Below are positions 1 to 64,000 of a DNA stretch of 64,000 nucleotides, piece after piece. The notes below the pieces were generated by a model. That model was not told the origin of the DNA, did not search any database, and saw only the letters and a program-made list of their open reading frames with translations. Origin of the DNA: Candidatus Gottesmanbacteria bacterium (GTDB lineage Bacteria > Patescibacteriota > Microgenomatia > UBA10105 > UBA927). The stretch's first letter is position 1. The number at the start of each line of letters is the position of its first letter. The position numbers and the translations under genes were made by a program. The stretch covers positions 18,696 through 82,695 of the forward strand of contig JAUXTO010000013.1 of assembly GCA_030679255.1 (NCBI GenBank). Direction: 5' to 3'.

Positions 1-59
1 GCAGTGCGCTGGTGTTATAACTGGGGATGATAATAGATAAATCCATGTTACGTTTTCTC

Positions 60-86
60 GTCATTCCCGCGAAGGCGGGAATCCAG
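60..86. repeat. 27-bp element GTCATTCCCGCGAAGGCGGGAATCCAG containing a perfect 20-bp palindrome (ATTCCCGC-GAAG-GCGGGAAT); intergenic copy. It is followed by two more short hairpins (ATCCAG..CTGGAT and GCCGGA..TCCGGC) up to about position 120.
   Basis: Read directly from the sequence. An identical 27-mer recurs at 52213-52239. Confidence 0.8.
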
Positions 87-133
87 AATTAATGAACTGG
101 ATGCCGGATCAAGTCCGGCATGACAAAGAGGTA

Positions 134-766
134 TTACTGAAATAACCTTGCGAATGTTAATGTGTAGCGCAAATCTTTCGACCGGTACCGGATATGTTTG
201 GCTGGGACTCCCCCAACGACACTGTATGGTTCCACATCATGGGTCACGACCGCGCCACTTGCCACCACTGCGCCGCGACCGATATGGACTCCGGGGAGAA
301 TCGTCACCCTGGTACCAACTACCGAATAGTCATCGATCATCACAGCTCCCTCTTCCTCTTTAAAATCCGGATCATCGATGTCATGCTGCATGGTGAAAAT
401 TCTTACTTCACCGGCTATGGAAACATTATTCCCGATGCGAAGCGGTCGCCTTGCCGGTCGGAAAAAATCACGGATATAACTTCCTCCTTTTCGCTTATGC
501 CGTCCGTCAAGGAATGCATCATTACCGATCACCGTATTATGACCAATTTCAACACCAGATGGATTGTTAAATCTCGCAAGCCAATGAATCGAGCTATCCT
601 TGCCTATTTTTATGCGAAACAAATATCGGTAAAGGAGTAGCCTTATGGTATGACTCGGGATAAGCCCGGTCAGAGTACAAAGGAAAACCCAGAAATCTAT
701 AACAATACGCATATTAGTAAGCACCAAGCACCAATTTCCAAATCCCAAACAAATTCCAATTTTCAA
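134..766 (-). CDS. Hexapeptide-repeat (left-handed beta-helix) sugar acetyltransferase, WcaF-like
   Basis: C-terminal LbH repeats ([60 protein letters not shown]). Hydrophobic N-terminus with an RLLLYRYLFRIKIG motif, similar to the paralog at 6019-6561. The true start may be the internal Met near 712. Confidence 0.75.
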   Translation of the reverse strand: MKIGICLGFGNWCLVLTNMRIVIDFWVFLCTLTGLIPSHTIRLLLYRYLFRIKIGKDSSIHWLARFNNPSGVEIGHNTVIGNDAFLDGRHKRKGGSYIRDFFRPARRPLRIGNNVSIAGEVRIFTMQHDIDDPDFKEEEGAVMIDDYSVVGTRVTILPGVHIGRGAVVASGAVVTHDVEPYSVVGGVPAKHIRYRSKDLRYTLTFARLFQ

Positions 767-820
767 ATTCCAAACGTTTAGGTATTAGTGCTTAGAATTT
801 TGATATTGTTTGTGATTTGG

Positions 821-2035
821 TCATTGGAATTTGGAATTTCGTTCTTGAGCTACCTCTTCCAACACTTCCAACGTTTTTTTTGCCGCAGCCTCCCAAGTAA
901 ATTTACTCACCTGTTCAAGTCCTTTTTTTACTCTCCACTTCCCCTGCATCAAATTTCTATCCCGTACCGCAGAGAGAAGTCCCCGCGTGATACTCTTCGT
1001 GTCACCCGGATCCACGTAAACAGCAGCTTTTCCTGCAATTTCTGGTAAGCTTGATATCCTGCTCACCACGACCGGTACCGATCTCGCCATCGCTTCAAGA
1101 ACCGGCAAACCGAATCCTTCGTAGAGGCTGGGAAGCACAAAACAAAGTGCATGTTCATAAAGACAAGTGAGGTCTTTATCCGGCACAAAATCCAAAAATT
1201 TCACACGGTCAGATATTGCGCACTTCTCCGGAGCCGCAAGTATTTCTTCATAGAGCCACCCTTTCTTTCCGACGATCACCAAATCAATAGCACCGAACCG
1301 TTGTTTATTCGCCTTAAGAAATTCGGCGAATGCCTCAATGAGCCGCACGTAATTCTTCCGGGGCTGCAACGTCCCAACAGAAAGGATGTAGTTTGTTGAA
1401 ATATGATATTTACTTGTTATGGTTTGTTTGGTCATTGTAATTTGGGATTTGTAATTTGTCAGACCTGGGTACGTCACCACTACCTTTTGAGGCGTCACCC
1501 CGTATGCCTTGATTATAGCATTCTTGCTACATTCGCTGATGGTCAGTATGAGACGTGCGCGGGCGGCTGAATACGCCGTCCATTGAGTAAGCTGATACAG
1601 GTCATGCGGCCGGAATAATTCCGTATAATGGAGATAGGATACATCCATAATCGACATAACGCGCGGTACGCGCACAAATCTCGGTATGTAATGCGTAGGA
1701 GAAAATGCCACATCTGCCTTAGGTAAATCAGTTACCAACGCCAACGGCAGACGAAAAAGAGTCCAAAATTTCTTTGGCTGAAGTACGCGGTACTGCCACC
1801 AATCGGTCTGGGTAGGCATATCCGGAAGCGGCGCACTCGGGAGATAGATTCGAAACGTTGTGTTTTGGTGTTCACTTTCGACTTTCCCGCCTGCAACGCT
1901 TTGCGTAGCATTGCGGGCAGGTGACTTTCGACTTTCGACTTGCTCGTAAATATGTTTGAGAATCTCATACGCATATCGACCGATACCCACTCGTTCCCTT
2001 ACATTCGCTTCATAACCATCAATTGCAATTATCAT
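821..2035 (-). CDS. Glycosyltransferase family 4 (GT-B fold), full length
   Basis: C-terminal motif EGFGLPVLEAMARSVPVVVS..PEIAG. The N-terminal domain begins MIIAIDGYEA.. Start ATG at 2035-2033 overlaps the upstream stop (ATGA). Confidence 0.85.
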   Translation of the reverse strand: MIIAIDGYEANVRERVGIGRYAYEILKHIYEQVESRKSPARNATQSVAGGKVESEHQNTTFRIYLPSAPLPDMPTQTDWWQYRVLQPKKFWTLFRLPLALVTDLPKADVAFSPTHYIPRFVRVPRVMSIMDVSYLHYTELFRPHDLYQLTQWTAYSAARARLILTISECSKNAIIKAYGVTPQKVVVTYPGLTNYKSQITMTKQTITSKYHISTNYILSVGTLQPRKNYVRLIEAFAEFLKANKQRFGAIDLVIVGKKGWLYEEILAAPEKCAISDRVKFLDFVPDKDLTCLYEHALCFVLPSLYEGFGLPVLEAMARSVPVVVSRISSLPEIAGKAAVYVDPGDTKSITRGLLSAVRDRNLMQGKWRVKKGLEQVSKFTWEAAAKKTLEVLEEVAQERNSKFQ

Positions 2036-2577
2036 AGGTATCCCGGATAAACAACCTGTAATCTATTCTCTGGAATATTTAACAATTTACCAACGTCATT
2101 CTTTGTCGATTGTGAATCACAAAGGATAGTCTTGCATTCGCGTTTTATCCATGCAAGGCGTCGACCTTGTACCTCGAGGATACGTTTGGCAAACGTTTCG
2201 GGGTAACGCAAAAAACTCACATCATGGATGGTTGTGACTCCTAGAGCATGAGCCAGCGGAGGCTGTGTCCAGTCGCTGCTCCAAAAAACATCTATCGGGC
2301 CGGTGAACCACTCAACGGGTACGATATGAAGCGTATTCCAGATGAATTCCAGGAATGTAGGAGGAATCGGAACTGCCACTAAACGGATCCGGGAACTGCC
2401 CTCGCGCACCTCTTCAAAATACGCTTTAATGAAGGAAAGTTTCCGCAGTGAAGCACCAAAAAGAACATACTCGTTCTTCTGGTCAATGGCGAGGAGTGCT
2501 TTCACGAGATGACGGACATATTCGCCTACCCCCGTTCCCTCATGCACGATCTGGCTGATATCGATACCTATTTTCAT
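2032..2577 (-). CDS. GT4 N-terminal-domain-only protein (truncated glycosyltransferase fragment; possible pseudogene or standalone domain)
   Basis: 181 aa. Begins MKIGIDISQIVHEGTGVGEYVRHL like a GT4 N-domain and ends ..ENRLQVVYPGYL, exactly where the C-domain would begin. Its stop overlaps the start of the downstream full-length GT4 (ATGA). Confidence 0.55.
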   Translation of the reverse strand: MKIGIDISQIVHEGTGVGEYVRHLVKALLAIDQKNEYVLFGASLRKLSFIKAYFEEVREGSSRIRLVAVPIPPTFLEFIWNTLHIVPVEWFTGPIDVFWSSDWTQPPLAHALGVTTIHDVSFLRYPETFAKRILEVQGRRLAWIKRECKTILCDSQSTKNDVGKLLNIPENRLQVVYPGYL

Positions 2578-2617
2578 ATGTCTTACGTCCTACATCCTAC
2601 GTCTTATGTCCTACTTC
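2576..2617. repeat. Tandem heptamer tract, 6 units of TAYRTCY (minus-strand reading TAGGACR-like). It fills the entire gap between the galE stop and the start of the GT4 fragment.
   Basis: tatgtct|tacgtcc|tacatcc|tacgtct|tatgtcc|tacttct read directly. Same family as the tracts at 47259-47295 and 47706-47747. Confidence 0.8.
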
Positions 2618-3597
2618 TTCCCGTCTTCCAATCTCTTCTGATGCCATTTCCACGCCGTTTCTATGATGGTCGCCAATTCCGGGTATTCTGGTTCCCATCC
2701 GAGCACCGTTCGGGCTTTCTGATTATCCGCCCAGAGTTTGGCGGGGTCTCCGGGACGGCGCGGGGCAAACGAACGCATGACGCGCTGTCCAGTCACGCGC
2801 TCGACCGTATCCAATACTTCCAGATTGCTATATCCCTTCCCAACGCCGAGATTGATGGCTGTGGACTCTCCGCCGCGGGAGAGATACTCAACGGCTTTCA
2901 GATGCGCATGAGCCAGATCTACGACGTGTATGTAATCCCGTATGCATGTGCCATCCGGCGTTTCATAATCATTGCCATAGAGTTCAAATTTTTCCCGTTT
3001 CCCGGAAGCCACGTCAAGGGCGATAGGAATGATGTGAGATTCACGGCCGTGTGCCTCGCCCAAGCTTCCATCCGGAAGAGCCCCGGCAGCGTTAAAATAA
3101 CGAAGGATGACAAAGTTCGTGCTGTAAATCCGTCCATACCACTCAATCATCTCTTCGACCATCCGCTTGCTAGACCCATACACCGAAACCGGCGCAATCG
3201 CCGCATCCTCCATGACCGGTACGTGATCCGGATACCCATAAACAGCACTCGTCGAGGAAAAAATGACAGAAGGATTACCATGTAGCCTGACCGCCTCAAG
3301 CAAATTCAATCCCCCACGGAGATTATTATCAAAATATTCATACGGCTTCTCCATGGACTCTCCAGCGAGAGAGTAGGCAGCAAAATGAACGACCGCATCG
3401 AAAGACTCCGAGGCAAGAGCCTGATCAATATCTTCTTTATTACGGATATCCCCTACGATAAGCTTCGTGTCCCTGACTGCCTGCCTATGCCCGAGAGAAA
3501 GATTGTCAAAGACAACCGTTTCAAATCCCTGCTGCCTCAAAACTGCATTGGTGACGGAACCGATATAGCCTGCCCCCCCAGTGATGAGTATTTTCAT
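2611..3597 (-). CDS. galE: UDP-glucose 4-epimerase
   Basis: MKILITGGAGYIGS, ..YSLAGES.., ..YGSSKRMVE.. (YxxxK), and length 328 aa. Classic GalE SDR. Confidence 0.9.
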   Translation of the reverse strand: MKILITGGAGYIGSVTNAVLRQQGFETVVFDNLSLGHRQAVRDTKLIVGDIRNKEDIDQALASESFDAVVHFAAYSLAGESMEKPYEYFDNNLRGGLNLLEAVRLHGNPSVIFSSTSAVYGYPDHVPVMEDAAIAPVSVYGSSKRMVEEMIEWYGRIYSTNFVILRYFNAAGALPDGSLGEAHGRESHIIPIALDVASGKREKFELYGNDYETPDGTCIRDYIHVVDLAHAHLKAVEYLSRGGESTAINLGVGKGYSNLEVLDTVERVTGQRVMRSFAPRRPGDPAKLWADNQKARTVLGWEPEYPELATIIETAWKWHQKRLEDGKK

Positions 3598-3603
3598 GTA
3601 CCT

Positions 3604-3826
3604 TTATTCTACCCTATGCGGCCGGATGAGCGAAATGAGAATAAATGTGAGGAAATAGGCCGCTGCGTACCACGTCATCCTCTCTGCGGTAAAAAACGTC
3701 CAAGTCGCGAAAAGTGGTATTGCCAGGACCAGACACCCGAGTCCTACCCACACAAAAAATACTGGGCGGCGGACCAAGAGAAGCACGGCAAATACTATAA
3801 AAAATCCGACATCTTGTGGTTTCATA
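3604..3826 (-). CDS. Small 2-TM membrane protein (about 74 aa), function unknown
   Basis: Starts at the internal Met (MKPQDVGFF..), whose ATG overlaps the stop of the upstream UXS-like gene (ATGA). Two hydrophobic helices. The longer 94-aa ORF version would overlap the upstream gene by 67 nt. Confidence 0.45.
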
Positions 3827-4781
3827 ATGACCGGTAATAGGCAATGGTCTTTGAGAGTCCATCGGTGACGGATACGTTCGGTTCCCACGCGAGAACGGTC
3901 TTTGCCTTAGCAATATCCGGCTGGCGTTCATGCGGATCGTCTGTAGGCAATTCCTTGAATATAATTTCGGATGCAGATTTGATCATTTCTTTTATTTTCA
4001 AAGCCAAATCAACCATCCGATATTCTTCCGGATTACCCAAATTTATCACCTCGCCGTTCGTTTTTTCTCCAAACATTGCCTGCATGATGCCATCAACTAA
4101 ATCTGATACATAGCAAAATGACCGTGTCTGGGTCCCATCACCATAGACGGTCATGTGCTCGCCTTTGATCGCCTGGTTCACGAGATTGGATATCACCCGA
4201 CCATCGTCGGACCGCATCCTTGGCCCATAGGTGTTAAAAATACGGATAATGCGCGCATCGAGTTTGTATTTCCGTTGATAAACCATCGTCATCATTTCCC
4301 CGAACCGCTTTGACTCATCATAACATGCTCTGATCCCTACAGGATTCACGTTACCCCAATAGGTTTCCTTCTGTGGATGCTCTTTGGGATCCCCATACAC
4401 TTCCGACGTCGAAGCAAATAGAAATTTCGCACCGGTTTCCTGAGCGACTTCCAAGAGATTTCTCGTGCCAATCGAATTGACGAGCGCAGTTTCTTCAGGA
4501 TATTTTTGGTAATCCACGACCGAGGCAGGTGAAGCGAGATGAAAAATATAAGAAACGTTATTTAATTGTTTTATGGTTTCACGGTTCAATGGTTCTGAAA
4601 CATCATGATCGAGGAAAATAAACTGTGAATTGTCAAATGCATCAGAAAGATTTTCTTTTCTCCCAGTAACTAAATTGTCCACGCAGATGACGCTGTACCC
4701 GGCTCCAAGCAGCTTATCGCAAAGGTGCGAACCGATAAACCCCGCTCCTCCCGTCACCAAGCACGTTTTCTCATCGTTCAT
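3822..4781 (-). CDS. UDP-glucuronate decarboxylase family SDR (UXS / ArnA C-domain-like)
   Basis: LVTGGAGFIGSHL, ..ACYDESKRFGE.., DDGRVISN. 319 aa. Paralog at 32796-33914. Confidence 0.8.
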   Translation of the reverse strand: MNDEKTCLVTGGAGFIGSHLCDKLLGAGYSVICVDNLVTGRKENLSDAFDNSQFIFLDHDVSEPLNRETIKQLNNVSYIFHLASPASVVDYQKYPEETALVNSIGTRNLLEVAQETGAKFLFASTSEVYGDPKEHPQKETYWGNVNPVGIRACYDESKRFGEMMTMVYQRKYKLDARIIRIFNTYGPRMRSDDGRVISNLVNQAIKGEHMTVYGDGTQTRSFCYVSDLVDGIMQAMFGEKTNGEVINLGNPEEYRMVDLALKIKEMIKSASEIIFKELPTDDPHERQPDIAKAKTVLAWEPNVSVTDGLSKTIAYYRSL

Positions 4782-4793
4782 ACTACCATTGTA

Positions 4794-5969
4794 CTACTTC
4801 TTCCATTCACCGGCGAGCCACGACACTGCGGCAATCACGTCATGGATATCTTTCTCCCGCAAATTAGCTCCGAGCGGTAACGACACTGTTCTCTCGCCGA
4901 TAAACTCCGCATGAGGAAACATGTTTTTTTTGAAACCAAAGGTCTTACGGTAGTACTCATGGAGATGGACAGGACTGAAATGAACCCCGCTTCCGATGTT
5001 CATTTTGATCAGTTGATCGACAAAATCATCCCGGGATATCCGTAATTTCTCGAGTCGCAAGAGTATTGCAAATAAATGCCGTGCATGTTTTGTGTTGGGT
5101 GATTCGGCGGCCGGAAGCATGAGTTCCGGTACGCTTGTGAACGCATGCATATACGTTTCCCAATGTTGTTTTCTGATGACCCAATTTTTTTCCACACGGG
5201 CGAGTTGATGGATGCCGATTGATGAGGCAATATCCGTCAAATTGTATTTATATCCTGGAGTAACCGCTTCATAATGCCGGTAGTACCGCACGCTGTACCG
5301 CTTATATGCATCCTGCGATAAACCGTGGAGACTCATAATCCGCATGGACTCGGCAAATTTTTTACTATTTGTCGTTACCATCCCTCCTTCGCCGGTTGCA
5401 ATATTTTTCGTCACATAAAAAGAAAATACGGTGATATCGCCGATCGACCCAATCTTTTTCCGCTTATAGACTGCCTCTGCGGCATGGGCCGCATCCTCAA
5501 CGACAAAAAGCTTATGGCGGCGGGCAATACTCATGATTGCATCCATATCGCAAGGCCGCCCGTGCAGATGGACTGGCAAAATGACTTTTGTCTTGGAAGT
5601 AATCTTTTTTTCAATTTCCTTGGGATCAATATTCCATGTCTCCCGGTCCACATCGGCAAACACTGGGGTGGCGCCACAGTGGAGTATCACGTTGGCTGTA
5701 GACACAAAGGTGAGGGGAGTTGTGATGACTTCGTCGCCCTTCCCCACGCCTAATGCAATGAGGGCGAGATGCAGTCCCGCCGTTGCCGAATTGACACCGA
5801 GCGCGTATTTGGCTTTCGCGTAGTGTGCAAAGGCCGTTTCAAACTCTTCCGTCTTGGGCCCCGTCCCCCACCAACCCGATTTGAGGGTATCCACGACTTC
5901 GGCAATTTCCTCATGGCCGATGTAGGGCTTACCGAAAACCAAAAATGATTTTCTCTGCGGTTTCTTCAT
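4794..5969 (-). CDS. DegT/DnrJ/EryC1 family PLP-dependent sugar aminotransferase
   Basis: ..KSGWWGTGPKTEEFE.., NSATAGLHLAL, the DAAHA box, and FSFYVTKNIATGEGG with the catalytic Lys present. Confidence 0.85.
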   Translation of the reverse strand: MKKPQRKSFLVFGKPYIGHEEIAEVVDTLKSGWWGTGPKTEEFETAFAHYAKAKYALGVNSATAGLHLALIALGVGKGDEVITTPLTFVSTANVILHCGATPVFADVDRETWNIDPKEIEKKITSKTKVILPVHLHGRPCDMDAIMSIARRHKLFVVEDAAHAAEAVYKRKKIGSIGDITVFSFYVTKNIATGEGGMVTTNSKKFAESMRIMSLHGLSQDAYKRYSVRYYRHYEAVTPGYKYNLTDIASSIGIHQLARVEKNWVIRKQHWETYMHAFTSVPELMLPAAESPNTKHARHLFAILLRLEKLRISRDDFVDQLIKMNIGSGVHFSPVHLHEYYRKTFGFKKNMFPHAEFIGERTVSLPLGANLREKDIHDVIAAVSWLAGEWKK

Positions 5970-6018
5970 AGTTATTCAAGACCACCTCTTGCAAATTGCA
6001 AGAGGTGGTCTTATGAAA

Positions 6019-6561
6019 TTACGACTTAAATCTTCGTATCACCCTCGCCGGTACCCCTCCCACAAGAGTTTTTGGCGGTACATCCCGGGTCACGACTGCC
6101 CCGGCTCCCACTGCAGCCCCATCGCCTATCGTGAGTCCGGGGAGTATCACGACCCGCGCCCCAACGAAACATCCCCGTTTTAATCTCACTGGTTTGGCTA
6201 TGGAAGGAATCGACGCTTGCAGTGGATGATCTTTATACCCCACGTTTGTATGAGTAAGGATCATGACATCAAGCGACAGTGTCACATCGTCTTCCAGGGT
6301 TATCCTCTCCGCTAAATCCAAGGTTACCTCGTCTCCCAAAAAACAATTATCGCCCATTGAGATCCCACTGATCCCAGTCCTATACAGATTAACGAGACGG
6401 ATCCGTTCTATGACGGTATTTTGTCCAATCTGTGCGCCAAAGAGCCGCAAAATCCACACGCGCATCGGGGAGACAACCATCATGGCAAACAGATACTGCC
6501 AGAGGCTAAATAATCCATAACGGATAGCTTTTTCAATCCCGATTTCTTTGAATGCCATCAT
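6019..6561 (-). CDS. WcaF-like hexapeptide acetyltransferase
   Basis: Short N-terminus with [14 protein letters not shown] (WcaF-type motif). C-terminal LbH repeats ..[41 protein letters not shown]. Confidence 0.75.
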
Positions 6562-6565
6562 AAAT

Positions 6566-7297
6566 TTACGGTAACAAATATCCTTGTTTAACCAATTGTT
6601 TATGAAATCCCAAGAGGTTCTTTATGTATTCATATGTATCATGGACGAGCCGGACCGACGATTTTTTATCAAAACGGCGGATAAAGAGGACTGGCGCCTC
6701 ACGTATGACGAGTCCTGCGTAGTAGGCATACGTCATAATTTCAGTGTCCCAAAACCAACCATTATGCTTCGTCTTATTGAGAATAGGTAGTATCTTTTTC
6801 CGGTTAAAAAATTTATAGCCGGTCTCCGTATCCTGGAGAGGTATTCCCAACACCGATCGCACGAGCCAGGAATACCCACGGGATAGTATTGACCGATGAA
6901 TAGATGATAACCCTTCACGATACACCCGAAGCCCGGTGACGACATCAGCTTCCCCATCCAGAATCATACGGACAAATGACGGGATATATACCGACGAAAC
7001 TTCAAGATCAATATCGATAAACCCAACAACACCCCCGCGCGCAATGGCAATTCCATCCCGCACCGTTTTTCCCCTCCCTTGATTGACCGGGTGATAGAGT
7101 GCCCGGAAATTTTTGTTCTTTTTGACGAGTGACGCAATGATCTCCCTCGTCCCATCAGTACTTTTATCATCCACAAATATAAGTTCATAGGAAAACACAC
7201 TATCATCCAGCTCCGACGTTATACGGGTAACACTCTCCCGCAGAAGATTTTCTTCGTTATAGCAGGCGATGATGAGAGATAGATCAATATACTTCAT
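6566..7297 (-). CDS. GT2 polyprenol-phosphate glycosyltransferase (DPM1/GtrB/ArnC-like)
   Basis: [26 protein letters not shown].. GT-A motifs; 243 aa. Its first ~15 codons recur as decayed remnants at 8745-8775, 11845-11895, 13321-13374 and 13665-13715. Confidence 0.8.
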
Positions 7298-7300
7298 TCG

Positions 7301-7999
7301 TTAAAGAAAATGCATCGTCTTTTTGATTAAACTCTCAAGTTCTCCTATTAGCTTTGCCTTGGCCCAATCTTTTTGTGACTCGGTCAGAACCTCTCCTAGT
7401 CCAACGAGTATTTTCTTTGAGTCCCGGTTCGATACAAATTCCAAAAGTGATTTATAGAAATCTTTCGGCTGCTTACCAGTTCGATGTCTGATGATGTCAT
7501 AATTGATGTCTGTCGCATATGATGAACTTAAAAAATAGTGAATATCAAACAAATCCCTGTTTGCGATACTTTTTCTTTCCATGGAAGCTACCAGCTTGTG
7601 AGCAATCATATCCCGTATATGCATGGTCTTGACGGTTACACCATAAAACGGTAGTAAGCCGTAATGGTTATATGGATTATCCCTGGTCGATATTTCTACC
7701 TTTATGTGCGCCAAACCCAGGCCATAACTTACTACCCAAAACAGAGTATTAAATTTTGTACTATAGTCCTTGATATCGTATTTAGCAGATAATAATTGCG
7801 TCATCTGATCTCCTACCCCATCACTCTGAGACAGGAGATCAAAATCCAAATCTACGGAAAACCGAGGTAACTTATAAAAAAGCATCGCCGCTGTACCGCC
7901 TTTAAAGCCCAAAATAGGGCTCAGTGTGCTATTTTTGTAAATATCGAGCAAAATATTGGTCAGGTGTGTCTTGTGTTTGGTAATATCAAGCGCTTTCAT
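7301..7999 (-). CDS. AbiEii/AbiGii-family nucleotidyltransferase toxin (type IV toxin-antitoxin)
   Basis: GFKGGTAAMLFYKLPRFSVDLDFD motif. ATGA overlap with the upstream AbiEi gene. Confidence 0.8.
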   Translation of the reverse strand: MKALDITKHKTHLTNILLDIYKNSTLSPILGFKGGTAAMLFYKLPRFSVDLDFDLLSQSDGVGDQMTQLLSAKYDIKDYSTKFNTLFWVVSYGLGLAHIKVEISTRDNPYNHYGLLPFYGVTVKTMHIRDMIAHKLVASMERKSIANRDLFDIHYFLSSSYATDINYDIIRHRTGKQPKDFYKSLLEFVSNRDSKKILVGLGEVLTESQKDWAKAKLIGELESLIKKTMHFL

Positions 8000-8571
8000 A
8001 CGATGGTATATTTATTGATAAATCCTGCAATAACCGTATTGTTTCCGTACACATCGGTATTCAAATTCCTCATCAGCTCCCAATGAATATCACGCAAATT
8101 GTCAAAAAATGCATCTCCATCCAAATATAATGTATCGCACAGAGCCCGTTCCGGTGTAGCCTTATGGACACCGTCTACAAATATTGTTCCGATATGGTTG
8201 AGCAAAATATCATCTTTGATTTTTCGATAGATATATTTTTGACCATCAACTTCATATATTTCCGATCTCTGGGATACGGCGTATATGTCCGAATAGGGCT
8301 GAAATATGATTCCTACTTCCTGCAATACGGTGTAGAGGCTTATATAGGAAGGAGTTCTAAACTTATTGGCAAACTCTATCCTGGAATAATCGTTGGAAAA
8401 TGCATAAATACCCCGCGTAATTCTTTTTACATCCTTCTTTTTGGTCGCATATTTCAGAGCAGAATACAATTTGGCGCCACTATATCCTGCAACTTGTTGC
8501 GACAAATCAGAAACCAAATAAACAGTTTGACGGGAATTTTTACCTATGGATAACGCTTTTATATACCCCAT
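7996..8571 (-). CDS. AbiEi-family antitoxin / transcriptional autoregulator
   Basis: About 190 aa, immediately upstream of and translationally coupled to the AbiEii toxin. Family assignment rests on architecture plus sequence character. Confidence 0.65.
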   Translation of the reverse strand: MGYIKALSIGKNSRQTVYLVSDLSQQVAGYSGAKLYSALKYATKKKDVKRITRGIYAFSNDYSRIEFANKFRTPSYISLYTVLQEVGIIFQPYSDIYAVSQRSEIYEVDGQKYIYRKIKDDILLNHIGTIFVDGVHKATPERALCDTLYLDGDAFFDNLRDIHWELMRNLNTDVYGNNTVIAGFINKYTIV

Positions 8572-8619
8572 ATCACCCCGAAGTGTAAATTATTTCCATT
8601 TCCATGTCAAGAGAATCGA

Positions 8620-8740
8620 TTTAAAATAAAGACTCAGTGGGCTTTATATGATCAAGTGTTAGCTTACTATACAAAAATGTACAGTATCCTTACATTGATC
8701 ACAAGGAGATCTTTAAACACAGTAGCTTTTCCTCGTTTAA
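8620..8740. promoter_or_regulatory. Conserved ~100-bp element, copy 1, upstream of AbiEi #1. It contains the inverted repeat TGATCAAGTGT..N33..ACATTGATCA and is a candidate AbiEi operator/promoter.
   Basis: Near-identical copies occur at 10180-10290 and 13560-13660. Confidence 0.5.
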
Positions 8741-8781
8741 CAGGCGATCACGAGGGAAAGAACTGGTTAATTCATATTCTG

Positions 8782-9567
8782 CTATTTCGCCAATTCTCCA
8801 AAAAAATCCAACCTATCTGCCTGCTTTTCATCAAAGAGAAACGGCCGGAGTTTAATTTTATACCGCGAAAGCGATGAATATTCCAAGTCAAATTTCTTCC
8901 GTGCTCTATCCATTATATCAACCGGTATATGATTTGTTTTGGCAAAAGTTAGGTCTGGTTTGATCCCACGGGATAGAAGCCAAACGAGATCATATAAATC
9001 GCGAGGTTGGGTTTCCCCTCTTCCTACATACGCTGCTAACTTTTCTACCATCATCTGCTCAAGCGATTTGGTGACAACTGTGGCCAAAAAGCCATAACGA
9101 TTCACGAAAACCGTTTCCCGTATTTGTCCCCGCCAAGAGTATTCAATGTCCAGTTTAATCATCAATTTTTCATCTTTATTAGGACTCAGCTGAAGCTGAG
9201 TGAGTAATCCCGGAAAACGCAATTCGAAATAGCTTCTCTTTATCGTCTTATTTCGATGGAGTTCTACAGTAATATCCTCCTGCTGTAGCCTCTGGAGTAC
9301 GATATTCACGAGTAGGTGTACTTGAGGGGAAGGTATTCCGACCGCATCAAAATCCAAATCCTCGGAAAAGCGGTCAAGTCCGCGTAATATTCGGAGTGCT
9401 GTTCCACCGACAAAAAAAAGGTTTTGAGAAATTTTCTCCTGATAGAGAAACGAGAGAATTTTCGTCTGCAAATACTCCCGCAGAATTGCGCGTCGTTTCT
9501 CCGGGGGCAATCCATACGTCCGGGCAAAACTCAGGATTTCAGTAAAATTGACAATGGCATTATTCAT
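8782..9567 (-). CDS. AbiEii-family nucleotidyltransferase toxin, copy 2
   Basis: FFVGGTALRILRGLDRFSEDLDFD motif. Start taken at the internal Met (MNNAIV..), which gives an ATGA overlap with AbiEi #2. Confidence 0.75.
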   Translation of the reverse strand: MNNAIVNFTEILSFARTYGLPPEKRRAILREYLQTKILSFLYQEKISQNLFFVGGTALRILRGLDRFSEDLDFDAVGIPSPQVHLLVNIVLQRLQQEDITVELHRNKTIKRSYFELRFPGLLTQLQLSPNKDEKLMIKLDIEYSWRGQIRETVFVNRYGFLATVVTKSLEQMMVEKLAAYVGRGETQPRDLYDLVWLLSRGIKPDLTFAKTNHIPVDIMDRARKKFDLEYSSLSRYKIKLRPFLFDEKQADRLDFFGELAK

Positions 9568-10118
9568 GACAGTTTTATTTCCTGTATCCACTTCGGAAAA
9601 TGAACGGCATATTCACGGTATCGTTTCCAGTCCCAATCGTTAAGCTGTAAGCGCATTTCCGGTGAAATGCTCCGTATCCGTCGTAAATAAAAGTAATCCA
9701 AAAGCGCCTTTTCTTTGTACGCTATGGCAAACGGCGTTTGAGAGAAACCAAAAAAAAGTGCACGATCAACTTTGAAATAATGATATACCCCAAACCCCGT
9801 TTCAATTTTTTTCGTAGTAACCGGCGTGACACAACTGACCGCCATGGGAATATCCGGGATAATCCCGTAGTAATTGAGTGCTGTTTCCAAACTGACGTAG
9901 GATGGGAAATAGAGTTGTTCGGCCAACGCAAGTTCGTCAATGGTACTTTTGTCAAAACAATATAATCCCCGCTTAAGCTGAGAAATAAACCCCTTTTTTA
10001 CGAAACGGTAGAGCTGGGTCCTGATCGTCGAAGATTGCTCCGCTGGGAAAAGCTTCGCCACATCTAAAATCCGGAAATAATTTCCCTCAATTTGTTTCCT
10101 TAGATCTAAATACCTCAT
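9564..10118 (-). CDS. AbiEi-family antitoxin, copy 2
   Basis: 184 aa, upstream of and coupled to AbiEii #2. Same architecture as copies 1 and 3. Confidence 0.6.
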   Translation of the reverse strand: MRYLDLRKQIEGNYFRILDVAKLFPAEQSSTIRTQLYRFVKKGFISQLKRGLYCFDKSTIDELALAEQLYFPSYVSLETALNYYGIIPDIPMAVSCVTPVTTKKIETGFGVYHYFKVDRALFFGFSQTPFAIAYKEKALLDYFYLRRIRSISPEMRLQLNDWDWKRYREYAVHFPKWIQEIKLS

Positions 10119-10179
10119 TAACAGATAATATACAAAAATGTCTATTATTTGTCAACAACTAAATAGCACCATTTAGTAA

Positions 10180-10290
10180 CAAAATAATTGAGACTCGGTC
10201 ATCCTTATCTGATCAAATGTTACATTACTATACAAAAATGTACAGTATCCTTACATTGATCACAAGGAGATCTTTAAACACAGCACCATG
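10180..10290. promoter_or_regulatory. Conserved ~100-bp element, copy 2, upstream of AbiEi #2
   Basis: ..atgttacattactatacaaaaatgtacagtatccttacattgatcacaaggagatctttaaacaca is almost identical to 8660-8740. Confidence 0.5.
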
Positions 10291-10378
10291 GAATATGCCC
10301 ATCTTCTTCTAGGACATTTACATCAAATCTTTTTGGCATAAAATCGGACGGCCTCCTTACTTTTTTTGAGACGAATCC

Positions 10379-11098
10379 TCAACTGTTTCGCTCGATCTCC
10401 CTTTCTAAAGCATTACGGAAGTCCCGGATCATCAAAATCTGGCTCTTTGGAAGAAACAGTGACAGCTCTCTGTCAAAACTCAATGTAGTCTTAGATAGTA
10501 ATTGCTTCACTTTATATAACTGTTTTTTTTGGTCAGGTGTAAGTAAATTCGCCCGTAATAAAAAATATATGTCATAAAAATCACGAGCCTTCTGACGGTC
10601 AAATAATGCATGAAACTTACCTTCAATTAAATTGAAGGTAGATAAACTTTTTACGGGATAGAGAGAAACAAAATCATTTTCAACAGTAAATATCTCACCA
10701 GGTACAACATCTTTTCGAAACGATATTTCTAAGTGAATAGTAATAGGCTGACCAATATTTTTAAATAGTACAATACAAAGATAACCACCGCTAGTGGTTT
10801 TACTCTCTTTGATGTCTACCTCAATTCCTTCACGTGAGACATCGATGAGCGTCTCCTGCAAAATGTTTTCCCATATGCCACTGGTATGCACAGTAGTGTC
10901 AAAATCTAAATCCTCAGAAAAACGGGGGCTTCTATAGAGTAGTCGAAGTGCAGTTCCTCCTTTAAAATATAAATCTTTTGCTTCCGGTTTTTGGAAAAGA
11001 TAACTTAAGAGCACATGTTGTCCATATTCCCGATTTATATTTATATCCGGAGTTTGATATTTGATAGCAAGTTTTTGTAAATATGATGAACTAAGCAT
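10379..11098 (-). CDS. AbiEii-family nucleotidyltransferase toxin, copy 3 (more divergent)
   Basis: YFKGGTALRLLYRSPRFSEDLDFD motif. Confidence 0.75.
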   Translation of the reverse strand: MLSSSYLQKLAIKYQTPDININREYGQHVLLSYLFQKPEAKDLYFKGGTALRLLYRSPRFSEDLDFDTTVHTSGIWENILQETLIDVSREGIEVDIKESKTTSGGYLCIVLFKNIGQPITIHLEISFRKDVVPGEIFTVENDFVSLYPVKSLSTFNLIEGKFHALFDRQKARDFYDIYFLLRANLLTPDQKKQLYKVKQLLSKTTLSFDRELSLFLPKSQILMIRDFRNALEREIERNS

Positions 11099-11100
11099 AG

Positions 11101-11697
11101 TTATTTATCAAACACCTTGGCTACTAAAGCATTTAGAGATTTACTGGCGAAAAGCTTTGTATATATTTTTACCTTGTTTACATCAACAGTTGATAGGTCA
11201 AGGCGCTCTGACAGTGCTCTTCTCCCGAGTGAAACCGCATAGAGATAATCGACAATAGCTTTTTCCGGATCTGCAATAAAAAATCTTTTATGATCTGCTA
11301 CTTTCATTTCATATCCTGTATATGCACGAAGTTTAATAGTGGTATAGCGAAAACTTTTTGAATCAACCATATATTCCCGGGTAGGCTTCGTGGTAGCTGA
11401 AGTTATGGTGTAGACCATATCAGGTAAAATATTGTAATAAGCAAGTGCAAATTCAAATGATAGATATGAAGGGCGGTAAAGTTGATTAGCGATTTCCAAC
11501 TCAGAAGGTGGGTCAGTTTTCAGATAATACATCCCCCGTTTAGCCTGGATAAATAATCCATTCTCAGTACCTTTTTGGAGATAATACAGTGTTTGTCTGT
11601 TCGATAAAGAAAGCAATACGCCAAACTCCCGCGCTGAAAATATTGGGAGATGCTTGGCTAACAATGTATCTCTTATGCCTAAAAATGATGTTTTCAT
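11101..11697 (-). CDS. AbiEi-family antitoxin, copy 3
   Basis: 198 aa, immediately upstream of AbiEii #3, with a 2-nt gap. Confidence 0.6.
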   Translation of the reverse strand: MKTSFLGIRDTLLAKHLPIFSAREFGVLLSLSNRQTLYYLQKGTENGLFIQAKRGMYYLKTDPPSELEIANQLYRPSYLSFEFALAYYNILPDMVYTITSATTKPTREYMVDSKSFRYTTIKLRAYTGYEMKVADHKRFFIADPEKAIVDYLYAVSLGRRALSERLDLSTVDVNKVKIYTKLFASKSLNALVAKVFDK

Positions 11698-11931
11698 TTC
11701 ATTTATTACTTAAATATAGGTAATTACTGAAATGAGTATATCCCACTAGATAGATTTTGTCAACTATATCCATGCCTTGACAAAAAAACCAGACAGGCAC
11801 GCTTTTTTCGTTTCATAGTCCTATGAAGTCGTTTGCCCGTAGAAACTTTTCTTCATTGTGGGCAGGCGATGATGTGAGGGAGATCCGATTTCTTGAATAA
11901 ATTCGATGTCATCTAAAACTTGACTCACCGT

Positions 11932-13242
11932 TTATTCTCTTGAGAGAGTAGTCGAAAGCCACTTCCATAATGGTGTGTAAATGATTTCTATACCATTCAT
12001 AATACTAACCCCTTCCACGTCCCATGTAATCAATTGCCCGGATGATTGACCAAGCGATTTGGCAGCCTTTATAAGTGCCCTCGTCTCCCGTTCCGGTACT
12101 TCAGGCATGCTTGAAGCGAACGTTACCTGTATAAGTTCCTTTACGGTTTTATTATGCAATAGAACAAAATCAACTTCGTGATCTGAATAATCTTTCCAGT
12201 ACGCCACGTCATATCGGGGATCCCACGTGCTTCGTATATGTAATGCATGGAATACAGCCTGCTCCATCATGTATCCAAAATTTGTTGATACCGTGCTACT
12301 GAAATGAGAGGAAAAATAATTATCTACCAGATACGACTTCTTCACTGTTTGTATTCTTTTTTTTACATTTGCAGAAAATACCTCAAGACGGGCAATAAAA
12401 AATGACCACTCCAGCCAGTGCATGTATCGAATAACGGTCGCTTTACTTATTGCGTGTCCCGTCCCCTTGAGAGAGTTTGCTAATTTGGAATATGTATAGC
12501 TTCTCGTATTCGGCAACAAGCGTAATAAATCAGTAAACGCCTCTTTATTGCGCAGCTTATACCGGTCTACTATATCCCGATCTACAAAAGAAGAAAAGTA
12601 ATCCGCCAAAATGAGCGGCCGCAACCCTTCCTCTGCAAGCACTATCTCCGGCAGACCGCCAAACAATAGATATTCACGTAAAAGATTAAGAACGTGAGCA
12701 TGGGACACGCTCTGTATATCTACATCACGGAAACGCAAAAATTCATTCCAGTTCAAAGGAAACATGGGAATTGTAATGGTTTGTCCTCGAAGTTCTGTGG
12801 GAATCTCGCGCGAGGAAAGTTTTGAAGACGAACCGGAAAGAACAAGCCGGTGCTGTGTCGTCTCGTTTATTCGCCGTGCCCACATACTCCACTGGGGTAT
12901 CTCCTGTATCTCATCCATTAAAAGTACAAATGACTGGTTACCTTTTAGTTCCGTAAGTAAATCGGGAAGCATACTCAAAATCTCTGTTTTTTTCGGTACG
13001 CGCTCATCCTCAAAGTTTATATAGACACAACGTTCTTTCCCGTATTTTTGCGCAAAATCAAGAAGGCTGAATGTCTTCCCCACTCGTCTAAAACCGACGA
13101 CGGATACAATTTTTCGGACGTTAGGATCAAAATATGAGACTAAATTCACATCACGGGATTTTATTACGGGTAAGGGATTATTCCACCAATTCCTCACGAG
13201 GTCATTCAAAAGTTGTTTCATAATCGAATGTCTATGATACAA
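11932..13242 (-). CDS. AAA+ ATPase of the DUF4143/AAA_14 type
   Basis: P-loop VGFRRVGKTFSL, Walker B LLMDEIQ. 436 aa. The common stand-alone ATP-binding-protein family. Confidence 0.75.
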   Translation of the reverse strand: MYHRHSIMKQLLNDLVRNWWNNPLPVIKSRDVNLVSYFDPNVRKIVSVVGFRRVGKTFSLLDFAQKYGKERCVYINFEDERVPKKTEILSMLPDLLTELKGNQSFVLLMDEIQEIPQWSMWARRINETTQHRLVLSGSSSKLSSREIPTELRGQTITIPMFPLNWNEFLRFRDVDIQSVSHAHVLNLLREYLLFGGLPEIVLAEEGLRPLILADYFSSFVDRDIVDRYKLRNKEAFTDLLRLLPNTRSYTYSKLANSLKGTGHAISKATVIRYMHWLEWSFFIARLEVFSANVKKRIQTVKKSYLVDNYFSSHFSSTVSTNFGYMMEQAVFHALHIRSTWDPRYDVAYWKDYSDHEVDFVLLHNKTVKELIQVTFASSMPEVPERETRALIKAAKSLGQSSGQLITWDVEGVSIMNGIEIIYTPLWKWLSTTLSRE

Positions 13243-13273
13243 TATTCATTAATCCTGTATTATAGTATCAATT

Positions 13274-13363
13274 CTACACACGATTGTCAATAATCCCAAC
13301 GTTCTCCCCCAGAAGCTTTTCTTCGTTATAGCAGGCGATGAGAGAGAGGTCAACGTGCTTCAT
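13274..13363 (-). pseudogene. Remnant of the GT2 (6566-7297) N-terminus
   Basis: Minus-strand translation MKHVDLSLIACYNEEKLLGENVGIIDNRV*, versus the intact gene [19 protein letters not shown]. Nucleotides 13321-13374 align to 7251-7304. Confidence 0.7.
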
Positions 13364-13376
13364 TCGTTAAATCTTT

Positions 13377-13511
13377 CTATTTGGTCGCATATTTCAGAGC
13401 AGAATACAATTTGGCGCCACTATATCCTGCAACTTGTTGTGATAAATCCGAAACCAAATAAACAGTTTGACGGGAATTTTTACCTATGGATAACGATTTT
13501 ATATACCCCAT
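13377..13511 (-). pseudogene. Truncated AbiEi N-terminal remnant (44 codons then stop)
   Basis: Translates MGYIKSLSIGKNSRQTVYLVSDLSQQVAGYSGAKLYSALKYATK*, nearly identical to the first 44 aa of AbiEi #1. 13380-13560 aligns to 8441-8620. Confidence 0.75.
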
Positions 13512-13559
13512 ATCACCCTGAGGTGTAAATTATTTCCATTTCCACGTCAAGAGAATCTA

Positions 13560-13660
13560 TTTAAAATTGAGACTTAGTCGTCCTTATATGATCAAGTGTT
13601 AGCTTACTATACATAAATGTACATTATCGTGACACTGATCACACGAAAATCTTTCCATGT
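13560..13660. promoter_or_regulatory. Conserved ~100-bp element, copy 3 (orphan, upstream of the AbiEi remnant)
   Basis: Aligns to 8620-8740 with a few substitutions. Confidence 0.5.
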
Positions 13661-13746
13661 AGTAGCTAGTCTTCATTGTAGCAGGCGGTGATGAGAGAGA
13701 TCCGATTTCTTCATTTGACCGATTGTAACATACGACCAAATCCAAA

Positions 13747-14781
13747 TTGTTCGTTAATAATTCCATACTTCAGATATTTACAATAATCATCTATCTTTAT
13801 TTGACTATGATATCATACCGTGGCTCATCAGCTAACAATGATTTCCGTTCTTTATTATTTTCTTGTTTGCATTACAATTCTTGTATGAGAGAATATTTCC
13901 GAAAGATAGGCATACATAAACCTAATTTCCTTCTTTGCATGGATTTTGAGACAGCAATATCTTCACGAAAAATACACCAAGAAAACTTCAGTATCAATAA
14001 ATTGCGGGATTTGGATAACGGTGACACACTCAAAGCGCTTGAAACCATTTTAAATATTTTAAAAAAATACAATCAAACCATTACGTTTTTTATTGTTTTC
14101 AAGCTGGAAAAAATTTATCCTGGTATTATAAATAAAATTCTTTCTCACGGACATGAGGTCGGGTGGCACGGATACTCGCACTCTTTTCTAAACGATAAAT
14201 TTATACTTAAAAAAGAACTTGACGAATCATATTCTCTTATAAAAAAATATAATATACAGGGTTTTCAAGCTCCTAATATTACTTTTTTTAAGGCTGGATA
14301 TCCTCTTTTAAAGAGATACGGACTGCGCTATTCTTCATCAATTTACGGTAATTCATCAGCTCTATATAATTTTGATGGAATTCTGGAAATTCCTGTGTCC
14401 GTTTCAAACAGCTCTCATGATCCCGACCCGAAAGAAATATCATTTCCTGTCAATCTTTCACCAGTTAATTTACTTAAATTGGGAATCCCTTTTGGATCAA
14501 GTTATTTCTGGAGTCTATTAGGGCATAAATATTATTCAAAAAAACTTGACATTGCGAAAAAAGAGAATAGAACCGTAAATCTTTTTATACATAACTGGCA
14601 GTTATATTCATCTAATAGATTGAATAAAATACGGACTGACGAAAGGATCGGCCTTTTTGCCAATCCCCTCTTTTATCCGTATAAGATAAATGTCATGAAT
14701 ATGTTTGAAAATCTTCTCTCAAAGTATAAATTTACCAGATGTATCGACTACATCAAAATGATAAAAAGCTATGAAAAATAA
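13747..14781 (+). CDS. Polysaccharide deacetylase / CE4 (NodB-fold)-like protein; possible sugar deformylase or deacetylase
   Basis: LLCMDFETA (TFDDG-position motif), HEVGWHGYSH (HxxxH), FQAPNITF (RxPY-like). AT-rich. The true start is probably an internal Met (13807 or 13885); the first ~20 codons look non-coding. Confidence 0.55.
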   Translation: MFVNNSILQIFTIIIYLYLTMISYRGSSANNDFRSLLFSCLHYNSCMREYFRKIGIHKPNFLLCMDFETAISSRKIHQENFSINKLRDLDNGDTLKALETILNILKKYNQTITFFIVFKLEKIYPGIINKILSHGHEVGWHGYSHSFLNDKFILKKELDESYSLIKKYNIQGFQAPNITFFKAGYPLLKRYGLRYSSSIYGNSSALYNFDGILEIPVSVSNSSHDPDPKEISFPVNLSPVNLLKLGIPFGSSYFWSLLGHKYYSKKLDIAKKENRTVNLFIHNWQLYSSNRLNKIRTDERIGLFANPLFYPYKINVMNMFENLLSKYKFTRCIDYIKMIKSYEK

Positions 14782-15586
14782 GCGTCTTTACTTTGTTCTG
14801 GCTGACGAAAATCTATTTCATCCCCATTACTTATCCAGCGTAATAAACAATCTTCCTACTGACTGGAAAGTGACAGGAATAACCGTGCTAAAAGAACATT
14901 ATAAAAAAGGGTTTATTTTCTATCTATTTCGGCAATATTCACTGTGGGGTTTACTGGGTTTTGTTTCACTCACACTCGCGACAATGTTGAAAACATTATT
15001 GAATATATTAAAACTGACAAACGAGTCATCCATTGAGAGAGTTGCTGTCAGAAATAATATACCTTTGATAAAAATCGACAATGTAAATAATAGTAGACAT
15101 CTTAGTTACCTAAAGACTAAACACATTGATATTTTAATTTCCTCATGCGGACAGATATTTAAAGCTGAAATATTGAAAGTTCCGAAAATAGCCTGTATAA
15201 ACCGCCATACAGGATTATTGCCCAAATACGGAGGTTCTCTTCCTGTTTTTTGGGCAATGTATAACAATGAAAAAAAATTCGGTGTTAGTGTTCATATTAT
15301 GGTTGAGAAAATTGATGAGGGGGACGTGATTTCACAGGAAGTTATAGAAAATAAAGACGGAAATACCTTATTCACTAATTATGTTTTCGGATTCAAGTGG
15401 AGTGTCACAGCAACTCTAACTGCTTTACATAACATTACTACAGGAAAATTTGAAAAACGTTTCAATCCGAAAGAGAAACTGTATTTTCGCTTTCCTGAAG
15501 TTGAAACCATACGGGATTTCAGAAAAAAACACATAACTTTCTCTGTATCGGATGCTACATATCTCTTCACTAGTATCCTTCGTTGA
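14771..15586 (+). CDS. Formyltransferase-family protein (sugar N-formyltransferase-like, N-domain only)
   Basis: NRHTGLLPKYGGSLPVFWAM and HIMVEKIDEGDVISQ match the Fmt/ArnA-N/PurN fold signature (N-x-H-x-S-LLP..G ; H-x-M-x-x-x-D-x-G-x-I). Confidence 0.65.
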   Translation: MKNKRLYFVLADENLFHPHYLSSVINNLPTDWKVTGITVLKEHYKKGFIFYLFRQYSLWGLLGFVSLTLATMLKTLLNILKLTNESSIERVAVRNNIPLIKIDNVNNSRHLSYLKTKHIDILISSCGQIFKAEILKVPKIACINRHTGLLPKYGGSLPVFWAMYNNEKKFGVSVHIMVEKIDEGDVISQEVIENKDGNTLFTNYVFGFKWSVTATLTALHNITTGKFEKRFNPKEKLYFRFPEVETIRDFRKKHITFSVSDATYLFTSILR

Positions 15587-15621
15587 AAATGGACAAAGAG
15601 AAACTTTCTGCCTCTTGAACC

Positions 15622-17019
15622 ATGCCTCCTGCTTCAATCGCTAAACCGCTCGTATCTAAAAACATTCCATTGTTGTTGCGCAGATCTCTCGCCCAGTCCA
15701 GATCGTCTTTTACGATAGGCCGAAGCGATATCTTCGTAACTCATAACAATAGTAACGCCTGGTTATACTCTAACGATCATGATTCTGGTACAATCGCCCC
15801 TAGGGCAGTCATCAATGCTATGAAAAATATCTGGAAATTCCATGTGTTTACCGCAGAACTTCCATACGAAAAAGACCAAATTGTTACTCTGTTTCTACGT
15901 GAACGATTTGAGAGAGTTGATTCATTCATTATGAGTTTAGGACAAATGTCCACCTTGCCGCCAAGCAAGCTATCTACATACCTCAGAGGGAAACTTGTGA
16001 ACGAAAAAACATATACTAAAAACGATCTTAACACTGAAGGCCTCAAACTCTATTTTATCTATATTCCGAAAGCACTCCTATCAGTGATACTTGACATGCT
16101 TCGAGCACTCAAAACCATCAACTTTACCTGTGACATTTTCTTTGCCCAACATTTCTTGGCTGCGTTTGTTGCAATAATCCTTAAAAAAACTGGTTTTCTC
16201 CACTGCCAAAAAATTATTTTTTGGATGTTTGATTTCTTTCCTGTTCCCCCAGAGTTTCCTCGAGGCCTCTATTATCGGGGAATGGATGCAATACACGGAT
16301 TTATTCGAAAACATCTAGATGAAATTTGGTATGCTACCCCAAGACTCTTGGAATGTGATAAAGAACGATTTGGCCCGCTTCCAAAATCTGTACAAGTTCG
16401 TCTCACGCATGGGTGTTTTTTCAGGAGAATCCCAACGCCAAAACCGCCCACCCCGCCCCCGCTTCGTCTGGCATTCCTTGGCTCAATCCGTCGCAACAAC
16501 GCAATATATGAAACCATTGATACCGTCCGCAATTGTATTGACCACGGCATGGATGTAGAGCTTCACATCATCGGATCTGGACCGGAAGAAATCCGCGTAA
16601 AAGAATACGTAAAACGCTATGCGTTATCCCATGCTATAACATTTTATGGCTTTGAGGATCGGGGTGAAAAAATTTCTAAAATTTTATCGAAATGTCATCT
16701 TGGTTTAGCGTTATACTCGGCCGATCCATATGGGCCGAACTGGTACCTAACATCAGGAAAATTTAGGCGCTACATAAGCCAATATCTGCCAGTTATTACC
16801 ACATCCGTTCCATATTTTGCAAAGTATATCCATGATTATCACGCGGGGCTAATTGTCGATAACGATTCTGATGAGATAAGACGGACACTCCTGCCAATCT
16901 ACAACAATCCTTCACTCCTTAACAATATGCGCTCCGGCGTGGATAAGCTGTATGATATGTACAAAGCTGATACAATATTAGAGAAAGCCTTCCGTGACAT
17001 GCTCTCTGCTAAAAGATGA
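15622..17019 (+). CDS. Glycosyltransferase (GT4-like GT-B). Paralog of 35678-36811 and 38782-39957.
   Basis: C-terminal block LGLALYSADPYGPNWYLTSGKFRRYISQYLPVITTSVPYFAKYIHDYHAGLIVD is shared with the other two. The N-terminal ~65 codons are low-complexity; the real start is probably Met at about 15820. Confidence 0.6.
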   Translation: MPPASIAKPLVSKNIPLLLRRSLAQSRSSFTIGRSDIFVTHNNSNAWLYSNDHDSGTIAPRAVINAMKNIWKFHVFTAELPYEKDQIVTLFLRERFERVDSFIMSLGQMSTLPPSKLSTYLRGKLVNEKTYTKNDLNTEGLKLYFIYIPKALLSVILDMLRALKTINFTCDIFFAQHFLAAFVAIILKKTGFLHCQKIIFWMFDFFPVPPEFPRGLYYRGMDAIHGFIRKHLDEIWYATPRLLECDKERFGPLPKSVQVRLTHGCFFRRIPTPKPPTPPPLRLAFLGSIRRNNAIYETIDTVRNCIDHGMDVELHIIGSGPEEIRVKEYVKRYALSHAITFYGFEDRGEKISKILSKCHLGLALYSADPYGPNWYLTSGKFRRYISQYLPVITTSVPYFAKYIHDYHAGLIVDNDSDEIRRTLLPIYNNPSLLNNMRSGVDKLYDMYKADTILEKAFRDMLSAKR

Positions 17020-17026
17020 AATCATC

Positions 17027-18187
17027 ATGATCACAAAACAACCTTTAATACCGGTTTTTCAACCAAATTACGACAAAAAAGAAATCGAGGCAGTAAGCCA
17101 GGTTCTCAAATCCGGATGGATAGGGCTTGGACCCAAAACGGAAGAATTTGAGAAGCGATTCGCGGAATATGTAGGTGCACCTTACGCAATTGCACTCAAT
17201 TCAGCAACTGCCGCTCTTCACCTCTCGCTCCTTGCTGCAGGTATCGGCAAGGGAGACGAGGTTATCATCCCCTCCCTCACATTCGTTTCCACCGCTCATG
17301 CAGTATTATACGTCGGAGCCAAACCGATATTTGCTGATATTGAGCGCGACACGCTCTGCATTGATCCCGCTGACGTAATCAAAAAAATCACCAAACGAAC
17401 CCGCGCTATCATCCCCGTCCACTACGGTGGACACCCGTGCGACATGGACACTTTAAAAAAAATCGCTGATGAACATCATCTAACTATGATTGAGGATGCT
17501 TCTCATGCGTGCGGTTCTTCATATCATAACGAAAAAATTGGAAGCATCAGTCCCTTTACGTGTTTCAGCTTTCACGCGGTGAAAAACCTGGCTACAGGCG
17601 ATGGTGGGATGATTACCGTCAAAGATAAAACTGTCGCCGATCATCTGCGTCGGCTTCGATGGGTCGGCATCAATAAAGACACATGGGATAGGCTGGAAGA
17701 AGTGTCTGAAGAAGGAGAGAAATCCTACAGAGCATATGGCTGGTATTATGAAGTGGAAGAGTTGGGATACAAATGTCACATGAATGACATAACAGCAGCC
17801 ATCGGCCTTGTGCAACTCCAGAAACTCGAAACCGCCAACACGCTACGACGCTCTCTTGCGGAACGTTACACACGTGAGCTAGAGAAGCTACCAGAAATAA
17901 TCTGTCCGACGGTAAGATCGGGCATGATTACCGCCCAACATAATTATGTCATCCGGTGTAAAGACCGCGACAAACTCCATCTATACCTACGCGATCACGG
18001 AATTTCCTCAGGTGTCCACTATATGCCGGCTCACCTTCATCCGTATTATAAACGGCTGTATCCGGCCGTACGGTTACCAATAACGGACATCGAATGGAAA
18101 AACCTCCTCACACTACCTTTATACCCTGATCTAAACCAAAAAAAACAGGATTACATAGTGAAGAACATAAAGGAGTTCTATTCATGA
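17027..18187 (+). CDS. DegT/DnrJ/EryC1 family sugar aminotransferase, copy 2
   Basis: LKSGWIGLGPKTEEFE, NSATAALHLSL, the DASHA box, FSFHAVKNLATGDGG (Lys present). Start chosen at MITKQPL. Confidence 0.85.
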   Translation: MITKQPLIPVFQPNYDKKEIEAVSQVLKSGWIGLGPKTEEFEKRFAEYVGAPYAIALNSATAALHLSLLAAGIGKGDEVIIPSLTFVSTAHAVLYVGAKPIFADIERDTLCIDPADVIKKITKRTRAIIPVHYGGHPCDMDTLKKIADEHHLTMIEDASHACGSSYHNEKIGSISPFTCFSFHAVKNLATGDGGMITVKDKTVADHLRRLRWVGINKDTWDRLEEVSEEGEKSYRAYGWYYEVEELGYKCHMNDITAAIGLVQLQKLETANTLRRSLAERYTRELEKLPEIICPTVRSGMITAQHNYVIRCKDRDKLHLYLRDHGISSGVHYMPAHLHPYYKRLYPAVRLPITDIEWKNLLTLPLYPDLNQKKQDYIVKNIKEFYS

Positions 18188-18927
18188 AAGATAAAAAAAT
18201 AGTATTCATGGGTGGAAAGCATGTAGGATATAAGTGCTTGGAGTTTCTTATCCAAAATGGTTACCAAACAATAGGTTGTTACATAAATTCGGATGACACT
18301 GCGACAAATCGTTGGTATGACTCTCTAACGGAGCTCTGTTTACGACAGGGAATACCGGTTTTCTACTTCGCTAATGTCAATTCTGTTGAAAGCGAAAAAA
18401 CAATTCGTCAATTAGCCCCCGATGTCATCACTGTCGTCTATTATGATCAAATACTTCATGAAAATATCATCGATCTTCCGAAAATCGGCTGCACCAATCT
18501 GCACCTTGCTTTATCTCAAGTACACAGAGGCTGCTATCCCACAACATGGAGCTTGATACGAGGAGATACACATACGGGAGCCACGTTCCACTTTATTGTC
18601 CCTAAAATTGACGGCGGTCCAGTTATCGCTCAAAAAAAATTAAAAATCAAAGACTATTGGACCGGTAAGGATCTTTATGCCAACGTGTCTGACGTCGGTA
18701 TAAAGCTTTTTAAAGAATTTTTTCCAAAGCTGGATAGAATTAAACCGCACGCTATTGACATATCCAAATCTCAATATTATCGAAAAGAATTCCCCTCCCG
18801 TGAAGTAAAACTAAACAAAAGTACCTATAATTACGTCAGGTCACTAATATTTGATCCGTTTCCTCCGCCCTATATAAAAATTGGCAATCGTATTTTTACC
18901 ATAAATGAAATGACACTTGATTATTAG
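18184..18927 (+). CDS. Sugar N-formyltransferase-family protein, copy 2
   Basis: NLHLALSQVHRGCYPTTWSLIRGDTHTGATFHFIVPKIDGGPVIAQ is the formyl-transferase core. ATGA overlap with the upstream aminotransferase. Confidence 0.7.
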   Translation: MKDKKIVFMGGKHVGYKCLEFLIQNGYQTIGCYINSDDTATNRWYDSLTELCLRQGIPVFYFANVNSVESEKTIRQLAPDVITVVYYDQILHENIIDLPKIGCTNLHLALSQVHRGCYPTTWSLIRGDTHTGATFHFIVPKIDGGPVIAQKKLKIKDYWTGKDLYANVSDVGIKLFKEFFPKLDRIKPHAIDISKSQYYRKEFPSREVKLNKSTYNYVRSLIFDPFPPPYIKIGNRIFTINEMTLDY

Positions 18928-19872
18928 CTATATCTTCTGTGCCCGTATCACAAACACGTCGCCGAGAGACAGTTTGTCCAAAATCCACTCAACCGGATAC
19001 ACGAGAACCACCAACCACTGTTTTGCAAGAAATGATATATTTCTATGCAATCTCTCGCTGACAACATATCCTAAACTCCCGAGTATGCCTCCCACAGAAC
19101 AAAACTCGATAGTAGGAGTCAAAAATCCATGACGGGTAAGCATTTTCACAAGAGCGCGTGGCGTGAACAGATACGCGTGACGGGGGACGTCCAAATTGTA
19201 CCAATAGCTCCCAAATACCCTTGCGACAACGCTTACCGGATTTGGCGTCCCGATGAGGAGTTCTCCACCGGATTTGAGCTTTTTGCGGATAAGAGACAAA
19301 CAAAGCTCGGGGTCATTGAGATGTTCAATGACATGATAGAGTCGGATGGCGTCAAAAAAATGATCCGGCAACTTCTGCATGTCCCGAAACGAACCGCAGG
19401 AAACGTTTGCCAACCCCCGTTTTTTGGCGACGGCGACGGCAGACCGATCAATTTCCAAACCATAGACATTCCACCCCAGTGTTTTGAGACTCACGAGCGT
19501 ATCCCCTGCTCCGCAACCTACATCTAATACTTTTCCGCCCTTAACAAACTTGGGTATAGCCGGAACATTGGGAATAACCGTAGTTATGAGTCTTGTTATA
19601 ACCGTTGGAGCGTAATAATGCTTGAGAAGATACTTTCTGATACGATCAAATAACCCCTCCTGCTGATTTTCCTTATAAGAATAATAGTTCCGTGACGGAT
19701 AATATCGCTTGACTTGGGATTCAGTCAAAACAGGCTGTTGCCGCAGCATGCCGCATCGTGCACACATCTCATACACAAATTTCTCCTGCCTATCAAACAT
19801 CCGATCCCGCCCGAAGAGAGCAAAACGAAAATGTATTGATCCGCATGCGATACAAAGGGAAGTAGCGCTCAT
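18928..19872 (-). CDS. Class I SAM-dependent methyltransferase with an N-terminal Cys-rich (zinc-ribbon-like) segment
   Basis: VLDVGCGAGDT (motif I), ..DAIRLYHVIEHL... N-terminal C..C..CARCG. Confidence 0.7.
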   Translation of the reverse strand: MSATSLCIACGSIHFRFALFGRDRMFDRQEKFVYEMCARCGMLRQQPVLTESQVKRYYPSRNYYSYKENQQEGLFDRIRKYLLKHYYAPTVITRLITTVIPNVPAIPKFVKGGKVLDVGCGAGDTLVSLKTLGWNVYGLEIDRSAVAVAKKRGLANVSCGSFRDMQKLPDHFFDAIRLYHVIEHLNDPELCLSLIRKKLKSGGELLIGTPNPVSVVARVFGSYWYNLDVPRHAYLFTPRALVKMLTRHGFLTPTIEFCSVGGILGSLGYVVSERLHRNISFLAKQWLVVLVYPVEWILDKLSLGDVFVIRAQKI

Positions 19873-20942
19873 ACCCGAAGTGCCTGTTGTATTTCCGGAA
19901 GGGTACGGAGAAGAGCAATAACGCCTGCTACATCAAGTTGTATCGTGCTTGCCGATGTATAAGCGTCAATAGTATCGACATCTTTTTGTTCCTTACCCCC
20001 ACGCAATAGATACTTATTGTAATCCAATCCCTGGCTCTCCGGAGGAATATCAAAGTAATTATCAAGTTCGTGAGCTCTTGCCATTTCCTCTTTCGATACG
20101 AGAGTCTCGTGTATCTTCTCCCCTGCACGCATCCCGATCTCCTCATATCCTTCTTTATACCCAAACAGTTTGCACATCGCCTGAGCAAGAGTCTCTACGC
20201 TGCATGCAGGAGCCTTGCGGACATAGATATGCCCGCTCTCTCCATGAGTAAGCGCATACATAACCAAACCAACGGCATCCCGCAGCGGTAGAAGAAATCT
20301 CGTCATAGACCCGTACGTAAGAGTGAGTTTCTGTTTTTTCTTCATAAGGTCTATATAAAATGGAATAACCGATCCGCGTGAATACAACACGTTGCCATAC
20401 CGCACGCCACAGTACACGCCTCCGGATTTTCCGGTTGGGGGATAATTTTTTGCTGCGGCGATCATCGTTTTTTCCATGAGCGCCTTTGCCATACCCATGG
20501 CATTAATCGGATAAACGGCCTTATCCGTGCTTAAGACAACGACACGCTTCACTTTGTGAAATGCTGCAGCAGAGAGTACATTATGGGTACCAATGATATT
20601 GGTCTTAACTGCCTCCATCGGGAAAAACTCACAACTGGGAACCTGTTTGAGTGCCGCAGCGTGGAAAATATAATCAACCCCCTCTATTGCCCTCATGACA
20701 CTTTGCTCATCCCGCACGTCACCGATAATGAACGTTAATTTCGGATTATTGAACTCATTGCGCATATCATCCTGTTTTTTTTCGTCCCTGCTATAAATAA
20801 TGATCTTCTGAGGGTCATAGTGAAGAAGTTCAACAGCTACGGTATGGCCAAATGATCCTGTTCCTCCGGTTATCAGTATGGTCTTGCCGGCTAAAGCAAC
20901 TTCGAGGTCCTTACGAATTGGTGTTTTCAAATCATTTTTCAT
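19869..20942 (-). CDS. UDP-GlcNAc 4,6-dehydratase of the PglF/PseB/CapD family
   Basis: ILITGGTGSFG, IIYSRDEKKQ, FIIGDVRD, LSTDKAVYPINAMGMAK. Met replaces the SDR catalytic Tyr, as reported for the PglF/WbpM type. Start taken at the internal Met (MKNDLKTP). Confidence 0.75.
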   Translation of the reverse strand: MKNDLKTPIRKDLEVALAGKTILITGGTGSFGHTVAVELLHYDPQKIIIYSRDEKKQDDMRNEFNNPKLTFIIGDVRDEQSVMRAIEGVDYIFHAAALKQVPSCEFFPMEAVKTNIIGTHNVLSAAAFHKVKRVVVLSTDKAVYPINAMGMAKALMEKTMIAAAKNYPPTGKSGGVYCGVRYGNVLYSRGSVIPFYIDLMKKKQKLTLTYGSMTRFLLPLRDAVGLVMYALTHGESGHIYVRKAPACSVETLAQAMCKLFGYKEGYEEIGMRAGEKIHETLVSKEEMARAHELDNYFDIPPESQGLDYNKYLLRGGKEQKDVDTIDAYTSASTIQLDVAGVIALLRTLPEIQQALRV

Positions 20943-23064
20943 ATGTTGTGGATCTCCTTTTTTGGATAAACAATAATACGAAATATCCACCAAACAAAAA
21001 GGCTGTTACCAAAGATACTATACTTCCGTAAGTATATACGTTTTGTTGCCTAAAGTTAATGTCTACCGTATAAGTCCCGATTTGATTGAACTGAAAACTA
21101 TTTAAACCGAAAGGAGTCGACCGGTTTACGATCATTTTTCCATCTGCCGTAGCTTGCCAATACGGATTGTAATGTTCAGAAAAAATGAGCGTTGTAGGCA
21201 CGTCAACTGATACATTGACGAGATAATGAGTTTGACTTAATTCCTTGTACGAAATCGATTCTTCTGCCATGAATCCGTCACGCTCTAATTGAAACTTGCC
21301 GAAAGGATCAGAAACTTCGTAAACCGCGAGGTTCTGAAATGAACTATCCCGCGTAAGCCATGGCATTGAATCCAACCTGCTTACAAAGGCTTGACGCTGA
21401 CTGTCATCATATTTCCTGTCTTTAGTAAAGATCTCCCCATAGGGATCGTACGGAACGACTACGAATCGCACAGCGAGTGATCGGAAGAGGTCTACAAGAT
21501 TTTGCTGATCCATGTGGCGTAATAATTCTCCAGAATTCGTAGCTTGGAAAAGAGGAATCGCCTCTGTGGACGGATGCGTATTGGAATAGAAAGCGAAACG
21601 TGGCTGCCTGGGCATCCATAACGTCCGGGAGAATGTCGTATCCTCTGAGAGAATATTCTTTAATTGTATATATTCTCTTGGCACAGACCGTTCGCTAAAT
21701 GTACCCTGAAGTTGCACAAATATCGCTTGTCTACTCAATATAATCCAGAAAAAAATAAAAATACCATACAGGGAATGACGAAATATAAATATTTTGACAT
21801 TACCATTACCGGACCGTATCCCGCGGCTCAGTAGCGTTGATACCCATAGTAAAAAATGCTCAATGGCCAAAGGAATGAGAACGGCGTATGAAAGAATTAT
21901 AAATAAGTAGAATTTCGTAGGATCACGAAATAGCGCGAAACCGGGAATTTTTTCGTACATCCATATATTCACAAAACCAAAGGGCTCATTTGCTCCTTTT
22001 GCCAAAAAAGCTCCGATAAGAGCAAGGAGGGAGAGAAACCGAATAGACAATACAGACACCTGTTGTTTATTGTTTACTGTTTTTTGTCCAATCCACACGA
22101 GTGAACTAAACGCAAGTACTGGCAACACGAGGAACTCCGGCCGTAGAAAATATACCTTTCCGAATATATTTTCCGGCCAGTTGGGATGGAGCAGCGATAT
22201 TCCATTGGAAAATGTAGCAAAAGAATGAAATATAAATGCTCCGGAAGACGTATAATTTGAAACCAAACTATCTAAAGGAGTCGTTCTATATACGAGTATC
22301 GGGAGAATCCATGAGGCATGGAGAAACAGACTGATAAGTATCGGTAACCCGAAGACATACGTCAATTTTTTGAAAACAGGCTTAAACTTGAAACCGGATG
22401 TACTTGCAGTAGAACGGACGTGATCTATCACATAAACGACGAAATAAAGAAATACTGCAATAGCTACAAGATATGCTATTCTTGCATCAAACAGCATCAC
22501 AACTGCAAAAGATATACCCGTACCAAGCGATTTCCGTAAAAAATCACTTTTTTCTAATATAACATTGTGTATCAGTTGTATCCAATGTCCAAGAGCCAAT
22601 GGTGCAAAAGCATATGCTAAAGCAACGCCCAGTTGTCCCCCGCCAACCACCATAAGAATATAGGTATTCGTACTGTAGATAAGAAGCGCAATAATCCATT
22701 GCCAGGGCTTTACCCGAAGACATAGAACATGAATTAAATAATATGCAGAATAGAGAGATCCGACTATAAATAGTCCGAAATAAAAGACTTTATACACAAT
22801 ATTCCATGGAATATTCATTCCACGAACAAATATCGAAGAAATACTATACAGGTAGCTATCTAAAGAATACACTATGGGTATCCCTCCCAATCCGTTGCCC
22901 TGATACGCTCCCCATGAAGAAACCCAGAGTGGTAAACTTTTAAGAAACTCCGTAGAGAAATACGGCCAGTCACCCCCGATTATTTCACTATACAGAAACC
23001 ATTGCCGAAAAAACACGAACGCTATGACCACTACGACGCTGATAAATAGCAACATCTTCTTCAT
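20932..23064 (-). CDS. Large polytopic membrane protein with a C-terminal extracytoplasmic domain and C-terminal TM anchor (GT-C/YfhO-like architecture), family A
   Basis: 710 aa. More than 10 predicted TM helices. N-terminal loop IIGGDWPYF..GNGLGG resembles the FW..PGE.D.GGD..RLYFY..GIGG motif of the next two large proteins. Confidence 0.55.
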   Translation of the reverse strand: MKKMLLFISVVVVIAFVFFRQWFLYSEIIGGDWPYFSTEFLKSLPLWVSSWGAYQGNGLGGIPIVYSLDSYLYSISSIFVRGMNIPWNIVYKVFYFGLFIVGSLYSAYYLIHVLCLRVKPWQWIIALLIYSTNTYILMVVGGGQLGVALAYAFAPLALGHWIQLIHNVILEKSDFLRKSLGTGISFAVVMLFDARIAYLVAIAVFLYFVVYVIDHVRSTASTSGFKFKPVFKKLTYVFGLPILISLFLHASWILPILVYRTTPLDSLVSNYTSSGAFIFHSFATFSNGISLLHPNWPENIFGKVYFLRPEFLVLPVLAFSSLVWIGQKTVNNKQQVSVLSIRFLSLLALIGAFLAKGANEPFGFVNIWMYEKIPGFALFRDPTKFYLFIILSYAVLIPLAIEHFLLWVSTLLSRGIRSGNGNVKIFIFRHSLYGIFIFFWIILSRQAIFVQLQGTFSERSVPREYIQLKNILSEDTTFSRTLWMPRQPRFAFYSNTHPSTEAIPLFQATNSGELLRHMDQQNLVDLFRSLAVRFVVVPYDPYGEIFTKDRKYDDSQRQAFVSRLDSMPWLTRDSSFQNLAVYEVSDPFGKFQLERDGFMAEESISYKELSQTHYLVNVSVDVPTTLIFSEHYNPYWQATADGKMIVNRSTPFGLNSFQFNQIGTYTVDINFRQQNVYTYGSIVSLVTAFLFGGYFVLLFIQKRRSTTYEK

Positions 23065-23066
23065 GA

Positions 23067-23696
23067 CTAAATAGTTTTTACGGCAAAAAGATCAAATGAC
23101 TTAGTGGGAAAAAAATATAAGATTGGCTCCGTAATAAAAGCAATGAGACCCCAAAAAAACCATGGCTTATACTTTATGGTCGCAAACTCACCTCGGAGCC
23201 AATGAAAACTTCGTAGTCCATGTACTATGTATCCCCGTTTTTCAAAATCCTTAGCTGACCAACCGGAGTGATGATCCTGATATGGATTATTGTCATAGTG
23301 ACCTTGTTTACAAAAACCATTTGGGGTAAGGATAATTACTTTTTTCTTCGCGATACGCTCCATGCTACTCATGAACAAAAATGCCTGTTTTTTTGTCAAA
23401 TGTTCGATTACGTCCATTGCTACAACAGCATCAAAACTCTTCGGTTTATAGTAAACATCTAATTTTGTTATATCTCCGACTTTATATTTATTATGAAGTT
23501 TATTTTTTTTACTTATGGTGACGCTTTTTCTGTCAATTTCAATTCCTTCCGAATAGATAGATTTAATCTCAGACCGGATTGATGAATTCTGACCGCATCC
23601 AACATCCAGTATCGATGTGCAACCTGACAACTGCACGCGGACTGCAGTATGGAAAAACATATCTTTATTCTCATGAATTAATTGTATTATGTTCAT
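23067..23696 (-). CDS. Class I SAM-dependent methyltransferase
   Basis: ILDVGCGQNSS, DAVVAMDVIEHL. AT-rich. Confidence 0.7.
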   Translation of the reverse strand: MNIIQLIHENKDMFFHTAVRVQLSGCTSILDVGCGQNSSIRSEIKSIYSEGIEIDRKSVTISKKNKLHNKYKVGDITKLDVYYKPKSFDAVVAMDVIEHLTKKQAFLFMSSMERIAKKKVIILTPNGFCKQGHYDNNPYQDHHSGWSAKDFEKRGYIVHGLRSFHWLRGEFATIKYKPWFFWGLIAFITEPILYFFPTKSFDLFAVKTI

Positions 23697-23700
23697 AAGT

Positions 23701-26700
23701 CTATGACGTCCATTTTCGATTACGTAAAAAAATCAGACTGGCAATAACTCCCAACAATGTGACCATTGATACCCCAAGGAAAATATAAAAATAGTTTTGT
23801 GTAGACATTTCCATAATTAATGTATAGGATGATCTGTTTTCCATGTCTTCCGGCTCAATAATCCATCCATTGGCGTATCCGTTTACTCTGAAATGTCCTT
23901 TTTCCGCCACTGACTTTTTACCCCATGATGTAAAATTCCGCATATCAAAGAATGAATTGGAATTTTTTCCTTCCTTTACCAATCCGTTGAAATATTCTGC
24001 GACTATGGCGTTGTTTCCGGCGCCGTCGTTTTTATTAACCACAGGTGTCTTTGATATGAACGCGCCGAGCAAATTCATTACCCTTGAAACCCAATCTTCC
24101 TGTCTACGCGAAACATCTATTAATTTCCATTGATCGTCATATGCTTCCAAAAACATGAGCACATACGGATTCATTGCATTGGTCACCTTTATTTGATATC
24201 GAGTCGGATTTATTTTAGAAAACTCAACCGTGGGCTCTTTGAATGAATTATTCACATCCGTTGATTGTTTTACATATAATATCTTCGGATTATATACTTC
24301 AACTATAGAAAGTTGTTTTATATCAATTGCAGCATTAGTTTTTTTTGTATTGTTTAGAAATTGGATAAATCCAGCTATCGACGTTAAATCCGTAGTCACT
24401 ATAGCCTGATGAGTTGTCCATTCATTTGCTGATAACGCATGTTCCAGATATACATGCCTTCTTATATCATTCTTATCGTCGTTTACGAAACGTTTGTCAA
24501 ATATGCGAAATAATACACTATCTCCATGAGTATTATAGTTGAAAGTGATCACAAATTGTTTTTTTGGAGCCCAATAATCTATTTGTCTGACTAAACCCCC
24601 TGAATTATCGCCAGGCGTATTTACAAGTGATAGTGACTCAACTGTATTATCCTTCGTTATGATGCTTCCGGATGTCTCCCAAAAACTATTTTGAACATAA
24701 TTAGATTGCTTTTGTAAAAGAACCTGAAATGGATTTTTCCCGTCTTTTGTAAAAACTACAGATCCAAGTCTCAACAAATTGGGCGACTTACTATCAATTT
24801 TTTGTCTAAGGCTGTAATTGTCAATATCTAATTGGATATCTGATACCAAATCGGGTAATGCTAATTCCGAATCCGATTGTAAGCCCTGTATGAATACGTC
24901 ATATATATTTTTATTGGATATATTTGGAATTTTTACACCGTAAAGCAATACCGACGGGTCATACACTTTTAGCTTTAACTGCTTATCTAACCTGTCAAAC
25001 ATCTGGTTTATTTCTACTTCAAGATACTGTATCTCCGTATCCTTCTTACGGTTGCTCTGCAGAAGTTTAGTGAGTACATTACGATGCTGCCACAGTTGTT
25101 CACTTATCTTGATCTGATCTGCTTCATGTAAACTATCAGATAATTTATTTATTCCTATCCATTCAATAATGCTATTCATTCCTGACTCATATCGGGATAA
25201 ACTCGCCTCCCAACTGAAATATCGGTTTATACTTAAGATGTTACTAATTTTTGGCGGTGGGACTGTGTGATTAACTATCGGCAACGTATCACCCCAGCGC
25301 TGTAGCTCCAGAATTCTCTTTGTCAGAAAATAAAGACTAAAATCCAAATAACGACTATGGTTATTCCTGCTCCGCCACAATTGAACTTTCTCTTTTATCA
25401 AAACAAGCGGGTATAAATAATTATCCAACTTCACCGATACAAAAGGCTCATGTCGATGCAGATGGTAGTTATCCCTGAGTGATTCTAAGGGACCATCTGA
25501 TTCTGCCTCCAATATGACATTATCTGATGATTTATCCGAATTGCCTATATGAAAAATTGCACTTTTAATATCTTTATTCAGTTGAGAATTGAGAATAAAT
25601 GAATCCGGAAATGAGGTATATATTCTATCTGATGTTGTATATATGTGTGGTAAATAGCTATCATCCGTTATAGAATAAAGATATTTGTCATTTCTTAAGT
25701 TTTCAGTTTTACCCGTATCAAGAGGAAATTTTGGCAACAATGTTTGATATTCTTTTTGTGTTTTGGGCATATAATCCCGAACATAATCGTAAGGAAACGA
25801 CGGAAAATTATCGTCATAGATATACGGATCACTGTTATAAAATATATATTTGATATTTAACACAGAAATTAATCTGTTCACTATATCAAAATCATTACTA
25901 CGGACGGCTTCGATGAAGCCTTGACCATATGGTCCTAATCCGCCATAACCCGGAAAATCGTTTTTTCCGGCTAAGTAGGAAAACATAGATGGCCCGATAT
26001 AGACTCCTCCGTCTTTTCCTGCAATCACCTGATAACCGGGGCCAGTCAAAGGTAATGACAATATTTTACCGTCAACCGGAAGAAGACGAATTTTATCTAT
26101 TAATGAATCAATGCCTGAATCCATACGGATATTTTGTTTTATCAATTTGGAACGAACATGAACGTCATTTACCATCGATCCATTTATAAGCGGATATGCA
26201 CCGGAAACCAGAACAATAAAAAATAAGAGAAACAATAGATATCGATATCTATTCCTAATGCCCGATGCAACGACAGCAACGCACTGTCCAATCAGGAGCG
26301 CGTAAAAAAAGACATACACAGTAGACCACTGCCCGTAGAAATTACGAAACATTTTAAAGCCCGGTATATAAAAAAGTGCTTTATAAAGATTAAATCCGAG
26401 TGAAGTAATATTGGCAGAAACAAAAAATAGTGTAACAAGGAAAAAAAACAAAGTTAAGAGCGTGCTATCGCTTAACCACCCTCCTCCCTTTTTTCGATTC
26501 ATTATAAGACCCCATAGTAAAACGAGGGGAAAAAACACTGAGCCAAACGACGTCCACGCTATATCACGTACTTGTGCCAAATTAAATAGGCTTATACTTA
26601 CCTTAATACTCGGTGCTATTGCAGTAAAATAATCTAATCCCCGCGATATGCTACTTTCTTCAGAAAAAACTGCCTTATACTGACTTTTAAAAAAAAGAAG

Positions 26701-27453
26701 ACTTAATACATGCGGCAGTATATGAAAAGCCTGTAGCAATAGAAATAAAATAGATCCTGCGATTATGCCTTTCCAAGGAAACTTTTTTTGAAGTACCCTG
26801 ACACTGTAGATATATAAAAATACTAAAGAAAAGGGAAAAAATGAAAAAAAACCCGGAGCTGAAAAGAAAGAAAAATTAAAGGAAAACAAAAATGTAAACA
26901 AAAGCACAACTAATAAATATTTAAATCGATGTGAAATTATATATCGAAGTAATAAATAAAACATTAGCGGGTAGACAAAAATTTGCGTATGGGTAAGTAT
27001 CGCCCTATCCCAACCGCTGTTGACCATAATCGGAGAAAATACATAAAATAACCCTGCTGCAATTGCAGAAAATTCAATAATCCACGCATCGAAATTTTTT
27101 CGGTTATAAGAAAGCAGCTCTTTCACGATGAGGTAACACGCCAAAAATCCGACGCTTAACTTCAGTCCATTGGATATTCCGATCAGGATCGTTGGTGTGA
27201 ATAGTAAACGTAGAAATCCTAAAACCAATAGATACGGAATAGCAAAATAACTTAGCGAATCTCCACCGATACCCGAAGGGATTATGTTGTAGAGAAAAAG
27301 TGCCTTGAGATACATCATCGGTTGGTAAAAGTATAAACGGGTTGAGTCGCCTCCCAGATCCATTTCTCCAGGTTTTAACCAAAAAAAGGGAATAACAAAA
27401 AGTAGAAGTGTAATTAAGATAAATGGAATTTTATGCAGGCTATGTGTTTTCAT
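23701..27453 (-). CDS. Giant (about 1250 aa) polytopic membrane protein, family A paralog: N-terminal multi-TM GT-C-like domain, long extracytoplasmic region, C-terminal TM anchor
   Basis: FFWLKPGEMDLGGDSTRLYFYQP..SGIGG in the first loop. C-terminal ..HFRVNGYANGWIIEPEDM..YTLIMEMSTQ.. plus a final TM, homologous to 27778-30246. Start set at the internal Met (MKTHSL..) to abut the small ORF. Confidence 0.6.
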   Translation of the reverse strand: MKTHSLHKIPFILITLLLFVIPFFWLKPGEMDLGGDSTRLYFYQPMMYLKALFLYNIIPSGIGGDSLSYFAIPYLLVLGFLRLLFTPTILIGISNGLKLSVGFLACYLIVKELLSYNRKNFDAWIIEFSAIAAGLFYVFSPIMVNSGWDRAILTHTQIFVYPLMFYLLLRYIISHRFKYLLVVLLFTFLFSFNFSFFSAPGFFSFFPFSLVFLYIYSVRVLQKKFPWKGIIAGSILFLLLQAFHILPHVLSLLFFKSQYKAVFSEESSISRGLDYFTAIAPSIKVSISLFNLAQVRDIAWTSFGSVFFPLVLLWGLIMNRKKGGGWLSDSTLLTLFFFLVTLFFVSANITSLGFNLYKALFYIPGFKMFRNFYGQWSTVYVFFYALLIGQCVAVVASGIRNRYRYLLFLLFFIVLVSGAYPLINGSMVNDVHVRSKLIKQNIRMDSGIDSLIDKIRLLPVDGKILSLPLTGPGYQVIAGKDGGVYIGPSMFSYLAGKNDFPGYGGLGPYGQGFIEAVRSNDFDIVNRLISVLNIKYIFYNSDPYIYDDNFPSFPYDYVRDYMPKTQKEYQTLLPKFPLDTGKTENLRNDKYLYSITDDSYLPHIYTTSDRIYTSFPDSFILNSQLNKDIKSAIFHIGNSDKSSDNVILEAESDGPLESLRDNYHLHRHEPFVSVKLDNYLYPLVLIKEKVQLWRSRNNHSRYLDFSLYFLTKRILELQRWGDTLPIVNHTVPPPKISNILSINRYFSWEASLSRYESGMNSIIEWIGINKLSDSLHEADQIKISEQLWQHRNVLTKLLQSNRKKDTEIQYLEVEINQMFDRLDKQLKLKVYDPSVLLYGVKIPNISNKNIYDVFIQGLQSDSELALPDLVSDIQLDIDNYSLRQKIDSKSPNLLRLGSVVFTKDGKNPFQVLLQKQSNYVQNSFWETSGSIITKDNTVESLSLVNTPGDNSGGLVRQIDYWAPKKQFVITFNYNTHGDSVLFRIFDKRFVNDDKNDIRRHVYLEHALSANEWTTHQAIVTTDLTSIAGFIQFLNNTKKTNAAIDIKQLSIVEVYNPKILYVKQSTDVNNSFKEPTVEFSKINPTRYQIKVTNAMNPYVLMFLEAYDDQWKLIDVSRRQEDWVSRVMNLLGAFISKTPVVNKNDGAGNNAIVAEYFNGLVKEGKNSNSFFDMRNFTSWGKKSVAEKGHFRVNGYANGWIIEPEDMENRSSYTLIMEMSTQNYFYIFLGVSMVTLLGVIASLIFLRNRKWTS

Positions 27454-27767
27454 TCTTTTAGTTGCTGCACCAAGCCTACTCCCATTAGAAAAAATAACCA
27501 CACTGCTGCTTTTTCCGTATTTTCCGAAGCACCTGACAAAAGAAATTCAATATACATAATGATCAATACGAAAAGGCTTAAAATAAACGTGAAACGACCT
27601 GACAATTTATAAATAAAAATACTTGCTATATAGATTCCTAATAAAGTAAAAATCCGTATGTCCGAACTTTCTTTCAAAAAAAGAATATCCGCACAAATCC
27701 CCAAAAAGATTGTGGTTAAAATAACCTGCTTGCCTTGCTGTAATACATTGAATACCTTCTTTCTCAT
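27450..27767 (-). CDS. Small (105 aa) 3-4 TM membrane protein (GtrA/DUF2304-like size class), function unknown
   Basis: Hydrophobic helices; sits between the two giant paralogs. Confidence 0.4.
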   Translation of the reverse strand: MRKKVFNVLQQGKQVILTTIFLGICADILFLKESSDIRIFTLLGIYIASIFIYKLSGRFTFILSLFVLIIMYIEFLLSGASENTEKAAVWLFFLMGVGLVQQLKE

Positions 27768-27777
27768 AAGATAGTAA

Positions 27778-30246
27778 TTATAACGTATGACGAATGCGAT
27801 TGATAGATGATCTACAAACGTAAATACCTAATAGCATAAGCGATGCAGCTGATATAAATGTACCTATCCAAAATATCCGTTGTCCAGTCATCTCAATGAT
27901 TAAATCATAAGTTTCTTTATTATCCATATCTGTAGGCTTTATGTACCAGGCGTTGGCATAGCCATTCACCTTAATATGTGTATTTTCCGGAAGTGATTTC
28001 ATACTAAGGGTCTCAAATGCATTTCTATCAAATATATTATTATTGATATTCCCTTCTCGGATTTCACCGTTAAAATATGCCGTAGCCAGAGAAATTATCG
28101 GGACTTCTTTTGAAGAAAAAAATACCTTCCATTTTTCGTGGAAAGCTTCTGAAAATACCAAAACATACGGATGGTTCGCACCGGATACTTTTACTTTATA
28201 CTTTGTCGGATTAATTCGTTGGAATTGAATATATATTCTATTTGCGCCTTGGGGTACCTCGTTTCTTTGACAAATTGTTACAGACAATATCGTGTTACAA
28301 GTACTCCTGTCCAGATAAATTGAACGAAATACTTTTTTGATTCGATCATCAAAAAAAATATTTGATTTGGCATATGGACTTGAAACAGGTTTTTCATCGT
28401 AAATAAGTACATTACTTGCAACGTAAATGTGAGGCAATAAATCCTTCTCTTCCAAACGATAAATTCCATACGGTCCTGCTTCAAATATTTTATTTGTAGT
28501 CAGATGATCAACGAATTCTTTATATTCCTTCTGATTTTTTGGTAAATATTTACGCGCATAAGAAGTAGAATATGGGTATTCTGGAAAGGTACCATCATAA
28601 ATTAATGGATCCGAATTGTAAAATATATATTGAATATTTAAGATACCGAACATTAACTTAATTAAATCATAATTTCTTTCCCTACTAAGTTTCCAAAACA
28701 TATCGCTAAATGGTGCTAGATCCTGATAACCCGCAAAATCCTTCTTTCCCGTTAGCTGCCCTATCATGGATCGCCCGACAAATGCACCATTATTCAGCCC
28801 ATGAACTACTTGATAATCATAATCGGTAGAGGGTAAAAGTAGAATTTTTCCATCATTTGGTAGTGATCGAATATAATCTAACACTGTCTCAAATTTGGGA
28901 TCCATCACGATACCTACTCTCGTCGTTGATTGAACGTTTAACTGATTTACCAGTTGACCGTTAATAAATTGCCATGAACTAACGATAAAATAGAGCACTA
29001 TAGTAGATGAAAATATTATCACGTACTTGTGTTTTAACCGATTCAATAAAAAAAACGCGGTAACTCCAAATAAAAGTGAGTAAAAAAAGTAGTATACAAA
29101 TTGCCACTGTCCGTAAAAATTTCTAAACATACTAAATCCCGGAATATAAAAAAGACTTCTATAGAGATCGATACCAATATTCGTAATTTTTGCGTTTACT
29201 AAATAATAGGTTAGAAGGAAAAAAAGTCCTATCAGAATAGCTGTCTTATCATATTTTTTCTTCAATATAATACCCAAAATAATTACGAATGGTATGATGA
29301 TGGATGCCCATGATATTTGACTGTACACTGAATGTGCAAACCATCGAAGGCTCAATTTCGGAATTGCCAACGCGCTGGAAAAATATCCTATTTGCTCTAA
29401 CATGTAAGCGTTGTCAAATACGCGAGTATTTGTAGTACTCCCCGGCGAAAAAAGATCAAAAAATTCCGGTAATAGATGAAAAGCATGCAGTCCTAGGAAC
29501 AATAAAAGTCCGAACAGCAGCCCTTTCCAGGGCATTTTTCGTTTCAGGATAAAAACCGTATAAACGATCAGAAATATGATACCTAATGGATAAAACGCAA
29601 AAAATGGAGGCGCTGCGGTCCAAGAAAAGCTATGGCTAAAAAACAAACTTACGAATAATCCTAAACTTAGAAATCGAAATTGTGAGGTAGTTATATACTT
29701 TAAAAGGAGATAGAACATGAGAGGGTTTAAAAATACCTGATCTTGGGAAGGTAAAGCTCGAACGTAATTTTCTGTCATAGCCGGGTTAAAAATATAAAAA
29801 AAGCCAGCAAGAATAGACGCCACCCTAATAACTATCAACGTCCTTTTCTCGGTTACGTTTCTCCCCAACAGCTCATTCACAATCCCGTAAACTGCTAAAA
29901 ACCCTACAGCCACCTTCATACTGTTGTAAAGTGTAAGTAAAATGTATGGAGAATGAATTACTTGTTTCAAAATAGCAAGAACCGATAAAAGAGGAAGATA
30001 AAAAAATCTTGAGTTAAGCCCACCAATTCCGAACGGTAGTACTAAGTACGCTGAATTTTTAATCAGATTTACCGGATCATAAAAATAAAGCCTTCCGCCA
30101 TCTCCACCGATATCTATCTCCCCCGGCCTAAACCAAAAAAATGGAACTACCATTAGCGCACAGGAAACCAAAAGCGCCAGCCAGTGACACTTTATGAAGA
30201 ATCGAATCACACGAAAATATCTATCCATATCAAACGATAATGACAT
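27778..30246 (-). CDS. Large (822 aa) polytopic membrane protein, family A paralog
   Basis: FFWFRPGEIDIGGDGGRLYFYDP..GIGG. C-terminal NPTKYKVKVSGANHPYVLVFSEAF.. and HIKVNGYANAWYIKPTDM..YDLIIEMTGQ plus a TM, parallel to 23701-27453. Confidence 0.6.
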   Translation of the reverse strand: MSLSFDMDRYFRVIRFFIKCHWLALLVSCALMVVPFFWFRPGEIDIGGDGGRLYFYDPVNLIKNSAYLVLPFGIGGLNSRFFYLPLLSVLAILKQVIHSPYILLTLYNSMKVAVGFLAVYGIVNELLGRNVTEKRTLIVIRVASILAGFFYIFNPAMTENYVRALPSQDQVFLNPLMFYLLLKYITTSQFRFLSLGLFVSLFFSHSFSWTAAPPFFAFYPLGIIFLIVYTVFILKRKMPWKGLLFGLLLFLGLHAFHLLPEFFDLFSPGSTTNTRVFDNAYMLEQIGYFSSALAIPKLSLRWFAHSVYSQISWASIIIPFVIILGIILKKKYDKTAILIGLFFLLTYYLVNAKITNIGIDLYRSLFYIPGFSMFRNFYGQWQFVYYFFYSLLFGVTAFFLLNRLKHKYVIIFSSTIVLYFIVSSWQFINGQLVNQLNVQSTTRVGIVMDPKFETVLDYIRSLPNDGKILLLPSTDYDYQVVHGLNNGAFVGRSMIGQLTGKKDFAGYQDLAPFSDMFWKLSRERNYDLIKLMFGILNIQYIFYNSDPLIYDGTFPEYPYSTSYARKYLPKNQKEYKEFVDHLTTNKIFEAGPYGIYRLEEKDLLPHIYVASNVLIYDEKPVSSPYAKSNIFFDDRIKKVFRSIYLDRSTCNTILSVTICQRNEVPQGANRIYIQFQRINPTKYKVKVSGANHPYVLVFSEAFHEKWKVFFSSKEVPIISLATAYFNGEIREGNINNNIFDRNAFETLSMKSLPENTHIKVNGYANAWYIKPTDMDNKETYDLIIEMTGQRIFWIGTFISAASLMLLGIYVCRSSINRIRHTL

Positions 30247-31438
30247 CAGGCACGGGAATGATAAACTTTCCCCCCTTCTTCTGATACTCAGTCAGAAAAC
30301 CCATCACTTCGTCCGAAATGTTCCATGGCAGAATCAGAACGTAATCCGGACGGTCATCCACGACTTTAGACGGAGGGTAAATAAGAAAATGTGTCCCCGG
30401 CGTATAGAGACCTTGTTTTGCTTCAGATTTGTCAGCAATGAAGTCCAAGAACTTGCCGAGTCGGAAATAGTTAAGAAGCACCATGCCTTTGGCGGGAGCG
30501 CCATATGCCGCGACGCGTTTGCCGTCTTTTTTAAGCTTCTTTAACAAACCCGTAAGCTGGGTACGTAATTTCTCTACGTTTGTGCGGATTTTGAGATAGC
30601 TTGACAACCTATGAAAACCATGCTGATGCTCTTGGTCAACGAGTTCTCGTACCTGTTCGGAGGCTGAATACATACCCTCGTGACAAACAAAAATCCTAAG
30701 CGACCCGCCCTGCATGTGCACGAACTCGCAATCATAGATACAAAGATTGGCTCGCGCAAAGAGATTTTGCAGCGCAAGAAGTGAATAATAAAAAACATGC
30801 TCGTGATAGATCGTATCAAATTTATTTTCAAACAGGCCGCCGATGTATGGCGACTCAAATACCGCGGTTCCTGTTTTTTTAAGCACCGTCGACACGCCAC
30901 GGACGCACCCGAGGATATCCGGAATGTGAGCTAAGACATTCGCGCCGTAAAGCAAATCAGCGTGAATATTACTACGCGCTAATTCTTTTGCGACTTCGTG
31001 TCCAAAGAACGCAGTCTTTGTAGGTATGCCCTTTTTGATCGCTTCGGCGGCCACGTTCCGGGCCGGGTCAATGCCCAATACCTTTATCCCCGCTTTTTGG
31101 TACCACCGGAGATGGACTCCGTCATTGCTGCCTATCTCTACTACCAGACTCCCTCTCCCTAGTTTTAGTCGCTGTATAAGATAATAAGCTGTTGTTTTGC
31201 TGTACTCGATGATGCTTTGAGTGGTAGAAGAAAAATACAGATAATGACGAAACAGATCCTTGGGATCAACAATTTTGAGAAGCTGTACGAGGTAACATTT
31301 TTGACAAAACCCAACGCTTAGGTCAAAGCTGCGTTCGTTAGGGATATCTTTTTTTTTGAGAAAAGCGTTGACCGGCGGCATGGCGCCGAGAGAGAAAAAT
31401 TCGGTGATCGGATGCCCGCATGCGCGACAGCGTGTCAT
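30230..31438 (-). CDS. NDP-sugar C-methyltransferase family (TylC3/NovU-like; Zn-ribbon + SAM domain + C-methyltransferase C-domain)
   Basis: CRACGHP..CQKCYLVQL, VVEIGSNDGVHL, and C-terminal AAYGAPAKGMVLLNYF..DFIADKSEAKQGLYTPGTHFLIYPP..DYVLILPWN. Confidence 0.75.
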   Translation of the reverse strand: MTRCRACGHPITEFFSLGAMPPVNAFLKKKDIPNERSFDLSVGFCQKCYLVQLLKIVDPKDLFRHYLYFSSTTQSIIEYSKTTAYYLIQRLKLGRGSLVVEIGSNDGVHLRWYQKAGIKVLGIDPARNVAAEAIKKGIPTKTAFFGHEVAKELARSNIHADLLYGANVLAHIPDILGCVRGVSTVLKKTGTAVFESPYIGGLFENKFDTIYHEHVFYYSLLALQNLFARANLCIYDCEFVHMQGGSLRIFVCHEGMYSASEQVRELVDQEHQHGFHRLSSYLKIRTNVEKLRTQLTGLLKKLKKDGKRVAAYGAPAKGMVLLNYFRLGKFLDFIADKSEAKQGLYTPGTHFLIYPPSKVVDDRPDYVLILPWNISDEVMGFLTEYQKKGGKFIIPVPDVIIV

Positions 31439-32796
31439 AATCCTGGACCTCGTCCTACGGCAACATAATGGACACCGGCTTTGATAAACTTAAGCGGATC
31501 ATAGATTCTCCTGCCGTCAATTACGAGCGGATGAGCCATGAGTCGCACGAATTCCTGGGGAGAAATCTTTCTATAGACATCCCAGGCTGTCACGAGAATC
31601 ACGGCTTCAGCATTTTTAATAGCACCCTCATAATTTTTCTCAAGCGTCACTCCTAACTGATGAAGCGATTCCGGCACTTCCGCCTTATACGCTTCCGGGT
31701 CATGGCATGTTACGTCTGCTCCGCGTGCCACAAGCTCTCTCATGATGATAAGCGCGGGCGATTCGCGCATATCATCGGTATTCGGTTTAAAGGACAGTCC
31801 CAAAACGGCCACCCGTTTGCCGCGAAGTTCGCCAAGTGCACGCGAGGCCAGTTCAACAAGCCGGTGTGGCTGCTTATCGTTAATAGCAATAGTGCTTCCC
31901 AATATCGACATGGACACTCCCTTATCCGATGCAAAGCGATACAGAGCCTTCGTATCTTTAGGAAAGCAGCTTCCTCCGTACCCGCAACCGCTAAAAAGAT
32001 AATGGATAATCCCCGGCGTAATCCTTTTATTTCCCACTTTCGGACTCCATCTCCTGTCCGCGTGAACCGTTTGCCATACGTCAACAATATCCACGCCAGG
32101 CGTTTGTGCCGCAATATCCCCAATCTCATTGGAAAAACTTACAAGTGTCGCCAGCAATACGTTGGATACGTATTTACTCATCTCTGCGGTAGAAAGGTTG
32201 GTGAAAAACTTGGGACAGGTATTTTTAGCAAATAGCTTCGCATAGACGCGCGCGCTTTTATTGTCTAGGCTTCCGATGACAATCCGGTCAGGATCGAGGG
32301 CATCTTCAAGGGCATTGCCTTCGCGCAAAAACTCCGGGTTCATACAAAGTCCGACGTCTTTTGCCGATTTAGCCGACGCTTGGGCAAGTATCGGCCATAC
32401 CACCTGCTCTGTAGTCCCGGGCACCACAGTCGACTTAACGGTAACAACGTGATAGGACCGTTTCTTGAAAAGTGCCTCTCCTACAAGGGCAACTGCATCT
32501 TTCACTTGTGTCAGATCGATAGACCCATCCACAGTAGGAGTACCAACTGCGACAATTGTTATATCGGACGCGATGACACTTCGCGAAAAATCTACAGAGG
32601 CAATAAAACGCTTTTGTGCTATGACGCGGCGTAAAAGTATATCAAGTCCCGGTTCAAAAAAAGGGGCTTTTCCTGCATTGATAGATTCGACTTTATCAGG
32701 GTTTCTCCCAACGCATATCACGTGGTGACCCGCATGGGCAAACGCGATCCCAGTCACCAATCCTACATATCCGGTACCGATAATAGAAACATTCAT
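31435..32796 (-). CDS. ugd: UDP-glucose 6-dehydrogenase / nucleotide-sugar dehydrogenase
   Basis: MNVSIIGTGYVGLVTG.. Rossmann motif. ..GGSCFPKDT.. catalytic Cys motif. Central and C-terminal UDPG_MGDP_dh domains. Confidence 0.85.
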   Translation of the reverse strand: MNVSIIGTGYVGLVTGIAFAHAGHHVICVGRNPDKVESINAGKAPFFEPGLDILLRRVIAQKRFIASVDFSRSVIASDITIVAVGTPTVDGSIDLTQVKDAVALVGEALFKKRSYHVVTVKSTVVPGTTEQVVWPILAQASAKSAKDVGLCMNPEFLREGNALEDALDPDRIVIGSLDNKSARVYAKLFAKNTCPKFFTNLSTAEMSKYVSNVLLATLVSFSNEIGDIAAQTPGVDIVDVWQTVHADRRWSPKVGNKRITPGIIHYLFSGCGYGGSCFPKDTKALYRFASDKGVSMSILGSTIAINDKQPHRLVELASRALGELRGKRVAVLGLSFKPNTDDMRESPALIIMRELVARGADVTCHDPEAYKAEVPESLHQLGVTLEKNYEGAIKNAEAVILVTAWDVYRKISPQEFVRLMAHPLVIDGRRIYDPLKFIKAGVHYVAVGRGPGL

Positions 32797-33914
32797 TATT
32801 TTTTTCTCCCCGTTGCCTGATACCACTGCAGAGTACGAGTGAGTCCTTCTTCCAAGGAAATCTTAGGATCATACCCCAACTCCTGTTTCGCTTTTTGAAT
32901 CGATGGCCGGCGACGCTGAGGATTATCTGTCAGGTAATCTTTATCCTCGCTTTTTGACTGTTGGACACGCCCGCCGTACCCGAAGTGCTCCTTTGCAAGA
33001 ATTGCTATTCGGGAAGCCAAATCCGCCACGGAAACTTCCGGTAACTCAATCCCTATATTGTATGCCTCTCCCGAAGTGCCATTTACCAAAGCCTTGATAT
33101 ACCCGATCATGGCATCGGCAACATAGCAAAACGTTCGCGAAGGAGCACCGGTTGAATGCATGACGATATCTTCACCGGATAAAATATTGCGGGCAAAATC
33201 AGCAATGACTCTTCCATCGGTTATTTTCATGCCCGGGCCGTAGTTATTAAACGGCCGTACTGTCACGATTGGGATTCCGTGTATACGGACAAAATTGACA
33301 CAAAGCGTCTCACAAAATCTCTTCGACTCATCATAACAGGCCCGGGGTCCTGTACAGGAAACATTGCCCCGGTAATCTTCCGACGTGGGAATCCGCTCCG
33401 CGGGAGGGTCGCCGTAAATTTCACTTGATGAAAAATAGAGCAATTTTTTGAGTTTCGTCCGCGAGGACTTCGTTTTCACAAGCTGATCTAATATCCTGTA
33501 TAGCCCCAGGACGTTTGCCGTCATGGTTTCAATGGGATACTGCCGATAGACCATGGGTGAGGCAAATGATGCAGCGTGGATAATGTAATCATACGGTCCG
33601 TCTGCAAGTAATGGGTCCCGTGTCACGTCGCTCGAAACAACCCGGATATCATCGGTTTTTACTAAATGAGCAAGCCACGTAGGGATACCTTCACGGAACC
33701 GACTCAACGCCGTAAGACTGATTTTTTGTTTGGGGTGGTGTTCATTCCAATAGGCAATCGCCCATATGCAGTAATATCCTAAAAAACCGCCGGCACCGGT
33801 AAGGAGGAGCTTTGTCCCGGCCATAGCAGCAAACTCCGAGCTTGCTTGCTCGGTAATGTACTCTACATCTATCCTCACCACGTCATGGGGAAATATTATT
33901 GCCATACCTTCCAC
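32796..33914 (-). CDS. UDP-glucuronate decarboxylase family SDR (UXS/ArnA-C-like), paralog 2
   Basis: LLTGAGGFLG, ..ACYDESKRFCE.., ITDGRVIADF. A likely later start at MAIIFPH or MAGTKLL. Confidence 0.75.
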   Translation of the reverse strand: MEGMAIIFPHDVVRIDVEYITEQASSEFAAMAGTKLLLTGAGGFLGYYCIWAIAYWNEHHPKQKISLTALSRFREGIPTWLAHLVKTDDIRVVSSDVTRDPLLADGPYDYIIHAASFASPMVYRQYPIETMTANVLGLYRILDQLVKTKSSRTKLKKLLYFSSSEIYGDPPAERIPTSEDYRGNVSCTGPRACYDESKRFCETLCVNFVRIHGIPIVTVRPFNNYGPGMKITDGRVIADFARNILSGEDIVMHSTGAPSRTFCYVADAMIGYIKALVNGTSGEAYNIGIELPEVSVADLASRIAILAKEHFGYGGRVQQSKSEDKDYLTDNPQRRRPSIQKAKQELGYDPKISLEEGLTRTLQWYQATGRKK

Positions 33915-34672
33915 GGAGGGTTACCGCCCGCCCACAATTCGTTAAGTGTCTCAAGCTCTTTATACGTGTCGACCGCGTACCAGAATCCTTCATGTGAATA
34001 AAGCGACAATTGCCGTTCTTTTGCGAGCCTCTGGAGAGCCGGATGCTCTGTTTCTCCATTATGGAGATAATCAAAAAAATTCCGTTCAAACACCATAAAT
34101 CCACCGTTTACCCAATCGTTCATAACCGGCTTTTCAGCAAAACTTGTCACCATATGTTCCTCATCAGCTATTGCCATACCAAACTTGCTGCGTGGATGAA
34201 CACCCGTTATGGTTCCGATGGTCTTCTGCTTATTGTGAAATGCAATAAGCTTTTTGATGTCTATATCAGATACTCCATCACCGTAGGTGACCATGAATTG
34301 CCGTTCATCTGCCGGAATATACTGCTCGCAGCGTAAAATCCGTTCACCGGGAAGTGTATCAGCGCCGGTATCTACGAAGGTAATCGTGAAATCTTCAACA
34401 TCTCGTCTGTTCTCCAAATAATACGTGACTTTGTGAGTTTTGGTTGAAAGGGTAAAATCTGAAGTAAATGCTTTTTGATTGAGAAAAAAATCCTTCATGT
34501 ATTCTGCTTTATATCCGAGTGCAAGGACAAAATCGCGAAATCCATACGAGGCATAAATTTTCATAATATGCCATATCATAGGTTTTCCGCCAACATGGAC
34601 CATTGGCTTTGGTTTAAATTCCGTTTCCTCTTTTAACCGATACCCTGTCCCGCCACATAAAATAATCGTTTT
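33896..34672 (-). CDS. rfbF: Glucose-1-phosphate cytidylyltransferase
   Basis: MKTIILCGGTGYRLKEETEFKPKPMVHVGGKPMIWHIMKIY.. is a strong match to the RfbF N-terminus. Start at the internal Met. Confidence 0.85.
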   Translation of the reverse strand, partial: KTIILCGGTGYRLKEETEFKPKPMVHVGGKPMIWHIMKIYASYGFRDFVLALGYKAEYMKDFFLNQKAFTSDFTLSTKTHKVTYYLENRRDVEDFTITFVDTGADTLPGERILRCEQYIPADERQFMVTYGDGVSDIDIKKLIAFHNKQKTIGTITGVHPRSKFGMAIADEEHMVTSFAEKPVMNDWVNGGFMVFERNFFDYLHNGETEHPALQRLAKERQLSLYSHEGFWYAVDTYKELETLNELWAGGNPPWKVWQ

Positions 34673-34682
34673 CATGACATCC

Positions 34683-35681
34683 TCACTTTCTTTTTGACTT
34701 GTAACTAAAAAATCCCTCTGCGATCCACCACGATTCATAGTATACAAAGAATATATTCAGTATTGGTATCAGGACTATGCGTGAGTCACCGAGTGTTGCA
34801 GACGATACATACATCTTTGGAGTATAAACGAATGCAAACAAAAGAAGAAGTATCCATCCTATCCCGGGTATAAAACCGGTAGCAGCAAGTATTGGCTTTA
34901 CCAAAAAAATGATTGACGCTTTTATATCCTGCAAAGGATCTTTACGTAAAAATCTTCCCATAGAGCGGGCATACATTTTTTTACTTTGCATCATCTGCAA
35001 CAAGGAATAATCTTCGGCTTTATAATGAAGGTGATAACATCTCGCATCCGTACGAACGATACGCCAGTGATGTCTGAGCCGGTTGGTCAAATCCGCATCT
35101 TCACCACCAATACTGTTATCCCCTCCAAAATTATCTTCGTCAAACCCGCCAACTGATAAAAAGGCATCTCTCCGTACACAATCAAACTTCAGAACCATAA
35201 GCGATGAATAATTCTCTACCATCCGTGCAGCGAAATACTTTTCCCAAAAATTATATTTATCCCATACAAACTGAGGAAGGACTGACGTAGAGTACGTTGC
35301 TCCTATCTTCAAATCATCCAACAACGGCTTGACGAGTCGGCCCAGCTCAAACGAAGTAGGGAGTGAAACATCAGAAGTCATCAATACAACAAATGGAGTC
35401 TTTGCATCCTTGATTCCCCGGTTGTAACTTGCTGCTACGCCTTTGTCTTCCGTCTGACGGAGTATCGTGATCGGAATGGTACATTTTTTTGCGAATGCTC
35501 GTACGATTTCTCTTGAAGAATCCACAGATACGTTATCAACTACTAAAATTTCCTTTATGGGATATCGCTGGACGGCAATCGATTGAAGGCAATCCAGAAG
35601 CGTGGTCTGGCTATTTCGCATTGGAATAACGACGGTAACGGATACCGAACCATTTGGATATGTATGTTTATTACCCATCAT
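34683..35681 (-). CDS. GT2 family glycosyltransferase
   Basis: VTVVIPMRNS, VVDNVSVDSS, GG.DED. C-terminal TM segments. Confidence 0.75.
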   Translation of the reverse strand: MMGNKHTYPNGSVSVTVVIPMRNSQTTLLDCLQSIAVQRYPIKEILVVDNVSVDSSREIVRAFAKKCTIPITILRQTEDKGVAASYNRGIKDAKTPFVVLMTSDVSLPTSFELGRLVKPLLDDLKIGATYSTSVLPQFVWDKYNFWEKYFAARMVENYSSLMVLKFDCVRRDAFLSVGGFDEDNFGGDNSIGGEDADLTNRLRHHWRIVRTDARCYHLHYKAEDYSLLQMMQSKKMYARSMGRFLRKDPLQDIKASIIFLVKPILAATGFIPGIGWILLLLFAFVYTPKMYVSSATLGDSRIVLIPILNIFFVYYESWWIAEGFFSYKSKRK

Positions 35682-36811
35682 GACTCCTCTAGATGACGAA
35701 AGTGCTTAGCGTAATATGATTCATAATAGAAATATTTATTAAAAGCTTCAAGTCCTCGTTGGTATGAGCTGTACATTCGACTGATTTTTTTTACGGCAGT
35801 ATACAGAGCGTCAGGCGTTCGATCGATAATCTCACCTGCATGAAATTTATTAATATACGGCATGATGCTTGATGTTTTACTCATAATGATAGGAAGATTC
35901 ATTTCCGCATATGCTTTTATTTTACCTGGATCTGAGTAGTAAATAGTGTTCGTAGAATCGGTTGTATAGAGAGCAAGACCAACCAAACATTTTTTAGAAA
36001 GTTGGGTCAATTCTCCATCAAAATAAAATCTATTTGGGAAATGCACTTGAGTGTGGATACCTTCGTCGTGGATAAGTGTCTGATGATGATCGTACGTTTC
36101 TTTATCGCAAATTCCCACAATTTCTAACCGGTAATCCCTATGACGTGATAAAAATTGATAAACAACATCAAGTCCCACAGTTTCCCGAATAACACCTACA
36201 TATAATAATGTTTTTGAAACATTTGGTACACTACGTTTAATCTGTTTTGGATTGACTCCCCACATGATCGTTCGCCGAAATGATGTATTCATATCGATTC
36301 CGTTCATCTGCTTATTCACTCCGTCACCCAAATAACAAGCATACTTCATGCCATCATGATAAAATTTCTTAACTCTTTCATACCAATAAAGCGTTTTATT
36401 AATCGGAGGGAAATAATCTGCTATCCAATATACGAACTCAACGTTACGGAAAAGTTTCTGGATGCTTCCAAGAAAAAAGTTATACGGGTGCGCGATGATG
36501 AGATAGATTTGTTCATCCCTTCCAAAATACTTCCATAACGCCCACACATAATTCCAATACCAAAAAAAATAATACGGGAAAAACTTTTCTGACATGCGGA
36601 GGGGAACCTTTTCAATCAATTTTCCCCTCTCATAGATGTGAAGTTCATTGTCTTTATTCTGCACCCTGGGCATGAGCAGAAATACCAAAAACTTTTCCGT
36701 GTGATCGCGGAAATATTCGAAGCTGTTACCGCACCATTGATGGCTACTGTAAAGAATAATATTTTTATAACGATATTGCTTCAAAGAAGCCATATGAGGA
36801 AATCCCCGCAA
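35678..36811 (-). CDS. Glycosyltransferase (GT4-like GT-B), paralog of 15622-17019 and 38782-39957
   Basis: VGLALYTTDSTNTIYYSDPGKIKAYAEMNLPIIMSKTSSIMPYINKFHAGEIID. Confidence 0.6.
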   Translation of the reverse strand: MRGFPHMASLKQYRYKNIILYSSHQWCGNSFEYFRDHTEKFLVFLLMPRVQNKDNELHIYERGKLIEKVPLRMSEKFFPYYFFWYWNYVWALWKYFGRDEQIYLIIAHPYNFFLGSIQKLFRNVEFVYWIADYFPPINKTLYWYERVKKFYHDGMKYACYLGDGVNKQMNGIDMNTSFRRTIMWGVNPKQIKRSVPNVSKTLLYVGVIRETVGLDVVYQFLSRHRDYRLEIVGICDKETYDHHQTLIHDEGIHTQVHFPNRFYFDGELTQLSKKCLVGLALYTTDSTNTIYYSDPGKIKAYAEMNLPIIMSKTSSIMPYINKFHAGEIIDRTPDALYTAVKKISRMYSSYQRGLEAFNKYFYYESYYAKHFRHLEES

Positions 36812-36813
36812 TG

Positions 36814-38070
36814 TTAAAGCCTCGTTTCACCGTCGCGGGTCAACACATAGGGGTACGGCATGATAAAGAGAAATTTCCCACCGGAAGCAAGATACTCCCG
36901 CTCACGCTCAACGATTTCCGATTTAAAATTCCATGGAATCACAAAAACGCAGGAAGGCTTGAGCTCTCTCGCCCTCTCTTCAGAAATAAGCTCAATATCG
37001 TCGCCCAACGTCCGGAGTCCCACTTTTTCAGGATTGCGTTCGCTGATGTAGGGCAACATCTTCTTCGTAATTCCACACATCTGCAGAAGGACGTTGCCTT
37101 TCGTCGATGCTCCAAGCCCGATGGTCAACCCTTTTTGTTTGCCGATATACTCCCGTACGCGTGTCGTGGTGTATGCGATGAGTTTTTCAAAAATATCATA
37201 TGTCTCCGGGTCTTCCAGATGCAGTGCCTTTTCCCGAAGCAACAGATACTCTACGCTGTCCGATACGTCCCGCTTTGCTTCTTTTTTAGCAGCCAAAATC
37301 CGCAAACTCCCGCCATTGACGGCATTGGTGGATGCATCAAATACACGCATCCCGTTTTTTTCCATCAAATACATGATGCTTTTAAGGGAATAATATTCCA
37401 AATGTTCATGACAGAAATCATAAAAGTTCATATCTTTGATCGTGTCGTAGAGGTAACTTACCTGAATACATAACACTCCGTCATCGGCAAGGATCTCTTT
37501 AATATCCCGCACCGCCTTATTGGGATCATTGAGATCATAAAACATCGCTGTTGAGGTAATGGCTTTAAATTTCCACTTCTTGAGCGTATCGGTTGGGAAA
37601 TAATCGTTGACGACGGTGATGTTCTTGTCTAAGTGGGACCAGTCGATGTTTTTGGCCGGATCTATGCCGACGCGCGTGAGCGTATCCGGAAACATAGAGA
37701 TCATCGTCCCATCGTTGCAGCCGATGTCCAGCACCGCATCGCCCTTTTTTACCGTAATGCGCGATAAAGCATCTTCCACGACCGTTTTCAGGTCACGGCT
37801 CATGGTTTTGGTGACGTGGGACCGGTAAAAATACTGTTCATAGAGCAAATCAGGCTCCACCGTTTCCTTAAGCTGGACAAGCCCGCATTTATCGCATAAC
37901 AAGGCCGTCATCGGTATTTTAATGTTCGATTTCGGATTATCTTTGTTAGACTTCACAAACGTGGAGGCTATAAATTGGGGCTTAATCCGGACGACAGGAG
38001 CGAGCTTTTTGCTTCCGCACACCCGGCACGCTTTGATAAGTGAATAATGTTTCATACCAATGGTCACCAT
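36814..38070 (-). CDS. NDP-sugar C-methyltransferase family (TylC3-like), copy 2
   Basis: CRVCGSKK..CDKCGLVQL, VLDIGCNDGTM. C-terminal ..LGASTKGNVLLQMCGI..ISERNPEKVGL..LISEE..VFVIPWNF. Confidence 0.7.
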   Translation of the reverse strand: MVTIGMKHYSLIKACRVCGSKKLAPVVRIKPQFIASTFVKSNKDNPKSNIKIPMTALLCDKCGLVQLKETVEPDLLYEQYFYRSHVTKTMSRDLKTVVEDALSRITVKKGDAVLDIGCNDGTMISMFPDTLTRVGIDPAKNIDWSHLDKNITVVNDYFPTDTLKKWKFKAITSTAMFYDLNDPNKAVRDIKEILADDGVLCIQVSYLYDTIKDMNFYDFCHEHLEYYSLKSIMYLMEKNGMRVFDASTNAVNGGSLRILAAKKEAKRDVSDSVEYLLLREKALHLEDPETYDIFEKLIAYTTTRVREYIGKQKGLTIGLGASTKGNVLLQMCGITKKMLPYISERNPEKVGLRTLGDDIELISEERARELKPSCVFVIPWNFKSEIVEREREYLASGGKFLFIMPYPYVLTRDGETRL

Positions 38071-38098
38071 TCTATGACGGATAGCGGGAAATTACAAG

Positions 38099-38782
38099 AT
38101 GAATTATAATACTCACATCGTGAATATGCTCCTTTTTTTCCTTTACCACTTCCAGATGTTCATGCGGGAACTAAACTGGATGATCTATAAAAATAAAATT
38201 ACCTCGAACGGGAAGGCCATCATGAGTTTTGGAGCAGGTATTATCGGACAGAGTAATAAAAATCAAGTGGTATTGGGAAAAAATGTGCGACTTTCCGGAT
38301 GGCTCACTGTTCTTGAGAAAGGTAAAATCACCATTGGGGACTATACGCTGATCGGCAACAAAACAGTGATACAAGCGTGGGATGCTGTCACCATCGGAGC
38401 ATATTGTATGATTTCTCCTGACGTATGGATACAGGACAATAATAGCCACTCTATCTATGCGCAAGACCGATTGGTCGACATGCTTGGATCCAGGGATTTC
38501 AATGACATAGGCATTGATACCACCGAAGCTGTCAAACAACCAGTCGTCATTGGGAATCACGTTTGGATCGGCCGGAGGGCAATGATATTAAAAGGAGTGA
38601 CTATCGGAGACCGGGCTATCATAGCCGCTGGAGCCGTCGTAACCCATGATGTTCTTGCCGATACGATCGTTGCAGGCAATCCGGCGGTGGTGGTAAAAAA
38701 AATATCCCCAAATTCCGTAGATATACCCAAAGCCCATGAAACTATTTCAAAACTTCAAAATAAAATGAAACATTCCTCATAA
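38099..38782 (+). CDS. Hexapeptide-repeat sugar N/O-acetyltransferase
   Basis: LbH repeats ..[48 protein letters not shown]. The true start is likely an internal Met. Confidence 0.75.
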
Positions 38783-39957
38783 TGAATACTCCTTTAGACA
38801 AATGCCTCAAACAAACATCTGTTCTTTTAGTGGCTCATTACGCTACGTTCGCGTACCAGGATTTACTGTACCGGTATTTTGTACAAAATAAATCCCGGCT
38901 GGTAACGAAAATCAATTTTCCTCTCCCTGACCTCCCCATCCTCCACCACATCGAGATGACGCACGCAGCCAACGGTAAACAGACTTTGTCCAATACCGTT
39001 CCCTCGCTCTGGAAGCCCCGCGCTGTTGCATATTTCTATCAAGTATTCCAGTACCTTTGGCTCGTCCTACGAAGCCCACACGTGTACGATTACGTCATTG
39101 CAGAAGATTCGCTTCTGGCGTTTACCTCAATTATTCTGAAAACCCTTGGTAAAATCCGGCACATAATTTTTTACTCTCACGGCATAGACTTTACACGGTT
39201 TTCTTCTCCATGGTCAAACAAACTCTATCAATCGATTGACCGCTTTTCTGCCAAACGCAGCGACTACAACTGGTCCTTGAGCCAAAATATGATTCCGATT
39301 CGGATTCGTCAGGGTATTCCCGAAAACAGACTTTTTTGGGTTCCTTCCTCTCTTCCCATTGATTTACTGTCCAGAAAAGCTTTTGTTTCAAGCCATTCGC
39401 TTGTTTTCCTCGGAGTGATCAATGATAAAAACGGTGTAGGGATACTACCGGATATCATCGTCGAGATTCGGAAAACTATTCCTGACGTCCACCTTGATAT
39501 TATGGGTGAGGGTGACATGAAAAAAAACCTTCAAATCCGCATCAAAAAACTTGGTCTCACGAAACACATTCGTATGCTTGGTAATGTAAAGTTTCAACAA
39601 TTTAAAAATACCATGACGAACTACCGCTTGGGGCTCGTGACATATAAATACTCCGAGGTCAATCTCATCCCCACGAGCGATTCGATGAAAATGCGCGTGT
39701 ATCTCGCCGCAGGGCTACCCGTGGTTCTGACAAAGGGATTTATATTCTCTGACGAAGTGACAAAAAATGATCTGGGCTATGCCGTGGATTATGATGTGAA
39801 GGCATTTGCCAAACCAATCATACAAATCCTATCCGATGATGGTCTCAGTCGACGGCTTCGCAGTAACGCGCTCGCCTATTCCAAAACAATGGATCTCACA
39901 GGGATTTACAATCGTACATTTACAGATATATTCTCCCACCGATCATCCGGGAAATGA
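38782..39957 (+). CDS. Glycosyltransferase (GT4-like GT-B), paralog 3
   Basis: LGLVTYKYSEVNLIPTSDSMKMRVYLAAGLPVVLTKGFIFSDEVTKNDLGYAVD. Confidence 0.6.
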   Translation: MNTPLDKCLKQTSVLLVAHYATFAYQDLLYRYFVQNKSRLVTKINFPLPDLPILHHIEMTHAANGKQTLSNTVPSLWKPRAVAYFYQVFQYLWLVLRSPHVYDYVIAEDSLLAFTSIILKTLGKIRHIIFYSHGIDFTRFSSPWSNKLYQSIDRFSAKRSDYNWSLSQNMIPIRIRQGIPENRLFWVPSSLPIDLLSRKAFVSSHSLVFLGVINDKNGVGILPDIIVEIRKTIPDVHLDIMGEGDMKKNLQIRIKKLGLTKHIRMLGNVKFQQFKNTMTNYRLGLVTYKYSEVNLIPTSDSMKMRVYLAAGLPVVLTKGFIFSDEVTKNDLGYAVDYDVKAFAKPIIQILSDDGLSRRLRSNALAYSKTMDLTGIYNRTFTDIFSHRSSGK

Positions 39958-41055
39958 CCGCACAAGATCTGCGATATACTCGCGGTCTTCTTGAGTCACC
40001 CACCATCCGACCGGAATACAAACCATATCACGGTAAAACGTATCCACATTGGGCAGAGGACGTCGGAATGCTCTGGTCACCGGGTGCGTATCATTGCGCC
40101 TATGGACTTTCGACGCCATGACATTATGCGATTTCATGTAGTCCATAAACCGGGCTGAGCGTCTCACTTTCATCGTGAATAGCCAGTTGCTGGAGAGGTA
40201 CCTTGCATCTTCGTGCATAAGTGTGAGCCATGGTAGTCCCATAAAAGCGTTACGATAATACATTGCATTATCCCGATGTTTTTGAAGAATCTCTATAGTA
40301 TGACTAAAATTTGCCAAACCGATCGTCGCGTTGACGTCATTCATGTGGAATTTATACCCCCACATTGAAATGTCCTTCTCAATACGATAATCATTCGACC
40401 GCTTATTCCTGTCAATGCCAAAGTACCGGAGTAAAATAGCCTTTTTATAATCCTTTTTTGTTTTCGTCAACAGCGCCCCACCGTCCACCGTCGTCAAGTG
40501 TTTGATCGCCTGAAATGAAAAACACGTATAGTCAGCAGTGTTACCCACCATCTTGCCTTTATACATGGCACCGATGGCATGAGCAGCATCTTCGATGACC
40601 GGAATATTTCCGACAATTTTCTTTATCGTTTGTATATCACACGGATACCCGCCCCAATCTACAGCCATTACTGCCTTCGTTTTGGCTGTCAGCCGCTTTT
40701 GTATACTCGCCGGATCAATATTGCCGGTTGCCGGATCAATATCCGCCCATACGATAGTAGCCCCATGGGCAAGTATCGGCCAATTCGTCGCAGTACACGT
40801 CATCGGAGTTGTGATGACCTCATCTCCGGGCCCTACGCCGATCAGGTCAAGGGCCAGATGAAGAGCAGTCGTACCGCTGTTAAGCGTGACGACATAAGGA
40901 TTTCCAAAAAACTCAGAAAGCTTCGCTTCAAATTCATCAACTTTTGGTCCTTGCGCGACAAATCCCGAATAAAGGACTTCTTTGAGCGCATCCAATACTT
41001 CCGAAGCCATAAATACTTTAAAAAGTGGAATCATCGTGCTCGGCTTATAATTCAT
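39943..41055 (-). CDS. DegT/DnrJ/EryC1 family sugar aminotransferase, copy 3
   Basis: NSGTTALHLAL, EDAAHAIGA, FSFQAIKHLTTVDGG (Lys present). Start probably at 41034 or 41007. Confidence 0.8.
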   Translation of the reverse strand: MNYKPSTMIPLFKVFMASEVLDALKEVLYSGFVAQGPKVDEFEAKLSEFFGNPYVVTLNSGTTALHLALDLIGVGPGDEVITTPMTCTATNWPILAHGATIVWADIDPATGNIDPASIQKRLTAKTKAVMAVDWGGYPCDIQTIKKIVGNIPVIEDAAHAIGAMYKGKMVGNTADYTCFSFQAIKHLTTVDGGALLTKTKKDYKKAILLRYFGIDRNKRSNDYRIEKDISMWGYKFHMNDVNATIGLANFSHTIEILQKHRDNAMYYRNAFMGLPWLTLMHEDARYLSSNWLFTMKVRRSARFMDYMKSHNVMASKVHRRNDTHPVTRAFRRPLPNVDTFYRDMVCIPVGWWVTQEDREYIADLVRSFPG

Positions 41056-42026
41056 AATTTGATAGTATTATACCACTCTATCGTTTTTTTTAAGCCCTCT
41101 TCAAGTGGTATTTGAGCCGTAAATCCTATAGCATCTTTTGCTTTGCGGTTATCGCTATTTCTTCTCATGCTTCCATCAGGTTTGGTTGTATCAAACGTAA
41201 TGCGGGAGGCTTTTCCGCTCACACGGATAATGGTTTCAATGAGTTGTTTCATCGTCACTTCTTCATCCGATCCTAGATTAACCGGATCGGCAACTGCATA
41301 TTTTTCCGTGGCCAGCATCATACCCCGAACCAAATCTTCCACGTAGAGAAATGCCCGGGTCTGGCGGCCGCTACCCCATACAACCACAGGGTCTTCTCCA
41401 TCCATGACACGACGGATAAGCGACGGAATAACGTGCGTTGGTGTCGGGAAAAAATGATCCCCCGGACCATAGCAGTTATATGGGCGCACAACAGCCACCT
41501 CAAACCCAAATTCCTCATGATAATACCGGGCAAGCAACTCATTGACGCGCTTTGCCCACCCATACCCTCCGTTCACTTCTTCGGGCTCACCGCGCAGTCC
41601 CTCGGACTCCGGAGTGGGAATTATTGCGTCAGACGGATACACCACCGCGGAGGAGACCGCAAGAAACCGCTCTACTCCGGCCTTTTGAGCCGCATCCATC
41701 ATCGTGGTTTGAATGAGAAGGTTTTCCGACAGCATCGATCCTTTATGTGCCTGATTGTAGGCGACCCCTGCCACTTTGGCCGCCAGATGCATAACCACCT
41801 CAATTCCCTTGCACGCCAATTGTGCTTTCTGCGGATCTTTACATTCTCCGCTGATCATCTCTACATCCTTTGGTGTATTTTTTTTATTGAGCGGAGAGGG
41901 ATTGCTTGCGTTATCCAGAATCGCCACCCGGGCACCTGATTCCAGAAGCTTGGCCGTCAAATGACTGCCGATAAACCCGAGTCCACCGGTAAGCAATACA
42001 CGTTTATTGTTCCAAAAGGTGCTCAT
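41052..42026 (-). CDS. NAD-dependent epimerase/dehydratase (SDR) with a CDP-glucose-4,6-dehydratase-like N-terminus
   Basis: FWNNKRVLLTGGLGFIGSHL, ..GYGWAKR.. (YxxxK). Confidence 0.65.
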   Translation of the reverse strand: MSTFWNNKRVLLTGGLGFIGSHLTAKLLESGARVAILDNASNPSPLNKKNTPKDVEMISGECKDPQKAQLACKGIEVVMHLAAKVAGVAYNQAHKGSMLSENLLIQTTMMDAAQKAGVERFLAVSSAVVYPSDAIIPTPESEGLRGEPEEVNGGYGWAKRVNELLARYYHEEFGFEVAVVRPYNCYGPGDHFFPTPTHVIPSLIRRVMDGEDPVVVWGSGRQTRAFLYVEDLVRGMMLATEKYAVADPVNLGSDEEVTMKQLIETIIRVSGKASRITFDTTKPDGSMRRNSDNRKAKDAIGFTAQIPLEEGLKKTIEWYNTIKL

Positions 42027-42030
42027 GGGA

Positions 42031-43266
42031 TTACGAAGTAAAAATTTTCACAAGAGTCGTAAGATCTGATTTTGAGAGCTCCGGGTTATTACCAAAATAG
42101 AGCCCCTGATCGTGAATAAGCCGGGCGTTAGAATTGGACAAATCATTGCCTTCCTCTACATACTTATGAAAAAACGGCTGATTCGTCATATCTCCGCCGA
42201 CTATCGGACGGATTTCGACAATCCCGTCACAGCGCCTGACAAACTCATCCCTGATCCGCTCTGAACGGCACACCAAGGGTACAGCAAAATTAGAAACGAT
42301 ATCCAAATGATCGTACCGGAGCGGATAAAATAGATCCGTCCGGCTATAGAGATGATTGGCAAGAAACAAAAAGTTTTGTTCCCGCTTGGCCACGATTTCA
42401 TCAAGATACCCAAGCTGCACATTACCCAAAAATCCCTGTATTTCCGTAGTCCGTAAATTAAATCCAAGGTCATAAAACGTGTACCGCGAATAGAAACTTG
42501 AGTTAACCTTATATTTGACGCGCATGGTTAATTGCTTTTGCTCCGTCAGATTTCGGTCCCATCCGTGAGCGCGGACCAATTGAAGCATGGTTTCGAGGTC
42601 TCCATCATCGGTGCATACCGCGCCTCCCTCTACTGTAGACATATGGTGGCCGACGTAAAAAGAAAACGTACTCGCGAGACCAAAATTACCCAACCGTTTC
42701 CCTTTATAAATAGTTCCGAGCGATTCACAGTTGTCCTCGACCAGCAGTATCTTGTGCTCCTGGCATAAGGCAACAATTTCATCGAGATTGTCACAAAATC
42801 CCAATAGATGCGTCAAAAAAAGAACCTTAATATTCTGTTTTTTTAATACTTCAGAAAGAGTCCTGGCCGAAACGTTGAGCGTATCCACTTCCACATCGAC
42901 AGGTACCGGAGTGAGTCCCAACTGGATAAGCGGCATGACATTAGTCGACCAGGTGAGCGCAGAAAAACCAACCAGATCACCCCGCTTGAGTTTGCCCATG
43001 TTGAGCAATGCCATGATCAGCGCTAAATTTGCGCTGCTGCCGCTATTGACGAAGACGCAGTATTTTCGTCCTTGGTATTTGGCAAAATTGACCTCAAACT
43101 TCCGGCACTCTTCCCCAATGCTCAACTTTTCAGCATGTTTGATAAACCGACATAACTCCCTCTTCGTCTTTTTCTCCTTATAAAACGTGGATTTAATGAG
43201 TGAAATCATAATCTGTATAATTACGAAGATTACCAAAATACTGATGATAATGATAGTAGAAGCCAA
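42031..43266 (-). CDS. PMP-dependent NDP-4-keto-6-deoxyhexose 3-dehydratase-like (E1/DdhC/ColD-like) member of the DegT family
   Basis: DegT-fold motifs, but the active-site box reads FSFYVGHHMSTVEGG (His where aminotransferases have Lys), the hallmark of E1/ColD dehydratases. The N-terminal 19 aa are hydrophobic and overlap the upstream GT2; the likely start is the Met at 43209. Confidence 0.65.
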   Translation of the reverse strand: MASTIIIISILVIFVIIQIMISLIKSTFYKEKKTKRELCRFIKHAEKLSIGEECRKFEVNFAKYQGRKYCVFVNSGSSANLALIMALLNMGKLKRGDLVGFSALTWSTNVMPLIQLGLTPVPVDVEVDTLNVSARTLSEVLKKQNIKVLFLTHLLGFCDNLDEIVALCQEHKILLVEDNCESLGTIYKGKRLGNFGLASTFSFYVGHHMSTVEGGAVCTDDGDLETMLQLVRAHGWDRNLTEQKQLTMRVKYKVNSSFYSRYTFYDLGFNLRTTEIQGFLGNVQLGYLDEIVAKREQNFLFLANHLYSRTDLFYPLRYDHLDIVSNFAVPLVCRSERIRDEFVRRCDGIVEIRPIVGGDMTNQPFFHKYVEEGNDLSNSNARLIHDQGLYFGNNPELSKSDLTTLVKIFTS

Positions 43267-44227
43267 CCGGCTTCGTCACCGCAGGCAAGTAATCCCCATC
43301 GGCAACCCGACGGAAACACTGGGTGCGTTGACGTTTACGGTAGGTTACCGCACATTGACGAATATTCCACCATAAACCGCTCAAAATAGCACGCGAAATA
43401 GCAAACTTTCCCCTTAAGAAAAAGAATACCGTACCAAAGAGATGAAACGTGACAAGTTGTGGAATCGTAGTAACACATCGAAATAAAGATAGATTCTTGA
43501 GATAAGTACACACCATATTTTTGACCGAATGAAAGTAGATATGTGGTGTAATTGTTTTCCCGAACGCAGCCCCTCCTTGATGATAGATTCGGGCTTTCGG
43601 CTCATACCACACACTCCATCCCGAAAGCCACACCCGCATACAAAAATCCGTCTCTTCAAAATACGCAAAATAATCCGGATCAAACAATCCGATTTTTTCT
43701 ATTACCGATTTGCGTATGAGCATACAGACTCCTTTTGCCGTAAATATCTTCATCGATTGGTTATACTGAGACATCGTTTCCATTTTTTCCCGTCCGTAGT
43801 GGTACAGCAATCCGGACGGAAGAAAAAACGCACCTATGGAGTCAATTCTGTCTTTTTCCGAATCCAAAAGTACTTTGGGTTGCACCACGCCAATTGATTC
43901 ATCGTGCTGTATGGATTGCACCAGAAAGTCAAGAAAATCCGGTTCTACTGTCGTGTCAGGATTCAAAAGCAGTACAAATTTTCCTTTCGCCGCTTGAAGA
44001 CCTGCATCATGACCCTGGGCAAACCCAACATTGTTTTTATTTTGTACGACCTGTACGTTTGGAAATGTTCGCTTGACATAGGAAGCTGACCCATCCGTTG
44101 ATGCGTTGTCCACCAAAATGACCTCATATGAAGGGTATGTGATTTTACGAAGTGACCGCAAACATTCTCCTATATAGGCTTTCCCATTCCAATTTACGAG
44201 GATAATGCTGACCAAAGGATATTTCAC
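43193..44227 (-). CDS. GT2 family glycosyltransferase (WbbL/rhamnosyltransferase-like)
   Basis: VSIILVNWNG, VDNASTDGS, ..FEETDFC.. C-terminal hydrophobic segment. Confidence 0.75.
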   Translation of the reverse strand: MKYPLVSIILVNWNGKAYIGECLRSLRKITYPSYEVILVDNASTDGSASYVKRTFPNVQVVQNKNNVGFAQGHDAGLQAAKGKFVLLLNPDTTVEPDFLDFLVQSIQHDESIGVVQPKVLLDSEKDRIDSIGAFFLPSGLLYHYGREKMETMSQYNQSMKIFTAKGVCMLIRKSVIEKIGLFDPDYFAYFEETDFCMRVWLSGWSVWYEPKARIYHQGGAAFGKTITPHIYFHSVKNMVCTYLKNLSLFRCVTTIPQLVTFHLFGTVFFFLRGKFAISRAILSGLWWNIRQCAVTYRKRQRTQCFRRVADGDYLPAVTKPVGFYYHYHQYFGNLRNYTDYDFTH

Positions 44228-45150
44228 GATACGATAGTATTATTTTTATGCCACTCAATGGTACGTGTTAGTCCTTCTCTTAGGTCCATGCCCGGCTTCC
44301 AACCCAATATGCGGCTTGCTTTTTCCCACAAGACGAATTGGTCGGTTATTTCATTTTTCCGTTCATAGTCAGCCGGGACAATGGTTATTTTTTCACCGAT
44401 GAGACCCCCGATCGCCTCAATGATCCCCCGAGCGTCAATCGGATTTCCGGCACCAAAATTAAATATTCTGTTACGTTCTAATTTTACCGCCGGCATGGCG
44501 CCAAGCATGAGATACGCCGCCACTGCGTCATCGATATAGAGATATTCCCGTTTCGCCGTCCCTCCCCACATCGGTACGGGCTTCTTTTGCAGGGCATAGC
44601 GAAGTGTTTTGGGAATGAGCCGGGTCACATTCGTATCTCCCGGGCCATATATATTTGCAAACCGCCCAATCACAACCCCTAGGTCAAAGCTATCCGCGTA
44701 TGATTGTGCAAGCAGATCAGTGATGGTCTTACTCGTTTCATACGGGCGGGAAGGGCGGGGCGGATCATCTTCGCTAAACGGCGGGGTGCCCACTCCGTAA
44801 ACGTGTGCCGTCGACGCGATGATGACCCTCGGGATATGAAAGAGTCTTGATAGCTCTAATACATTGAGCGTCCCGATAAAATTTGTCTGAAACGTATCAT
44901 AGGGCACATCCTGCCCCTTCTCAACGAGCGACTCACCTGCCAAATGAAACACAACACCCGGCTTCTTTTCAAAAAATGGGGTCAGGGAAGCGCGATCGGT
45001 CACATCGATAGGATTCCCAGCACTTCTCGATAGAGGTACTACGAGAGCCCCCAGAGAGAAAAGCCTCTCTGTGAGATGTTTTCCTACAAATCCATGTGCA
45101 CCGGTTATGATGACCGATTTATTTTTCCAAAAATTTTCTGAAATTGCCAT
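44224..45150 (-). CDS. CDP-glucose 4,6-dehydratase-like SDR (RfbG-like)
   Basis: FWKNKSVIITGAHGFVGKHL matches the RfbG N-terminal signature (FWxGKxVxVTGHTGFKG). ..PYETSKT.. YxxxK. Confidence 0.65.
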   Translation of the reverse strand: MAISENFWKNKSVIITGAHGFVGKHLTERLFSLGALVVPLSRSAGNPIDVTDRASLTPFFEKKPGVVFHLAGESLVEKGQDVPYDTFQTNFIGTLNVLELSRLFHIPRVIIASTAHVYGVGTPPFSEDDPPRPSRPYETSKTITDLLAQSYADSFDLGVVIGRFANIYGPGDTNVTRLIPKTLRYALQKKPVPMWGGTAKREYLYIDDAVAAYLMLGAMPAVKLERNRIFNFGAGNPIDARGIIEAIGGLIGEKITIVPADYERKNEITDQFVLWEKASRILGWKPGMDLREGLTRTIEWHKNNTIVS

Positions 45151-46204
45151 AGAATATATACTTTATTGTAACCCATCCATAGATGAGAACGAAACATAAA
45201 CACAAAAAGGGGTGGATAAACCATGCACGATCACGGATCTTCCGCCAACCACGAATGCTGTCATACAACGGAATGATCCATGTGGCGCATATAATTATAA
45301 CCAACACAAGACGCAGTACACCCATACCCGATACATCTCCAAATCTGCGCACGCCCTTTCGTTTTTCCGCTTCTTTCCCAAATCTGTATTGAGACAAAAA
45401 TAATGCTCTCCGCTTCAAAAAATTCCAAATATTTCCATACCCGGTCAGATGAAGGATCGAATCTTTGACAAATGCATAGGTATCATATCCCTTGAGTATC
45501 AAATCAACGTTCACATCCATATCAAAATAGAATCCCGGTGCGACTTGCGCATGCTCCATGAGTATCTTGCGTCGAACGAGAAACCCATTGGCGCCAATGG
45601 TCGTCATAGTATCCGGTTCAAATCGAACCGTATAATATGCTCCGCAGTCTTTTACAATCCCGGATTCTTGGTACGTATCATATATATAGGAAAGTCTGTC
45701 TGCTTTTCCCAAATACCATACAAGTGGATCACCGGCGCCAAAAAGCGCAAAATACCGGTCCAGAAGTGAAGCGTGAGGGTCATAATGGTACCGAAGTGTT
45801 TCGACTCCAACCACATCTTTTTGCTGGCGAAACGGCTGTACCATGTTTTGGAACCACAAATCATGCGGAAGTACGTTATCATGGTCTATCATCGCGAGGA
45901 TCTCGTTTTTTGCATGACTGATACCGGTGGCCTTATTAAATTCTGCACTTTGTTTGGCAGGATCGACAGCTATCCACCGAACGTTATACCCGGAAGCAAT
46001 CTCGCGCGTCTTGTCGCCTGATGCGCCATCAGCAATGATGATCTCTACCCTATCCTGAGGATATTGTTGACTTCGAATACTCGTAAGGCACCGCCCCAGG
46101 GTCCGAGATGAATTATGTGTCGCAATGACGACACTAATAGTGGGATAGTTGTTATTTTTCATGCGTTTGCCGTAATACGAGAAATGCAACGCGCGCGGTA
46201 TCAT
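45119..46204 (-). CDS. GT2 glycosyltransferase with C-terminal TM helices (GtrB/ArnC-like polyprenol-phosphate glycosyltransferase architecture)
   Basis: ISVVIATHNS, IADGASGDKT, DHDN. Two or three C-terminal TM helices. The likely start is Met at 46162. Confidence 0.7.
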   Translation of the reverse strand: MIPRALHFSYYGKRMKNNNYPTISVVIATHNSSRTLGRCLTSIRSQQYPQDRVEIIIADGASGDKTREIASGYNVRWIAVDPAKQSAEFNKATGISHAKNEILAMIDHDNVLPHDLWFQNMVQPFRQQKDVVGVETLRYHYDPHASLLDRYFALFGAGDPLVWYLGKADRLSYIYDTYQESGIVKDCGAYYTVRFEPDTMTTIGANGFLVRRKILMEHAQVAPGFYFDMDVNVDLILKGYDTYAFVKDSILHLTGYGNIWNFLKRRALFLSQYRFGKEAEKRKGVRRFGDVSGMGVLRLVLVIIICATWIIPLYDSIRGWRKIRDRAWFIHPFLCLCFVLIYGWVTIKYIFYGNFRKFLEK

Positions 46205-47258
46205 CCCAGTTCATGGATGCAACACGTTTCACTCCTGCTGCCTGATAACGCCGATACCGCGGTTGATCACCCCAAAGGTTGAGTGTTTCTTCTGCGAGTT
46301 TTTCTGGGTATCCTGCACCCACAAGAATTCCTGTTTTACCATCGACAATGACATCTTGCACCCCCGCGGTTCTATATCCAATGGCGGGCGTTCCCTGCGA
46401 GGCGGCTTCAGGCACGACGAGTCCCCAACCCTCATGGACAGATGGCATCAGGAGAATATGTGCCCGGGCAAGTAGCTCAAATTTTTTCGCATCCGTGACC
46501 CGTCCAAAAAATTTTACTCGCCCGTAAACTCCAAGATTTTTTGCAATTCGCTCAAGATCCTTTTGATATCCTTCGCTATCTCCTCCTACAATCCACAGAT
46601 TTGCGAATGGTATGATCGCCTGAATACGGGAAAACGCGGAAATTGCATCCGCTATCCCTTTAAATTTCTGAAGCCGCGCCACGACGATCATCGTCAAGGT
46701 TGTTGCTTTAGGGTACCGCGTCGCAACTTTTGGGAGTGTTACGCCCATCGGAAGTACCGTTATGCGAGCAGGATCAAACCCTTCCCGAAGAAGAGCCGCT
46801 CTTGTAGACTGCGAAATGGCCAATACAGGACTACTCCGATAGAGTAAAACGTATATTTTTTCAATAAAACGGGCTAGTAACGCAAAAGGATAAGGAAGCA
46901 GCCGAAAAAAAAGTGAACCCGCGACCTCGCAGACGAGAAGTACGGTTTTATGACGCGCATAGAAAATGCTAAAAAAAGGATACCAATGCACTTCATCAAC
47001 GATGATATCAACCGTCTTTCTAAAACGGAAAATATAATAAAACATGGCATAAAGATGCACACTCCACCATACCCCCCGGCGGATAATATTTACTCCATCT
47101 AAAATTTCATCACTAACCGCACCGTTATACTGTTCGCTAAATAGTGTCACAGTGTGGCCATGGGCAACCCACCGCTTCGCGATCTCATGCGTCAGAAGTT
47201 CAGCTCCTCCGGCACGGGGATTTTTTATATCACGCCAATTGAGAATGAGAATGTGCAT
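46152..47258 (-). CDS. Glycosyltransferase family 4
   Basis: ..MPSVHEGWGLVVPEAASQGTPAIGYRTAGVQDVI.. Confidence 0.8.
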   Translation of the reverse strand: MHILILNWRDIKNPRAGGAELLTHEIAKRWVAHGHTVTLFSEQYNGAVSDEILDGVNIIRRGVWWSVHLYAMFYYIFRFRKTVDIIVDEVHWYPFFSIFYARHKTVLLVCEVAGSLFFRLLPYPFALLARFIEKIYVLLYRSSPVLAISQSTRAALLREGFDPARITVLPMGVTLPKVATRYPKATTLTMIVVARLQKFKGIADAISAFSRIQAIIPFANLWIVGGDSEGYQKDLERIAKNLGVYGRVKFFGRVTDAKKFELLARAHILLMPSVHEGWGLVVPEAASQGTPAIGYRTAGVQDVIVDGKTGILVGAGYPEKLAEETLNLWGDQPRYRRYQAAGVKRVASMNWDDTARVAFLVLRQTHEK

Positions 47259-47295
47259 ATAGGACTTAGGACATAAGACTTAGGACTTAAGGGAC
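47259..47295. repeat. Heptamer tract (plus-strand TAGGAC/TTAGGAC-like units). It spans the stop codon and last 5 codons of the four-helix-bundle gene and the 21-nt gap before the GT4 start.
   Basis: ataggacttaggacataagacttaggacttaagggac read directly. Inverse complement of the tract at 47706-47747. Confidence 0.75.
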
Positions 47296-47651
47296 TTTTG
47301 TTTCCAATATTTCATTAATCCCGAAAGTAACCTCCCAACAATTTCTGCCTGAGTATGTAATGCATCATAATCATTTTCGGTAATATAACCGAGGTCTCTA
47401 GCCAATAGAACATGATATTTCACTTCTTCTAAAGACCCTGTCGCCTGATATAAAAACTGCACAAACTCTTTACTATGTCCTCTGGCGTTTCCTTCAACAA
47501 TATTTGCAACTATGGAAACTGCAGCGCGTCGTAATTGACTGATCAAAGCAAATTTTTCATCACTTGGAAATTTGATTGTTATTTTATAAATCAACAGCAC
47601 AAATTTATGCGATTCTATAAAAACTTCAAGATTTTCAAACCTATCAGCCAT
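47280..47651 (-). CDS. Four-helix-bundle protein (23S rRNA intervening-sequence protein family, TIGR02436-like)
   Basis: 123 aa. ..LISQLRRAAVSIVANIVEGNARGHSKEF..LYQATGSLEEVKYHVLLARDLGYI.. is characteristic. Strong RBS aaaagagg upstream. Confidence 0.75.
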   Translation of the reverse strand: MADRFENLEVFIESHKFVLLIYKITIKFPSDEKFALISQLRRAAVSIVANIVEGNARGHSKEFVQFLYQATGSLEEVKYHVLLARDLGYITENDYDALHTQAEIVGRLLSGLMKYWKQKSLKS

Positions 47652-47664
47652 AGTACCTCTTTTC

Positions 47665-47747
47665 TGACTTAGGAATTAGGACTTAAGATCTGCGAACATC
47701 CACTCTATCCTACGTCCTATGTCCTACGTCCTATGTCCTATGTCCCA
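47665..47747. repeat. Composite repeat upstream of the four-helix-bundle gene: TTAGGA(A/C) units at 47665-47688, then 6 tandem YGTCCTA heptamers at 47706-47747, in inverted orientation to each other
   Basis: tgacttaggaattaggacttaaga ... tatccta|cgtccta|tgtccta|cgtccta|tgtccta|tgtccca. Confidence 0.8.
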
Positions 47748-48566
47748 CTACCCCGTATTTATGCGGAAATTTAGTTCTGGGTCAAATAGCCATTTTCTTT
47801 TATTCACGTTGTCATAGTAATGAAGAATCCTTAACCGGTAAAAAACAGCGAGCGTTTCCCAAAGCACATTGGCGATGATATTCCAAAAATTCTTTGACGT
47901 AATACTGGATACACCGCCGAACGTAAGCTCTACAGGTGCCTCGTAAATCCGGGTATACCCTAGCCGGTGTGCAACGGAAAGAATTTCGATATCAAAAGCA
48001 AATTCCTTCACCAAGAGTCTGGGTAGAACATCTTCAAGCACAACACGACGGTATAATTTGAGGCCCACCTGTGAATCACGGATGTTTAATCCAAATAGTA
48101 TCTTTACCAACACTTGATACCCGAAAGACAATACTTTTCGAAAGAATGGGTATTCTACTTTCGAAGCCGGGTGTCTCTTACTACCAATGATACAATCAGC
48201 GTTATACCAATTAAAATGTGCAAGAAGTATGGATATTCCCTCTGACTTCAAATCGCCTCCCGCATCGATAAATCCAATGATGTCTCCGTGGCTTTTTGCC
48301 ATGCCAAAACGCACTGCATAACCTTTTCCATGATTGGTCGCATAACCCGTGATAACTATATGGGGTGAAGTAACTTTTGATACTTCTTCCCGGCTTCGAT
48401 CCATGTACCCGTCTACAACCACGATAATCTCATAATCAATCCCAAGAGTATCAAGCTCCGCCACAATGGACCGTAAATTTTGGGCAATTACTTTTTCCTG
48501 TTTATAGACAGGAACGATGAGTGATAACAATTTAAGCTTTTTTCGTAACATACTTATAATAAACAA
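47748..48566 (-). CDS. GT2 polyprenol-phosphate glycosyltransferase (DPM1-like)
   Basis: LSLIVPVYKQE, VVVDGYMDRS, ..IGFIDAGGDL.. Confidence 0.75.
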   Translation of the reverse strand: MFIISMLRKKLKLLSLIVPVYKQEKVIAQNLRSIVAELDTLGIDYEIIVVVDGYMDRSREEVSKVTSPHIVITGYATNHGKGYAVRFGMAKSHGDIIGFIDAGGDLKSEGISILLAHFNWYNADCIIGSKRHPASKVEYPFFRKVLSFGYQVLVKILFGLNIRDSQVGLKLYRRVVLEDVLPRLLVKEFAFDIEILSVAHRLGYTRIYEAPVELTFGGVSSITSKNFWNIIANVLWETLAVFYRLRILHYYDNVNKRKWLFDPELNFRINTG

Positions 48567-49791
48567 GAAGACTCATAAATAATAGTATTGAGATAACTAC
48601 ATTTACGTATGTTACTTCAAGAAGGGACCCATGATAGAGGACTATTAATACGTATTGTAAAACCGCCACTATCATCGTGATTACCCATATTCCAGTCACG
48701 CCCATTGCAAGCAGTGTTGTGAGAAGCAGTGTAGCCATCGTATAAAACATAACAAATATCCCGAACCATCCGAGGTATGGTGCAGCTCCTGCAAATGCCG
48801 GTCCGAGAGGTAAGACAACCGTTGAAGGGAATAGAAAATATATAATCGTTATCATAAGTGACATGGATCCTACGGCAATAAGTCCCAATTTAACAGATCG
48901 CCCAAAATCTTCCTTGAGTTCCTTCCGCTGAGCCACTAAAGGAAATAATACGTATCCTACTGCCGATGATGCATAAAATATAATTTTACCTAACACGGAA
49001 AGTGACGCGTATATTCCGGCATCATAGCTCGTAAAATAATGTTTAACCAATAATACGTCTTGACTATTGAGCACCGTTAACCCAAGTGTCGTCAAAAGCA
49101 CGGGAACGCCATAGCTCAACGCATCCTTCTTACTTATTGTCAACTTTTTGGCTTTAGTATGAAAAAGAAAACGTAAAGGGAAAAAATAGACTGCAAATGA
49201 ACCGATATTTGTGATGATATTAGCAATGAGTGTCCACCCGACGCCAAAAAATGCTCCGATTATTCCCGAGATCAACCGCAACAACATGCCGATATTCGAG
49301 ACCAGTGTGAGCGGCATAAACTGCTGAAAACCCTGCAGCGCCGCTCCGGCGGGCACGGCTATGGTGGACGTCGCAAAAATGACATAGATCAGAAAAAAAT
49401 AGAGATAGGAATCAATATGCAGATAAGCGGATAAAAATGGTGCAAGAGGAAATAACACTATTATTCCAACGACAGAAGCTATAGTTATTTTTTTCGTTGC
49501 CATCCAAAAAAGCGTGTTTGCCTGACCATAATCATTTCTCGCTTTGTACACCGAAAAAAACTTAAGGAGAGATATTTGTACGACACTCGTAAAAACGTTC
49601 AATATATAGAAGATCGCAAACAAAGATGATAACTCTGAATACTTTTCCGGACCAAGAATACGGCCTACAAATAAATGATATAACCAGCCGCTGAAATTGG
49701 CAGTAGTGGATCCGATAAATACGAGGGCACTATTTTTGAATAAATGGTGAGATGTAACAGCAATAAAAAATGTTTTAATTCTCTTTTGCAT
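48532..49791 (-). CDS. wzx: Wzx-like oligosaccharide/polysaccharide flippase (MOP superfamily)
   Basis: 419 aa, about 12 TM helices, polysaccharide-biosynthesis-protein architecture. Confidence 0.7.
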   Translation of the reverse strand: MQKRIKTFFIAVTSHHLFKNSALVFIGSTTANFSGWLYHLFVGRILGPEKYSELSSLFAIFYILNVFTSVVQISLLKFFSVYKARNDYGQANTLFWMATKKITIASVVGIIVLFPLAPFLSAYLHIDSYLYFFLIYVIFATSTIAVPAGAALQGFQQFMPLTLVSNIGMLLRLISGIIGAFFGVGWTLIANIITNIGSFAVYFFPLRFLFHTKAKKLTISKKDALSYGVPVLLTTLGLTVLNSQDVLLVKHYFTSYDAGIYASLSVLGKIIFYASSAVGYVLFPLVAQRKELKEDFGRSVKLGLIAVGSMSLMITIIYFLFPSTVVLPLGPAFAGAAPYLGWFGIFVMFYTMATLLLTTLLAMGVTGIWVITMIVAVLQYVLIVLYHGSLLEVTYVNVVISILLFMSLLVYYKYVTKKA

Positions 49792-49798
49792 AGAATAT

Positions 49799-50956
49799 TT
49801 AATTAGATTCTGTTATTGCAGATATTTTTTCAAAATAATTTTGTGCATTAATTATCTCACGATGACTGGGAAGTGGAAAAATATTCTTTACGTTCCCTTT
49901 AGTAGTTTTTATCTCTACGGCTTTGTAGTTCTTTTTATAATCCTCCACTATGAGATCAACTTCTTTACCACCATATTCGCGATAAAAATATAAAGAAAGT
50001 TTAGCTTTATTGTTTTTCCGTTGCTTCTCTATTTCAGACACGATAAAGTTTTCAAAAACTCCTCCCTTGTCAGGACGAAGTTCTAAATCTCGAAAATCTT
50101 TAACGAGTATGTTCCGGATCCCTAAATCATAAAAATATAATTTTCTATTGTCAGACACGGCTTTTCGTACATTTGTTCTAAACGATGGAAGCGGAATTAA
50201 AATATAGTTTTTGATAAAAATCTCAATATAATTTGAGACGGTAATCTGGTTCGCATTGAGACTTACAGCAATTTCACGGATTGATACCTCCGATCCGAGT
50301 TGCAATGCAATCTTTGTGAGAATATCGCGAGCGAGCTTTTCGTTTTTAAGATCATAAATTTCTATGACATCTTTTAACACATATGTATCCAAAATTTTTT
50401 CTAATAGATCAATCTTACCTGCCTCCGAAAGCTTATTTTGTACATATAGTTCAGGATACGCACCAAAAATTTGCAACTTAGCTTGAAGTTCTTTAAAAAA
50501 ACTATCCTTTTCGTACGAAACGAGAGGGGTATTATCGGCAATTTCTTCTATCGAAAGCGGCAGGCAATAGGACTCAATAAATCGCCCAGCCATCGTATCA
50601 AATTTCTGATTAGCTTTTTGCCGAAGTTCACTTGAGCCGGTAGCTATCACCTTGACTTTAAAGTCGTCATAGAGAAGTTTTAGCGCTACAGTTGACTCAG
50701 GAGAATTTTGCACCTCGTCAATGAGAATGACTTTATGCGTGGATACGAGCTTCTCAAGAATCTCGCGTTTCGGCAAAAATAATTCGCGGTCGGACTGATA
50801 ATCGAAATTAAAAAACGGAACGTTTAACTCTTTTGAGAGTCGTTTCAACAATGTTGTTTTCCCTGAACGACGAGGACCCCAAATGAAGAGTGTTTTGTAG
50901 GACTGTCCTTGTAAATATTCATCTACCTGAACGTCAATTGATCTTTTTAATAACAT
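49799..50956 (-). CDS. AAA+ ATPase of the DUF4143/AAA_14 type, copy 2
   Basis: P-loop IWGPRRSGKTTLL, Walker B VILIDEVQ. AT-rich. A palindrome TTGCATA-N7-TATGCAA at about 50989-51014 lies just upstream. Confidence 0.75.
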   Translation of the reverse strand: MLLKRSIDVQVDEYLQGQSYKTLFIWGPRRSGKTTLLKRLSKELNVPFFNFDYQSDRELFLPKREILEKLVSTHKVILIDEVQNSPESTVALKLLYDDFKVKVIATGSSELRQKANQKFDTMAGRFIESYCLPLSIEEIADNTPLVSYEKDSFFKELQAKLQIFGAYPELYVQNKLSEAGKIDLLEKILDTYVLKDVIEIYDLKNEKLARDILTKIALQLGSEVSIREIAVSLNANQITVSNYIEIFIKNYILIPLPSFRTNVRKAVSDNRKLYFYDLGIRNILVKDFRDLELRPDKGGVFENFIVSEIEKQRKNNKAKLSLYFYREYGGKEVDLIVEDYKKNYKAVEIKTTKGNVKNIFPLPSHREIINAQNYFEKISAITESN

Positions 50957-51047
50957 ACTCGTATTTTCACTATATCATTTTAATACTAATTTGCATAGTG
51001 TCAATATGCAATTTAGTACCATTTTGCCGTTGGTAAAATCATAATTA

Positions 51048-51758
51048 TTAAACAAATCTTTGATAGATAAGCGTGCCGAGAGCAATTATCCCATCCCTCC
51101 AGGTCAATTTTTTCCCTTCGGAAAACTTACGGCCAAAATAGGAAATCGGCACTTCATATATCTGATGGCCGGACTTGAGCACTTTAGCGGTAAATTCCGG
51201 CTCAAAGTCAAACCGTCGGGCGTGGATGAATATCCCGTCCAGGACCGTACGTCGAAACACTTTATATCCCGTTTCCATGTCCGTAATATTCGTATTGTAA
51301 AGGATGTTGGTCACCCATGTCACAAACTTATTGCCAAGCGCATAGAGATACATGGTCGAAAGATGCGCGCCTAAAAACCGTGATCCGTAGACGACCGTCA
51401 CCCGTGCATTGGTAAATGGCTCAAGGAGCGTAGGGTAATCTGCAGGACTATATTCTAAATCCGCATCCTGAAGGAGGATTAACTGCCCTGTCGCCTGTTT
51501 TATGCCTTCGACAATTGCAGCTCCTTTCCCCTGATTTTCTGGTTGAACGAGAAGCGTAATTTTCTTTTTCCATGGGGCAAGGATTCCCCCCGTTTTATCT
51601 GTCGAACCGTCATCTACGACAATGACCTGCTTTTTCCAACCCGCCAGACGGACGGCAAAAACGCGTTTAAGCACTTCCTCAATGGATGCTTCTTCGTTAT
51701 AGACCGGAATGATGATAGTTAATTGCTGCATGAAAATAATACTATCACGCCAGAGCAC
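51048..51758 (-). CDS. GT2 polyprenol-phosphate glycosyltransferase (DPM1-like)
   Basis: LTIIIPVYNEE, VVDDGSTDKT, LLQDADLEY. Confidence 0.8.
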   Translation of the reverse strand: MLWRDSIIFMQQLTIIIPVYNEEASIEEVLKRVFAVRLAGWKKQVIVVDDGSTDKTGGILAPWKKKITLLVQPENQGKGAAIVEGIKQATGQLILLQDADLEYSPADYPTLLEPFTNARVTVVYGSRFLGAHLSTMYLYALGNKFVTWVTNILYNTNITDMETGYKVFRRTVLDGIFIHARRFDFEPEFTAKVLKSGHQIYEVPISYFGRKFSEGKKLTWRDGIIALGTLIYQRFV

Positions 51759-52875
51759 TCTTATAAGACTCTATCGTTTCGCGGGCCACGCGCTCCCAGG
51801 AAAACTGTTGTCCCCATACGCTCTGCTTATGAATGCTATCTTTGCGATCTCGAACAGGCATCGTAAGCGCATCCATAAGTCCGCGGGCAATATCATCGGG
51901 ATCATTGGGCTCTACCACCATTGCCGGACCCGCAATTTCGATGAGGCTCCCGCCGCCTGTTGTCACGACCACAGTCCCACAGGACATCGCTTCCAATACC
52001 GGCAATCCGAATCCTTCATAAAACGAGGGTTGGATATAGACTGATGCAAGATTATATAGAGCAACTAAATCTTCCAACACTACGCCTCCCACCCTTACGA
52101 TATCATCATCAAGTTTATGAGCTGCGATATAGGCATTGATCTCATTCGCTTCAACGGATTCATGAACAAACCCTTTCCCCACAAGCACTAACTTGAGTTT
52201 TTTCAGAAGGTTGTCATTCCCGCGAAGGCGGGAATCCAGTATTTGAGATTTGATAATTTTAAATGCTTTTAACATTCCAAAAATATTTTTATTCCAGTTA
52301 ATGTCCCCTACGTACAATACAAATTTTTCCGGAAGATCATAGTTTTTCCTGACTTTTTTCAATACTTCTTTATCCGAAATCTGCCTAAACGCTGGTGCGG
52401 CTGCCAATCGGATGACGTCGATCGATTGCGGCGAAATGCCAGCCAAACGTATAATATCCCGCTTTGATGATTCAGAATCCGTAATAATGCGCGTAGTCCG
52501 ACCCAGGCTCCACCGTTGCACTTGCCACTTGAGTCTACCCCGAATCCCTGCCGGAAAATGCTCCGGAAATACAAGCGGGATGAGATCGTGCACGGTGACA
52601 ACTATGGGAAGAGTATGAAAAACCGGCAGGGCAATAAAAAACGGATCGAAATACGGATAATGGACAATATCGACATTTTTGGGTACCTTTTGTCCCCGAG
52701 TAAAAAAATGATACGAATGGTTGCCCTCATACTTCTGTAGCGCTTCAATTAATAACTTTGTGTACCTCCCCACTCCCCGGTCCTTATGTCCGGTCTCAAG
52801 AGGGGTGGTATCGATAGCGATTCTCATACGTATACGTAAGTATAGTGGAAGAAAGAAGCCAAAACAAACACCCAA
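51745..52875 (-). CDS. Glycosyltransferase family 4 carrying an in-frame 27-bp palindromic insertion
   Basis: ..PSFYEGFGLPVLEAMSCGTVVVTTGGGSLIEIAG.. The interdomain linker contains ..QILDSRLRGNDNLL.., encoded by the repeat at 52213-52239. The likely start is Met at 52827 (MRIAIDTT). Confidence 0.8.
   Translation of the reverse strand: MGVCFGFFLPLYLRIRMRIAIDTTPLETGHKDRGVGRYTKLLIEALQKYEGNHSYHFFTRGQKVPKNVDIVHYPYFDPFFIALPVFHTLPIVVTVHDLIPLVFPEHFPAGIRGRLKWQVQRWSLGRTTRIITDSESSKRDIIRLAGISPQSIDVIRLAAAPAFRQISDKEVLKKVRKNYDLPEKFVLYVGDINWNKNIFGMLKAFKIIKSQILDSRLRGNDNLLKKLKLVLVGKGFVHESVEANEINAYIAAHKLDDDIVRVGGVVLEDLVALYNLASVYIQPSFYEGFGLPVLEAMSCGTVVVTTGGGSLIEIAGPAMVVEPNDPDDIARGLMDALTMPVRDRKDSIHKQSVWGQQFSWERVARETIESYKSALA
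52213..52239. repeat. Second copy of the 27-bp palindromic element GTCATTCCCGCGAAGGCGGGAATCCAG, inserted in-frame in the GT4 coding sequence
   Basis: Identical to 60-86. Encodes LDSRLRGND on the minus strand. Confidence 0.8.
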
Positions 52876-54397
52876 ACGATACTAAATCAACAACAATGCG
52901 GAGGGGAGTTTCAGAAAAATATGTCGTAATCATATGAGTACCGGAGCTAAAAGTGGTACTAATCATCCCCTTCTCATCCGGCGTAGCGTTTGCATCTTTT
53001 CCATCGACGAGCACGCGCCAACCGGGATAATACGCGACATGCGTACGCAGAACTCCTCCTGACGAGGAAACGACCTCTCCGGTAAACGTCGTCACTCCTT
53101 CCTCCTTCATCGTGACCAATCCAACGCCCGAAATTATTTCCATGCGCGCTTCGGGTCGATCCCTCTGCCACCCCATCCAGACGGTGGAAAATCCATTGCC
53201 GAGCGACGAGGTGCCGTCCGTAAATTCGCGTCTCGAGAGATAATAATCATCCGGCCGGACATCGTAAAGCACTGGTTTGGTATAAGAATATGAAACGAAC
53301 ACTGCGCATAACACAACACCGACTGAAATCAACGGCCAACGAATCCGGGAAAGCATCGCTGCGGTGAGAAAGGGTGTCGCGACTATCCCCACGGACAATA
53401 GCCGCCAGGGATATTGAATATTTATCAGAAACGGTATATTCTCCCAAATCGGTATACTTATCTCAAGCATGAGAAAAAATGCAACGCAGGCCGCGACAAT
53501 AAAAACGGACGCATATCTTTCCCTTCGCCAAAGCAAAATCGGCGAAATGAGGAGGATGAGCATCGGGGCAAACCCGACTTGATAGGACATTTCATCCAGT
53601 GCGTATCCGGATCCCGATAGCCCGGTCCCCCAGGAAGGGATAAGAATCTGAACCAATTGCGGAAAATGATCTCTAACGTTGACGGTATTGAGTCCCGTGA
53701 CGTATCCCCGCTCTGCGATGGCGGGTACCCAAAAATATGAAGTGAGGACAATTCCCACGATCATCCATCGCAGCATGGATCTGTCCGTCATCCATGCATA
53801 GATGAAAAGAACGGGCAGAAATATCATGGCCATGATGTTGTGGCTTACAATTATTCCGGCGACCATAAACGCGAGAAGTTTCTTTTTCCCATACGCTATA
53901 CCGGCAAGAGCCGAAAATACAAATCCAAGGGCAAGCACCTCCCCCACTGATCCCCGCACAAATATATCCACAAACCAATAGGGAACAAACGCGCCCATGA
54001 CGCTTCCGAGTACTGCTGGCAAAATTCCATATAACCGTTTCAACCAAACATAGGAAGCGGCAATTGCCAAGATATATCCCGCTGCCATAGTCAGTCGGAA
54101 CGAATCCGCAAGACTCCAGCCCAGAAGATGAAAAAACGAGCCGATATAATTCGGCAAGGGGTAGAAAAAGGAAAATAGTGGAACTCCATATCCGCTATTG
54201 AGTCCGGGTGCCCAGCGCGGAAAAAGATGACCGGAGGCGATCATGCGGCCGAATTCGTAGAATCGGATCAAATGATACTCTCCGTCATGGGTCGGTAAAA
54301 ACCCGGGCACAAAAAGCCAACGCACGGCTATCACACTGACAATGATGACTACAAGAAATCCCATCTTCGCAATAAATAGATTCCTCCTATAATTCAT
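52796..54397 (-). CDS. Polytopic membrane protein, family B (N-terminal HDGxxHxxR..RWxPxxNxGYGxPxFxFYPLPxY motif; C-terminal YxPGWxVxVDG beta-rich domain plus TM). Putative GT-C-like glycosyltransferase, possibly PTPS-related membrane-protein family.
   Basis: THDGEYHLIRFYEFGRMIASGHLFPRWAPGLNSGYGVPLFSFFYPLPNY. Paralogs at 59636-61366 and 61341-62987. Confidence 0.5.
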   Translation of the reverse strand: MNYRRNLFIAKMGFLVVIIVSVIAVRWLFVPGFLPTHDGEYHLIRFYEFGRMIASGHLFPRWAPGLNSGYGVPLFSFFYPLPNYIGSFFHLLGWSLADSFRLTMAAGYILAIAASYVWLKRLYGILPAVLGSVMGAFVPYWFVDIFVRGSVGEVLALGFVFSALAGIAYGKKKLLAFMVAGIIVSHNIMAMIFLPVLFIYAWMTDRSMLRWMIVGIVLTSYFWVPAIAERGYVTGLNTVNVRDHFPQLVQILIPSWGTGLSGSGYALDEMSYQVGFAPMLILLISPILLWRRERYASVFIVAACVAFFLMLEISIPIWENIPFLINIQYPWRLLSVGIVATPFLTAAMLSRIRWPLISVGVVLCAVFVSYSYTKPVLYDVRPDDYYLSRREFTDGTSSLGNGFSTVWMGWQRDRPEARMEIISGVGLVTMKEEGVTTFTGEVVSSSGGVLRTHVAYYPGWRVLVDGKDANATPDEKGMISTTFSSGTHMITTYFSETPLRIVVDLVSFGCLFWLLSSTILTYTYENRYRYHPS

Positions 54398-55997
54398 AGA
54401 CGCTCACTGATTCATCTCTATACACCACCCGCGCCAGAGTATCCATGGTGTCATTATCCAAAGTATATTGAAAATCTTTTCTCTCTTTTGGTATCACGAC
54501 ATAGCGTATAGAGTGTTTCTTCATTTCCGCAATAGTATTTTGATTGAAACTGGTTAGCCACGTATCGATTTGTTTCCTCCTGCTCCAATAATCATACCCC
54601 ATGACGGAAACATAATATTCATGTCCGAGATAGTTCTTACGACCCGTAAGCACGACGGGATCATACAGCGCGGGCTCTGCGATAAAAACACTGCCTGAAT
54701 CAGTCTTCGTGGTAATCCATTGCATAAACCTATTCTTCGGCGCATCATCAATTATTAATTGATAATCATTTTTCACAACCATGAGATTAAATAACCCTGA
54801 AGTGATCGATAGAAAAACAGTGCTCACCGTAAGAATCCTCCAAGCGATACCACGCTTCTGCCACCACGACACGATAAGATGTGCGATAAAAGGAAGTGAA
54901 AGGGCTGTCGCAAAATTTATAAGTGAATGGTTATGTTCTATCCGGTAGCTTATCTGCACCGTATTGGCAATGAGGAATAGGAGACCGGCACCGATCAACA
55001 ACCGCCTTCCTGCCTCGCTAGTCAAACGATATGCACATGGGATAAGAATGACAAAAATGCCAAGATTATATATCCAAAACATAATCCAGGAAGCCCACGA
55101 TAGCGGTTGAGGCGCGAGATACCCGGGATTCCACAGCTGGCCTAACGAAGTCGCGGATCTCATAGAAATAATTTGTATTAGATGTGGTATGGCAACCAAA
55201 AAAGCAGTGCCCACGAGTAATATCAACGCTTTATTTCTTTTTCCCAACAGGAGTGCCATCACCATGATTCCCGTCGACGCAGCGACCACAACATGAACTC
55301 TTGTGGCTGCGCCAAGCAGGAGTCCCACGATAATCCATCGGCTATCCGGTATCCGTTTATTGCCATCTGACCACCCGACGATCATCCAAATCACCCAAAC
55401 TGCTATCGCCATACCGGCTATAAGGTGCCGCTGATTGAGATATGGGGCAAGCGTCGAATATATCGTAATAACCGATCCGTCAAACGGCCCTTTGTGGATA
55501 TAATCGGGGAATCGCCAAAAATAAGAAAAAAATGAAAAATTTTTAGGTGCCTCCCTCAGAATGTCAATAAACGAAAGGTTGCCCGGTAAAACAAAGAGCA
55601 CAATGGACAATAAACCTACCACTTTTTTACCATTTGAAAATAGTATTGCCAACCGATAAAGTCCATAGAGAAGTATTGTAAGCGCAAGCGCGCTTATCCC
55701 GTTGAGCGCGAAATCTATACGTATCCCGATCCTCACCAACAGTCCCGCCAGCCAATCTACCGCGTAGTGATACACGAGTGGACGCCCTGGAAAAAATGGT
55801 GACTCAGGTCCCCTGTTTTGCCCACTAGCAAATGACCGGATGAGGCTTATGTGAAGACCAAAGTCACCGACCTCATGCCGTGCAATGCGGAATTGGGACG
55901 TACCGGCATCGTACCCAAAACTTTTGGCCATAAGCCACCAGGAAAAGAGCAAAAGAACAACTATAAGGATGGCATCACCGATGACGCGTTTTACCAT
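54387..55997 (-). CDS. Polytopic membrane protein (536 aa) with a C-terminal soluble domain; putative GT-C-like glycosyltransferase
   Basis: About 12 TM helices. Acidic/His loop RHEVGDFGLHISL near the N-terminus. C-terminal roughly 130 aa is hydrophilic. Confidence 0.45.
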   Translation of the reverse strand: MVKRVIGDAILIVVLLLFSWWLMAKSFGYDAGTSQFRIARHEVGDFGLHISLIRSFASGQNRGPESPFFPGRPLVYHYAVDWLAGLLVRIGIRIDFALNGISALALTILLYGLYRLAILFSNGKKVVGLLSIVLFVLPGNLSFIDILREAPKNFSFFSYFWRFPDYIHKGPFDGSVITIYSTLAPYLNQRHLIAGMAIAVWVIWMIVGWSDGNKRIPDSRWIIVGLLLGAATRVHVVVAASTGIMVMALLLGKRNKALILLVGTAFLVAIPHLIQIISMRSATSLGQLWNPGYLAPQPLSWASWIMFWIYNLGIFVILIPCAYRLTSEAGRRLLIGAGLLFLIANTVQISYRIEHNHSLINFATALSLPFIAHLIVSWWQKRGIAWRILTVSTVFLSITSGLFNLMVVKNDYQLIIDDAPKNRFMQWITTKTDSGSVFIAEPALYDPVVLTGRKNYLGHEYYVSVMGYDYWSRRKQIDTWLTSFNQNTIAEMKKHSIRYVVIPKERKDFQYTLDNDTMDTLARVVYRDESVSVYEL

Positions 55998-57138
55998 AGA
56001 AGAGCGCGCTTATAGCGGGCGGCACGAATGTCACAATTTTTTTAACTAATGGCGTCATCCCGCTCCATGAGCGGGTATAAAAAAACGGAACTATCCGCAA
56101 CATGAGACCAAATGAAAATCCGTAAGACACCGCGTGGAGTAGCGTGGGTTTATCTACAAGCGCGAGAAACGTGAGTGGCCAGATGAAATACCATGCATAG
56201 ATTTCCTCACGGATTGGCGACAAAAAGAAAATCACATACATAGCGACACTCGCCCAATACCATACCTGCTGCCACAGAACATCTGGACTTATGCGAGATT
56301 CCCGGAATTGGGGCTTCTTTAATTCCGGGAATCGACTCCTACGCATAAGTCCAAATAAACACCAAATAAACACTGGGGCCAAAAATATTGTTGCTCCCTT
56401 GATGAGTATTGAAGCTACAAAAAGAAGTAGACCAAGAACATATCTTTTTTTCTTGAGCAAAAAAAAACCTCCGAGCGCCAGAGCCATCATGACGACATCA
56501 TTATGGCCATCGACAAGTGTCGAGAGCATGACCAGCGGATTGAGGGCAAAAAATGCCAAAGCCCAGGGCTTTCTTTCCGAGGCAATCCAAATGAGATAAC
56601 AAAGGACCAAATACCATACGGTTATAAAAATTTTGAAGGTAAATAACGTGAATAAGAGATTACCGGCCCCTAAAAAATGCGGAATAGCCGTGAGCGCTAT
56701 CCAGACGGGACCGTAGAGCGCCACTTTATTCGCTGCATGGAGAAAACTAAAACTCGGCTCGTTGGGCAAATCTATGGGCATAACAATGTACGGGTTTTCC
56801 CGGTAAAGAAAAGTAACTTTTGCCGTCGCAATATAATTGAAAATATCGTTTGAGAGGGCAGGATACGACCATACCAGAATGGCAATACTGCCGGCGATCA
56901 ACAGCCAAATATGTTTTGACGTCAATGATCCTTTTTTTATACGGTATAACACCCAAAAATACCATCCAAAAAGCGCGGTGACGGTAGACGTATACCAAAT
57001 GACCGGATACAGTGTTTGAAAATAAATAACGGGTTGAAGCGAAGCAATTTTGGGTAATAATGCGTTTGCGTCCACAAATCCCCATGACGGTATCGTCAAA
57101 AAAATAAGCGTTATATAGTAGAATATAGTAGCAACCAT
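55975..57138 (-). CDS. Polytopic membrane protein, GT87/DUF2029-like (polyprenol-phosphate-sugar-dependent glycosyltransferase-like)
   Basis: ..LSNDIFNYIATAKV..ENPYIVMP..YGPVWIAL..NPLVMLSTLVDGHNDVVMMALALGG.. resembles the DUF2029 conserved blocks. Tentative. Confidence 0.45.
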   Translation of the reverse strand: MVATIFYYITLIFLTIPSWGFVDANALLPKIASLQPVIYFQTLYPVIWYTSTVTALFGWYFWVLYRIKKGSLTSKHIWLLIAGSIAILVWSYPALSNDIFNYIATAKVTFLYRENPYIVMPIDLPNEPSFSFLHAANKVALYGPVWIALTAIPHFLGAGNLLFTLFTFKIFITVWYLVLCYLIWIASERKPWALAFFALNPLVMLSTLVDGHNDVVMMALALGGFFLLKKKRYVLGLLLFVASILIKGATIFLAPVFIWCLFGLMRRSRFPELKKPQFRESRISPDVLWQQVWYWASVAMYVIFFLSPIREEIYAWYFIWPLTFLALVDKPTLLHAVSYGFSFGLMLRIVPFFYTRSWSGMTPLVKKIVTFVPPAISALFYGKTRHR

Positions 57139-57151
57139 AACACACCATGTA

Positions 57152-58285
57152 TTAATTCAATTTTTTACGGAGACGAACGTACCACCCACACAAAACATCT
57201 GCTGCAAATATATATGCAAACGGCAGTATCGGTAATAAATATCGCGCAGAGGATTGATTTAATGAAATCATGATAAAGTAGGCAATCGTCCACAAATACA
57301 CTATTTGCTGAGCAAGAGATAAACGAAAAAATGAACGAGTGTGATTCAAAATCCAAATCCATGTCAGACCAAAAAGAACGGGCCAGCTGAAATGCCAATT
57401 CGCGTCGCGAATCACTGGCTGGTCGCCCCACCATACATGCCAACGATTAAAGAAAATTAAATCCCACACCGTAAAAAAACGATTTAATTTACTCACATTG
57501 TAGATATAACTCCACTTTTGAATCCCTAAGACACTCCACGGCGTATACCCACGATAATATATTGGAATATACGAAACAATTGCGACAACAGCGATCGATA
57601 GGTAACCGAAAATGAGCCACCCAATGAGATTTCTCTTATGAAACATAATATATGCAGTATAAATAGCCAGGAGCGGTAGAGAAATCGAAAATATTTTTGT
57701 CATCATTGCTGCTCCAAGCAATACCATGGAGATGAATATCAAAAATCCGCTTTTTTCAAGTCCTTTGATAAAAAAATAGACGGACCATATCTGAAACGTC
57801 ATCATAGGAATGTCCAACAGTGGCATAAATTTAAATTGACTCGTAATTAAAGGCTGAAATAAGATGATTATAATAAGTATCAATACGATGGGCGTCGAAG
57901 AAATAATTTCTTTTCCCAAAAAATATATACCGGTTAAAAAGAATATAAATACTACTATCATGATGATATTCGGATTATCAAATAATACGATCGACAATGA
58001 AAATAGTTGCTTCCCCAACGGTGGCGTGCCAGGATTGACATCCAATAAGCTTTCCCCCTTGAGATAGGCTCCTGCTGCATATGCATAAAGCGTCTCATCG
58101 GGAATGGATGCGGTCGGATGTATACTAATATATTGTGAATTAAGATAAGCATTTTTATATGCTTCATATCCGGCCCAATACGAACCTTGAAAATACGAAC
58201 GCGACTCATACATCAGAAATCCGAAACGGATAATGATAAATGTGACAAGGAGGATAGTTATCATCCGTGGTTTACGCCTCATCAT
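57152..58285 (-). CDS. PMT_2/ArnT-like GT-C glycosyltransferase (polyprenol-phosphate-sugar-dependent)
   Basis: First extracytoplasmic loop ..SIPDETLYAYAAGAYLKGESL..NPGTPPLGKQLFSL carries a DE motif like ArnT/PMT families. About 10 TM helices. Confidence 0.55.
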   Translation of the reverse strand: MMRRKPRMITILLVTFIIIRFGFLMYESRSYFQGSYWAGYEAYKNAYLNSQYISIHPTASIPDETLYAYAAGAYLKGESLLDVNPGTPPLGKQLFSLSIVLFDNPNIIMIVVFIFFLTGIYFLGKEIISSTPIVLILIIIILFQPLITSQFKFMPLLDIPMMTFQIWSVYFFIKGLEKSGFLIFISMVLLGAAMMTKIFSISLPLLAIYTAYIMFHKRNLIGWLIFGYLSIAVVAIVSYIPIYYRGYTPWSVLGIQKWSYIYNVSKLNRFFTVWDLIFFNRWHVWWGDQPVIRDANWHFSWPVLFGLTWIWILNHTRSFFRLSLAQQIVYLWTIAYFIMISLNQSSARYLLPILPFAYIFAADVLCGWYVRLRKKLN

Positions 58286-58830
58286 AGTTCGTTAAATTGA
58301 TTAATGTTTTTGCGTTCCTCTATTGCTGCATCAATTGATTTATGGAGCGGGAGTAAGATCGGAGATTGTTTCTCTGGTTGCCAAAGCATCTCAGCGGGAA
58401 GTTGGCTTCTTAATGTGTGTAAGATTGATTCATGAACTACAATATAATCCTGTATTATGGGTATCATAGAGCTGATATCGTTATGTTCCTGCTTCGATAA
58501 TACGATGAGCAAGGATAAACGATGAGCGTAATTATTCGAACGATCTAGTGCATCAAGCGCGAGAACATATTGTTTGTATTCAAAGAGCGTTTTTGCTTCA
58601 ACGAGATATTTATCGGATAAAGAAAGGTAATATTTCGTTTTTGCGATACTTCCGAAGTACCAATACTTTTTTATATCATCAACTGCTCTTGAAATTCTGT
58701 AAAGCTTGTTCCCCGGCATATAGGAAGGATAAGGAAGAACATAGCCGGCAAAAGCTGGACGGACAATAAACAGTAAGCAATAAACAATAAGCAATAAGAA
58801 AAAAAGGGGAATTCTCCAATTATTTATCAT
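58282..58830 (-). CDS. Signal-anchored or secreted hypothetical protein
   Basis: N-terminal hydrophobic segment ending ..PAFAG. No recognisable catalytic motifs. Confidence 0.4.
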   Translation of the reverse strand: MINNWRIPLFFLLLIVYCLLFIVRPAFAGYVLPYPSYMPGNKLYRISRAVDDIKKYWYFGSIAKTKYYLSLSDKYLVEAKTLFEYKQYVLALDALDRSNNYAHRLSLLIVLSKQEHNDISSMIPIIQDYIVVHESILHTLRSQLPAEMLWQPEKQSPILLPLHKSIDAAIEERKNINQFNEL

Positions 58831-59723
58831 ACAATTTCCTCATGATTTCGACTATACCTCCAATACGCGAGAGGGTGGTGCAACGCCGAAAATAAAGCGA
58901 AAAGTAATCCCCAGTATCCGTCAAGAAATCCTTTATGACGAACGTAGAGAAGAATAAACGTAACGGATGGCTTCACTGCATTGTATACGAACCATGTGAC
59001 AAGATTAACGGATAACTTTTGATGTTTCATCTCTTGCGCCTGAAGGGCAATATATGAATTTGCCTTATACCAATACTCCGCAATTGAGCTGTATGAATGA
59101 TGAAGAAGTGGATTGATAATATATCCGATCTGTCCGTCAACGCTAATCTGCTCATGCACACTCTTGCAAGGAAAATTTGCCTTCCCTCTCCTGACAAGCC
59201 GGATGACGTAATCCGGATACTGACCACCCTTTCGCATCCAATGACCGCAGAAGAAATTCTTCCGCGGGATATAGTAACCATTCGGAGTCAAAAGTCGAAA
59301 GTCGCCTGCCCGCAGATGCTTCGCGTCAAGCGTTGCAGGCGGGAAAGTCAAAAGTCTCATTAGATTGAGTATTTCTTCTCGGAGTTCGGGTGTGACTACT
59401 TCATCTGCGTCCAGCTGGAGGATCCATTCACTACGGCAGGCTACAAGGGCTTTTTGTTTATTAATATGAAATATCGGCGGATTATCTGAATGGATAATCC
59501 GGGCGTTATAGCGCTTCGCGATCTCAAGAGTACGATCCCGCGATCCCCCATCGACAAGGACTATTTCGTCAGCCCATGCAACCACAGAAGAGAGGCATGC
59601 ATCGAGTTTCACTTCCTCGTTGTAGACGGCAATGGCTACTGATGATGTGATCTTCTTTTTTGCCATAGGAATCCACCTATACCTATACTGGTTAGTACCA
59701 CAATCGATAGAGCGCTGATCCAA
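58827..59723 (-). CDS. GT2 family glycosyltransferase
   Basis: VAIAVYNEE, VLVDGGSRDRT, QLDADEV. The likely start is Met at 59666. Confidence 0.75.
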   Translation of the reverse strand: MDQRSIDCGTNQYRYRWIPMAKKKITSSVAIAVYNEEVKLDACLSSVVAWADEIVLVDGGSRDRTLEIAKRYNARIIHSDNPPIFHINKQKALVACRSEWILQLDADEVVTPELREEILNLMRLLTFPPATLDAKHLRAGDFRLLTPNGYYIPRKNFFCGHWMRKGGQYPDYVIRLVRRGKANFPCKSVHEQISVDGQIGYIINPLLHHSYSSIAEYWYKANSYIALQAQEMKHQKLSVNLVTWFVYNAVKPSVTFILLYVRHKGFLDGYWGLLFALFSALHHPLAYWRYSRNHEEIV

Positions 59724-61366
59724 TTTGCCGTACGCCGAACTTTTGTATCACTAAAACGTATCTTCACGGTATGGGTTCCTTTCGGAACAAAAAACGTCAT
59801 CAACCCTCGATGGAGAGAGCTTTGAAATTCTATTGGAATAATGTTGTTGTCCACAAATACATTCCAACCCGGAAAATAAAGGGTGTTTTCGACGAGTTGG
59901 ACTTCATGTTCATTCGTTATAGCATACTCTCGGGTCGTTGTATTGCGTAGACGCGTCTCTATACGAGCATCCCCACTGATAACTTCAATCGGGGCTTTTG
60001 GCCGCTGTTCCATAAATCGAACGGACCAAATCGGACTCGCCTCACCCGTGTCTGTCGTACCATCAAAAATTCCGGTAAAATATTCATGCGGATAATTTAT
60101 GTACCCGTTCGGATACCACATATTCGAGCTGATAATTATAGATAATAAACAAAATACCGTACAAAAAAACCGTGTGACATGTTGACCTTGCCGATATATT
60201 TTGAGTATGTGAGATATCGTAAGCCCACCGAGTACCGCAGCAAGAAATGTGGTTAACGAAAGAAACCGCCATGGAAATTGCAATTTAATCATGAGAGGAA
60301 TATTCGTCCATATGCCTGCAGATTGTGGTGTCATGAGAAATAACGCAGAAAAAAATAAGACCAAGCACCCACCGATCAACCATCTATCTCTCCAATGTCT
60401 TGCTTTCCACATACACCAAAATGATCCTATGATTGCTATCCAACCGCTCATCCCGATCTCCTTACTAAACTCAGTTCCACCACCAAAATTCCATGAAGAA
60501 GAGATAAACCAATTCCATGCAGTAAATCCACCAAGCGCACCTTGCGTCACTTTATCAATTAAAATATATTTTTGTTCAAAAACTGCCGGCACCCAAAAAA
60601 AAGCGGAAAGTAAAAAACCAAACATAAGTCCCATCAGACCGAAAAATACAAAAAAATGCTTCTGTTTCGTTTCATAAACACAAAGATATAAACCATATAT
60701 TCCAACAATAGGTAAAAATATTACACTCAGCGCATTGTGACTTAAAATAAGTCCCGCAGTGCTTAAACCGAATATAATCGCCGACGATATATACTGTTTA
60801 GGATACCGGGCCAACCGTAATAAGCTCCAACATAGCAATGGAGGATATATAAATGCAACGTGCTCCCCGAGTGCGCCACGTACATATAAATCCACAAACC
60901 GATATGGAGCAAATGTGTACAAGATCGAAGCGACTACTCCGGAGACTATTCCCAACTGTTCGCGTATCCAAAAAAAGATTGTTAAAGCACTTAAAATATA
61001 GGCAACTGCAAAAACCAATTTTGTACTGTCAACCAAGGAAAATCCTACGATATGAAATAGTGACGCGACATAAGAAGGCAGAGGATATACGAATTCAATT
61101 ATTGGACTGCCGTATCCCCAATTGAGATTGGAAGCCCACCGGGGTACAATGTTTCCTTCCATAAACGATGCATAAAAATTTGCAATTCGGGCTATATGGA
61201 TCCTACCATCATGCGTCAGGGGTATACCTTCATGAAATAGAGGCACCAAAGGGATCGTTGATACGACCACGAGCCAAAACCACGAAGATTTCACCATTCG
61301 TCTTATTATGTTCATAAATTGTATGAATGTATTCACGCACCTATCGAATGAGTAACTTTTTTCCAT
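59636..61366 (-). CDS. Polytopic membrane protein, family B paralog
   Basis: THDGRIHIARIANFYASFMEGNIVPRWASNLNWGYGSPIIEFVYPLPSYVASLFH. C-terminal ..LYFPGWNVFVDNN.. plus a TM anchor. Confidence 0.5.
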   Translation of the reverse strand: MEKSYSFDRCVNTFIQFMNIIRRMVKSSWFWLVVVSTIPLVPLFHEGIPLTHDGRIHIARIANFYASFMEGNIVPRWASNLNWGYGSPIIEFVYPLPSYVASLFHIVGFSLVDSTKLVFAVAYILSALTIFFWIREQLGIVSGVVASILYTFAPYRFVDLYVRGALGEHVAFIYPPLLCWSLLRLARYPKQYISSAIIFGLSTAGLILSHNALSVIFLPIVGIYGLYLCVYETKQKHFFVFFGLMGLMFGFLLSAFFWVPAVFEQKYILIDKVTQGALGGFTAWNWFISSSWNFGGGTEFSKEIGMSGWIAIIGSFWCMWKARHWRDRWLIGGCLVLFFSALFLMTPQSAGIWTNIPLMIKLQFPWRFLSLTTFLAAVLGGLTISHILKIYRQGQHVTRFFCTVFCLLSIIISSNMWYPNGYINYPHEYFTGIFDGTTDTGEASPIWSVRFMEQRPKAPIEVISGDARIETRLRNTTTREYAITNEHEVQLVENTLYFPGWNVFVDNNIIPIEFQSSLHRGLMTFFVPKGTHTVKIRFSDTKVRRTANWISALSIVVLTSIGIGGFLWQKRRSHHQ

Positions 61367-62987
61367 ATCGAAGGGAGCGTAATAAAACCCATAACCCTAA
61401 CAAGCCAAACGAGATACTACTTATGATGTTTGCGACCGTTCTGACCCTTGTGTCACTGAAATATATGGAGACGTTATGCTCGCCAAGAGGCGCATAAAAA
61501 GTTATGAGTCCCCGATACGCAGGATCCTGATATTCAATCTGCGTCTCCTTGCCGTCAATAAATACCTTCCATCCCGGAAAATACAGCGTGTTTTCTGCTA
61601 TGCGCAGCGTTTCTTCTGCCATCACCCTATATTCTCTCTGTGTTGTATTCTTGTGTGTGAGCGTTACCGTACCGCTTCCTTCTATAAGTAGAGCGGGTTC
61701 GGTCGGGCGCTTCCCCATCTGTCGAATCGACCATATCGGCGAACTTTCTCCAGTATCTGTGGTGCTCGGATATATGGCGCTATAGACTGATTCGTCACGC
61801 TGTTGATATCCCGATGGATGCCACATGTTTGCAGTAAAAAAAATAGACAGGAAACAAAAAACAATAAGCAGAATATGCTTATTGTTCCGAAGTAATGATG
61901 GGATTGATATTCCTCCCAAAATAGCAGAAGCCAATACCGAAAGTGATAAAAATCTCCAGGGAAATTGAAACTTTTGAAGTAACACTATCCTCTGCCAGAT
62001 AACACCTGATGCTTCCGTCATCATAAATAATGAAAGTATCAGCATTCCTAACGTTCCAATAAGTACGATACGGATCTTCTGAACCTTCGTTTTCCACAGA
62101 ACAATAACCGACATCACGATACCGATCCATTGGGCAAAACCCAGAAATTTCGGCAACACTTCGCCGCTACCATAATTCCACGCTGAATAGAAAAACCACG
62201 TCCATGGTACAAAACGGTTCAGTGCTTCCCCTGCCGTCACAATATCGCGGAGTGTATATTTTCCTTCAATAAATGCTGGAATCCAAAAAAAGGCAGAAAG
62301 AGCAAAACCGAGAGACAAAAGACAAGAGACAAGAAGCAAGAAACGAAACTTATTCTTTGCTTCAAAAAAACATAAATAGAGAGAGTACATCAATATCAAA
62401 GGCAACATCATGAGAGCAACTGCGTTATGAGATAAAATGAGTCCGGCAACTCCGAATGAAATCGCAAATATAGAAATCAATGTGGAGCCTTTCGATTTGG
62501 AAAGCACTAATAACCCCCATAAAATCAACGGAGGAAATACAAAGGCCACATGCTCGCCAAGCGCACCGCGGACATAAAGATCCACAAATCGGTATGGAGC
62601 AAATATATACAACAGGGCTCCTATAAGCCCTGCACGTTTTCCAAACGCGCTACTCATCCACAGATACATCGTGAGAGCACTTAAAATATATGCAACACCA
62701 AAAACAAGCTTTGTACTGTCTACAAACGAAAATCCTATACCATGAAACAGCGAAGCAACATACGAAGGCAACGGATAGAGAAACATGAGTATTGGATGTC
62801 CGTATCCCCAATTTAGGTTTCCTGCCCAACGTGGGATGAGATTTCCCTCAGATAGCGACTGGTAAAAATTGGCAATTCGCGCGACATGATCGGGCGTATC
62901 ATGACCCATGGGCAACCCCGGTCGAAAAAGGTTCAAGATCGGAAGTATCGAAAGAAAAATAAGCAGCAACGGAATGAATCGTTTCAT
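61341..62987 (-). CDS. Polytopic membrane protein, family B paralog
   Basis: GHDTPDHVARIANFYQSLSEGNLIPRWAGNLNWGYGHPILMFLYPLPSYVASLFH. About 60% identical to 59636-61366 over the N-terminal 200 aa. Confidence 0.5.
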   Translation of the reverse strand: MKRFIPLLLIFLSILPILNLFRPGLPMGHDTPDHVARIANFYQSLSEGNLIPRWAGNLNWGYGHPILMFLYPLPSYVASLFHGIGFSFVDSTKLVFGVAYILSALTMYLWMSSAFGKRAGLIGALLYIFAPYRFVDLYVRGALGEHVAFVFPPLILWGLLVLSKSKGSTLISIFAISFGVAGLILSHNAVALMMLPLILMYSLYLCFFEAKNKFRFLLLVSCLLSLGFALSAFFWIPAFIEGKYTLRDIVTAGEALNRFVPWTWFFYSAWNYGSGEVLPKFLGFAQWIGIVMSVIVLWKTKVQKIRIVLIGTLGMLILSLFMMTEASGVIWQRIVLLQKFQFPWRFLSLSVLASAILGGISIPSLLRNNKHILLIVFCFLSIFFTANMWHPSGYQQRDESVYSAIYPSTTDTGESSPIWSIRQMGKRPTEPALLIEGSGTVTLTHKNTTQREYRVMAEETLRIAENTLYFPGWKVFIDGKETQIEYQDPAYRGLITFYAPLGEHNVSIYFSDTRVRTVANIISSISFGLLGLWVLLRSLRYGKKLLIR

Positions 62988-62990
62988 ATA

Positions 62991-64000
62991 CTAATATTCC
63001 CGTTTTTCGAGTATGAGCCCGTTGAGAAGCGTTTTTATCCATATTGTTTTCCCGCCTTGCACCACTGTTTCCAGCCATCCATTTTGGCGCCACGGTTTAT
63101 CATTATCCGGTTCGATGATCAGGTATGCTAATCCTTTTTTTTCGTAATGGGGTACGTATCCATACGTCTGCTTTCCGTACGTTTTAAATAAATAATCATA
63201 CGGCCAGGTATACACGGAAGGAATAAAAATGAATACAGAAAAAGATTTGCCATCGGCATCTTGATAGATGGTATCAAGCACGAACCGCTTTCCCTGAATT
63301 TTTTCAAATTTCCCCGTATCGCCCAGATCGGACGTATACGAGACATACATCCGAAATACGGATCCCACACCGAGACCCAAGATAAATAGCGCAATCACGA
63401 TAAACGCTAACGAAACAAAGGGCGTGTTCTTTTTTCTCTGAACACACGCCACTATCGCGTAGGTAAATAGCAACGTAAACCCAAGGCGCGTATGGGTGAG
63501 ATAATAATCCCAAACGACATTATTTAACACCAAATATCCTGCCCATGTTGTCATCAACATGAGCACTAAAAATAGTATAAATTTCCGGTGTTTAGATTCC
63601 CGTACTTGAAATAAACCAAACCCGACGACCGGCATGACGGCATATAATAATATCTTTTGCATCTGACCGGAAATCCATCCGAATTCAAATGTAAATGTAT
63701 TCGTAAAATTATTCCAATAGTCTACCCCGTGAGCGTATAACCTTTTGGACTCAAAGATTGAGCTGCCGCCCGCGCCGCCACTCACGGTATATTCCCATGC
63801 CGACCGGACCGCCATAAATCCATGCCTTGCTTCAAACAGAAACATCGGCAAATACCCGAAGACAATGGCAAGCACGCAGTACAGATATACCCGTACGTCA
63901 CGGATTTTATAGATGAGGGGTATGGACAGCAACACTGATACAGTCAAGGGTACGGCAACGCCAAGCTGAGAATGATAGCTAAATCCGGACATAAATACGG
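62991..64000 (-). CDS. Membrane protein, probably partial (N-terminus beyond the window end): multi-TM region plus a C-terminal hydrophilic domain
   Basis: The reading frame stays open upstream of the listed Met to the window edge. At least 8 TM helices. Confidence 0.45.
   Translation of the reverse strand, partial: VFMSGFSYHSQLGVAVPLTVSVLLSIPLIYKIRDVRVYLYCVLAIVFGYLPMFLFEARHGFMAVRSAWEYTVSGGAGGSSIFESKRLYAHGVDYWNNFTNTFTFEFGWISGQMQKILLYAVMPVVGFGLFQVRESKHRKFILFLVLMLMTTWAGYLVLNNVVWDYYLTHTRLGFTLLFTYAIVACVQRKKNTPFVSLAFIVIALFILGLGVGSVFRMYVSYTSDLGDTGKFEKIQGKRFVLDTIYQDADGKSFSVFIFIPSVYTWPYDYLFKTYGKQTYGYVPHYEKKGLAYLIIEPDNDKPWRQNGWLETVVQGGKTIWIKTLLNGLILEKREY

Follow-up and report, generated by a model that had tools for sequence, protein, structure and literature searches.

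A predicted iron-sulfur-free, ColD-type sugar 3-dehydratase in a Patescibacteria locus, with a leaning towards a GDP-linked substrate

The predicted 3-dehydratase encoded in the 64-kb stretch of Gottesmanbacteria DNA analysed here (the window) is, on the agreement of its sequence, motifs and fold, an enzyme of the iron-sulfur-free ColD type, and it is a member of a family conserved across candidate-phyla-radiation bacteria. Taken as a whole, we think it reasonably probable that a ColD-type enzyme leaning towards a GDP-linked substrate is accompanied in the window by a separate RfbF module. The open reading frames named in an earlier, sequence-only reading of this DNA were all real and correctly placed (Table 1).

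Table 1. Features of the window discussed in the text
Feature	Position	Strand	Remarks
CMT1, TylC3/MtmC/TcaB9-family NDP-sugar C-methyltransferase	30230..31438	-	Pfam Methyltransf_13 + _14
NDP-sugar 6-dehydrogenase	31435..32826	-	TIGR03026 393 bits (cut-off 189.8); three UDPG_MGDP_dh Pfam domains
SDR_C, UXS-family NDP-glucuronate decarboxylase-like SDR	32796..33914	-	PDB human UXS1 174 bits
RfbF-like glucose-1-phosphate cytidylyltransferase	33896..34672	-	TIGR02623
CMT2, TylC3/MtmC-family NDP-sugar C-methyltransferase	36814..38070	-	Pfam Methyltransf_13, _23, _14
Hexapeptide-repeat acetyltransferase	38099..38782	+ (divergent strand)	Pfam Hexapep; NCBIfam WbbJ/WcaF-like
Lys-type DegT sugar aminotransferase	39943..41055	-	PF01041 299 bits; PseC/LegC/ArnB-like
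SDR_K, predicted GDP-fucose-synthase/ColC-like 4-reductase, possibly epimerase	41052..42026	-	4 nt downstream of dehydratase
Predicted ColD-type PMP-dependent NDP-4-keto-6-deoxyhexose 3-dehydratase	42031..43209	-	392 aa; His188 predicted catalytic; no Fe-S cysteines
GT2 glycosyltransferase	43193..44227	-	Between SDR_N and dehydratase; Pfam Glycos_transf_2 recorded for identical public gene
SDR_N, divergent RfbG/RmlB-like SDR	44224..45150	-	S-T-x-H-V-Y-G / P-Y-E-T-S-K

The dehydratase carries the active-site box FSFYVGHHMSTVEGG. In an alignment with ColD and E1, the first His of this box (His188) occupied the Schiff-base position, opposite E1 His220 and ColD His188, the residue altered in the ColD H188N and H188K entries. 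G187, H188 and H189 did not vary among the aligned family members (20/20). Lys occupies the Schiff-base position in the window's other three DegT proteins, which are true aminotransferases. The alignment therefore supports the His-for-Lys substitution and the PMP-dependent 3-dehydratase proposed earlier. An ordinary sugar aminotransferase with a mis-read His, which would share the DegT/DnrJ/EryC1 fold (PF01041), is ruled out by the same alignment and has a negligible probability.

In a phmmer search of the PDB the dehydratase scored 196 bits against ColD and 162 bits against E1 (34% identity to E. coli ColD, 32% to E1). Foldseek ranks 1–10 were all ColD chains; the active-site loops of the AlphaFold model were of low quality (mean pLDDT 68). 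The motifs RAHGW(D/T)RNL, EDNCES(L/M)G and E(I/C)RPIV are common to the dehydratase and ColD but not E1, and ColD Ser187 is replaced by Gly. The sequence-only reading had allowed for either an E1 or a ColD-like, stand-alone enzyme, and had proposed looking for the [2Fe-2S] Cys motif of E1. When aligned with E1 and ColD, the dehydratase had no Cys in the E1 C-x-C-x(n)-C loop, and the one E1 cluster cysteine (of four) that it matches is one that ColD also retains. Its top NCBIfam match was the RfbH model NF011936, at 220.8 bits against a cut-off of 423, whereas sister loci L007, L023 and L073 encode E1-type paralogues that reached 544–636 bits and kept the cysteines. Of the full-length homologues scoring at least 200 bits, all 112 representatives (112/112) had the His and fewer than three loop Cys. 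An E1/RfbH-type enzyme, served by an E3 (AscD) or, as for SpnQ, by a general ferredoxin/flavodoxin reductase encoded elsewhere, would share the His at the Lys position and the RfbH match, and JGI pipelines label some homologues 'CDP-6-deoxy-D-xylo-4-hexulose-3-dehydrase' or 'E1'; however, the missing loop cysteines, here and in the 112 representatives, and the score far below the cut-off make it very improbable, and it is the ColD-like option that stands.

According to the review PMC8987622, ColD has no [2Fe-2S] cluster and uses glutamate to regenerate its PMP, while E1 depends on E3; for C. jejuni ColD homologues, PLP and glutamate suffice (PMC10440746). The earlier remark that the window holds no E3 (AscD/RfbI) was borne out, as the 64 kb contained no E3-like gene, no plant-type ferredoxin motif in six frames and no FNR-like ORF among the listed ORFs. 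Since the dehydratase groups with ColD, an enzyme that works without E3, this absence is expected, and under the ColD-type reading the puzzle of a missing reductase dissolves.

The start codon, previously left uncertain with a 17–74 nt overlap with the upstream GT2 gene, was fixed at ATG 43209 instead of TTG 43266. The same ATG was chosen in the independent annotation of an identical public contig, the 120 top-ranking homologues have lengths of 390–405 aa, and the N-terminus MIxLIKSTF (M1, I2, L4, I5, K6, S7, T8 and F9) is invariant in the window protein and 19 aligned homologues. It follows that the hydrophobic 'extension' is not translated and that the GT2 gene is overlapped by 17 nt. The clade is limited to Patescibacteria, with 62–93% identity within it; the Saccharibacteria orthologues are 62–73% identical to the dehydratase and the nearest outgroups 48–50%.

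The dehydratase operon consists of co-directional, overlapping genes in the order GT4, GT2, SDR_N, GT2, dehydratase, SDR_K and aminotransferase. The second GT2 also overlaps SDR_N, by 4 nt, and the aminotransferase (motif FSFQAIKH, with Lys at the Schiff-base position) overlaps SDR_K by 4 nt. Both SDRs had been called RfbG-like, an assignment that was not borne out for either. SDR_K was closest to GDP-L-fucose synthase, UXS and GME in the PDB (159, 147 and 138 bits) and scored 190.6 bits with the NCBIfam Fcl model (equivalog cut-off 500) versus 71 bits with TIGR02622. Ser126, Tyr155, Lys159 and His198 are conserved. The position of Fcl Cys109 is Val in the window and Cys in 31/34 orthologues; because this epimerase Cys is replaced, epimerisation has possibly been lost. 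In 24/56 loci an SDR_K orthologue (at least 45% identity) was present no further than about 10 kb from the dehydratase, mostly directly downstream. The Fcl-like nature of SDR_K was counted towards the GDP leaning.

For SDR_N the best NCBIfam match was CDP-glucose 4,6-dehydratase (TIGR02622), at 126 bits against a cut-off of 278. It lacks the S-D-K catalytic motif and has S-T-x-H at the site of D-K, D-E or S-E in dehydratases, and its top PDB matches are 4-epimerase-like. We regard it as a candidate 4,6-dehydratase in which His would replace the Glu/Lys base. This His116 is kept in 18/19 orthologues; the exception, in L007, has Gln, and that locus has a further SDR, with S-T-E-E, close to the dehydratase gene. 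In 16/56 loci SDR_N lies on the upstream side of the dehydratase, often as its immediate neighbour. Across loci, the SDR on this side has a residue at the dehydratase position, be it S-T-x-H, S-T-E-E or the S-T-S-E of Gmd. SDR_N and the S-D-K RfbG of L005 are 31% identical and have a similar C-terminal segment (R-F-x-N-I-Y-G-x-G-D...R-(L/I)-I-P in SDR_N). The window contains no S-D-K CDP-glucose 4,6-dehydratase; syntenic loci have one directly after RfbF.

The earlier identification of RfbF was confirmed by an end-to-end match to TIGR02623 (1-257 on 2-255/255; 267 bits, E 1.6e-79, slightly under the 300.25 cut-off). RfbF sits in a different transcription unit from the dehydratase, translationally coupled by overlaps of 19, 31 and 4 nt to SDR_C (SSSEIYG and CYDESKR invariant in orthologues), the 6-dehydrogenase and CMT1. 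It is 57–72% identical to the RfbF of sister loci, which adjoins an S-D-K RfbG-like SDR in 11 loci. The cassette RfbF, SDR_C, 6-dehydrogenase and CMT1 recurs in L061, and its first three genes in L042. The two TylC3-like C-methyltransferases were also rightly recognised: both contain Methyltransf_13 (Zn) and Methyltransf_14, and among solved structures they are closest to the sugar 3-C-methyltransferases MtmC, TcaB9 and 5t64 (MtmC 266 bits and TcaB9 258 bits for CMT1; 190 and 117 bits for CMT2). In L005, L018, L020, L027 and L042, too, CMT2 is encoded downstream of the dehydratase and SDR_K. The RfbF module, including CMT1, probably makes a different, C-methylated sugar, and the neighbouring CDP-glucose genes may not be the source of the 3,6-dideoxy sugar.

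A GDP-linked substrate, most likely GDP-4-keto-6-deoxy-D-mannose, is somewhat favoured over a CDP-linked one because the Saccharibacteria orthologues and the nearest outgroups adjoin Gmd. In the Saccharibacteria loci (orthologues 64–67% identical) Gmd scored 389–404 bits (cut-off 415) and lies 1–9 kb from the dehydratase. In L046, 138 bp separate the dehydratase gene from that of an SDR bearing NH(I)GPG, the motif of the Gmd/Rmd group. The outgroups P0127 (50%) and P0128 (48%) have canonical Gmd and Fcl-like SDRs on their flanks, and GT10/GT11 fucosyl/colitosyl-transferase-family genes lie alongside in the outgroup locus L086. Neither Gmd nor ManC was found in the 64-kb window. SDR_N, a neighbour of the dehydratase in many loci of Microgenomates, was also counted against GDP, since it is similar to RfbG/RmlB-type (pyrimidine-NDP-glucose) enzymes and not to Gmd.

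A CDP-linked substrate is retained as a lesser possibility because no nucleotidyltransferase other than RfbF was found in the window. RfbF would then supply CDP-glucose, SDR_N would replace the missing S-D-K RfbG, the dehydratase would drop the 3-OH without E3, and SDR_K, the aminotransferase or CMT2 would complete the sugar; if true, CDP-3,6-dideoxy or C-methyl hexoses would be made here by a route that does without E3. The family match of SDR_N, its conserved His116 and its likeness to the L005 RfbG agree with such a route. In addition, SDR_N and RfbG are partly complementary (SDR_N without RfbG in the window, L042 and L020; RfbG without SDR_N in L002, L003 and L014). RfbF and RfbG share a locus with the dehydratase in 14/56 and 11/56 cases, and the presence of SDR_N correlates with RfbF, which occurs in 10/16 loci having SDR_N. 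However, RfbF and RfbG never adjoin the dehydratase, lying 1–9 kb off across glycosyltransferase genes, and in the window RfbF belongs to another operon. Sister loci needing CDP-sugar 3-deoxygenation carry a true RfbH additionally, and the Asp of the dehydratase dyad is missing from SDR_N, whose nearest solved relatives are 4-epimerase-like. Together with the canonical Gmd beside orthologues and outgroups, this makes the CDP route unlikely and the earlier description of a 'CDP-hexose branch' doubtful, although the sole nucleotidyltransferase speaks for it.

Still less likely is another 4-keto substrate: dTDP- or UDP-4-keto-6-deoxyglucose, a GDP-6-deoxy-4-keto-heptose, or an NDP-4-keto-pentose from the 6-dehydrogenase and UXS-like enzymes. 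L017 and L030 hold an HddC-GmhB fusion and a Gmd/DmhA-like SDR in one locus with SDR_N and the dehydratase (SDR_K in L030 only), in L022, L030 and L061 a CMT1-SDR_C pair is no more than 3 kb away from the dehydratase gene, and 28/56 loci have no recognisable 4,6-dehydratase within 10 kb. The C. jejuni ColD homologues act on GDP-heptose (PMC10440746). Against this, GDP-heptose genes occur in only 2–3 loci, a pentose has no positive evidence, and the characterised family members all use 4-keto-6-deoxy (or 2,6-dideoxy) hexoses or heptoses (PMC8987622).

For the favoured GDP-linked substrate, we infer the chemistry and step order by analogy with ColD. Gmd encoded outside the window, or possibly SDR_N, would provide the substrate. 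PMP would join the C4 keto group as a Schiff base, His188 would take the PMP C4' proton as the C3 hydroxyl departs, and enamine hydrolysis would yield the 3,6-dideoxy-4-keto sugar and ammonia; L-glutamate would convert PLP back to PMP with no E3/AscD reductase involved. The product would most likely pass to SDR_K for C4 reduction, probably giving a colitose-like 3,6-dideoxy sugar; it may also pass to the Lys-type aminotransferase with the acetyltransferase, and to CMT2.

Among known systems, the dehydratase most resembles ColD/WbdK, the GDP-4-keto-6-deoxy-D-mannose 3-dehydratase of E. coli O55 and Y. pseudotuberculosis (PDB 2GMS, 3B8X), in its His, its lack of a [2Fe-2S] motif, the three shared motifs, the Fcl/ColC-like SDR as next gene and the Gmd beside close relatives. 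It differs in its modest identity, the Gly at Ser187, its putative nucleotide, its Patescibacteria-only clade, the lack of Gmd and ManC in the window and an adjoining reductase without the epimerase Cys. With E1 (RfbH/DdhC/AscC), the CDP-6-deoxy-L-threo-D-glycero-4-hexulose 3-dehydrase that works with E3 (AscD), it shares the His and the predicted PMP-dependent C3 deoxygenation of a 4-keto-6-deoxyhexose, as well as an RfbF in its island; unlike E1 it lacks the loop cysteines, the equivalog score and an E3 in the window, and genuine RfbH orthologues are separate genes in its sister loci. In the spinosyn forosamine pathway, the 4-aminotransferase SpnR acts after SpnQ, the dTDP-4-keto-2,6-dideoxyglucose 3-dehydratase, and likewise a Lys-type aminotransferase gene lies two genes downstream of the dehydratase; SpnQ, however, is a [2Fe-2S] enzyme served by general ferredoxin/flavodoxin reductases. 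The C. jejuni HS:5/HS:11 C3-dehydratases of the GDP-3,6-dideoxyheptose pathway (PMC10440746) require only PLP and L-glutamate, the ColD-type chemistry predicted here, and are followed by an epimerase and a C4-reductase; they are 62–67% identical to ColD, in contrast to 34% for the dehydratase, and heptose genes are absent from the window but present in some sister loci (L017, L030). SDR_K is like GDP-L-fucose synthase (Fcl/GFS) and ColC in family and structure match, in its Ser/Tyr/Lys triad and His179-equivalent and in directly following a 3-dehydratase gene, but unlike Fcl it has Val for Cys109 and falls far under the equivalog cut-off. Finally, CMT1 and CMT2 share with TylC3, MtmC, TcaB9 and KijD1 a three-domain build that includes a Cys4 zinc domain and a C-terminal Methyltransf_14 (190–266 bits to MtmC). 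The substrates of those known members are dTDP-sugars from antibiotic pathways, whereas CMT1 and CMT2 belong to operons for cell-envelope glycans, and one of the two is coupled to RfbF, the 6-dehydrogenase and the UXS-like gene.

The window is a 64-kb glycan-biosynthesis island, in which a scan for tRNA genes and Rfam families gave no matches. The flagged stretch consists of two co-directional minus-strand operons with two plus-strand genes between them. The junctions of operon A are, in gene order, -53, -32, -4, -17, +4 and -4 nt, and in operon B the genes from RfbF onward overlap successively by 19, 31, 4 and 17 nt. The gene list of the sequence-only reading mostly holds: RfbF, both sugar C-methyltransferases (CMT1 and CMT2) and the active-site box of the DegT-fold dehydratase stand, and the assignment of two SDRs to RfbG does not.

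Features of the window and of loci around relatives of the dehydratase (GT, glycosyltransferase; L-numbers, loci)
Feature	Sequence	Position	Strand	Remark
Operon A	window	47258 to 39943	-	GT4, GT2, SDR_N, GT2, dehydratase, SDR_K, Lys-type DegT aminotransferase
SDR_N	window	44224-45150	-	operon A
Dehydratase	window	42031-43209	-	operon A, DegT fold
SDR_K	window	41052-42026	-	operon A, next gene after the dehydratase
Lys-type DegT aminotransferase	window	39943-41055	-	operon A
Acetyltransferase	window	38099-38782	+	between the operons
GT1	window	38782-39957	+	between the operons
Operon B	window	38070 to 27778	-	CMT2, two glycosyltransferases, RfbF, SDR_C, 6-dehydrogenase, CMT1, 822-aa membrane protein
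CMT2	window	36814-38070	-	operon B
RfbF	window	33896-34672	-	operon B
SDR_C	window	32796-33914	-	operon B
NDP-sugar 6-dehydrogenase	window	31435-32826	-	operon B
CMT1	window	30230-31438	-	operon B
822-aa membrane protein	window	27778-30246	-	operon B
1266-aa membrane protein	window	23701-27501	-
AbiEii/AbiEi-like pairs	window	7301-11697	-	three in tandem
AAA_14 + DUF4143 ATPase genes	window	11932-13242; 49799-50956	-
23S rRNA-IVP/bAvd-like protein	window	47280-47651	-	just upstream of operon A
23S rRNA-IVP/bAvd-like protein	L060	12365-12754
RfbH/E1 orthologue	L007	8664-9983
RfbH/E1 orthologue	L023	7581-8810
RfbH/E1 orthologue	L073	12254-13612
RfbF-RfbG-SDR-transketolase cassette	L003	17312-21179
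RfbF-RfbG-SDR-transketolase cassette	L005	18289-21176
LdpA-like 4Fe-4S protein	L002	19181-20176
GDP-heptose pathway genes	L017	16504-18820
GDP-heptose pathway genes	L030	18999-21170
DegT and Fcl-like SDR	L088	8001-10198		phage contig

The start codon of the dehydratase, previously flagged as uncertain, could be settled. The 392-aa form starting at ATG 43209 is on public record, with an identical contig of 34 kb in run SRR13727518, and an exact-sequence look-up of the 411-aa TTG-start form found no record of it. The best 120 homologues are 390-405 aa long, and when the window protein was aligned with 19 of these, M1, I2, L4, I5, K6, S7, T8 and F9 proved invariant. These three lines of evidence indicate that translation does not include the hydrophobic N-terminal "extension"; the gene then overlaps the GT2 upstream of it by 17 nt.

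The dehydratase contains the active-site box FSFYVGHHMSTVEGG. The first His of its HH pair was placed on His188 of ColD (GDP-4-keto-6-deoxymannose 3-dehydratase), guided by the PDB mutants H188N, H188K and S187N/H188K, and the same column holds His220 of E1 (RfbH/DdhC/AscC). In the three genuine aminotransferases of the window this position is Lys. Alignment with E1 and ColD thus confirmed the His claimed in place of the Schiff-base Lys, and the protein can be assigned, from its sequence, to the class of PMP-dependent 3-deoxygenating enzymes, as had been proposed.

Whether such an enzyme is of the E1 or the ColD kind was judged from the loop opposite the [2Fe-2S] segment of E1. This loop reads DRNLTEQKQLTM in the dehydratase and is free of Cys; over a longer E1 segment the counterpart is RAHGWDRNLTEQKQLTMRVKY, again without cysteine, and that of ColD is RAHGWTRNLPKKNKVT. 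From the four-Cys [2Fe-2S] motif (C...C-x-C-x7-C) only the Cys of EDNCES is retained, which ColD also keeps, and the motifs EDNCES(L/M)G and E(I/C)RPIV are common to both proteins. With phmmer against solved structures ColD was the best match (196 bits; E1, 162 bits). An AlphaFold2 model built from a 20-sequence alignment was used for fold ranking, and ColD took Foldseek ranks 1-10, the model being only moderately confident (mean pLDDT 68, dropping under 50 near residues 185-193 and 214-250). On the curated NCBIfam RfbH equivalog NF011936 the protein scored 220.8 bits, under the cut-off of 423 bits. A search of 1.8 billion cluster representatives gave 112 full-length proteins with at least 200 bits, every one of which combined the His with fewer than three loop cysteines.

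The E1 reading of the protein was therefore abandoned, given the Cys-free loop, the RfbH score and ColD as best relative, in favour of the alternative first offered beside it, a ColD-like, stand-alone enzyme. True E1 orthologues do occur in the phylum as separate genes: L007, L023 and L073 encode a second His-type DegT protein with an intact C-x-C...C loop and an RfbH-model score of 544-636 bits. In L007 this gene directly adjoins the ColD-type gene, and in L023 and L073 both lie in the same CPR locus; the neighbouring genes that were examined included none recognisable as E3-like. Judged by its sequence, the dehydratase of the window is not one of these orthologues. The reported absence of an E3 (AscD/RfbI) reductase was confirmed for the 64-kb window, where neither a plant-type ferredoxin motif (C-x4-C-x2-C-x(20-40)-C, any frame) nor an FNR-like ORF was found. 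This absence is as expected, because a ColD-type enzyme needs no E3.

Database searches returned 7204 proteins with E <= 1e-20. The best 120 of these are at least 68% identical to the dehydratase, and the few with a source name are all labelled Patescibacteria. Among GTDB species genomes matching two family peptide patterns, 303 encode a relative; with an identity of 62-93%, the ColD-type gene is conserved in no fewer than 303 species-level genomes. The top 80 loci (Gottesman-, Levy-, Roizman-, Saccharibacteria and others) appear to be from Patescibacteria, going by synteny and by record titles, several of which are mislabelled. Many of the GTDB species-representative MAGs (L009-L079) bear the title 'uncultured Gammaproteobacteria bacterium' although the gene content and synteny of their loci clearly mark them as Patescibacteria; the deposited records seem to be mislabelled systematically. 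The gene always lies within large glycosylation islands. It represents a Patescibacteria-wide family of the known ColD kind. In addition, a phage contig (L088, with capsid, portal and protease genes) carries a ColD-type DegT gene whose product is 51% identical to the dehydratase of the window; an Fcl-like SDR comes next, and an HMUDK_hel gene and a glycosyltransferase lie nearby. This arrangement may point to dideoxy-sugar synthesis encoded by the phage.

Neighbours were counted in the 56 loci whose sequence extends 8 kb or more to either side of the dehydratase. An orthologue of SDR_K was present in 24, usually directly downstream, and SDR_N in 16, upstream and often adjacent. RfbF (14 loci, 1-9 kb away) and RfbG with the S-D-K motif (11 loci, 5-9 kb away) were never adjacent. 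Gmd scoring near the cut-off was found in 8 loci at 1-9 kb, a Gmd/DmhA-like SDR of the GDP-heptose type in 3 at 5-8 kb, and 28 loci had no recognisable 4,6-dehydratase. The consistent order is an SDR with a dehydratase-position residue (S-T-x-H, S-T-E-E or, in Gmd, S-T-S-E), the 3-dehydratase and an Fcl-like SDR. CMT2 follows the dehydratase and SDR_K in five loci. Two loci (L017 and L030) hold a HddC-like guanylyltransferase/GmhB phosphatase fusion and the Gmd/DmhA-like SDR of the GDP-heptose pathway together with SDR_N and the dehydratase, and L030 has SDR_K as well.

Both SDRs of operon A had been called RfbG-like. Neither has the S/T-D-K motif, and on the CDP-glucose 4,6-dehydratase model TIGR02622 (cut-off 278 bits) SDR_K and SDR_N score 71 and 126 bits; the RfbG-like SDRs of sister loci, at 185-195 bits, are likewise under this cut-off. 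In syntenic loci the RfbG-like SDR directly follows RfbF and has S-(S/T)-D-K in 16 of 16 aligned sequences. No S-D-K SDR of this type was found in the window. SDR_K, with SSAVVYP at the catalytic site, is closest to GDP-L-fucose synthase (GFS), UXS and GDP-mannose 3,5-epimerase, and was rejected as an RfbG because it is Fcl/GME-like. The motifs of its orthologues (V-S-S-A-C-V-Y-P ... Y-G-W-A-K ... S-H-V-I-P) fall on the Ser/Tyr/Lys triad and on the epimerase pair, Cys109 and His179, of E. coli GFS. At residue 128, the position of GFS Cys109, 31 of 34 orthologues have Cys, and Val replaces it in the window, L005 and L020. The epimerase activity may thus have been lost in the sublineage of the window, leaving reduction without epimerisation. 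SDR_N has TIGR02622 as its best family match and 4-epimerase-like proteins as best solved relatives. Its segment at the dehydratase dyad is S-T-(S/A)-H-V-Y-G (STAHVYG in the window), with the His in 18 of 19 orthologues.

From family membership and the biochemistry of ColD and of C. jejuni, we infer that the dehydratase works like ColD. PMP would form a ketimine with C4 of the sugar, elimination assisted by His188 would remove the 3-OH, and hydrolysis would give a 3,6-dideoxy-4-keto sugar and ammonia; glutamate would convert PLP back to PMP, with no reductase involved. SDR_K would probably act next, reducing the product, and the same 4-keto intermediate could be drawn off towards 4-amino or C-methyl derivatives by CMT2, by the acetyltransferase and by the aminotransferase that is co-transcribed with the dehydratase.

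For the nucleotide of the substrate we lean towards GDP. Of the partners in the ColD pathway the window has the Fcl-like SDR_K as the next gene and no Gmd within its 64 kb. Gmd lies beside dehydratase orthologues in Saccharibacteria: in L046 it lies (404 bits, cut-off 415) 1118 bp from a 66%-identical orthologue, which also has, at 138 bp, an SDR with the NH(I)GPG motif that characterises the Gmd/Rmd group. Gmd also stands beside the outgroups, at loci L086 and L087: of the two nearest clusters with available flanking DNA, P0127 (50% identical) has a canonical Gmd and an Fcl/GME-like SDR downstream, and P0128 (48% identical) overlaps a canonical Fcl/ColC and has Gmd and GT10/GT11 genes nearby. 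GT10 and GT11 are the families of transferases using GDP-fucose and GDP-colitose. The preference for GDP thus rests on orthologues of 64-67% identity beside Gmd, on outgroups in colitose-type loci and on the Fcl-like partner, and the CDP link proposed at first is probably wrong. For CDP speak RfbF, the only nucleotidyltransferase of the window, the likeness of SDR_N to RfbG and its adjacent position, and the partly complementary occurrence of SDR_N and RfbG across loci; we nevertheless consider a CDP-linked substrate unlikely. Equally doubtful is the more specific proposal that the SDR_N-dehydratase-SDR_K trio, conserved across Microgenomates, forms a self-contained, E3-independent route from RfbF-made CDP-glucose to CDP-linked 3,6-dideoxy and C-methyl hexoses, with a His-base 4,6-dehydratase (S-T-x-H, not D-K, D-E or S-E) and an Fe-S-free 3-dehydratase. 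If true, it would be the ColD solution on an E1 substrate, and its dideoxy sugar would be a hallmark of the cell envelope in Patescibacteria. Another nucleotide or sugar is quite improbable.

The surroundings of RfbF also bear on its role. It matches TIGR02623 over its full length with 267 bits, just under the cut-off of 300.25, and is 57-72% identical to RfbF of sister loci, most of which also hold the S-D-K RfbG-like SDR. SDR_C overlaps RfbF and is followed by the NDP-sugar 6-dehydrogenase and CMT1. It gives 174 bits to human UXS1, is closest to UXS structures and has the motifs SSSEIYG and CYDESKR, invariant in 5 of 5 orthologues; a Gmd-like 4,6-dehydratase, considered because of its S-S-E motif, was rejected, as SDR_C is clearly UXS-like and paired with the 6-dehydrogenase. 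The cassette of RfbF, SDR_C, 6-dehydrogenase and CMT1 recurs in L061, and in L042 without CMT1. Coupled to these genes, RfbF would feed at least one branch unrelated to 3-deoxygenation. The counterpart of this cassette in L003, L005, L027 and L028 consists of RfbF, RfbG (S-D-K), an SDR and a transketolase split into N and C halves, preceded by the same glycosyltransferases as RfbF in the window; this arrangement may lead to a two-carbon-branched (yersiniose-like) CDP-sugar. The G + C content over CMT1, the 6-dehydrogenase and SDR_C (30000-34000) is 0.47-0.48 and that of the neighbouring 24-30 kb is 0.34-0.35; such a step would fit a cassette swapped in for the RfbG-SDR-transketolase module of sister loci. 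In the Microgenomates genome of L002, the S-D-K RfbG-like SDR is directly followed by an LdpA-like protein (131 bits, LdpA model).

The description of CMT1 and CMT2 as TylC3-like C-methyltransferases was borne out by domain architecture and PDB matches. Both have the zinc (PF08421), SAM (PF13489) and Methyltransf_14 (PF08484) domains, with Cys4 sets at C4/C7/C45/C48 and C15/C18/C59/C62; among solved structures they are closest to MtmC, TcaB9 and another sugar 3-C-methyltransferase. The two giant polytopic membrane proteins are paralogues with a common N-terminal GGD..RLYFY motif and a C-terminal NGYANxW, and are probably GT-C-like glycan polymerases or transferases; Pfam gave no match for the 822-aa protein. 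Elsewhere in the island, AbiEii toxin genes (PF08843, 74-96 bits) with AbiEi-like antitoxin genes lie in a stretch of low G + C content (0.35-0.40) in mid-island, and the two AAA_14 + DUF4143 genes, which break up glycosyltransferase runs, look like inserted selfish or defence elements. The 23S rRNA-IVP/bAvd-like protein is a small four-helix bundle.

Literature searches for colitose, tyvelose or dideoxyhexose in Patescibacteria or Saccharibacteria found nothing relevant. The conservation of the dehydratase and its constant setting in glycosylation islands suggest that a 3,6-dideoxyhexose is widespread in the surface glycans of these bacteria, which are ultrasmall episymbionts and for the most part uncultured. 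Three points keep their interest: the unusual conservation of the clade in reduced genomes, the identity of the nucleotide and the S-T-x-H SDR_N, possibly a new kind of 4,6-dehydratase. Automatic annotations of the dehydratase as 'aminotransferase' or 'E1' are corrected here.

E1 and SpnQ have a four-cysteine [2Fe-2S] motif and need a reductase, which for E1 is E3; ColD has no cluster, hydrolyses the enamine intermediate and has its PMP regenerated from glutamate (PMC8987622). The dehydratase of the window resembles E1 in having His for Lys and differs from it in lacking both the [2Fe-2S] loop cysteines and an E3 in the window. With ColD it shares the His for Lys as well as the lack of an Fe-S motif, so that the puzzle of a 3-dehydratase without E3 has an ordinary answer: ColD-type enzymes do without one.

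Follow-up and report, generated by a model that had tools for sequence, protein, structure and literature searches.

Small four-helix-bundle (4HB) proteins of the S23p, or 23S_rRNA_IVP, family are encoded by intervening sequences (IVSs) within the 23S (and 16S) rRNA of Coxiella, Leptospira, Brucella and CPR bacteria, and to our knowledge few of the unexplained small gene families of bacteria are as common. Elsewhere in bacterial genomes, the enterobacterial REP, BIME and ERIC sequences are short non-coding palindromes of operon spacers that form RNA hairpins and vary in presence between strains. We know of no explanation, since 1990, for the origin of tandem heptamer arrays of the STRR type. 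In Coxiella, RNase III cleaves the 28-bp terminal stem of the 23S IVS; the S23p ORF is closely preceded by 2-3 strain-variable GACAGAT heptamers, with the 5′ cut at the first of them (PMC4990558). The cyanobacterial STRRs are tandem heptamers, mostly intergenic and often within operons, with a genome-specific unit and variable copy number, and convergent array pairs able to form stem-loops are frequent among them (PMC4692102). In the literature searched, we found no link of 4HB genes to heptamer arrays except this description of the Coxiella IVS, and no paper with the TAGGACR-type heptamer strings reported here.

The window analysed, a stretch of 64,000 nucleotides from Candidatus Gottesmanbacteria (CPR), holds a 4HB gene within a co-directional polysaccharide operon on the minus strand, where a discrete module of ~490 nt fills precisely the interval between a GT2 stop codon (gene at 47748-48566) and a GT4 start codon (gene at 46152-47258). 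The module consists, in this order, of a 5′ heptamer array, a 4HB ORF with its own Shine-Dalgarno (SD) site and a 3′ heptamer array, the two arrays (47706-47747 and 47259-47297) being its complementary arms (31 nt, 84% complementary). Beginning directly 3′ of the GT2 stop codon TAG (47748..47750), the 5′ arm (47706..47747) comprises six heptamers of the TAGGACR family, GGGACAT AGGACAT AGGACGT AGGACAT AGGACGT AGGATAG; on the plus strand these read TATCCTA CGTCCTA TGTCCTA CGTCCTA TGTCCTA TGTCCCA, in perfect 7-nt register, four of them exact YGTCCTA units and the two terminal ones with one mismatch each. A non-repeat spacer (AGTGGATGTTCGCAGAT, 47689..47705), conserved in the related locus L001, and ~3 units TTAGGAA/TTAGGAC/TTAAGA (47665..47688, sense CTTAAGTCCTAATTCCTAAGTC), which the window shares with L001 alone, apart from weak counterparts in L263, lie between this arm and an SD-like GAGG (47656..47659), read from the sequence 4 nt ahead of the 4HB start codon. 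The 4HB gene itself (123 aa, PF05635/TIGR02436; 47280..47651) runs into the 3′ arm of the GTCCTAA family (47259..47297; sense AAGTCCC TTAAGTCC TAAGTCT TATGTCC TAAGTCC TAT, plus strand TAGGACT TAGGACA TAAGACT TAGGACT TAAGGGAC), which supplies the 4HB stop codon and the five codons before it (K S L K S) and then spans all of the 21 nt (47259-47279) that remain before the GT4 ATG (47256..47258). No promoter-like site was found on the sense strand upstream of the 4HB gene, tracts included, and no transposase or recombinase gene inside or adjoining the module; across the whole window, no Rfam family attained its gathering score.

A sequence-only reading of this DNA had described TAGGACR/YGTCCTA tracts around the 4HB gene and in a galE spacer, and all four were present where it had placed them, in two spacers of the window (47706-47747, 47665-47688, 47259-47297, and six units at 2576-2617). 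Allowing up to 2 mismatches to TAGGACNTAGGAC, the window contained 14 matches, compared with 2.57 ± 1.65 in shuffled sequences (0/100 shuffles reached 14), and the four tracts accounted for 14/14 of them; TRF independently detected the heptamer tracts. They resemble STRRs in being tandem 7-nt intergenic units, in occurring at several sites of the window and in varying in copy number between lineages. The window also carries arrays of an unrelated unit, AAATTCC.

The assignment of the ORF to the four-helix-bundle family proved correct, with full-length agreement to PF05635 (E = 4e-36; 123.9 bits, cut-off 33.8; profile positions 1-106 of 106) and a strong match to TIGR02436 (E = 2e-34; 117.8 bits, cut-off 24), that is, to the S23p or 23S-rRNA-IVS-protein family. 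In a phmmer search against the PDB, the protein matched 2GSC (XCC0516, E = 5.5e-19) and 2RLD (E = 2e-5), both of them five-chain entries. It also matched the bAvd-like family PF22296 (E = 7e-12), while its score for the Avd equivalog NF033474 (39.4) lay below the cut-off of 80; it shares this fold family with Avd of diversity-generating retroelements, but its gene neighbours glycosyltransferases and a flippase, with no reverse transcriptase or template/variable repeat among the neighbours examined. The dN/dS values of 0.08-0.15 indicate that the protein evolves under purifying selection. No further 4HB genes or pseudogenes were found elsewhere in the window.

When the transcript of the module was folded in silico, the arms paired across the ORF with an MFE z of -4.3 and ~28-29 long-range pairs in both the MFE and the ensemble, so that the flanks are predicted to pair stably, as the sequence-only reading had proposed. 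All of the 19 transcripts folded gave long-range MFE pairs enclosing the ORF (27-70; the ensemble gave 16-67 expected pairs). A competing local hairpin, predicted for the window and L001, takes part of the 5′ arm, its last units pairing with the internal complementary units (47665..47688) around the non-repeat spacer as the loop. At the base of the predicted long-range stem, the GT2 UAG lies opposite the partly paired GT4 AUG, which brings the stop codon next to the start codon. We favor, with a probability of roughly 0.6, the interpretation that this is an inserted, horizontally exchanged module whose arms act as an RNA stem in a read-through transcript. Having no promoter of its own, the module would be transcribed by read-through from upstream, and its arms would zip in the transcript into an interrupted stem, predicted at 30-60 bp, with the ORF looped out. 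Such folding would reunite the stop and start codons that the cassette splits, and the insertion would therefore disturb the host operon little, just as 23S IVSs extend an rRNA helix. By homology with the rRNA IVSs, the stem is a likely RNase III substrate, and cleavage would free the 4HB message from the polycistronic RNA; we infer such processing of the cassette transcript by analogy. Since tandem-repeat arms tolerate a shift of register, their pairing would survive slippage. One observation runs counter to RNA pairing: mismatches in the arm duplexes were of G.U type in 43 cases versus A.C type in 44, without a sense-strand wobble signature, which selection on RNA pairing is expected to leave. 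Alignment-based covariation across the five Gottesmanbacteria lineages was unusable, the variable unit number making column homology arbitrary, and a hand comparison of the stem base gave one double change and two mismatches, an uninformative result.

Symmetry between G.U and A.C would be expected from a DNA-level process or from a simple common origin of both arms, and it is among the observations that suggest a second interpretation, compatible with the first, in which the arms act in DNA, as terminal inverted repeats bounding a non-autonomous mobile element, and RNA pairing is incidental; in one variant, the ends would form hairpins or cruciforms in single-stranded or extruded DNA and be recognized by a recombinase acting in trans. 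The insertion data bear on both interpretations. In four relatives, the orthologous GT2 stop was followed after just 3-7 nt by the GT4 ATG, arrays and 4HB gene both being absent, while the window and the loci L001, L259, L263 and L270 carried 466-509 nt of array-4HB-array exactly at this GT2/GT4 junction, the module being present or absent as one unit. The sequence-only reading had rightly noted that arrays flank the gene, but it had missed that gene and arrays together make up one insertion, whose site is empty in relatives, and that the arrangement is family-wide. Between the window and L001, dS was 0.067 for the 4HB gene versus 1.30 for the adjacent GT2 gene. The filled loci L259 and L263 were more distant from the window (58% amino acid identity in GT2 and 37-40% in the flippase) than the empty-site relatives (67-77%), and their 4HB genes were 83-85% identical to that of the window at the nucleotide level and 85-86% at the amino acid level, a pattern that shows the module to have been exchanged horizontally. 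Presence/absence differences confined to one exact position and exchange independent of the flanks, together with the symmetric mismatch counts expected of DNA-level homogenization and the occurrence of ORF-less inverted arrays in the window and its relatives, are what a DNA element would produce. On the other hand, the transfer could equally be due to homologous recombination within the conserved end of GT2 and start of GT4, no target-site duplication was visible on comparing filled and empty junctions, no transposase or recombinase lies in or beside the module, and even close lineages differ in the sequence and length of their arms; moreover, the G-rich polarity of the 5′ arm relative to the ORF, described below, is unexpected for a symmetric DNA structure. 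We consider this second interpretation possible, with the odds clearly against it.

Across the related lineages (L001, L259, L263 and L270 compared with the window), the 5′ arm contained 4-7 units and the gap from the 4HB stop to the GT4 ATG measured 21, 42 or 49 nt, indicating that array copy number drifts in 7-nt steps, in line with the variable repeat number anticipated by the sequence-only reading. That reading had also offered the tracts as phase-variable. Unit gain or loss would then switch 4HB or GT4 expression or alter the 4HB C-terminus, and besides the copy-number differences themselves, the overlap of the 3′ array with the last five 4HB codons and the breakage of assemblies inside arrays would fit such a role. 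Nearly all units lie outside ORFs, however; the C-terminal KSLKS and stop were preserved in the compared lineages, no promoter-like site with a spacing that the tracts could alter was seen, and the observed variation is between lineages, contig breaks at repeats being an expected assembly artefact. We regard phase variation as highly improbable.

The tract at 2576-2617 (minus strand; sense TAGGACA TAAGACG TAGGATG TAGGACG TAAGACA T) is a solo array without an ORF, located in the spacer between galE and a gene for a 181-aa GT4 N-domain. Its length of 42 nt and the stop and start codons embedded in it agreed with the earlier description, but the spacer itself is shorter than the 42 nt then given, the galE stop (2611-2613) and the downstream ATG (2575-2577) being 33 nt apart; and what had been called a GT4 fragment belongs to a conserved stand-alone family of ~181 aa with hundreds of homologues of equal length. 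No inverted partner of this array was found within 700-4000, and its fold was not stable (z = +0.97). The proposal that the tracts resemble the stems of 23S IVSs therefore held in part: for the 4HB flanks it was strengthened by the predicted pairing, the variable copy number, the five lineages, the family-wide design and the Coxiella heptamers, but it failed for this third tract. In relatives, the orthologous galE spacers hold heptamer arrays of unrelated units. An ORF-less hairpin lies at 724-847 of the window; it and the solo array are of the same class, fast-evolving, STRR-like heptamer arrays of operon spacers, and may represent remnants of 4HB cassette arms or else free-standing kin of such arms.

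A unit family common to the 4HB arms and a second spacer of this genome, and likewise to 4HB flanks and nearby arrays at several metagenomic loci, would be expected if the arrays were iterons bound by a regulator, possibly the oligomeric 4HB protein itself, in autoregulation or in action on other arrays. Avd proteins, to which the 4HB family is related, bind nucleic acid, and the arrays typically count 4-7 units, compatible with the pentameric solved homologue 2GSC (five chains). Nevertheless, the units are wholly different in orthologous spacers and between moderately similar 4HB proteins, the window has a second array unit, AAATTCC, and neither the inverted complementarity nor the flush fit to the neighbouring ORFs is explained by binding. 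The regulator-binding alternative of the sequence-only reading is weakened by these unrelated units, and we judge it unlikely.

A scan of genome contigs returned at least 120 loci with TAGGAC arrays in many phyla, of which just 2/120 contained a 4HB gene (phmmer or an HMM built from 120 homologues). TAGGAC arrays are accordingly rejected as markers of 4HB genes, the association running from gene to arrays and not in reverse; heptamer arrays far outnumber 4HB genes and occur solo, and thus need neither the gene nor a partner. We likewise discarded TAGGAC as a signal conserved across phyla, because control heptamers of the same composition were equally or more common (84 and 35 matches in viral contigs versus 17 for TAGGACN) and orthologous spacers carry other units, which means that the unit sequence itself is not special. 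Independent cases of TAGGAC arms at 4HB loci were nonetheless seen in Caulobacteraceae (L015) and Gemmatimonadales (L078). A further candidate, a mobile gene between direct array pairs, was abandoned, the enclosed genes being ordinary and unrelated.

The arrangement in the window was then set against 72 non-redundant metagenomic 4HB loci, with complementary flanks defined by a duplex z < -3. Complementary flanks were present at 42/72 4HB loci (58%), compared with 2/35 neighbouring genes and 4/72 mismatched flank pairs (controls 6%), and ~40% of family members had no detectable complementary flanks. Tandem arrays occurred in 63/138 4HB flanks, with a period of 7 in 55, 8 in 7 and 12 in 1, whereas only 15/1139 control windows contained one, all of period 7, which corresponds to a ~30-fold enrichment beside 4HB genes. 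The complementary flanks were almost solely period-7 arrays with locus-specific units, starting a median of 3 nt past the upstream stop and ending a median of 4.5 nt before the downstream start, and the 4HB gene was co-directional with both neighbours in 39/54 cases. In 40/46 loci the 5′ arm contained more G than C (p = 3e-7), a polarity expected for a role at the transcript level. None of 20 heptamer-flanked 4HB loci lay in rRNA as judged by Rfam. Inverted period-7 arrays of arbitrary unit, flush with the neighbouring ORFs, thus surround most 4HB family members in many phyla. The arrays might still be functionless by-products of replication slippage whose inverted layout serves nothing: heptamer arrays of arbitrary unit are common, as the viral contigs attest, the control-window arrays were of period 7 in 15/15 cases, orthologous spacers carry unrelated units, the window holds a solo array, and heptameric SSRs are reported to be over-represented (PMC4692102). 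Slippage alone would not lead one to expect the ~30-fold enrichment, arm complementarity at 58% of loci versus 6% of controls, arms that come and go with the 4HB gene, the strong polarity bias or the tight fit of the arms to the adjoining stop and start codons, and we hold a neutral origin to be quite unlikely.

Compared with the rRNA IVSs, the cassette likewise has a homologous PF05635 ORF between complementary termini that pair into a long stem, here a predicted one; it would likewise ride on a host transcript, lacks a mobility gene and is patchily distributed, and its heptamers recall the strain-variable ones just upstream of the Coxiella ORF, at the RNase III cut. It differs in lying outside rRNA genes, between the stop and start codons of protein-coding operon genes, in having both arms made wholly of heptamer arrays, and in an ORF that is under purifying selection, the Coxiella ORF being reported as decaying. 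The STRRs (GGGGAYT/CCCCAGT and others) and the GGGAATC repeats of Xanthomonas are likewise intergenic tandem heptamers; the 4HB gene of L292 is flanked by GGGGACT/AGTCCCC arrays, and in Xanthomonas a GGGAATC array overlaps the start of XCC0516, the gene of 2GSC. Here, by contrast, two arrays and a gene make up one insertable unit, and the TAGGACR unit is not G4-forming. REP, BIME and ERIC sequences are also palindromic elements of transcribed operon spacers with varying presence, but their sequences are conserved, they lack heptamer periodicity and enclose no ORF, and REPs have a dedicated RAYT transposase. Set beside MITE-like transposable elements, the cassette shows insertion polymorphism; its termini vary in sequence and length, and neither a target duplication nor a transposase was seen.

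These comparisons connect two puzzles, the S23p/4HB family and the heptameric intergenic repeats of STRR and Xanthomonas GGGAATC type: the 4HB gene usually resides in a cassette with inverted heptamer arms that is gained or lost as a unit and moves between genomes, which would extend the concept of the intervening sequence from rRNA to messenger operons. More speculatively, and doubtful in our estimation, cassettes of this design could be widespread, undescribed, non-autonomous "loop-out" elements that colonize any transcribed spacer, rRNA helices and operon junctions alike, in many bacterial phyla and are a source of STRR arrays, the ORF-less hairpins and solo arrays being their relics and the conserved Avd-like protein having as its target the heptamer-structured RNA or DNA of the cassette that encodes it. 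If so, the protein might serve, for example, in mobilization through an RNA intermediate or in protection or processing of the transcript. The assemblies of L002, L262 and L353 break inside arrays. In CPR genomes as well as in others, the design of the cassette leads one to expect contig breaks and odd spacers beside 4HB genes.

A sequence-only reading had placed tandem heptamer tracts on both sides of a four-helix-bundle (4HB) gene and in one distant spacer, and all of them were found: a six-unit YGTCCTA array at 47706-47747 (read, like the next two, on the plus strand; exact 7-nt register, one mismatch in each terminal unit), about three TTAGGAM units at 47665-47688, five TAGGAC/TAAGAC-type units at 47259-47297, and a six-unit TAGGACR-family array at 2576-2617. 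TRF independently recovered the heptamer tracts, and TAGGACNTAGGAC, allowing at most 2 mismatches, gave 14 matches in the window compared to 2.6 expected, 14/14 lying inside the four tracts. The window derives from a Candidatus Gottesmanbacteria MAG. The minus strand carries every gene of the region, and the sense order is GT2 stop, (TAGGACR)x6, a 17-nt spacer, about three complementary units, GAGG and the 4HB ATG, followed at the 3' end by (GTCCTAA-type)x5 running over the last five 4HB codons and the stop, and then by the GT4 ATG. The four-helix-bundle assignment of the ORF held, with a clear PF05635/TIGR02436 match and a homologue of solved structure, the pentamer XCC0516 (PDB 2GSC).

Using exact-protein look-ups and homologue contexts, we found the slot between GT2 (47748-48566) and GT4 (46152-47258) filled in five lineages (the window, L001, L259-262, L263-268 and L269-272), whose 4HB proteins are 83-100% identical. 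The upstream TAGGACR/TAAGACR array and the downstream GTCCTAA/GTCTTAA/ATCTTAA array are kept in all five, with the upstream array varying from 4 to 7 units and the gap between 4HB stop and GT4 ATG measuring 21, 42, 49, 21 and 21 nt, respectively; the variation in copy number that the earlier reading had envisaged is thus present between lineages. Four more relatives with the same flanking genes have just 3-7 nt from GT2 stop to GT4 ATG, and neither the arrays nor the 4HB gene occurs at this junction in any of the four, so that a 466-509-nt block, beginning directly past the GT2 stop and ending at the GT4 ATG, is present or absent as one unit. No target duplication was visible on comparing filled with empty sites. 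The empty-site relatives are closer to the window (67-77% amino acid identity for GT2, 43-70% for the flippase) than the filled L259 and L263 (58% and 37-40%), and yet, despite these more distant flanks, the 4HB genes of L259 and L263 share 83-85% nucleotide and 85-86% amino acid identity with that of the window. Synonymous divergence between the window and L001 was 0.067 for 4HB versus 1.30 for the adjacent GT2, and dN/dS of 4HB was 0.08-0.15 in every pair; the module therefore encodes a functional protein and has moved from lineage to lineage separately from its flanks. The heptamer tracts on either side of the 4HB gene thus form the inverted arms of a discrete insertion module. This module is exchanged horizontally, directly abuts a stop codon on one side and a start codon on the other, and varies in array copy number by steps of 7 nt.

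Comparison of window 46152-47258 with L270, L263, L259 and L357-L359 also places the module at a recombination boundary: the upstream flippase and GT2 of L270 are 90-91% identical to those of the window, the GT4 just downstream 40%, and the GT4 allele downstream of the module is replaced in most relatives. Several public assemblies are broken exactly within heptamer arrays (the start of L002, the ends of L262 and L353), which could reflect a k-mer repeat artefact or unit-number heterogeneity within the population.

The inverted-array design is typical of the 4HB gene family. We sampled 80 metagenomic 4HB loci gene-first (non-redundant, median nearest-neighbour identity 60%) and assessed the duplex between the 90 nt upstream and the 90 nt around the stop; z < -3 was reached in 42/72 4HB loci (median z = -3.5), compared to 2/35 neighbouring genes and 4/72 mismatched flank pairs. 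Qualifying tandem arrays were present in 63/138 4HB flanks and in 15/1139 control windows of the same loci, and the periods in these 63 flanks were 7 (55), 8 (7) and 12 (1), with none else. The complementary stretches are tandem arrays whose units are locus-specific (AGGAATC, GTGATAA, GGGGACT, CTAGTAG, GAGAGTC, CCTACCA), and arrays built of a locus' own unit are frequently present in further spacers close by. That the 4HB protein itself binds the arrays seems possible but unlikely. The median distance from the upstream stop to the arm is 3 nt, and that from the arm to the downstream start 4.5 nt; the gene is co-directional with both neighbours in 39/54 loci, the median gaps being 73 and 50 nt. 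In one such locus, L292 (Ga0123356_10003358, 1043-2773), GGGGACT / AGTCCCC arrays lie on both sides of the 4HB gene and recur in the neighbouring spacers; GGGGACT is the unit reported for Nostoc heptamer repeats.

Folding of the minus-strand transcript 47240-47770 predicted a stable duplex of the 5' and 3' arrays that spans the ORF (z = -4.3), in line with the flank pairing the sequence-only reading had proposed, together with a local hairpin between the last two 5' units and the internal complementary units; partition-function folding gave about 28 expected long-range pairs. Long-range arm pairing was predicted in all 19 transcripts folded (those of the five Gottesmanbacteria lineages, of two distant loci with TAGGAC arms and of 12 metagenomic loci), with 27-70 pairs in the MFE structure and 16-67 in the ensemble. 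The GT2 stop codon lies opposite the GT4 start codon at the stem base of the window's predicted fold, so folding would re-create the stop-start proximity of empty sites. No promoter-like site was found upstream of 4HB on the sense strand. In a read-through transcript the arms would pair and loop out the 4HB ORF, and RNase III would probably cleave them, as it does in homologous rRNA intervening sequences (IVSs), which would leave the insertion almost harmless to the operon; repeat-built arms could pair in any register and would thereby tolerate slippage. The arms may act at the DNA level in mobilisation, which we consider possible but doubtful. Among the transition mismatches of the arm duplexes, the G.U and A.C types are balanced on the sense strand (43 vs 44), lacking the wobble signature of selection on sense RNA, and this speaks against RNA-level selection on the arms. 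Conversely, the 5' arm has G>C in 40/46 loci (p = 3e-7) and is purine-rich in 38/48, a strong polarity relative to the gene that is expected from a role in the transcript or a transcription-coupled process and not from a symmetric DNA structure, and which argues for a transcript-level role.

The classical relatives of the module are 23S rRNA IVSs encoding S23p. In the Coxiella IVS, RNase III cuts a 28-bp stem that the termini form, and 2-3 strain-variable GACAGAT heptamers lie just upstream of the ORF, the first being the site of the 5' cut (PMC4990558); CPR bacteria likewise carry 23S_rRNA_IVP ORFs in rRNA insertions (PMC11270868). The module, however, lies outside rRNA, the location that defines an IVS, and we therefore rank it as a variant and not a member; no rRNA was found in twenty heptamer-flanked 4HB loci. 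In Xanthomonas, the interval from bccP (XCC0517) to XCC0516 contains GGGAATC repeat #15, which overlaps the XCC0516 start (supplementary table of PMC4692102), and XCC0516 is the crystallised 4HB protein, a gene family that study (PMC4692102) does not mention. Our literature search, whose coverage was partial so that an earlier description is possible, returned none of the window's heptamer strings and no general link of 4HB genes to heptamer arrays.

A scan of 185,579 species genomes for TAGGACN repeated three times in succession gave at least 120 loci. Among the matches listed, these occur in Vibrionaceae, Shewanella, Gemmatimonadota, Acidobacteriota, Bacteroidota, Planctomycetota, Patescibacteria and others, are about 90% intergenic without orientation bias relative to genes, are present in many copies in several single genomes, and enclose ordinary genes where arrays are paired; a 4HB gene is present in two of the 120 listed, L015 (Caulobacteraceae) and L078 (Gemmatimonadales), in both lying between inverted TAGGAC/GTCCTA arrays as in the window. 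The same matches (L003-L122) include arrays of up to 19 units, genomes with several loci (Acidobacteria SJ750, 7; Chitinophagales MAG_MBR_AS.25, 7; Gemmatimonadales Bin_42, 5) and frequent ORF-less array-loop-array hairpins (e.g. L009, L036, L105, L113). A special status of the TAGGAC unit itself was rejected, control heptamers of equal composition being at least as frequent in viral contigs (84 and 35 loci vs 17 for TAGGACN).

The 2576-2617 tract has neither an inverted partner nor a stable fold; it is a solo array built from the unit family of the 4HB arms. In relatives, the orthologous galE-to-GT4N spacers contain heptamer arrays of unrelated units and no ORF (hairpins of AATTAGN units in L353 and of CTAGTAG units in L354, solo AAGTTWA units in L355), and the window holds another ORF-less inverted hairpin at 724-847 (AAATTCC / TTGGAAT, minus-strand sense, predicted fold z = -3.3), which looks like the arm pair of a module without a gene. 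Heptamer arrays are thus a regular and rapidly evolving component of the operon spacers of these genomes, similar to cyanobacterial tandem heptamer repeats (STRR) and the Xanthomonas GGGAATC repeats (PMC4692102).

The gene beside the 2576-2617 tract (2032-2577), previously taken for a GT4 fragment, instead encodes a conserved stand-alone 181-aa N-domain-only protein whose homologues of about 180 aa number in the hundreds across Gottesmanbacteria and Patescibacteria, always upstream of a full-length GT4 with a 4-nt overlap. The AAATTCC-type units of the 724-847 hairpin extend into the end of the 404-aa GT4 gene (821-2035; stop 821-823), and its TTGGAAT/TTTGGGA-type units run up to the next gene; a third TTGTAAT/TTGGGAT-type copy lies at 1435-1459, within the coding region of this GT4 gene and about 660 nt from the 731-773 array, to which it is 80-89% complementary. 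In-frame GTCGAAA heptamers (x2.7) at 1923-1941, in its N-terminal part, sit at a low-complexity insertion with a palindrome, where L353 and L354 (~2640-2720) carry (AGCTGTC)n, the L353 contig ending inside it. A period-7 tract at 58763-58798 (CAATAAG / CAATAAA), in the first codons of ORF 58282-58830, encodes the hydrophobic segment FFLLLIVYCLLFIV and is thus probably a coding repeat and not a spacer-class array, and another (AGAGACA / AGACAAG) lies at 62311-62342 within the long ORF 61341-62987.

Follow-up and report, generated by a model that had tools for sequence, protein, structure and literature searches.

A 27-nt repeat found twice in the DNA of an uncultured bacterium of the Patescibacteria (CPR) is, judged by its sequence, a member of the pan-bacterial NTS/SRM (Ssn-related motif) family published in 2025. 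One copy was located in an intergenic spacer and the other in a GT4-family glycosyltransferase gene of the window, that is, the whole 64-kb stretch of DNA that was analysed. What appeared to be a private oddity of this organism was the canonical recognition hairpin of the Ssn nucleases. The repeat is an oriented hairpin that is spread over many bacterial phyla and in other genomes is associated with ssn genes. The copy in the GT4 gene is an insertion, and related contigs differ in their copies. Very probably, both copies are NTS/SRM members that form ssDNA hairpins of the Ssn type, and the genic copy is a tolerated solo insertion. Beyond the published description, we found that CPR bacteria carry the family, with turnover of its copies, that solos and doublets can lie in frame within genes, and that filled and empty sites exist in the same two envelope genes of closely related Gottesmanbacteria-like contigs.

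The repeat and its family

The 27-mer GTCATTCCCGCGAAGGCGGGAATCCAG occurred at 60-86 and 52213-52239, on the + strand in both cases and with 0 mismatches. The flanks of the two copies were unrelated to each other. These results confirmed what had been noticed in the sequence-only reading. No match was obtained in 100 dinucleotide-preserving shuffles, even with 3 mismatches allowed. The unit consisted of an 8-bp stem (ATTCCCGC/GCGGGAAT), a 4-nt loop GAAG, and the flanks GTC on the 5' side and CCAG on the 3' side. It had been called a perfect palindrome, which was inaccurate because of the loop and the asymmetric flanks. Since the flanks differ, the unit is oriented. The motif ATTCCC-N8-GGGAAT was matched exactly at the same two sites of the window (0.27 expected), and the resemblance to the dRS3 repeats of Neisseria was real.

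NTS, the Neisseria Transformation Sequence, contains dRS3, and as ssDNA it forms the hairpin that the GIY-YIG nuclease SsnA binds and cuts (Chenal et al., Nat Commun 2025, PMC11893778). When one upstream base was added, the copy at 59-86 matched the NTS consensus CGTCATTCCCGCGMAVGCGGGAATCYRG at 28/28 positions. The copy at 52212-52239 matched it at 27/28, with T for C at position 1. Both copies were within the published search criterion, which is this 28-nt consensus with at most one mismatch. The GTC upstream and the C after the palindrome are positions important for SsnA (PMC11893778). Both window copies had the ssDNA hairpin in this orientation, with the upstream GTC and with C directly after the palindrome. 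The degenerate SRM pattern HGTCWYN(0-2)YYVSBRHN(0-5)WNVSBRGN(0-2)RNCYNB gave 2 matches in the window, which were the two NTS copies, compared to 0.16 (sd 0.37) in 100 dinucleotide-preserving shuffles. Related contigs of about 62 kb in total, which had been picked via the GT4 gene and not via the repeat, gave 4 more matches. A generalised pattern gave 4 matches against 0.39 expected; three were known units, and the weak match at 57699 was treated as chance.

A full-text literature search with the 20-mer core returned no paper. The link to NTS was made because GIY-YIG ORFs were seen between inverted copies in other genomes, which prompted a query combining GIY-YIG and dRS3.

The exact 20-bp core was found in at least 120 genome stretches. 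Among the core matches listed were Bacteroidota, Pseudomonadota, Chloroflexota, Planctomycetota, Nitrospirota, Gemmatimonadota, Patescibacteria and other phyla. The exact 27-mer was found in 74 viral contigs. In 146 copies retrieved by the 20-mer core alone, the flanks were conserved, with C/T at -4 in 93%, GTC in 99%, C at +1 in 97%, A at +3 in 86% and G at +4 in 62%. Conservation went no farther than -4 and +4. The sequence-only reading regarded the palindrome as independent and merely dRS3-like in form. This was contradicted by the fit of both copies to the oriented NTS, which encompasses dRS3, and by the exact core with YGTC...CYAG flanks in many phyla. Its view of a dispersed hairpin repeat outside Neisseria was supported, and the GT4 homologues were labelled Patescibacteria or Gottesmanbacteria.

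The exact 20-bp ATTCCC-N8-GGGAAT is shared with the NIMEs, which are dRS3 arrays flanking 50-150-bp RS elements and were considered Neisseria-specific (PMC1797815). However, the window belongs to another phylum and contained no NIME array. It had a single doublet, with a spacer of 10 nt and a partner other than dRS3, and a solo copy 52 kb away. In the case of the published NTS/SRM-Ssn system, the sequence, the SRM fit and the oriented hairpin with 5' GTC and 3' C were the same. The differences were the host, the ssn gene, which was not seen locally, a doublet partner outside the published pattern, and the in-frame coding copy. In N. meningitidis, only 2% of NTS lie inside genes (PMC11893778). 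The published SRM survey used RefSeq representative genomes, and Patescibacteria are absent from its main text (PMC11893778).

The Ssn nuclease and turnover in related contigs

In other genomes, ORFs with the GIY-YIG domain PF01541 (E down to 4e-17) were located between inverted NTS pairs. An Ssn-like gene adjoined the identical NTS at 7 of the 120 genome loci listed and at 6 of the 74 viral loci. In all 13 cassettes seen, the gene enclosed by the inverted copies was GIY-YIG. By definition, an ssn gene is of the single-domain cd10448 type. Here, other genomes that carry the identical sequence independently yielded the NTS-ssn-NTS cassette. Gene-less inverted doublets and solo units were the other arrangements. 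An inverted partner was present within 150 nt of 66 of the 146 exact-core copies in other genomes (45%; median gap 41 nt), and no flanking direct repeat that would indicate a target-site duplication was found around 25 of 26 pairs. Target-site duplications were also absent at the two window sites (59-125 and 52212-52239). About 10% of the copies in this cross-phylum sample were inside long ORFs, and at a locus of a Rickettsia endosymbiont an NTS doublet lay within a 1137-aa ORF.

Ssn binds the NTS hairpin on ssDNA only and cuts a few nt upstream, and it does not act on the reverse strand, on dsDNA or on RNA (PMC11893778). Binding and cleavage were published for the Neisseria and Wolbachia homologues, and an effect of NTS and Ssn on transformation was reported in Neisseria (PMC11893778). 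When the + strand is single-stranded, during replication or repair or as incoming transforming DNA, each window copy would form an 8-bp GC-rich hairpin with (C/T)GTC on the 5' side and C on the 3' side. A small single-domain GIY-YIG nuclease Ssn would recognise such a hairpin on ssDNA, as in the characterised systems. In this view, 59-125 is a doublet without a gene, placed in an operon spacer, and 52212-52239 is a solo unit whose insertion site was a surface loop of the glycosyltransferase. We infer that both copies are, or once were, substrates of an Ssn-type enzyme in this organism, and that the repeats spread through a process linked to Ssn in which target sites are not duplicated. To our knowledge, GIY-YIG nucleases act by hydrolysis and have no known activity in DNA transposition, and we know of no study that has shown the copying or insertion route of NTS units.

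The copies might instead be inert relics of the NTS family in a reduced CPR genome without Ssn. They would date from an earlier burst or have come in through recombination with allelic or foreign DNA, and would now have no function other than being tolerated. We consider this possible, yet doubtful. Searches for an ssn homologue gave nothing in the 64-kb window, where the best tblastn E was 0.56, and nothing in about 200 kb of further CPR DNA; only a minor part of any CPR genome was covered in this way. The copy density was low, with three units per 64 kb (two NTS and a variant at 97-125). In the published survey, the SRM-ssnA association was 71%, and 19% of the genomes with more than 200 SRMs were without detectable ssnA (PMC11893778). 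However, perfect stems and the YGTC and C flanks were kept in all copies, and related contigs pointed to recent activity in the clade. The GT4 locus of the window was syntenic with two Gottesmanbacteria-like contigs, L123 and L125. In L123, an in-frame NTS doublet was present in the adjacent YfhO-like gene, and it was absent from the window, from L125 and from a third contig, L122. In L122, an NTS doublet formed the 3' end of the same YfhO-like gene. Across relatives with 60-83% protein identity, the GT4 and YfhO-like genes showed four different lineage-specific insertion states. The turnover of NTS in related Gottesmanbacteria is lineage-specific, and the pairs of filled and empty sites are raw material for inferring how the repeat moves.

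A stronger reading of this turnover is that NTS/SRM units are actively mobile in Patescibacteria. They would enter loops of envelope-glycosylation proteins in frame, as 9-codon solos or doublets of about 22 codons, in the manner of the Rickettsia palindromic elements (RPEs). The mobiliser would be divergent or unrecognised, since the canonical Ssn was unseen in the clade. We put this forward tentatively and judge it unlikely. If it were true, closely related CPR genomes would be a natural system for the copying of Ssn-type repeats, and NTS/SRM repeats would diversify surface-glycan enzymes.

Small GIY-YIG genes near NTS at two CPR loci were considered as a CPR Ssn and were rejected. They were without flanking SRMs and belonged to a different, tRNA-linked class. 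Four such CPR genes lay immediately upstream of tRNA-Glu, behind a duplicated 5' half of the tRNA; a fifth (L081) showed a similar duplicated tRNA-like 5' half.

The intergenic doublet

The intergenic copy (59-86, + strand) was a canonical unit that read CGTC, ATTCCCGC, GAAG, GCGGGAAT and CCAG. It was followed by a 10-nt spacer, AATTAATGAA (87-96), and by an inverted variant unit (97-125, - strand) that read TGTCAT-GCCGGA-CTTGA-TCCGGC-ATCCAG. The variant had the same GTCAT...ATCCAG frame as the NTS unit and a different stem, and it failed the published SRM pattern. The pairing of NTS with the identical variant also occurred in a Desulfobacterales MAG (L027). The exact variant unit was found in 4 viral contigs, including as a homo-doublet. 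Together, these parts formed a complete gene-less doublet of 67 bp at 59-125, resembling REPINs and BIMEs. It took up the greater part of the 87 nt that separate the stop codon of an acetyltransferase gene (134-136) from the ATG at 46 of the next - strand gene. Two additional hairpins had been described up to about 120. The structure was present, but it was a middle stem ATCCAG/CTGGAT and the inverted unit CTGGATGCCGGATCAAGTCCGGCATGAC (97-124), which made up one doublet with the first unit. The spacer was the loop of the middle stem in a predicted three-way-junction fold. As DNA, the doublet was predicted to fold with -19.9 kcal/mol (z = -4.6) on the + strand and -19.4 kcal/mol (z = -5.5) on the - strand, and the DNA hairpin folds overall had z values from -4.1 to -5.5.

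These folds could also serve at the RNA level. As with certain REP/BIME and Correia elements, the hairpins would then be an intrinsic terminator, an attenuator or a stabiliser of the 3' end of the mRNA. When transcribed from the - strand, the doublet folded well as RNA (-34.3 kcal/mol, z = -3.9), and the edge of the doublet was 12 nt before the next start codon. However, no terminator-like site was found in 1-1000, with no T-run after either hairpin, and no Rfam family matched the window at gathering thresholds. The NTS unit also lay within coding sequence, and the conservation of the family followed features of DNA recognition, namely the oriented 5' GTC and the 3' C. In addition, SsnA does not bind the RNA form of the hairpin (PMC11893778). 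An RNA-level element was very unlikely.

Ssn repeats have been likened to REP elements (PMC11893778). In common with REP, BIME and REPIN elements, the units here were short oriented hairpins, frequently in inverted doublets with a larger fold, without target-site duplications, and flanking a single-copy enzyme gene. The doublet at 59-125 formed a long imperfect hairpin as REPINs do. The sequence-only reading had taken the repeat as an independent palindrome with REP/RPE-like behaviour. An independent REP/REPIN element that would be mobilised by a RAYT (a Y1 transposase, IS200/IS605-like) and be only convergent with Neisseria dRS3 was extremely improbable, since the identity to the NTS consensus was full-length and included the asymmetric flanks. 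REP families are largely species- or genus-specific, whereas the exact NTS sequence was common to many phyla. GTAG is the head of REP/RAYT systems, and the conserved head here was (C/T)GTC. As for the REP-like behaviour, the associated gene elsewhere was a hydrolytic GIY-YIG ssDNA nuclease in every cassette, and not a REP-type transposase. The units also shared with MITEs such as Correia elements that they were small, non-autonomous and often intergenic, with inverted ends. In contrast to MITEs, there was no target-site duplication and no terminal inverted repeat derived from a transposase, and the unit was a single hairpin.

The copy in the glycosyltransferase gene

The genic copy (52212-52239, + strand) was a solo unit, TGTC...CCAG, within an intact GT4-family glycosyltransferase gene on the - strand (51745-52827). 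Homologues of the 360-aa product carried PF00534 and PF13439, and its AlphaFold2 model had a mean pLDDT of 92.1. The gene had been assigned a TTG start at 52875. As in homologues, the ATG at 52827 (MRIAID...) was the most likely start. On the coding strand, the copy read CTG GAT TCC CGC CTT CGC GGG AAT GAC, which encoded LDSRLRGND at residues 197-205. The ORF was unbroken, as reported previously. However, these residues were not in an interdomain linker. In the model, they were in the C-terminal Rossmann domain, between a helix (182-198) and a strand (212-216), and the block 201-210 had the lowest pLDDT (67, compared to the mean of 92). The copy is tolerated because 27 nt make 9 codons, because the NTS unit is open in 5 of the 6 reading frames, and because the site is a hypervariable surface loop.

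It had been asked whether GT4 orthologues lack the 27 bp. The NTS peptide was present in only 1 of the 120 closest homologue clusters, and most orthologues had a loop shorter by 9-12 residues. P0001, which at 83% identity was the closest relative, was without the NTS insertion. The loop inserts of P0001 and P0014 were considered as decayed NTS copies, which was not demonstrable from sequence. The one NTS-bearing orthologue, P0007, had NTS at the same codon position as the window gene. It belonged to another neighbour-joining clade, where its sister sequences had the shortest loops. The shared position could reflect a single older insertion followed by losses, or allele exchange. Metagenomes were scanned for the filled or the empty allele with exact flanks, and for any GT4 in which NTS and the NWNKN motif were spaced as here, with 0 matches in both cases.

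The position shared with P0007 would also fit an ancient coding sequence. In addition, an independent public assembly contig (L121, Logan SRR13727518), which was 100% identical to window positions 47711-52239, ended exactly at the outer edge of the copy (52239), as might be expected if the window were an assembly chimera at a repeated k-mer. Both ideas were hardly credible, since the other 119 clusters were without the nine codons, P0007 was in a different clade, both flanks were halves of one GT4 in frame and in synteny with L123 and L125, and L121 was identical across the junction of NTS and GT4. In the genic copy, nine codons were truly inserted in frame, into a loop modelled with low confidence.

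The units resembled RPEs in being palindromic and tolerated in frame in unrelated coding genes. However, RPEs are about 100-150 bp long and were described for Rickettsia, whereas the unit here was 27-28 nt and the doublet about 65-67 nt. Such RPE-like coding insertions in Patescibacteria are a modest addition to what was known of the family. In practice, the NTS repeat breaks short-read assemblies, as in the case of L121, and the peptides LDSRLRGND, VIPAKAGIQ, SFPRRRES and WIPAFAGM can be recognised by annotators as derived from the repeat.

The repeat unit and its family

As the sequence-only reading had reported, the 27-mer GTCATTCCCGCGAAGGCGGGAATCCAG occurred in two identical copies in the window (60-86 and 52213-52239). 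Both were on the + strand. No match was found in 100 dinucleotide-preserving shuffles of the window, with up to three mismatches permitted. The dRS3 pattern ATTCCC-N8-GGGAAT was found at the same two sites only (0.27 expected). The unit had been described as a perfect palindrome. It was instead a hairpin with an 8-bp stem, ATTCCCGC/GCGGGAAT, and a GAAG loop, and its flanks, GTC on one side and CCAG on the other, were non-complementary, which gave the unit an orientation. Further copies were sought in one genome per bacterial species using the 20-bp core alone, with the flanks left free. Among the matches listed, the 146 core copies had C or T at −4 in 93% and GTC at −3 to −1 in 99%. On the 3' side, +1 was C in 97%, +2 was C or T, +3 was A in 86% and +4 was G in 62%, and the sequence beyond −4 and +4 was unrelated among the copies. 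Since conservation was confined to these positions, the boundaries first proposed were right to within one base.

The 28-nt Neisseria Transformation Sequence (NTS), CGTCATTCCCGCGMAVGCGGGAATCYRG, encompasses dRS3, and its flanks give it an orientation (Chenal et al. 2025, PMC11893778). SsnA, a 94-aa GIY-YIG protein, binds the NTS hairpin as ssDNA only and cuts a few nucleotides upstream, ignoring the reverse strand, dsDNA and RNA; in N. meningitidis it reduces transformation by NTS-bearing DNA (PMC11893778). Across phyla, 71% of ssnA homologues are flanked by a degenerate version, the Ssn-related motif (SRM), and the NTS-ssnA-NTS layout has been likened to an insertion sequence and to the REP/RAYT relationship (PMC11893778). 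The window matched the NTS consensus at 28 of 28 positions at 59-86 and at 27 of 28 at 52212-52239, and these were exactly the two matches to the SRM pattern (0.16 expected). Judged by sequence, these matches make the window repeat a canonical member of the known NTS/SRM family. The earlier statement that it had the same form as dRS3 stood as far as the pattern goes and understated the likeness, and the idea of an independent palindrome was wrong. The finding is real and well delimited, but the family is already described.

Distribution and nuclease genes

At least 120 genome stretches carried the exact 20-bp core. Hosts among the matches listed were Bacteroidota, Alpha-, Beta-, Gamma- and Deltaproteobacteria, Chloroflexota, Planctomycetota, Nitrospirota, Gemmatimonadota, Acidobacteriota, Spirochaetota, Rickettsia and at least eight Patescibacteria loci. 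In addition, 74 viral contigs carried the exact 27-mer. Among the matches listed, an inverted partner unit lay within 150 nt of 66 of the 146 copies (~45%; median gap 41 nt), and the partners were often stem variants, such as GGATCCCCGCC...GGGGATGAC or GGACCCCCGCC...GGGGGTGAC. At several loci, the inverted pair enclosed an ORF of ~95 aa that scored as a GIY-YIG catalytic domain (PF01541, E down to 4e-17). An Ssn-like gene adjoined the repeat at 7 of 120 genome loci among the matches listed and in 6 of the 74 viral contigs. No target-site duplication was seen in 25 of the 26 pairs examined. Across phyla, 14 of 134 copies among the matches listed lay in ORFs extending 80 codons or more to either side, compared to 338 of 600 random positions. 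The repeat was thus depleted from genes, though still found inside some. In N. meningitidis, 2% of NTS are intragenic (PMC11893778).

We consider it quite probable that the two window copies are NTS/SRM units serving as ssDNA hairpin signals for Ssn-type GIY-YIG nucleases, one within a gene-less doublet and the other as a tolerated solo insertion of nine codons. No ssn homologue was found in the 64-kb window (best tblastn E = 0.56) or in ~200 kb of other DNA from the candidate phyla radiation (CPR). The main alternative, that the copies are inert relics in a genome without Ssn, would sit with this negative search, and it seemed rather unlikely to us.

At two CPR loci, small GIY-YIG genes lay 1-2 kb from an NTS doublet. 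Small genes of this kind (L064, 1924-2247; L207, L217 and L224, ~1900-2330; L081, 4100-4529) encoded single-domain proteins of 81-84 aa. They were rejected as Ssn because they were of a different class, had no adjacent SRM and were tRNA-linked. In the first four contigs, an intact tRNA-Glu(UUC) gene followed immediately downstream of the ORF, and a second copy of the tRNA 5' half, reaching to the anticodon loop, lay on the upstream side of the ORF. The layout of L081 was the same, except that its tRNA-like 5' half was another one. Their labelled homologues were mostly from Patescibacteria groups (Moranbacteria, Parcubacteria). These genes look like a homing-type cassette targeting tRNA genes, unrelated to NTS.

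The two copies in the window

The intergenic NTS unit (59-86, + strand) was followed by a 10-nt spacer (87-96) and an inverted variant unit (97-125, − strand) reading TGTCATGCCGGACTTGATCCGGCATCCAG on that strand, forming a complete doublet of 67 bp (59-125). The variant kept the GTCAT...ATCCAG frame of the NTS unit with a different stem and did not match the published SRM pattern. The same pairing was found in a Desulfobacterales MAG (L027), and the variant was itself dispersed in four viral contigs, a homo-doublet included. For both strands, the DNA fold of the doublet was a three-way junction, at −19.9 kcal/mol (z = −4.6) for the + strand and −19.4 kcal/mol (z = −5.5) for the − strand. The doublet filled most of the 87-nt spacer from the acetyltransferase stop codon (134-136) to the start codon of the following − strand gene (ATG at 46), and neither a terminator-like site nor an Rfam match was found for it.

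Other repeats were observed in the window. An imperfect inverted repeat of ~35 bp at 725-848, rich in AAATTCC/GGAATTT, lay between the acetyltransferase gene and a GT gene (821-2035), and this palindromic element overlapped the gene end, providing its last codons (...NSKFQ*). The longest hairpin was a perfect palindrome at 5978-6012, AAGACCACCTCTTGCAAATTGCAAGAGGTGGTCTT, with a 16-bp stem. A ~300-nt segment containing a conserved TACTATACAAAAATGTACAGTAT motif was found at 8427-8726 and again, 4.9 kb away and 90% identical, at 13367-13666; a further 98 nt at 10186-10283 were a partial copy of it. Gene ends or promoter regions may have been duplicated here within the glycosylation cluster.

The genic copy (52212-52239) lay in an intact GT4 glycosyltransferase gene (51745-52827), which is on the − strand and encodes 360 aa when read from the ATG that its homologues use. 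Its coding strand, CTG GAT TCC CGC CTT CGC GGG AAT GAC, supplied residues 197-205, LDSRLRGND, and the proposed in-frame insertion of nine codons was confirmed. Six-frame translation of the 27-mer by hand gave stop codons in one of six frames. The five open frames encoded VIPAKAGIQ, SFPRRRES, HSREGGNP, LDSRLRGND and WIPAFAGM, and the same peptides were found in the in-ORF copies. In an AlphaFold2 model (41 homologues; mean pLDDT 92.1), the insert was the lowest-confidence block (pLDDT 67), between helix 182-198 and strand 212-216. The model thus placed it in a surface loop of the C-terminal Rossmann domain and not in the interdomain linker named in the sequence-only reading.

The length of this loop was hypervariable among orthologues, which were typically 9-12 residues shorter there. 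When orthologous genes were checked for the absence of the 27 bp, as had been proposed, an NTS-derived peptide was found in one of the 120 closest homologue clusters. In this homologue (P0007, 62% identical), GTCATTCCCGCGAAAGCGGGAATCCAG occupied the same codon position, together with a partial duplication of 18 nt. In a neighbour-joining tree built with the loop excluded, it fell in a different clade from the window GT4, and its nearest relatives had the shortest loops. The sister of the window GT4 (P0001, 83% identical, syntenic) had no NTS. An ancient shared sequence is a less economical account than allele exchange or two separate insertions into the same permissive loop. A chimeric assembly at this copy was unlikely, since the sequences on its two sides belong to a single gene in one frame and an independent public contig (Logan, L121, SRR13727518) was 100% identical to window 47711-52239. 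Position 1 of L121 was window 52239, so that the contig stopped precisely at the NTS outer edge, as expected of a repeat-induced contig break. This showed that the repeat breaks short-read assemblies. The closest GT4 homologues were labelled Patescibacteria or Candidatus Gottesmanbacteria, which, with ~42% G+C in the window, showed a CPR genome and not Neisseria, in line with the lack of Neisseria hallmarks noted earlier.

Other recurrent inserts, in separate neighbour-joining clades, were seen in the same loop (residues 190-211, ~52195-52260): SPR(L/F)..GE(A/S)GQ in P0001, P0008 and P0020, KSKVKS(S/G)NQE(L/I)KQD in P0011 and P0014, and a hairpin-forming LPAMLRIASQAG in P0003. At the DNA level, the loop also carried tandem repeats of 7 nt, (GTCAAAA)n or (GTCACGY)n. 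It may be a hotspot of insertion or recombination.

Turnover in related genomes

Related contigs were picked via the GT4 protein, independently of repeat content. In the closest relative, from Hainich groundwater (L123; also L124), an in-frame doublet (9239-9303), TGTCATTCCCGCGCACGCGGGAATCTAG + 8 nt + inverted GTCATCCCCGACCTGATCGGGGATCCGG, lay within a YfhO-like membrane-protein gene (8362-10017) adjacent to GT4 and orthologous to window 52796-54397 (− strand). It added ~22 residues (...MSFPRTRESRVKTGSPIRSGMTDS...) that were absent from the orthologues of the window, L125 and L122. In L122, another doublet (2367-2436), AGTCATTCCCGCGTACGCGGGAATCCAG + 11 nt + an inverted variant, formed the 3' end of the YfhO-like gene (its last 12 codons, ...QSFPRTRESRVF*) and occupied the spacer up to GT4, and the GT4 itself carried an NTS with an 18-nt partial duplication in its loop. 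No NTS insertions were found in L125-L128. In a Falkowbacteria contig (L096), four NTS units lay within 8 kb of an envelope-glycosylation cluster (794-863, 2166-2193 and 4287-4314). Two of them made up a doublet, another was in a GT4 gene leader, and the remaining one supplied C-terminal codons (...CHSREGGN...) to an O-antigen-ligase-like protein. These results indicated repeated, lineage-specific gain or loss of NTS in CPR genomes. The CPR host, the in-frame insertions and the filled and empty sites among close relatives extend the published picture, and such filled and empty sites could help show how these repeats move.

NTS units in CPR genomes are reminiscent of Rickettsia palindromic elements, for which coding insertions are tolerated. 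NTS doublets were also observed within a 488-aa ORF of Massilia (L013, 1562-1643) and within a 1137-aa ORF of a Rickettsia endosymbiont (L062, 1642-1769). The latter raises the possibility that SRM doublets account for some in-frame insertions of the RPE type.
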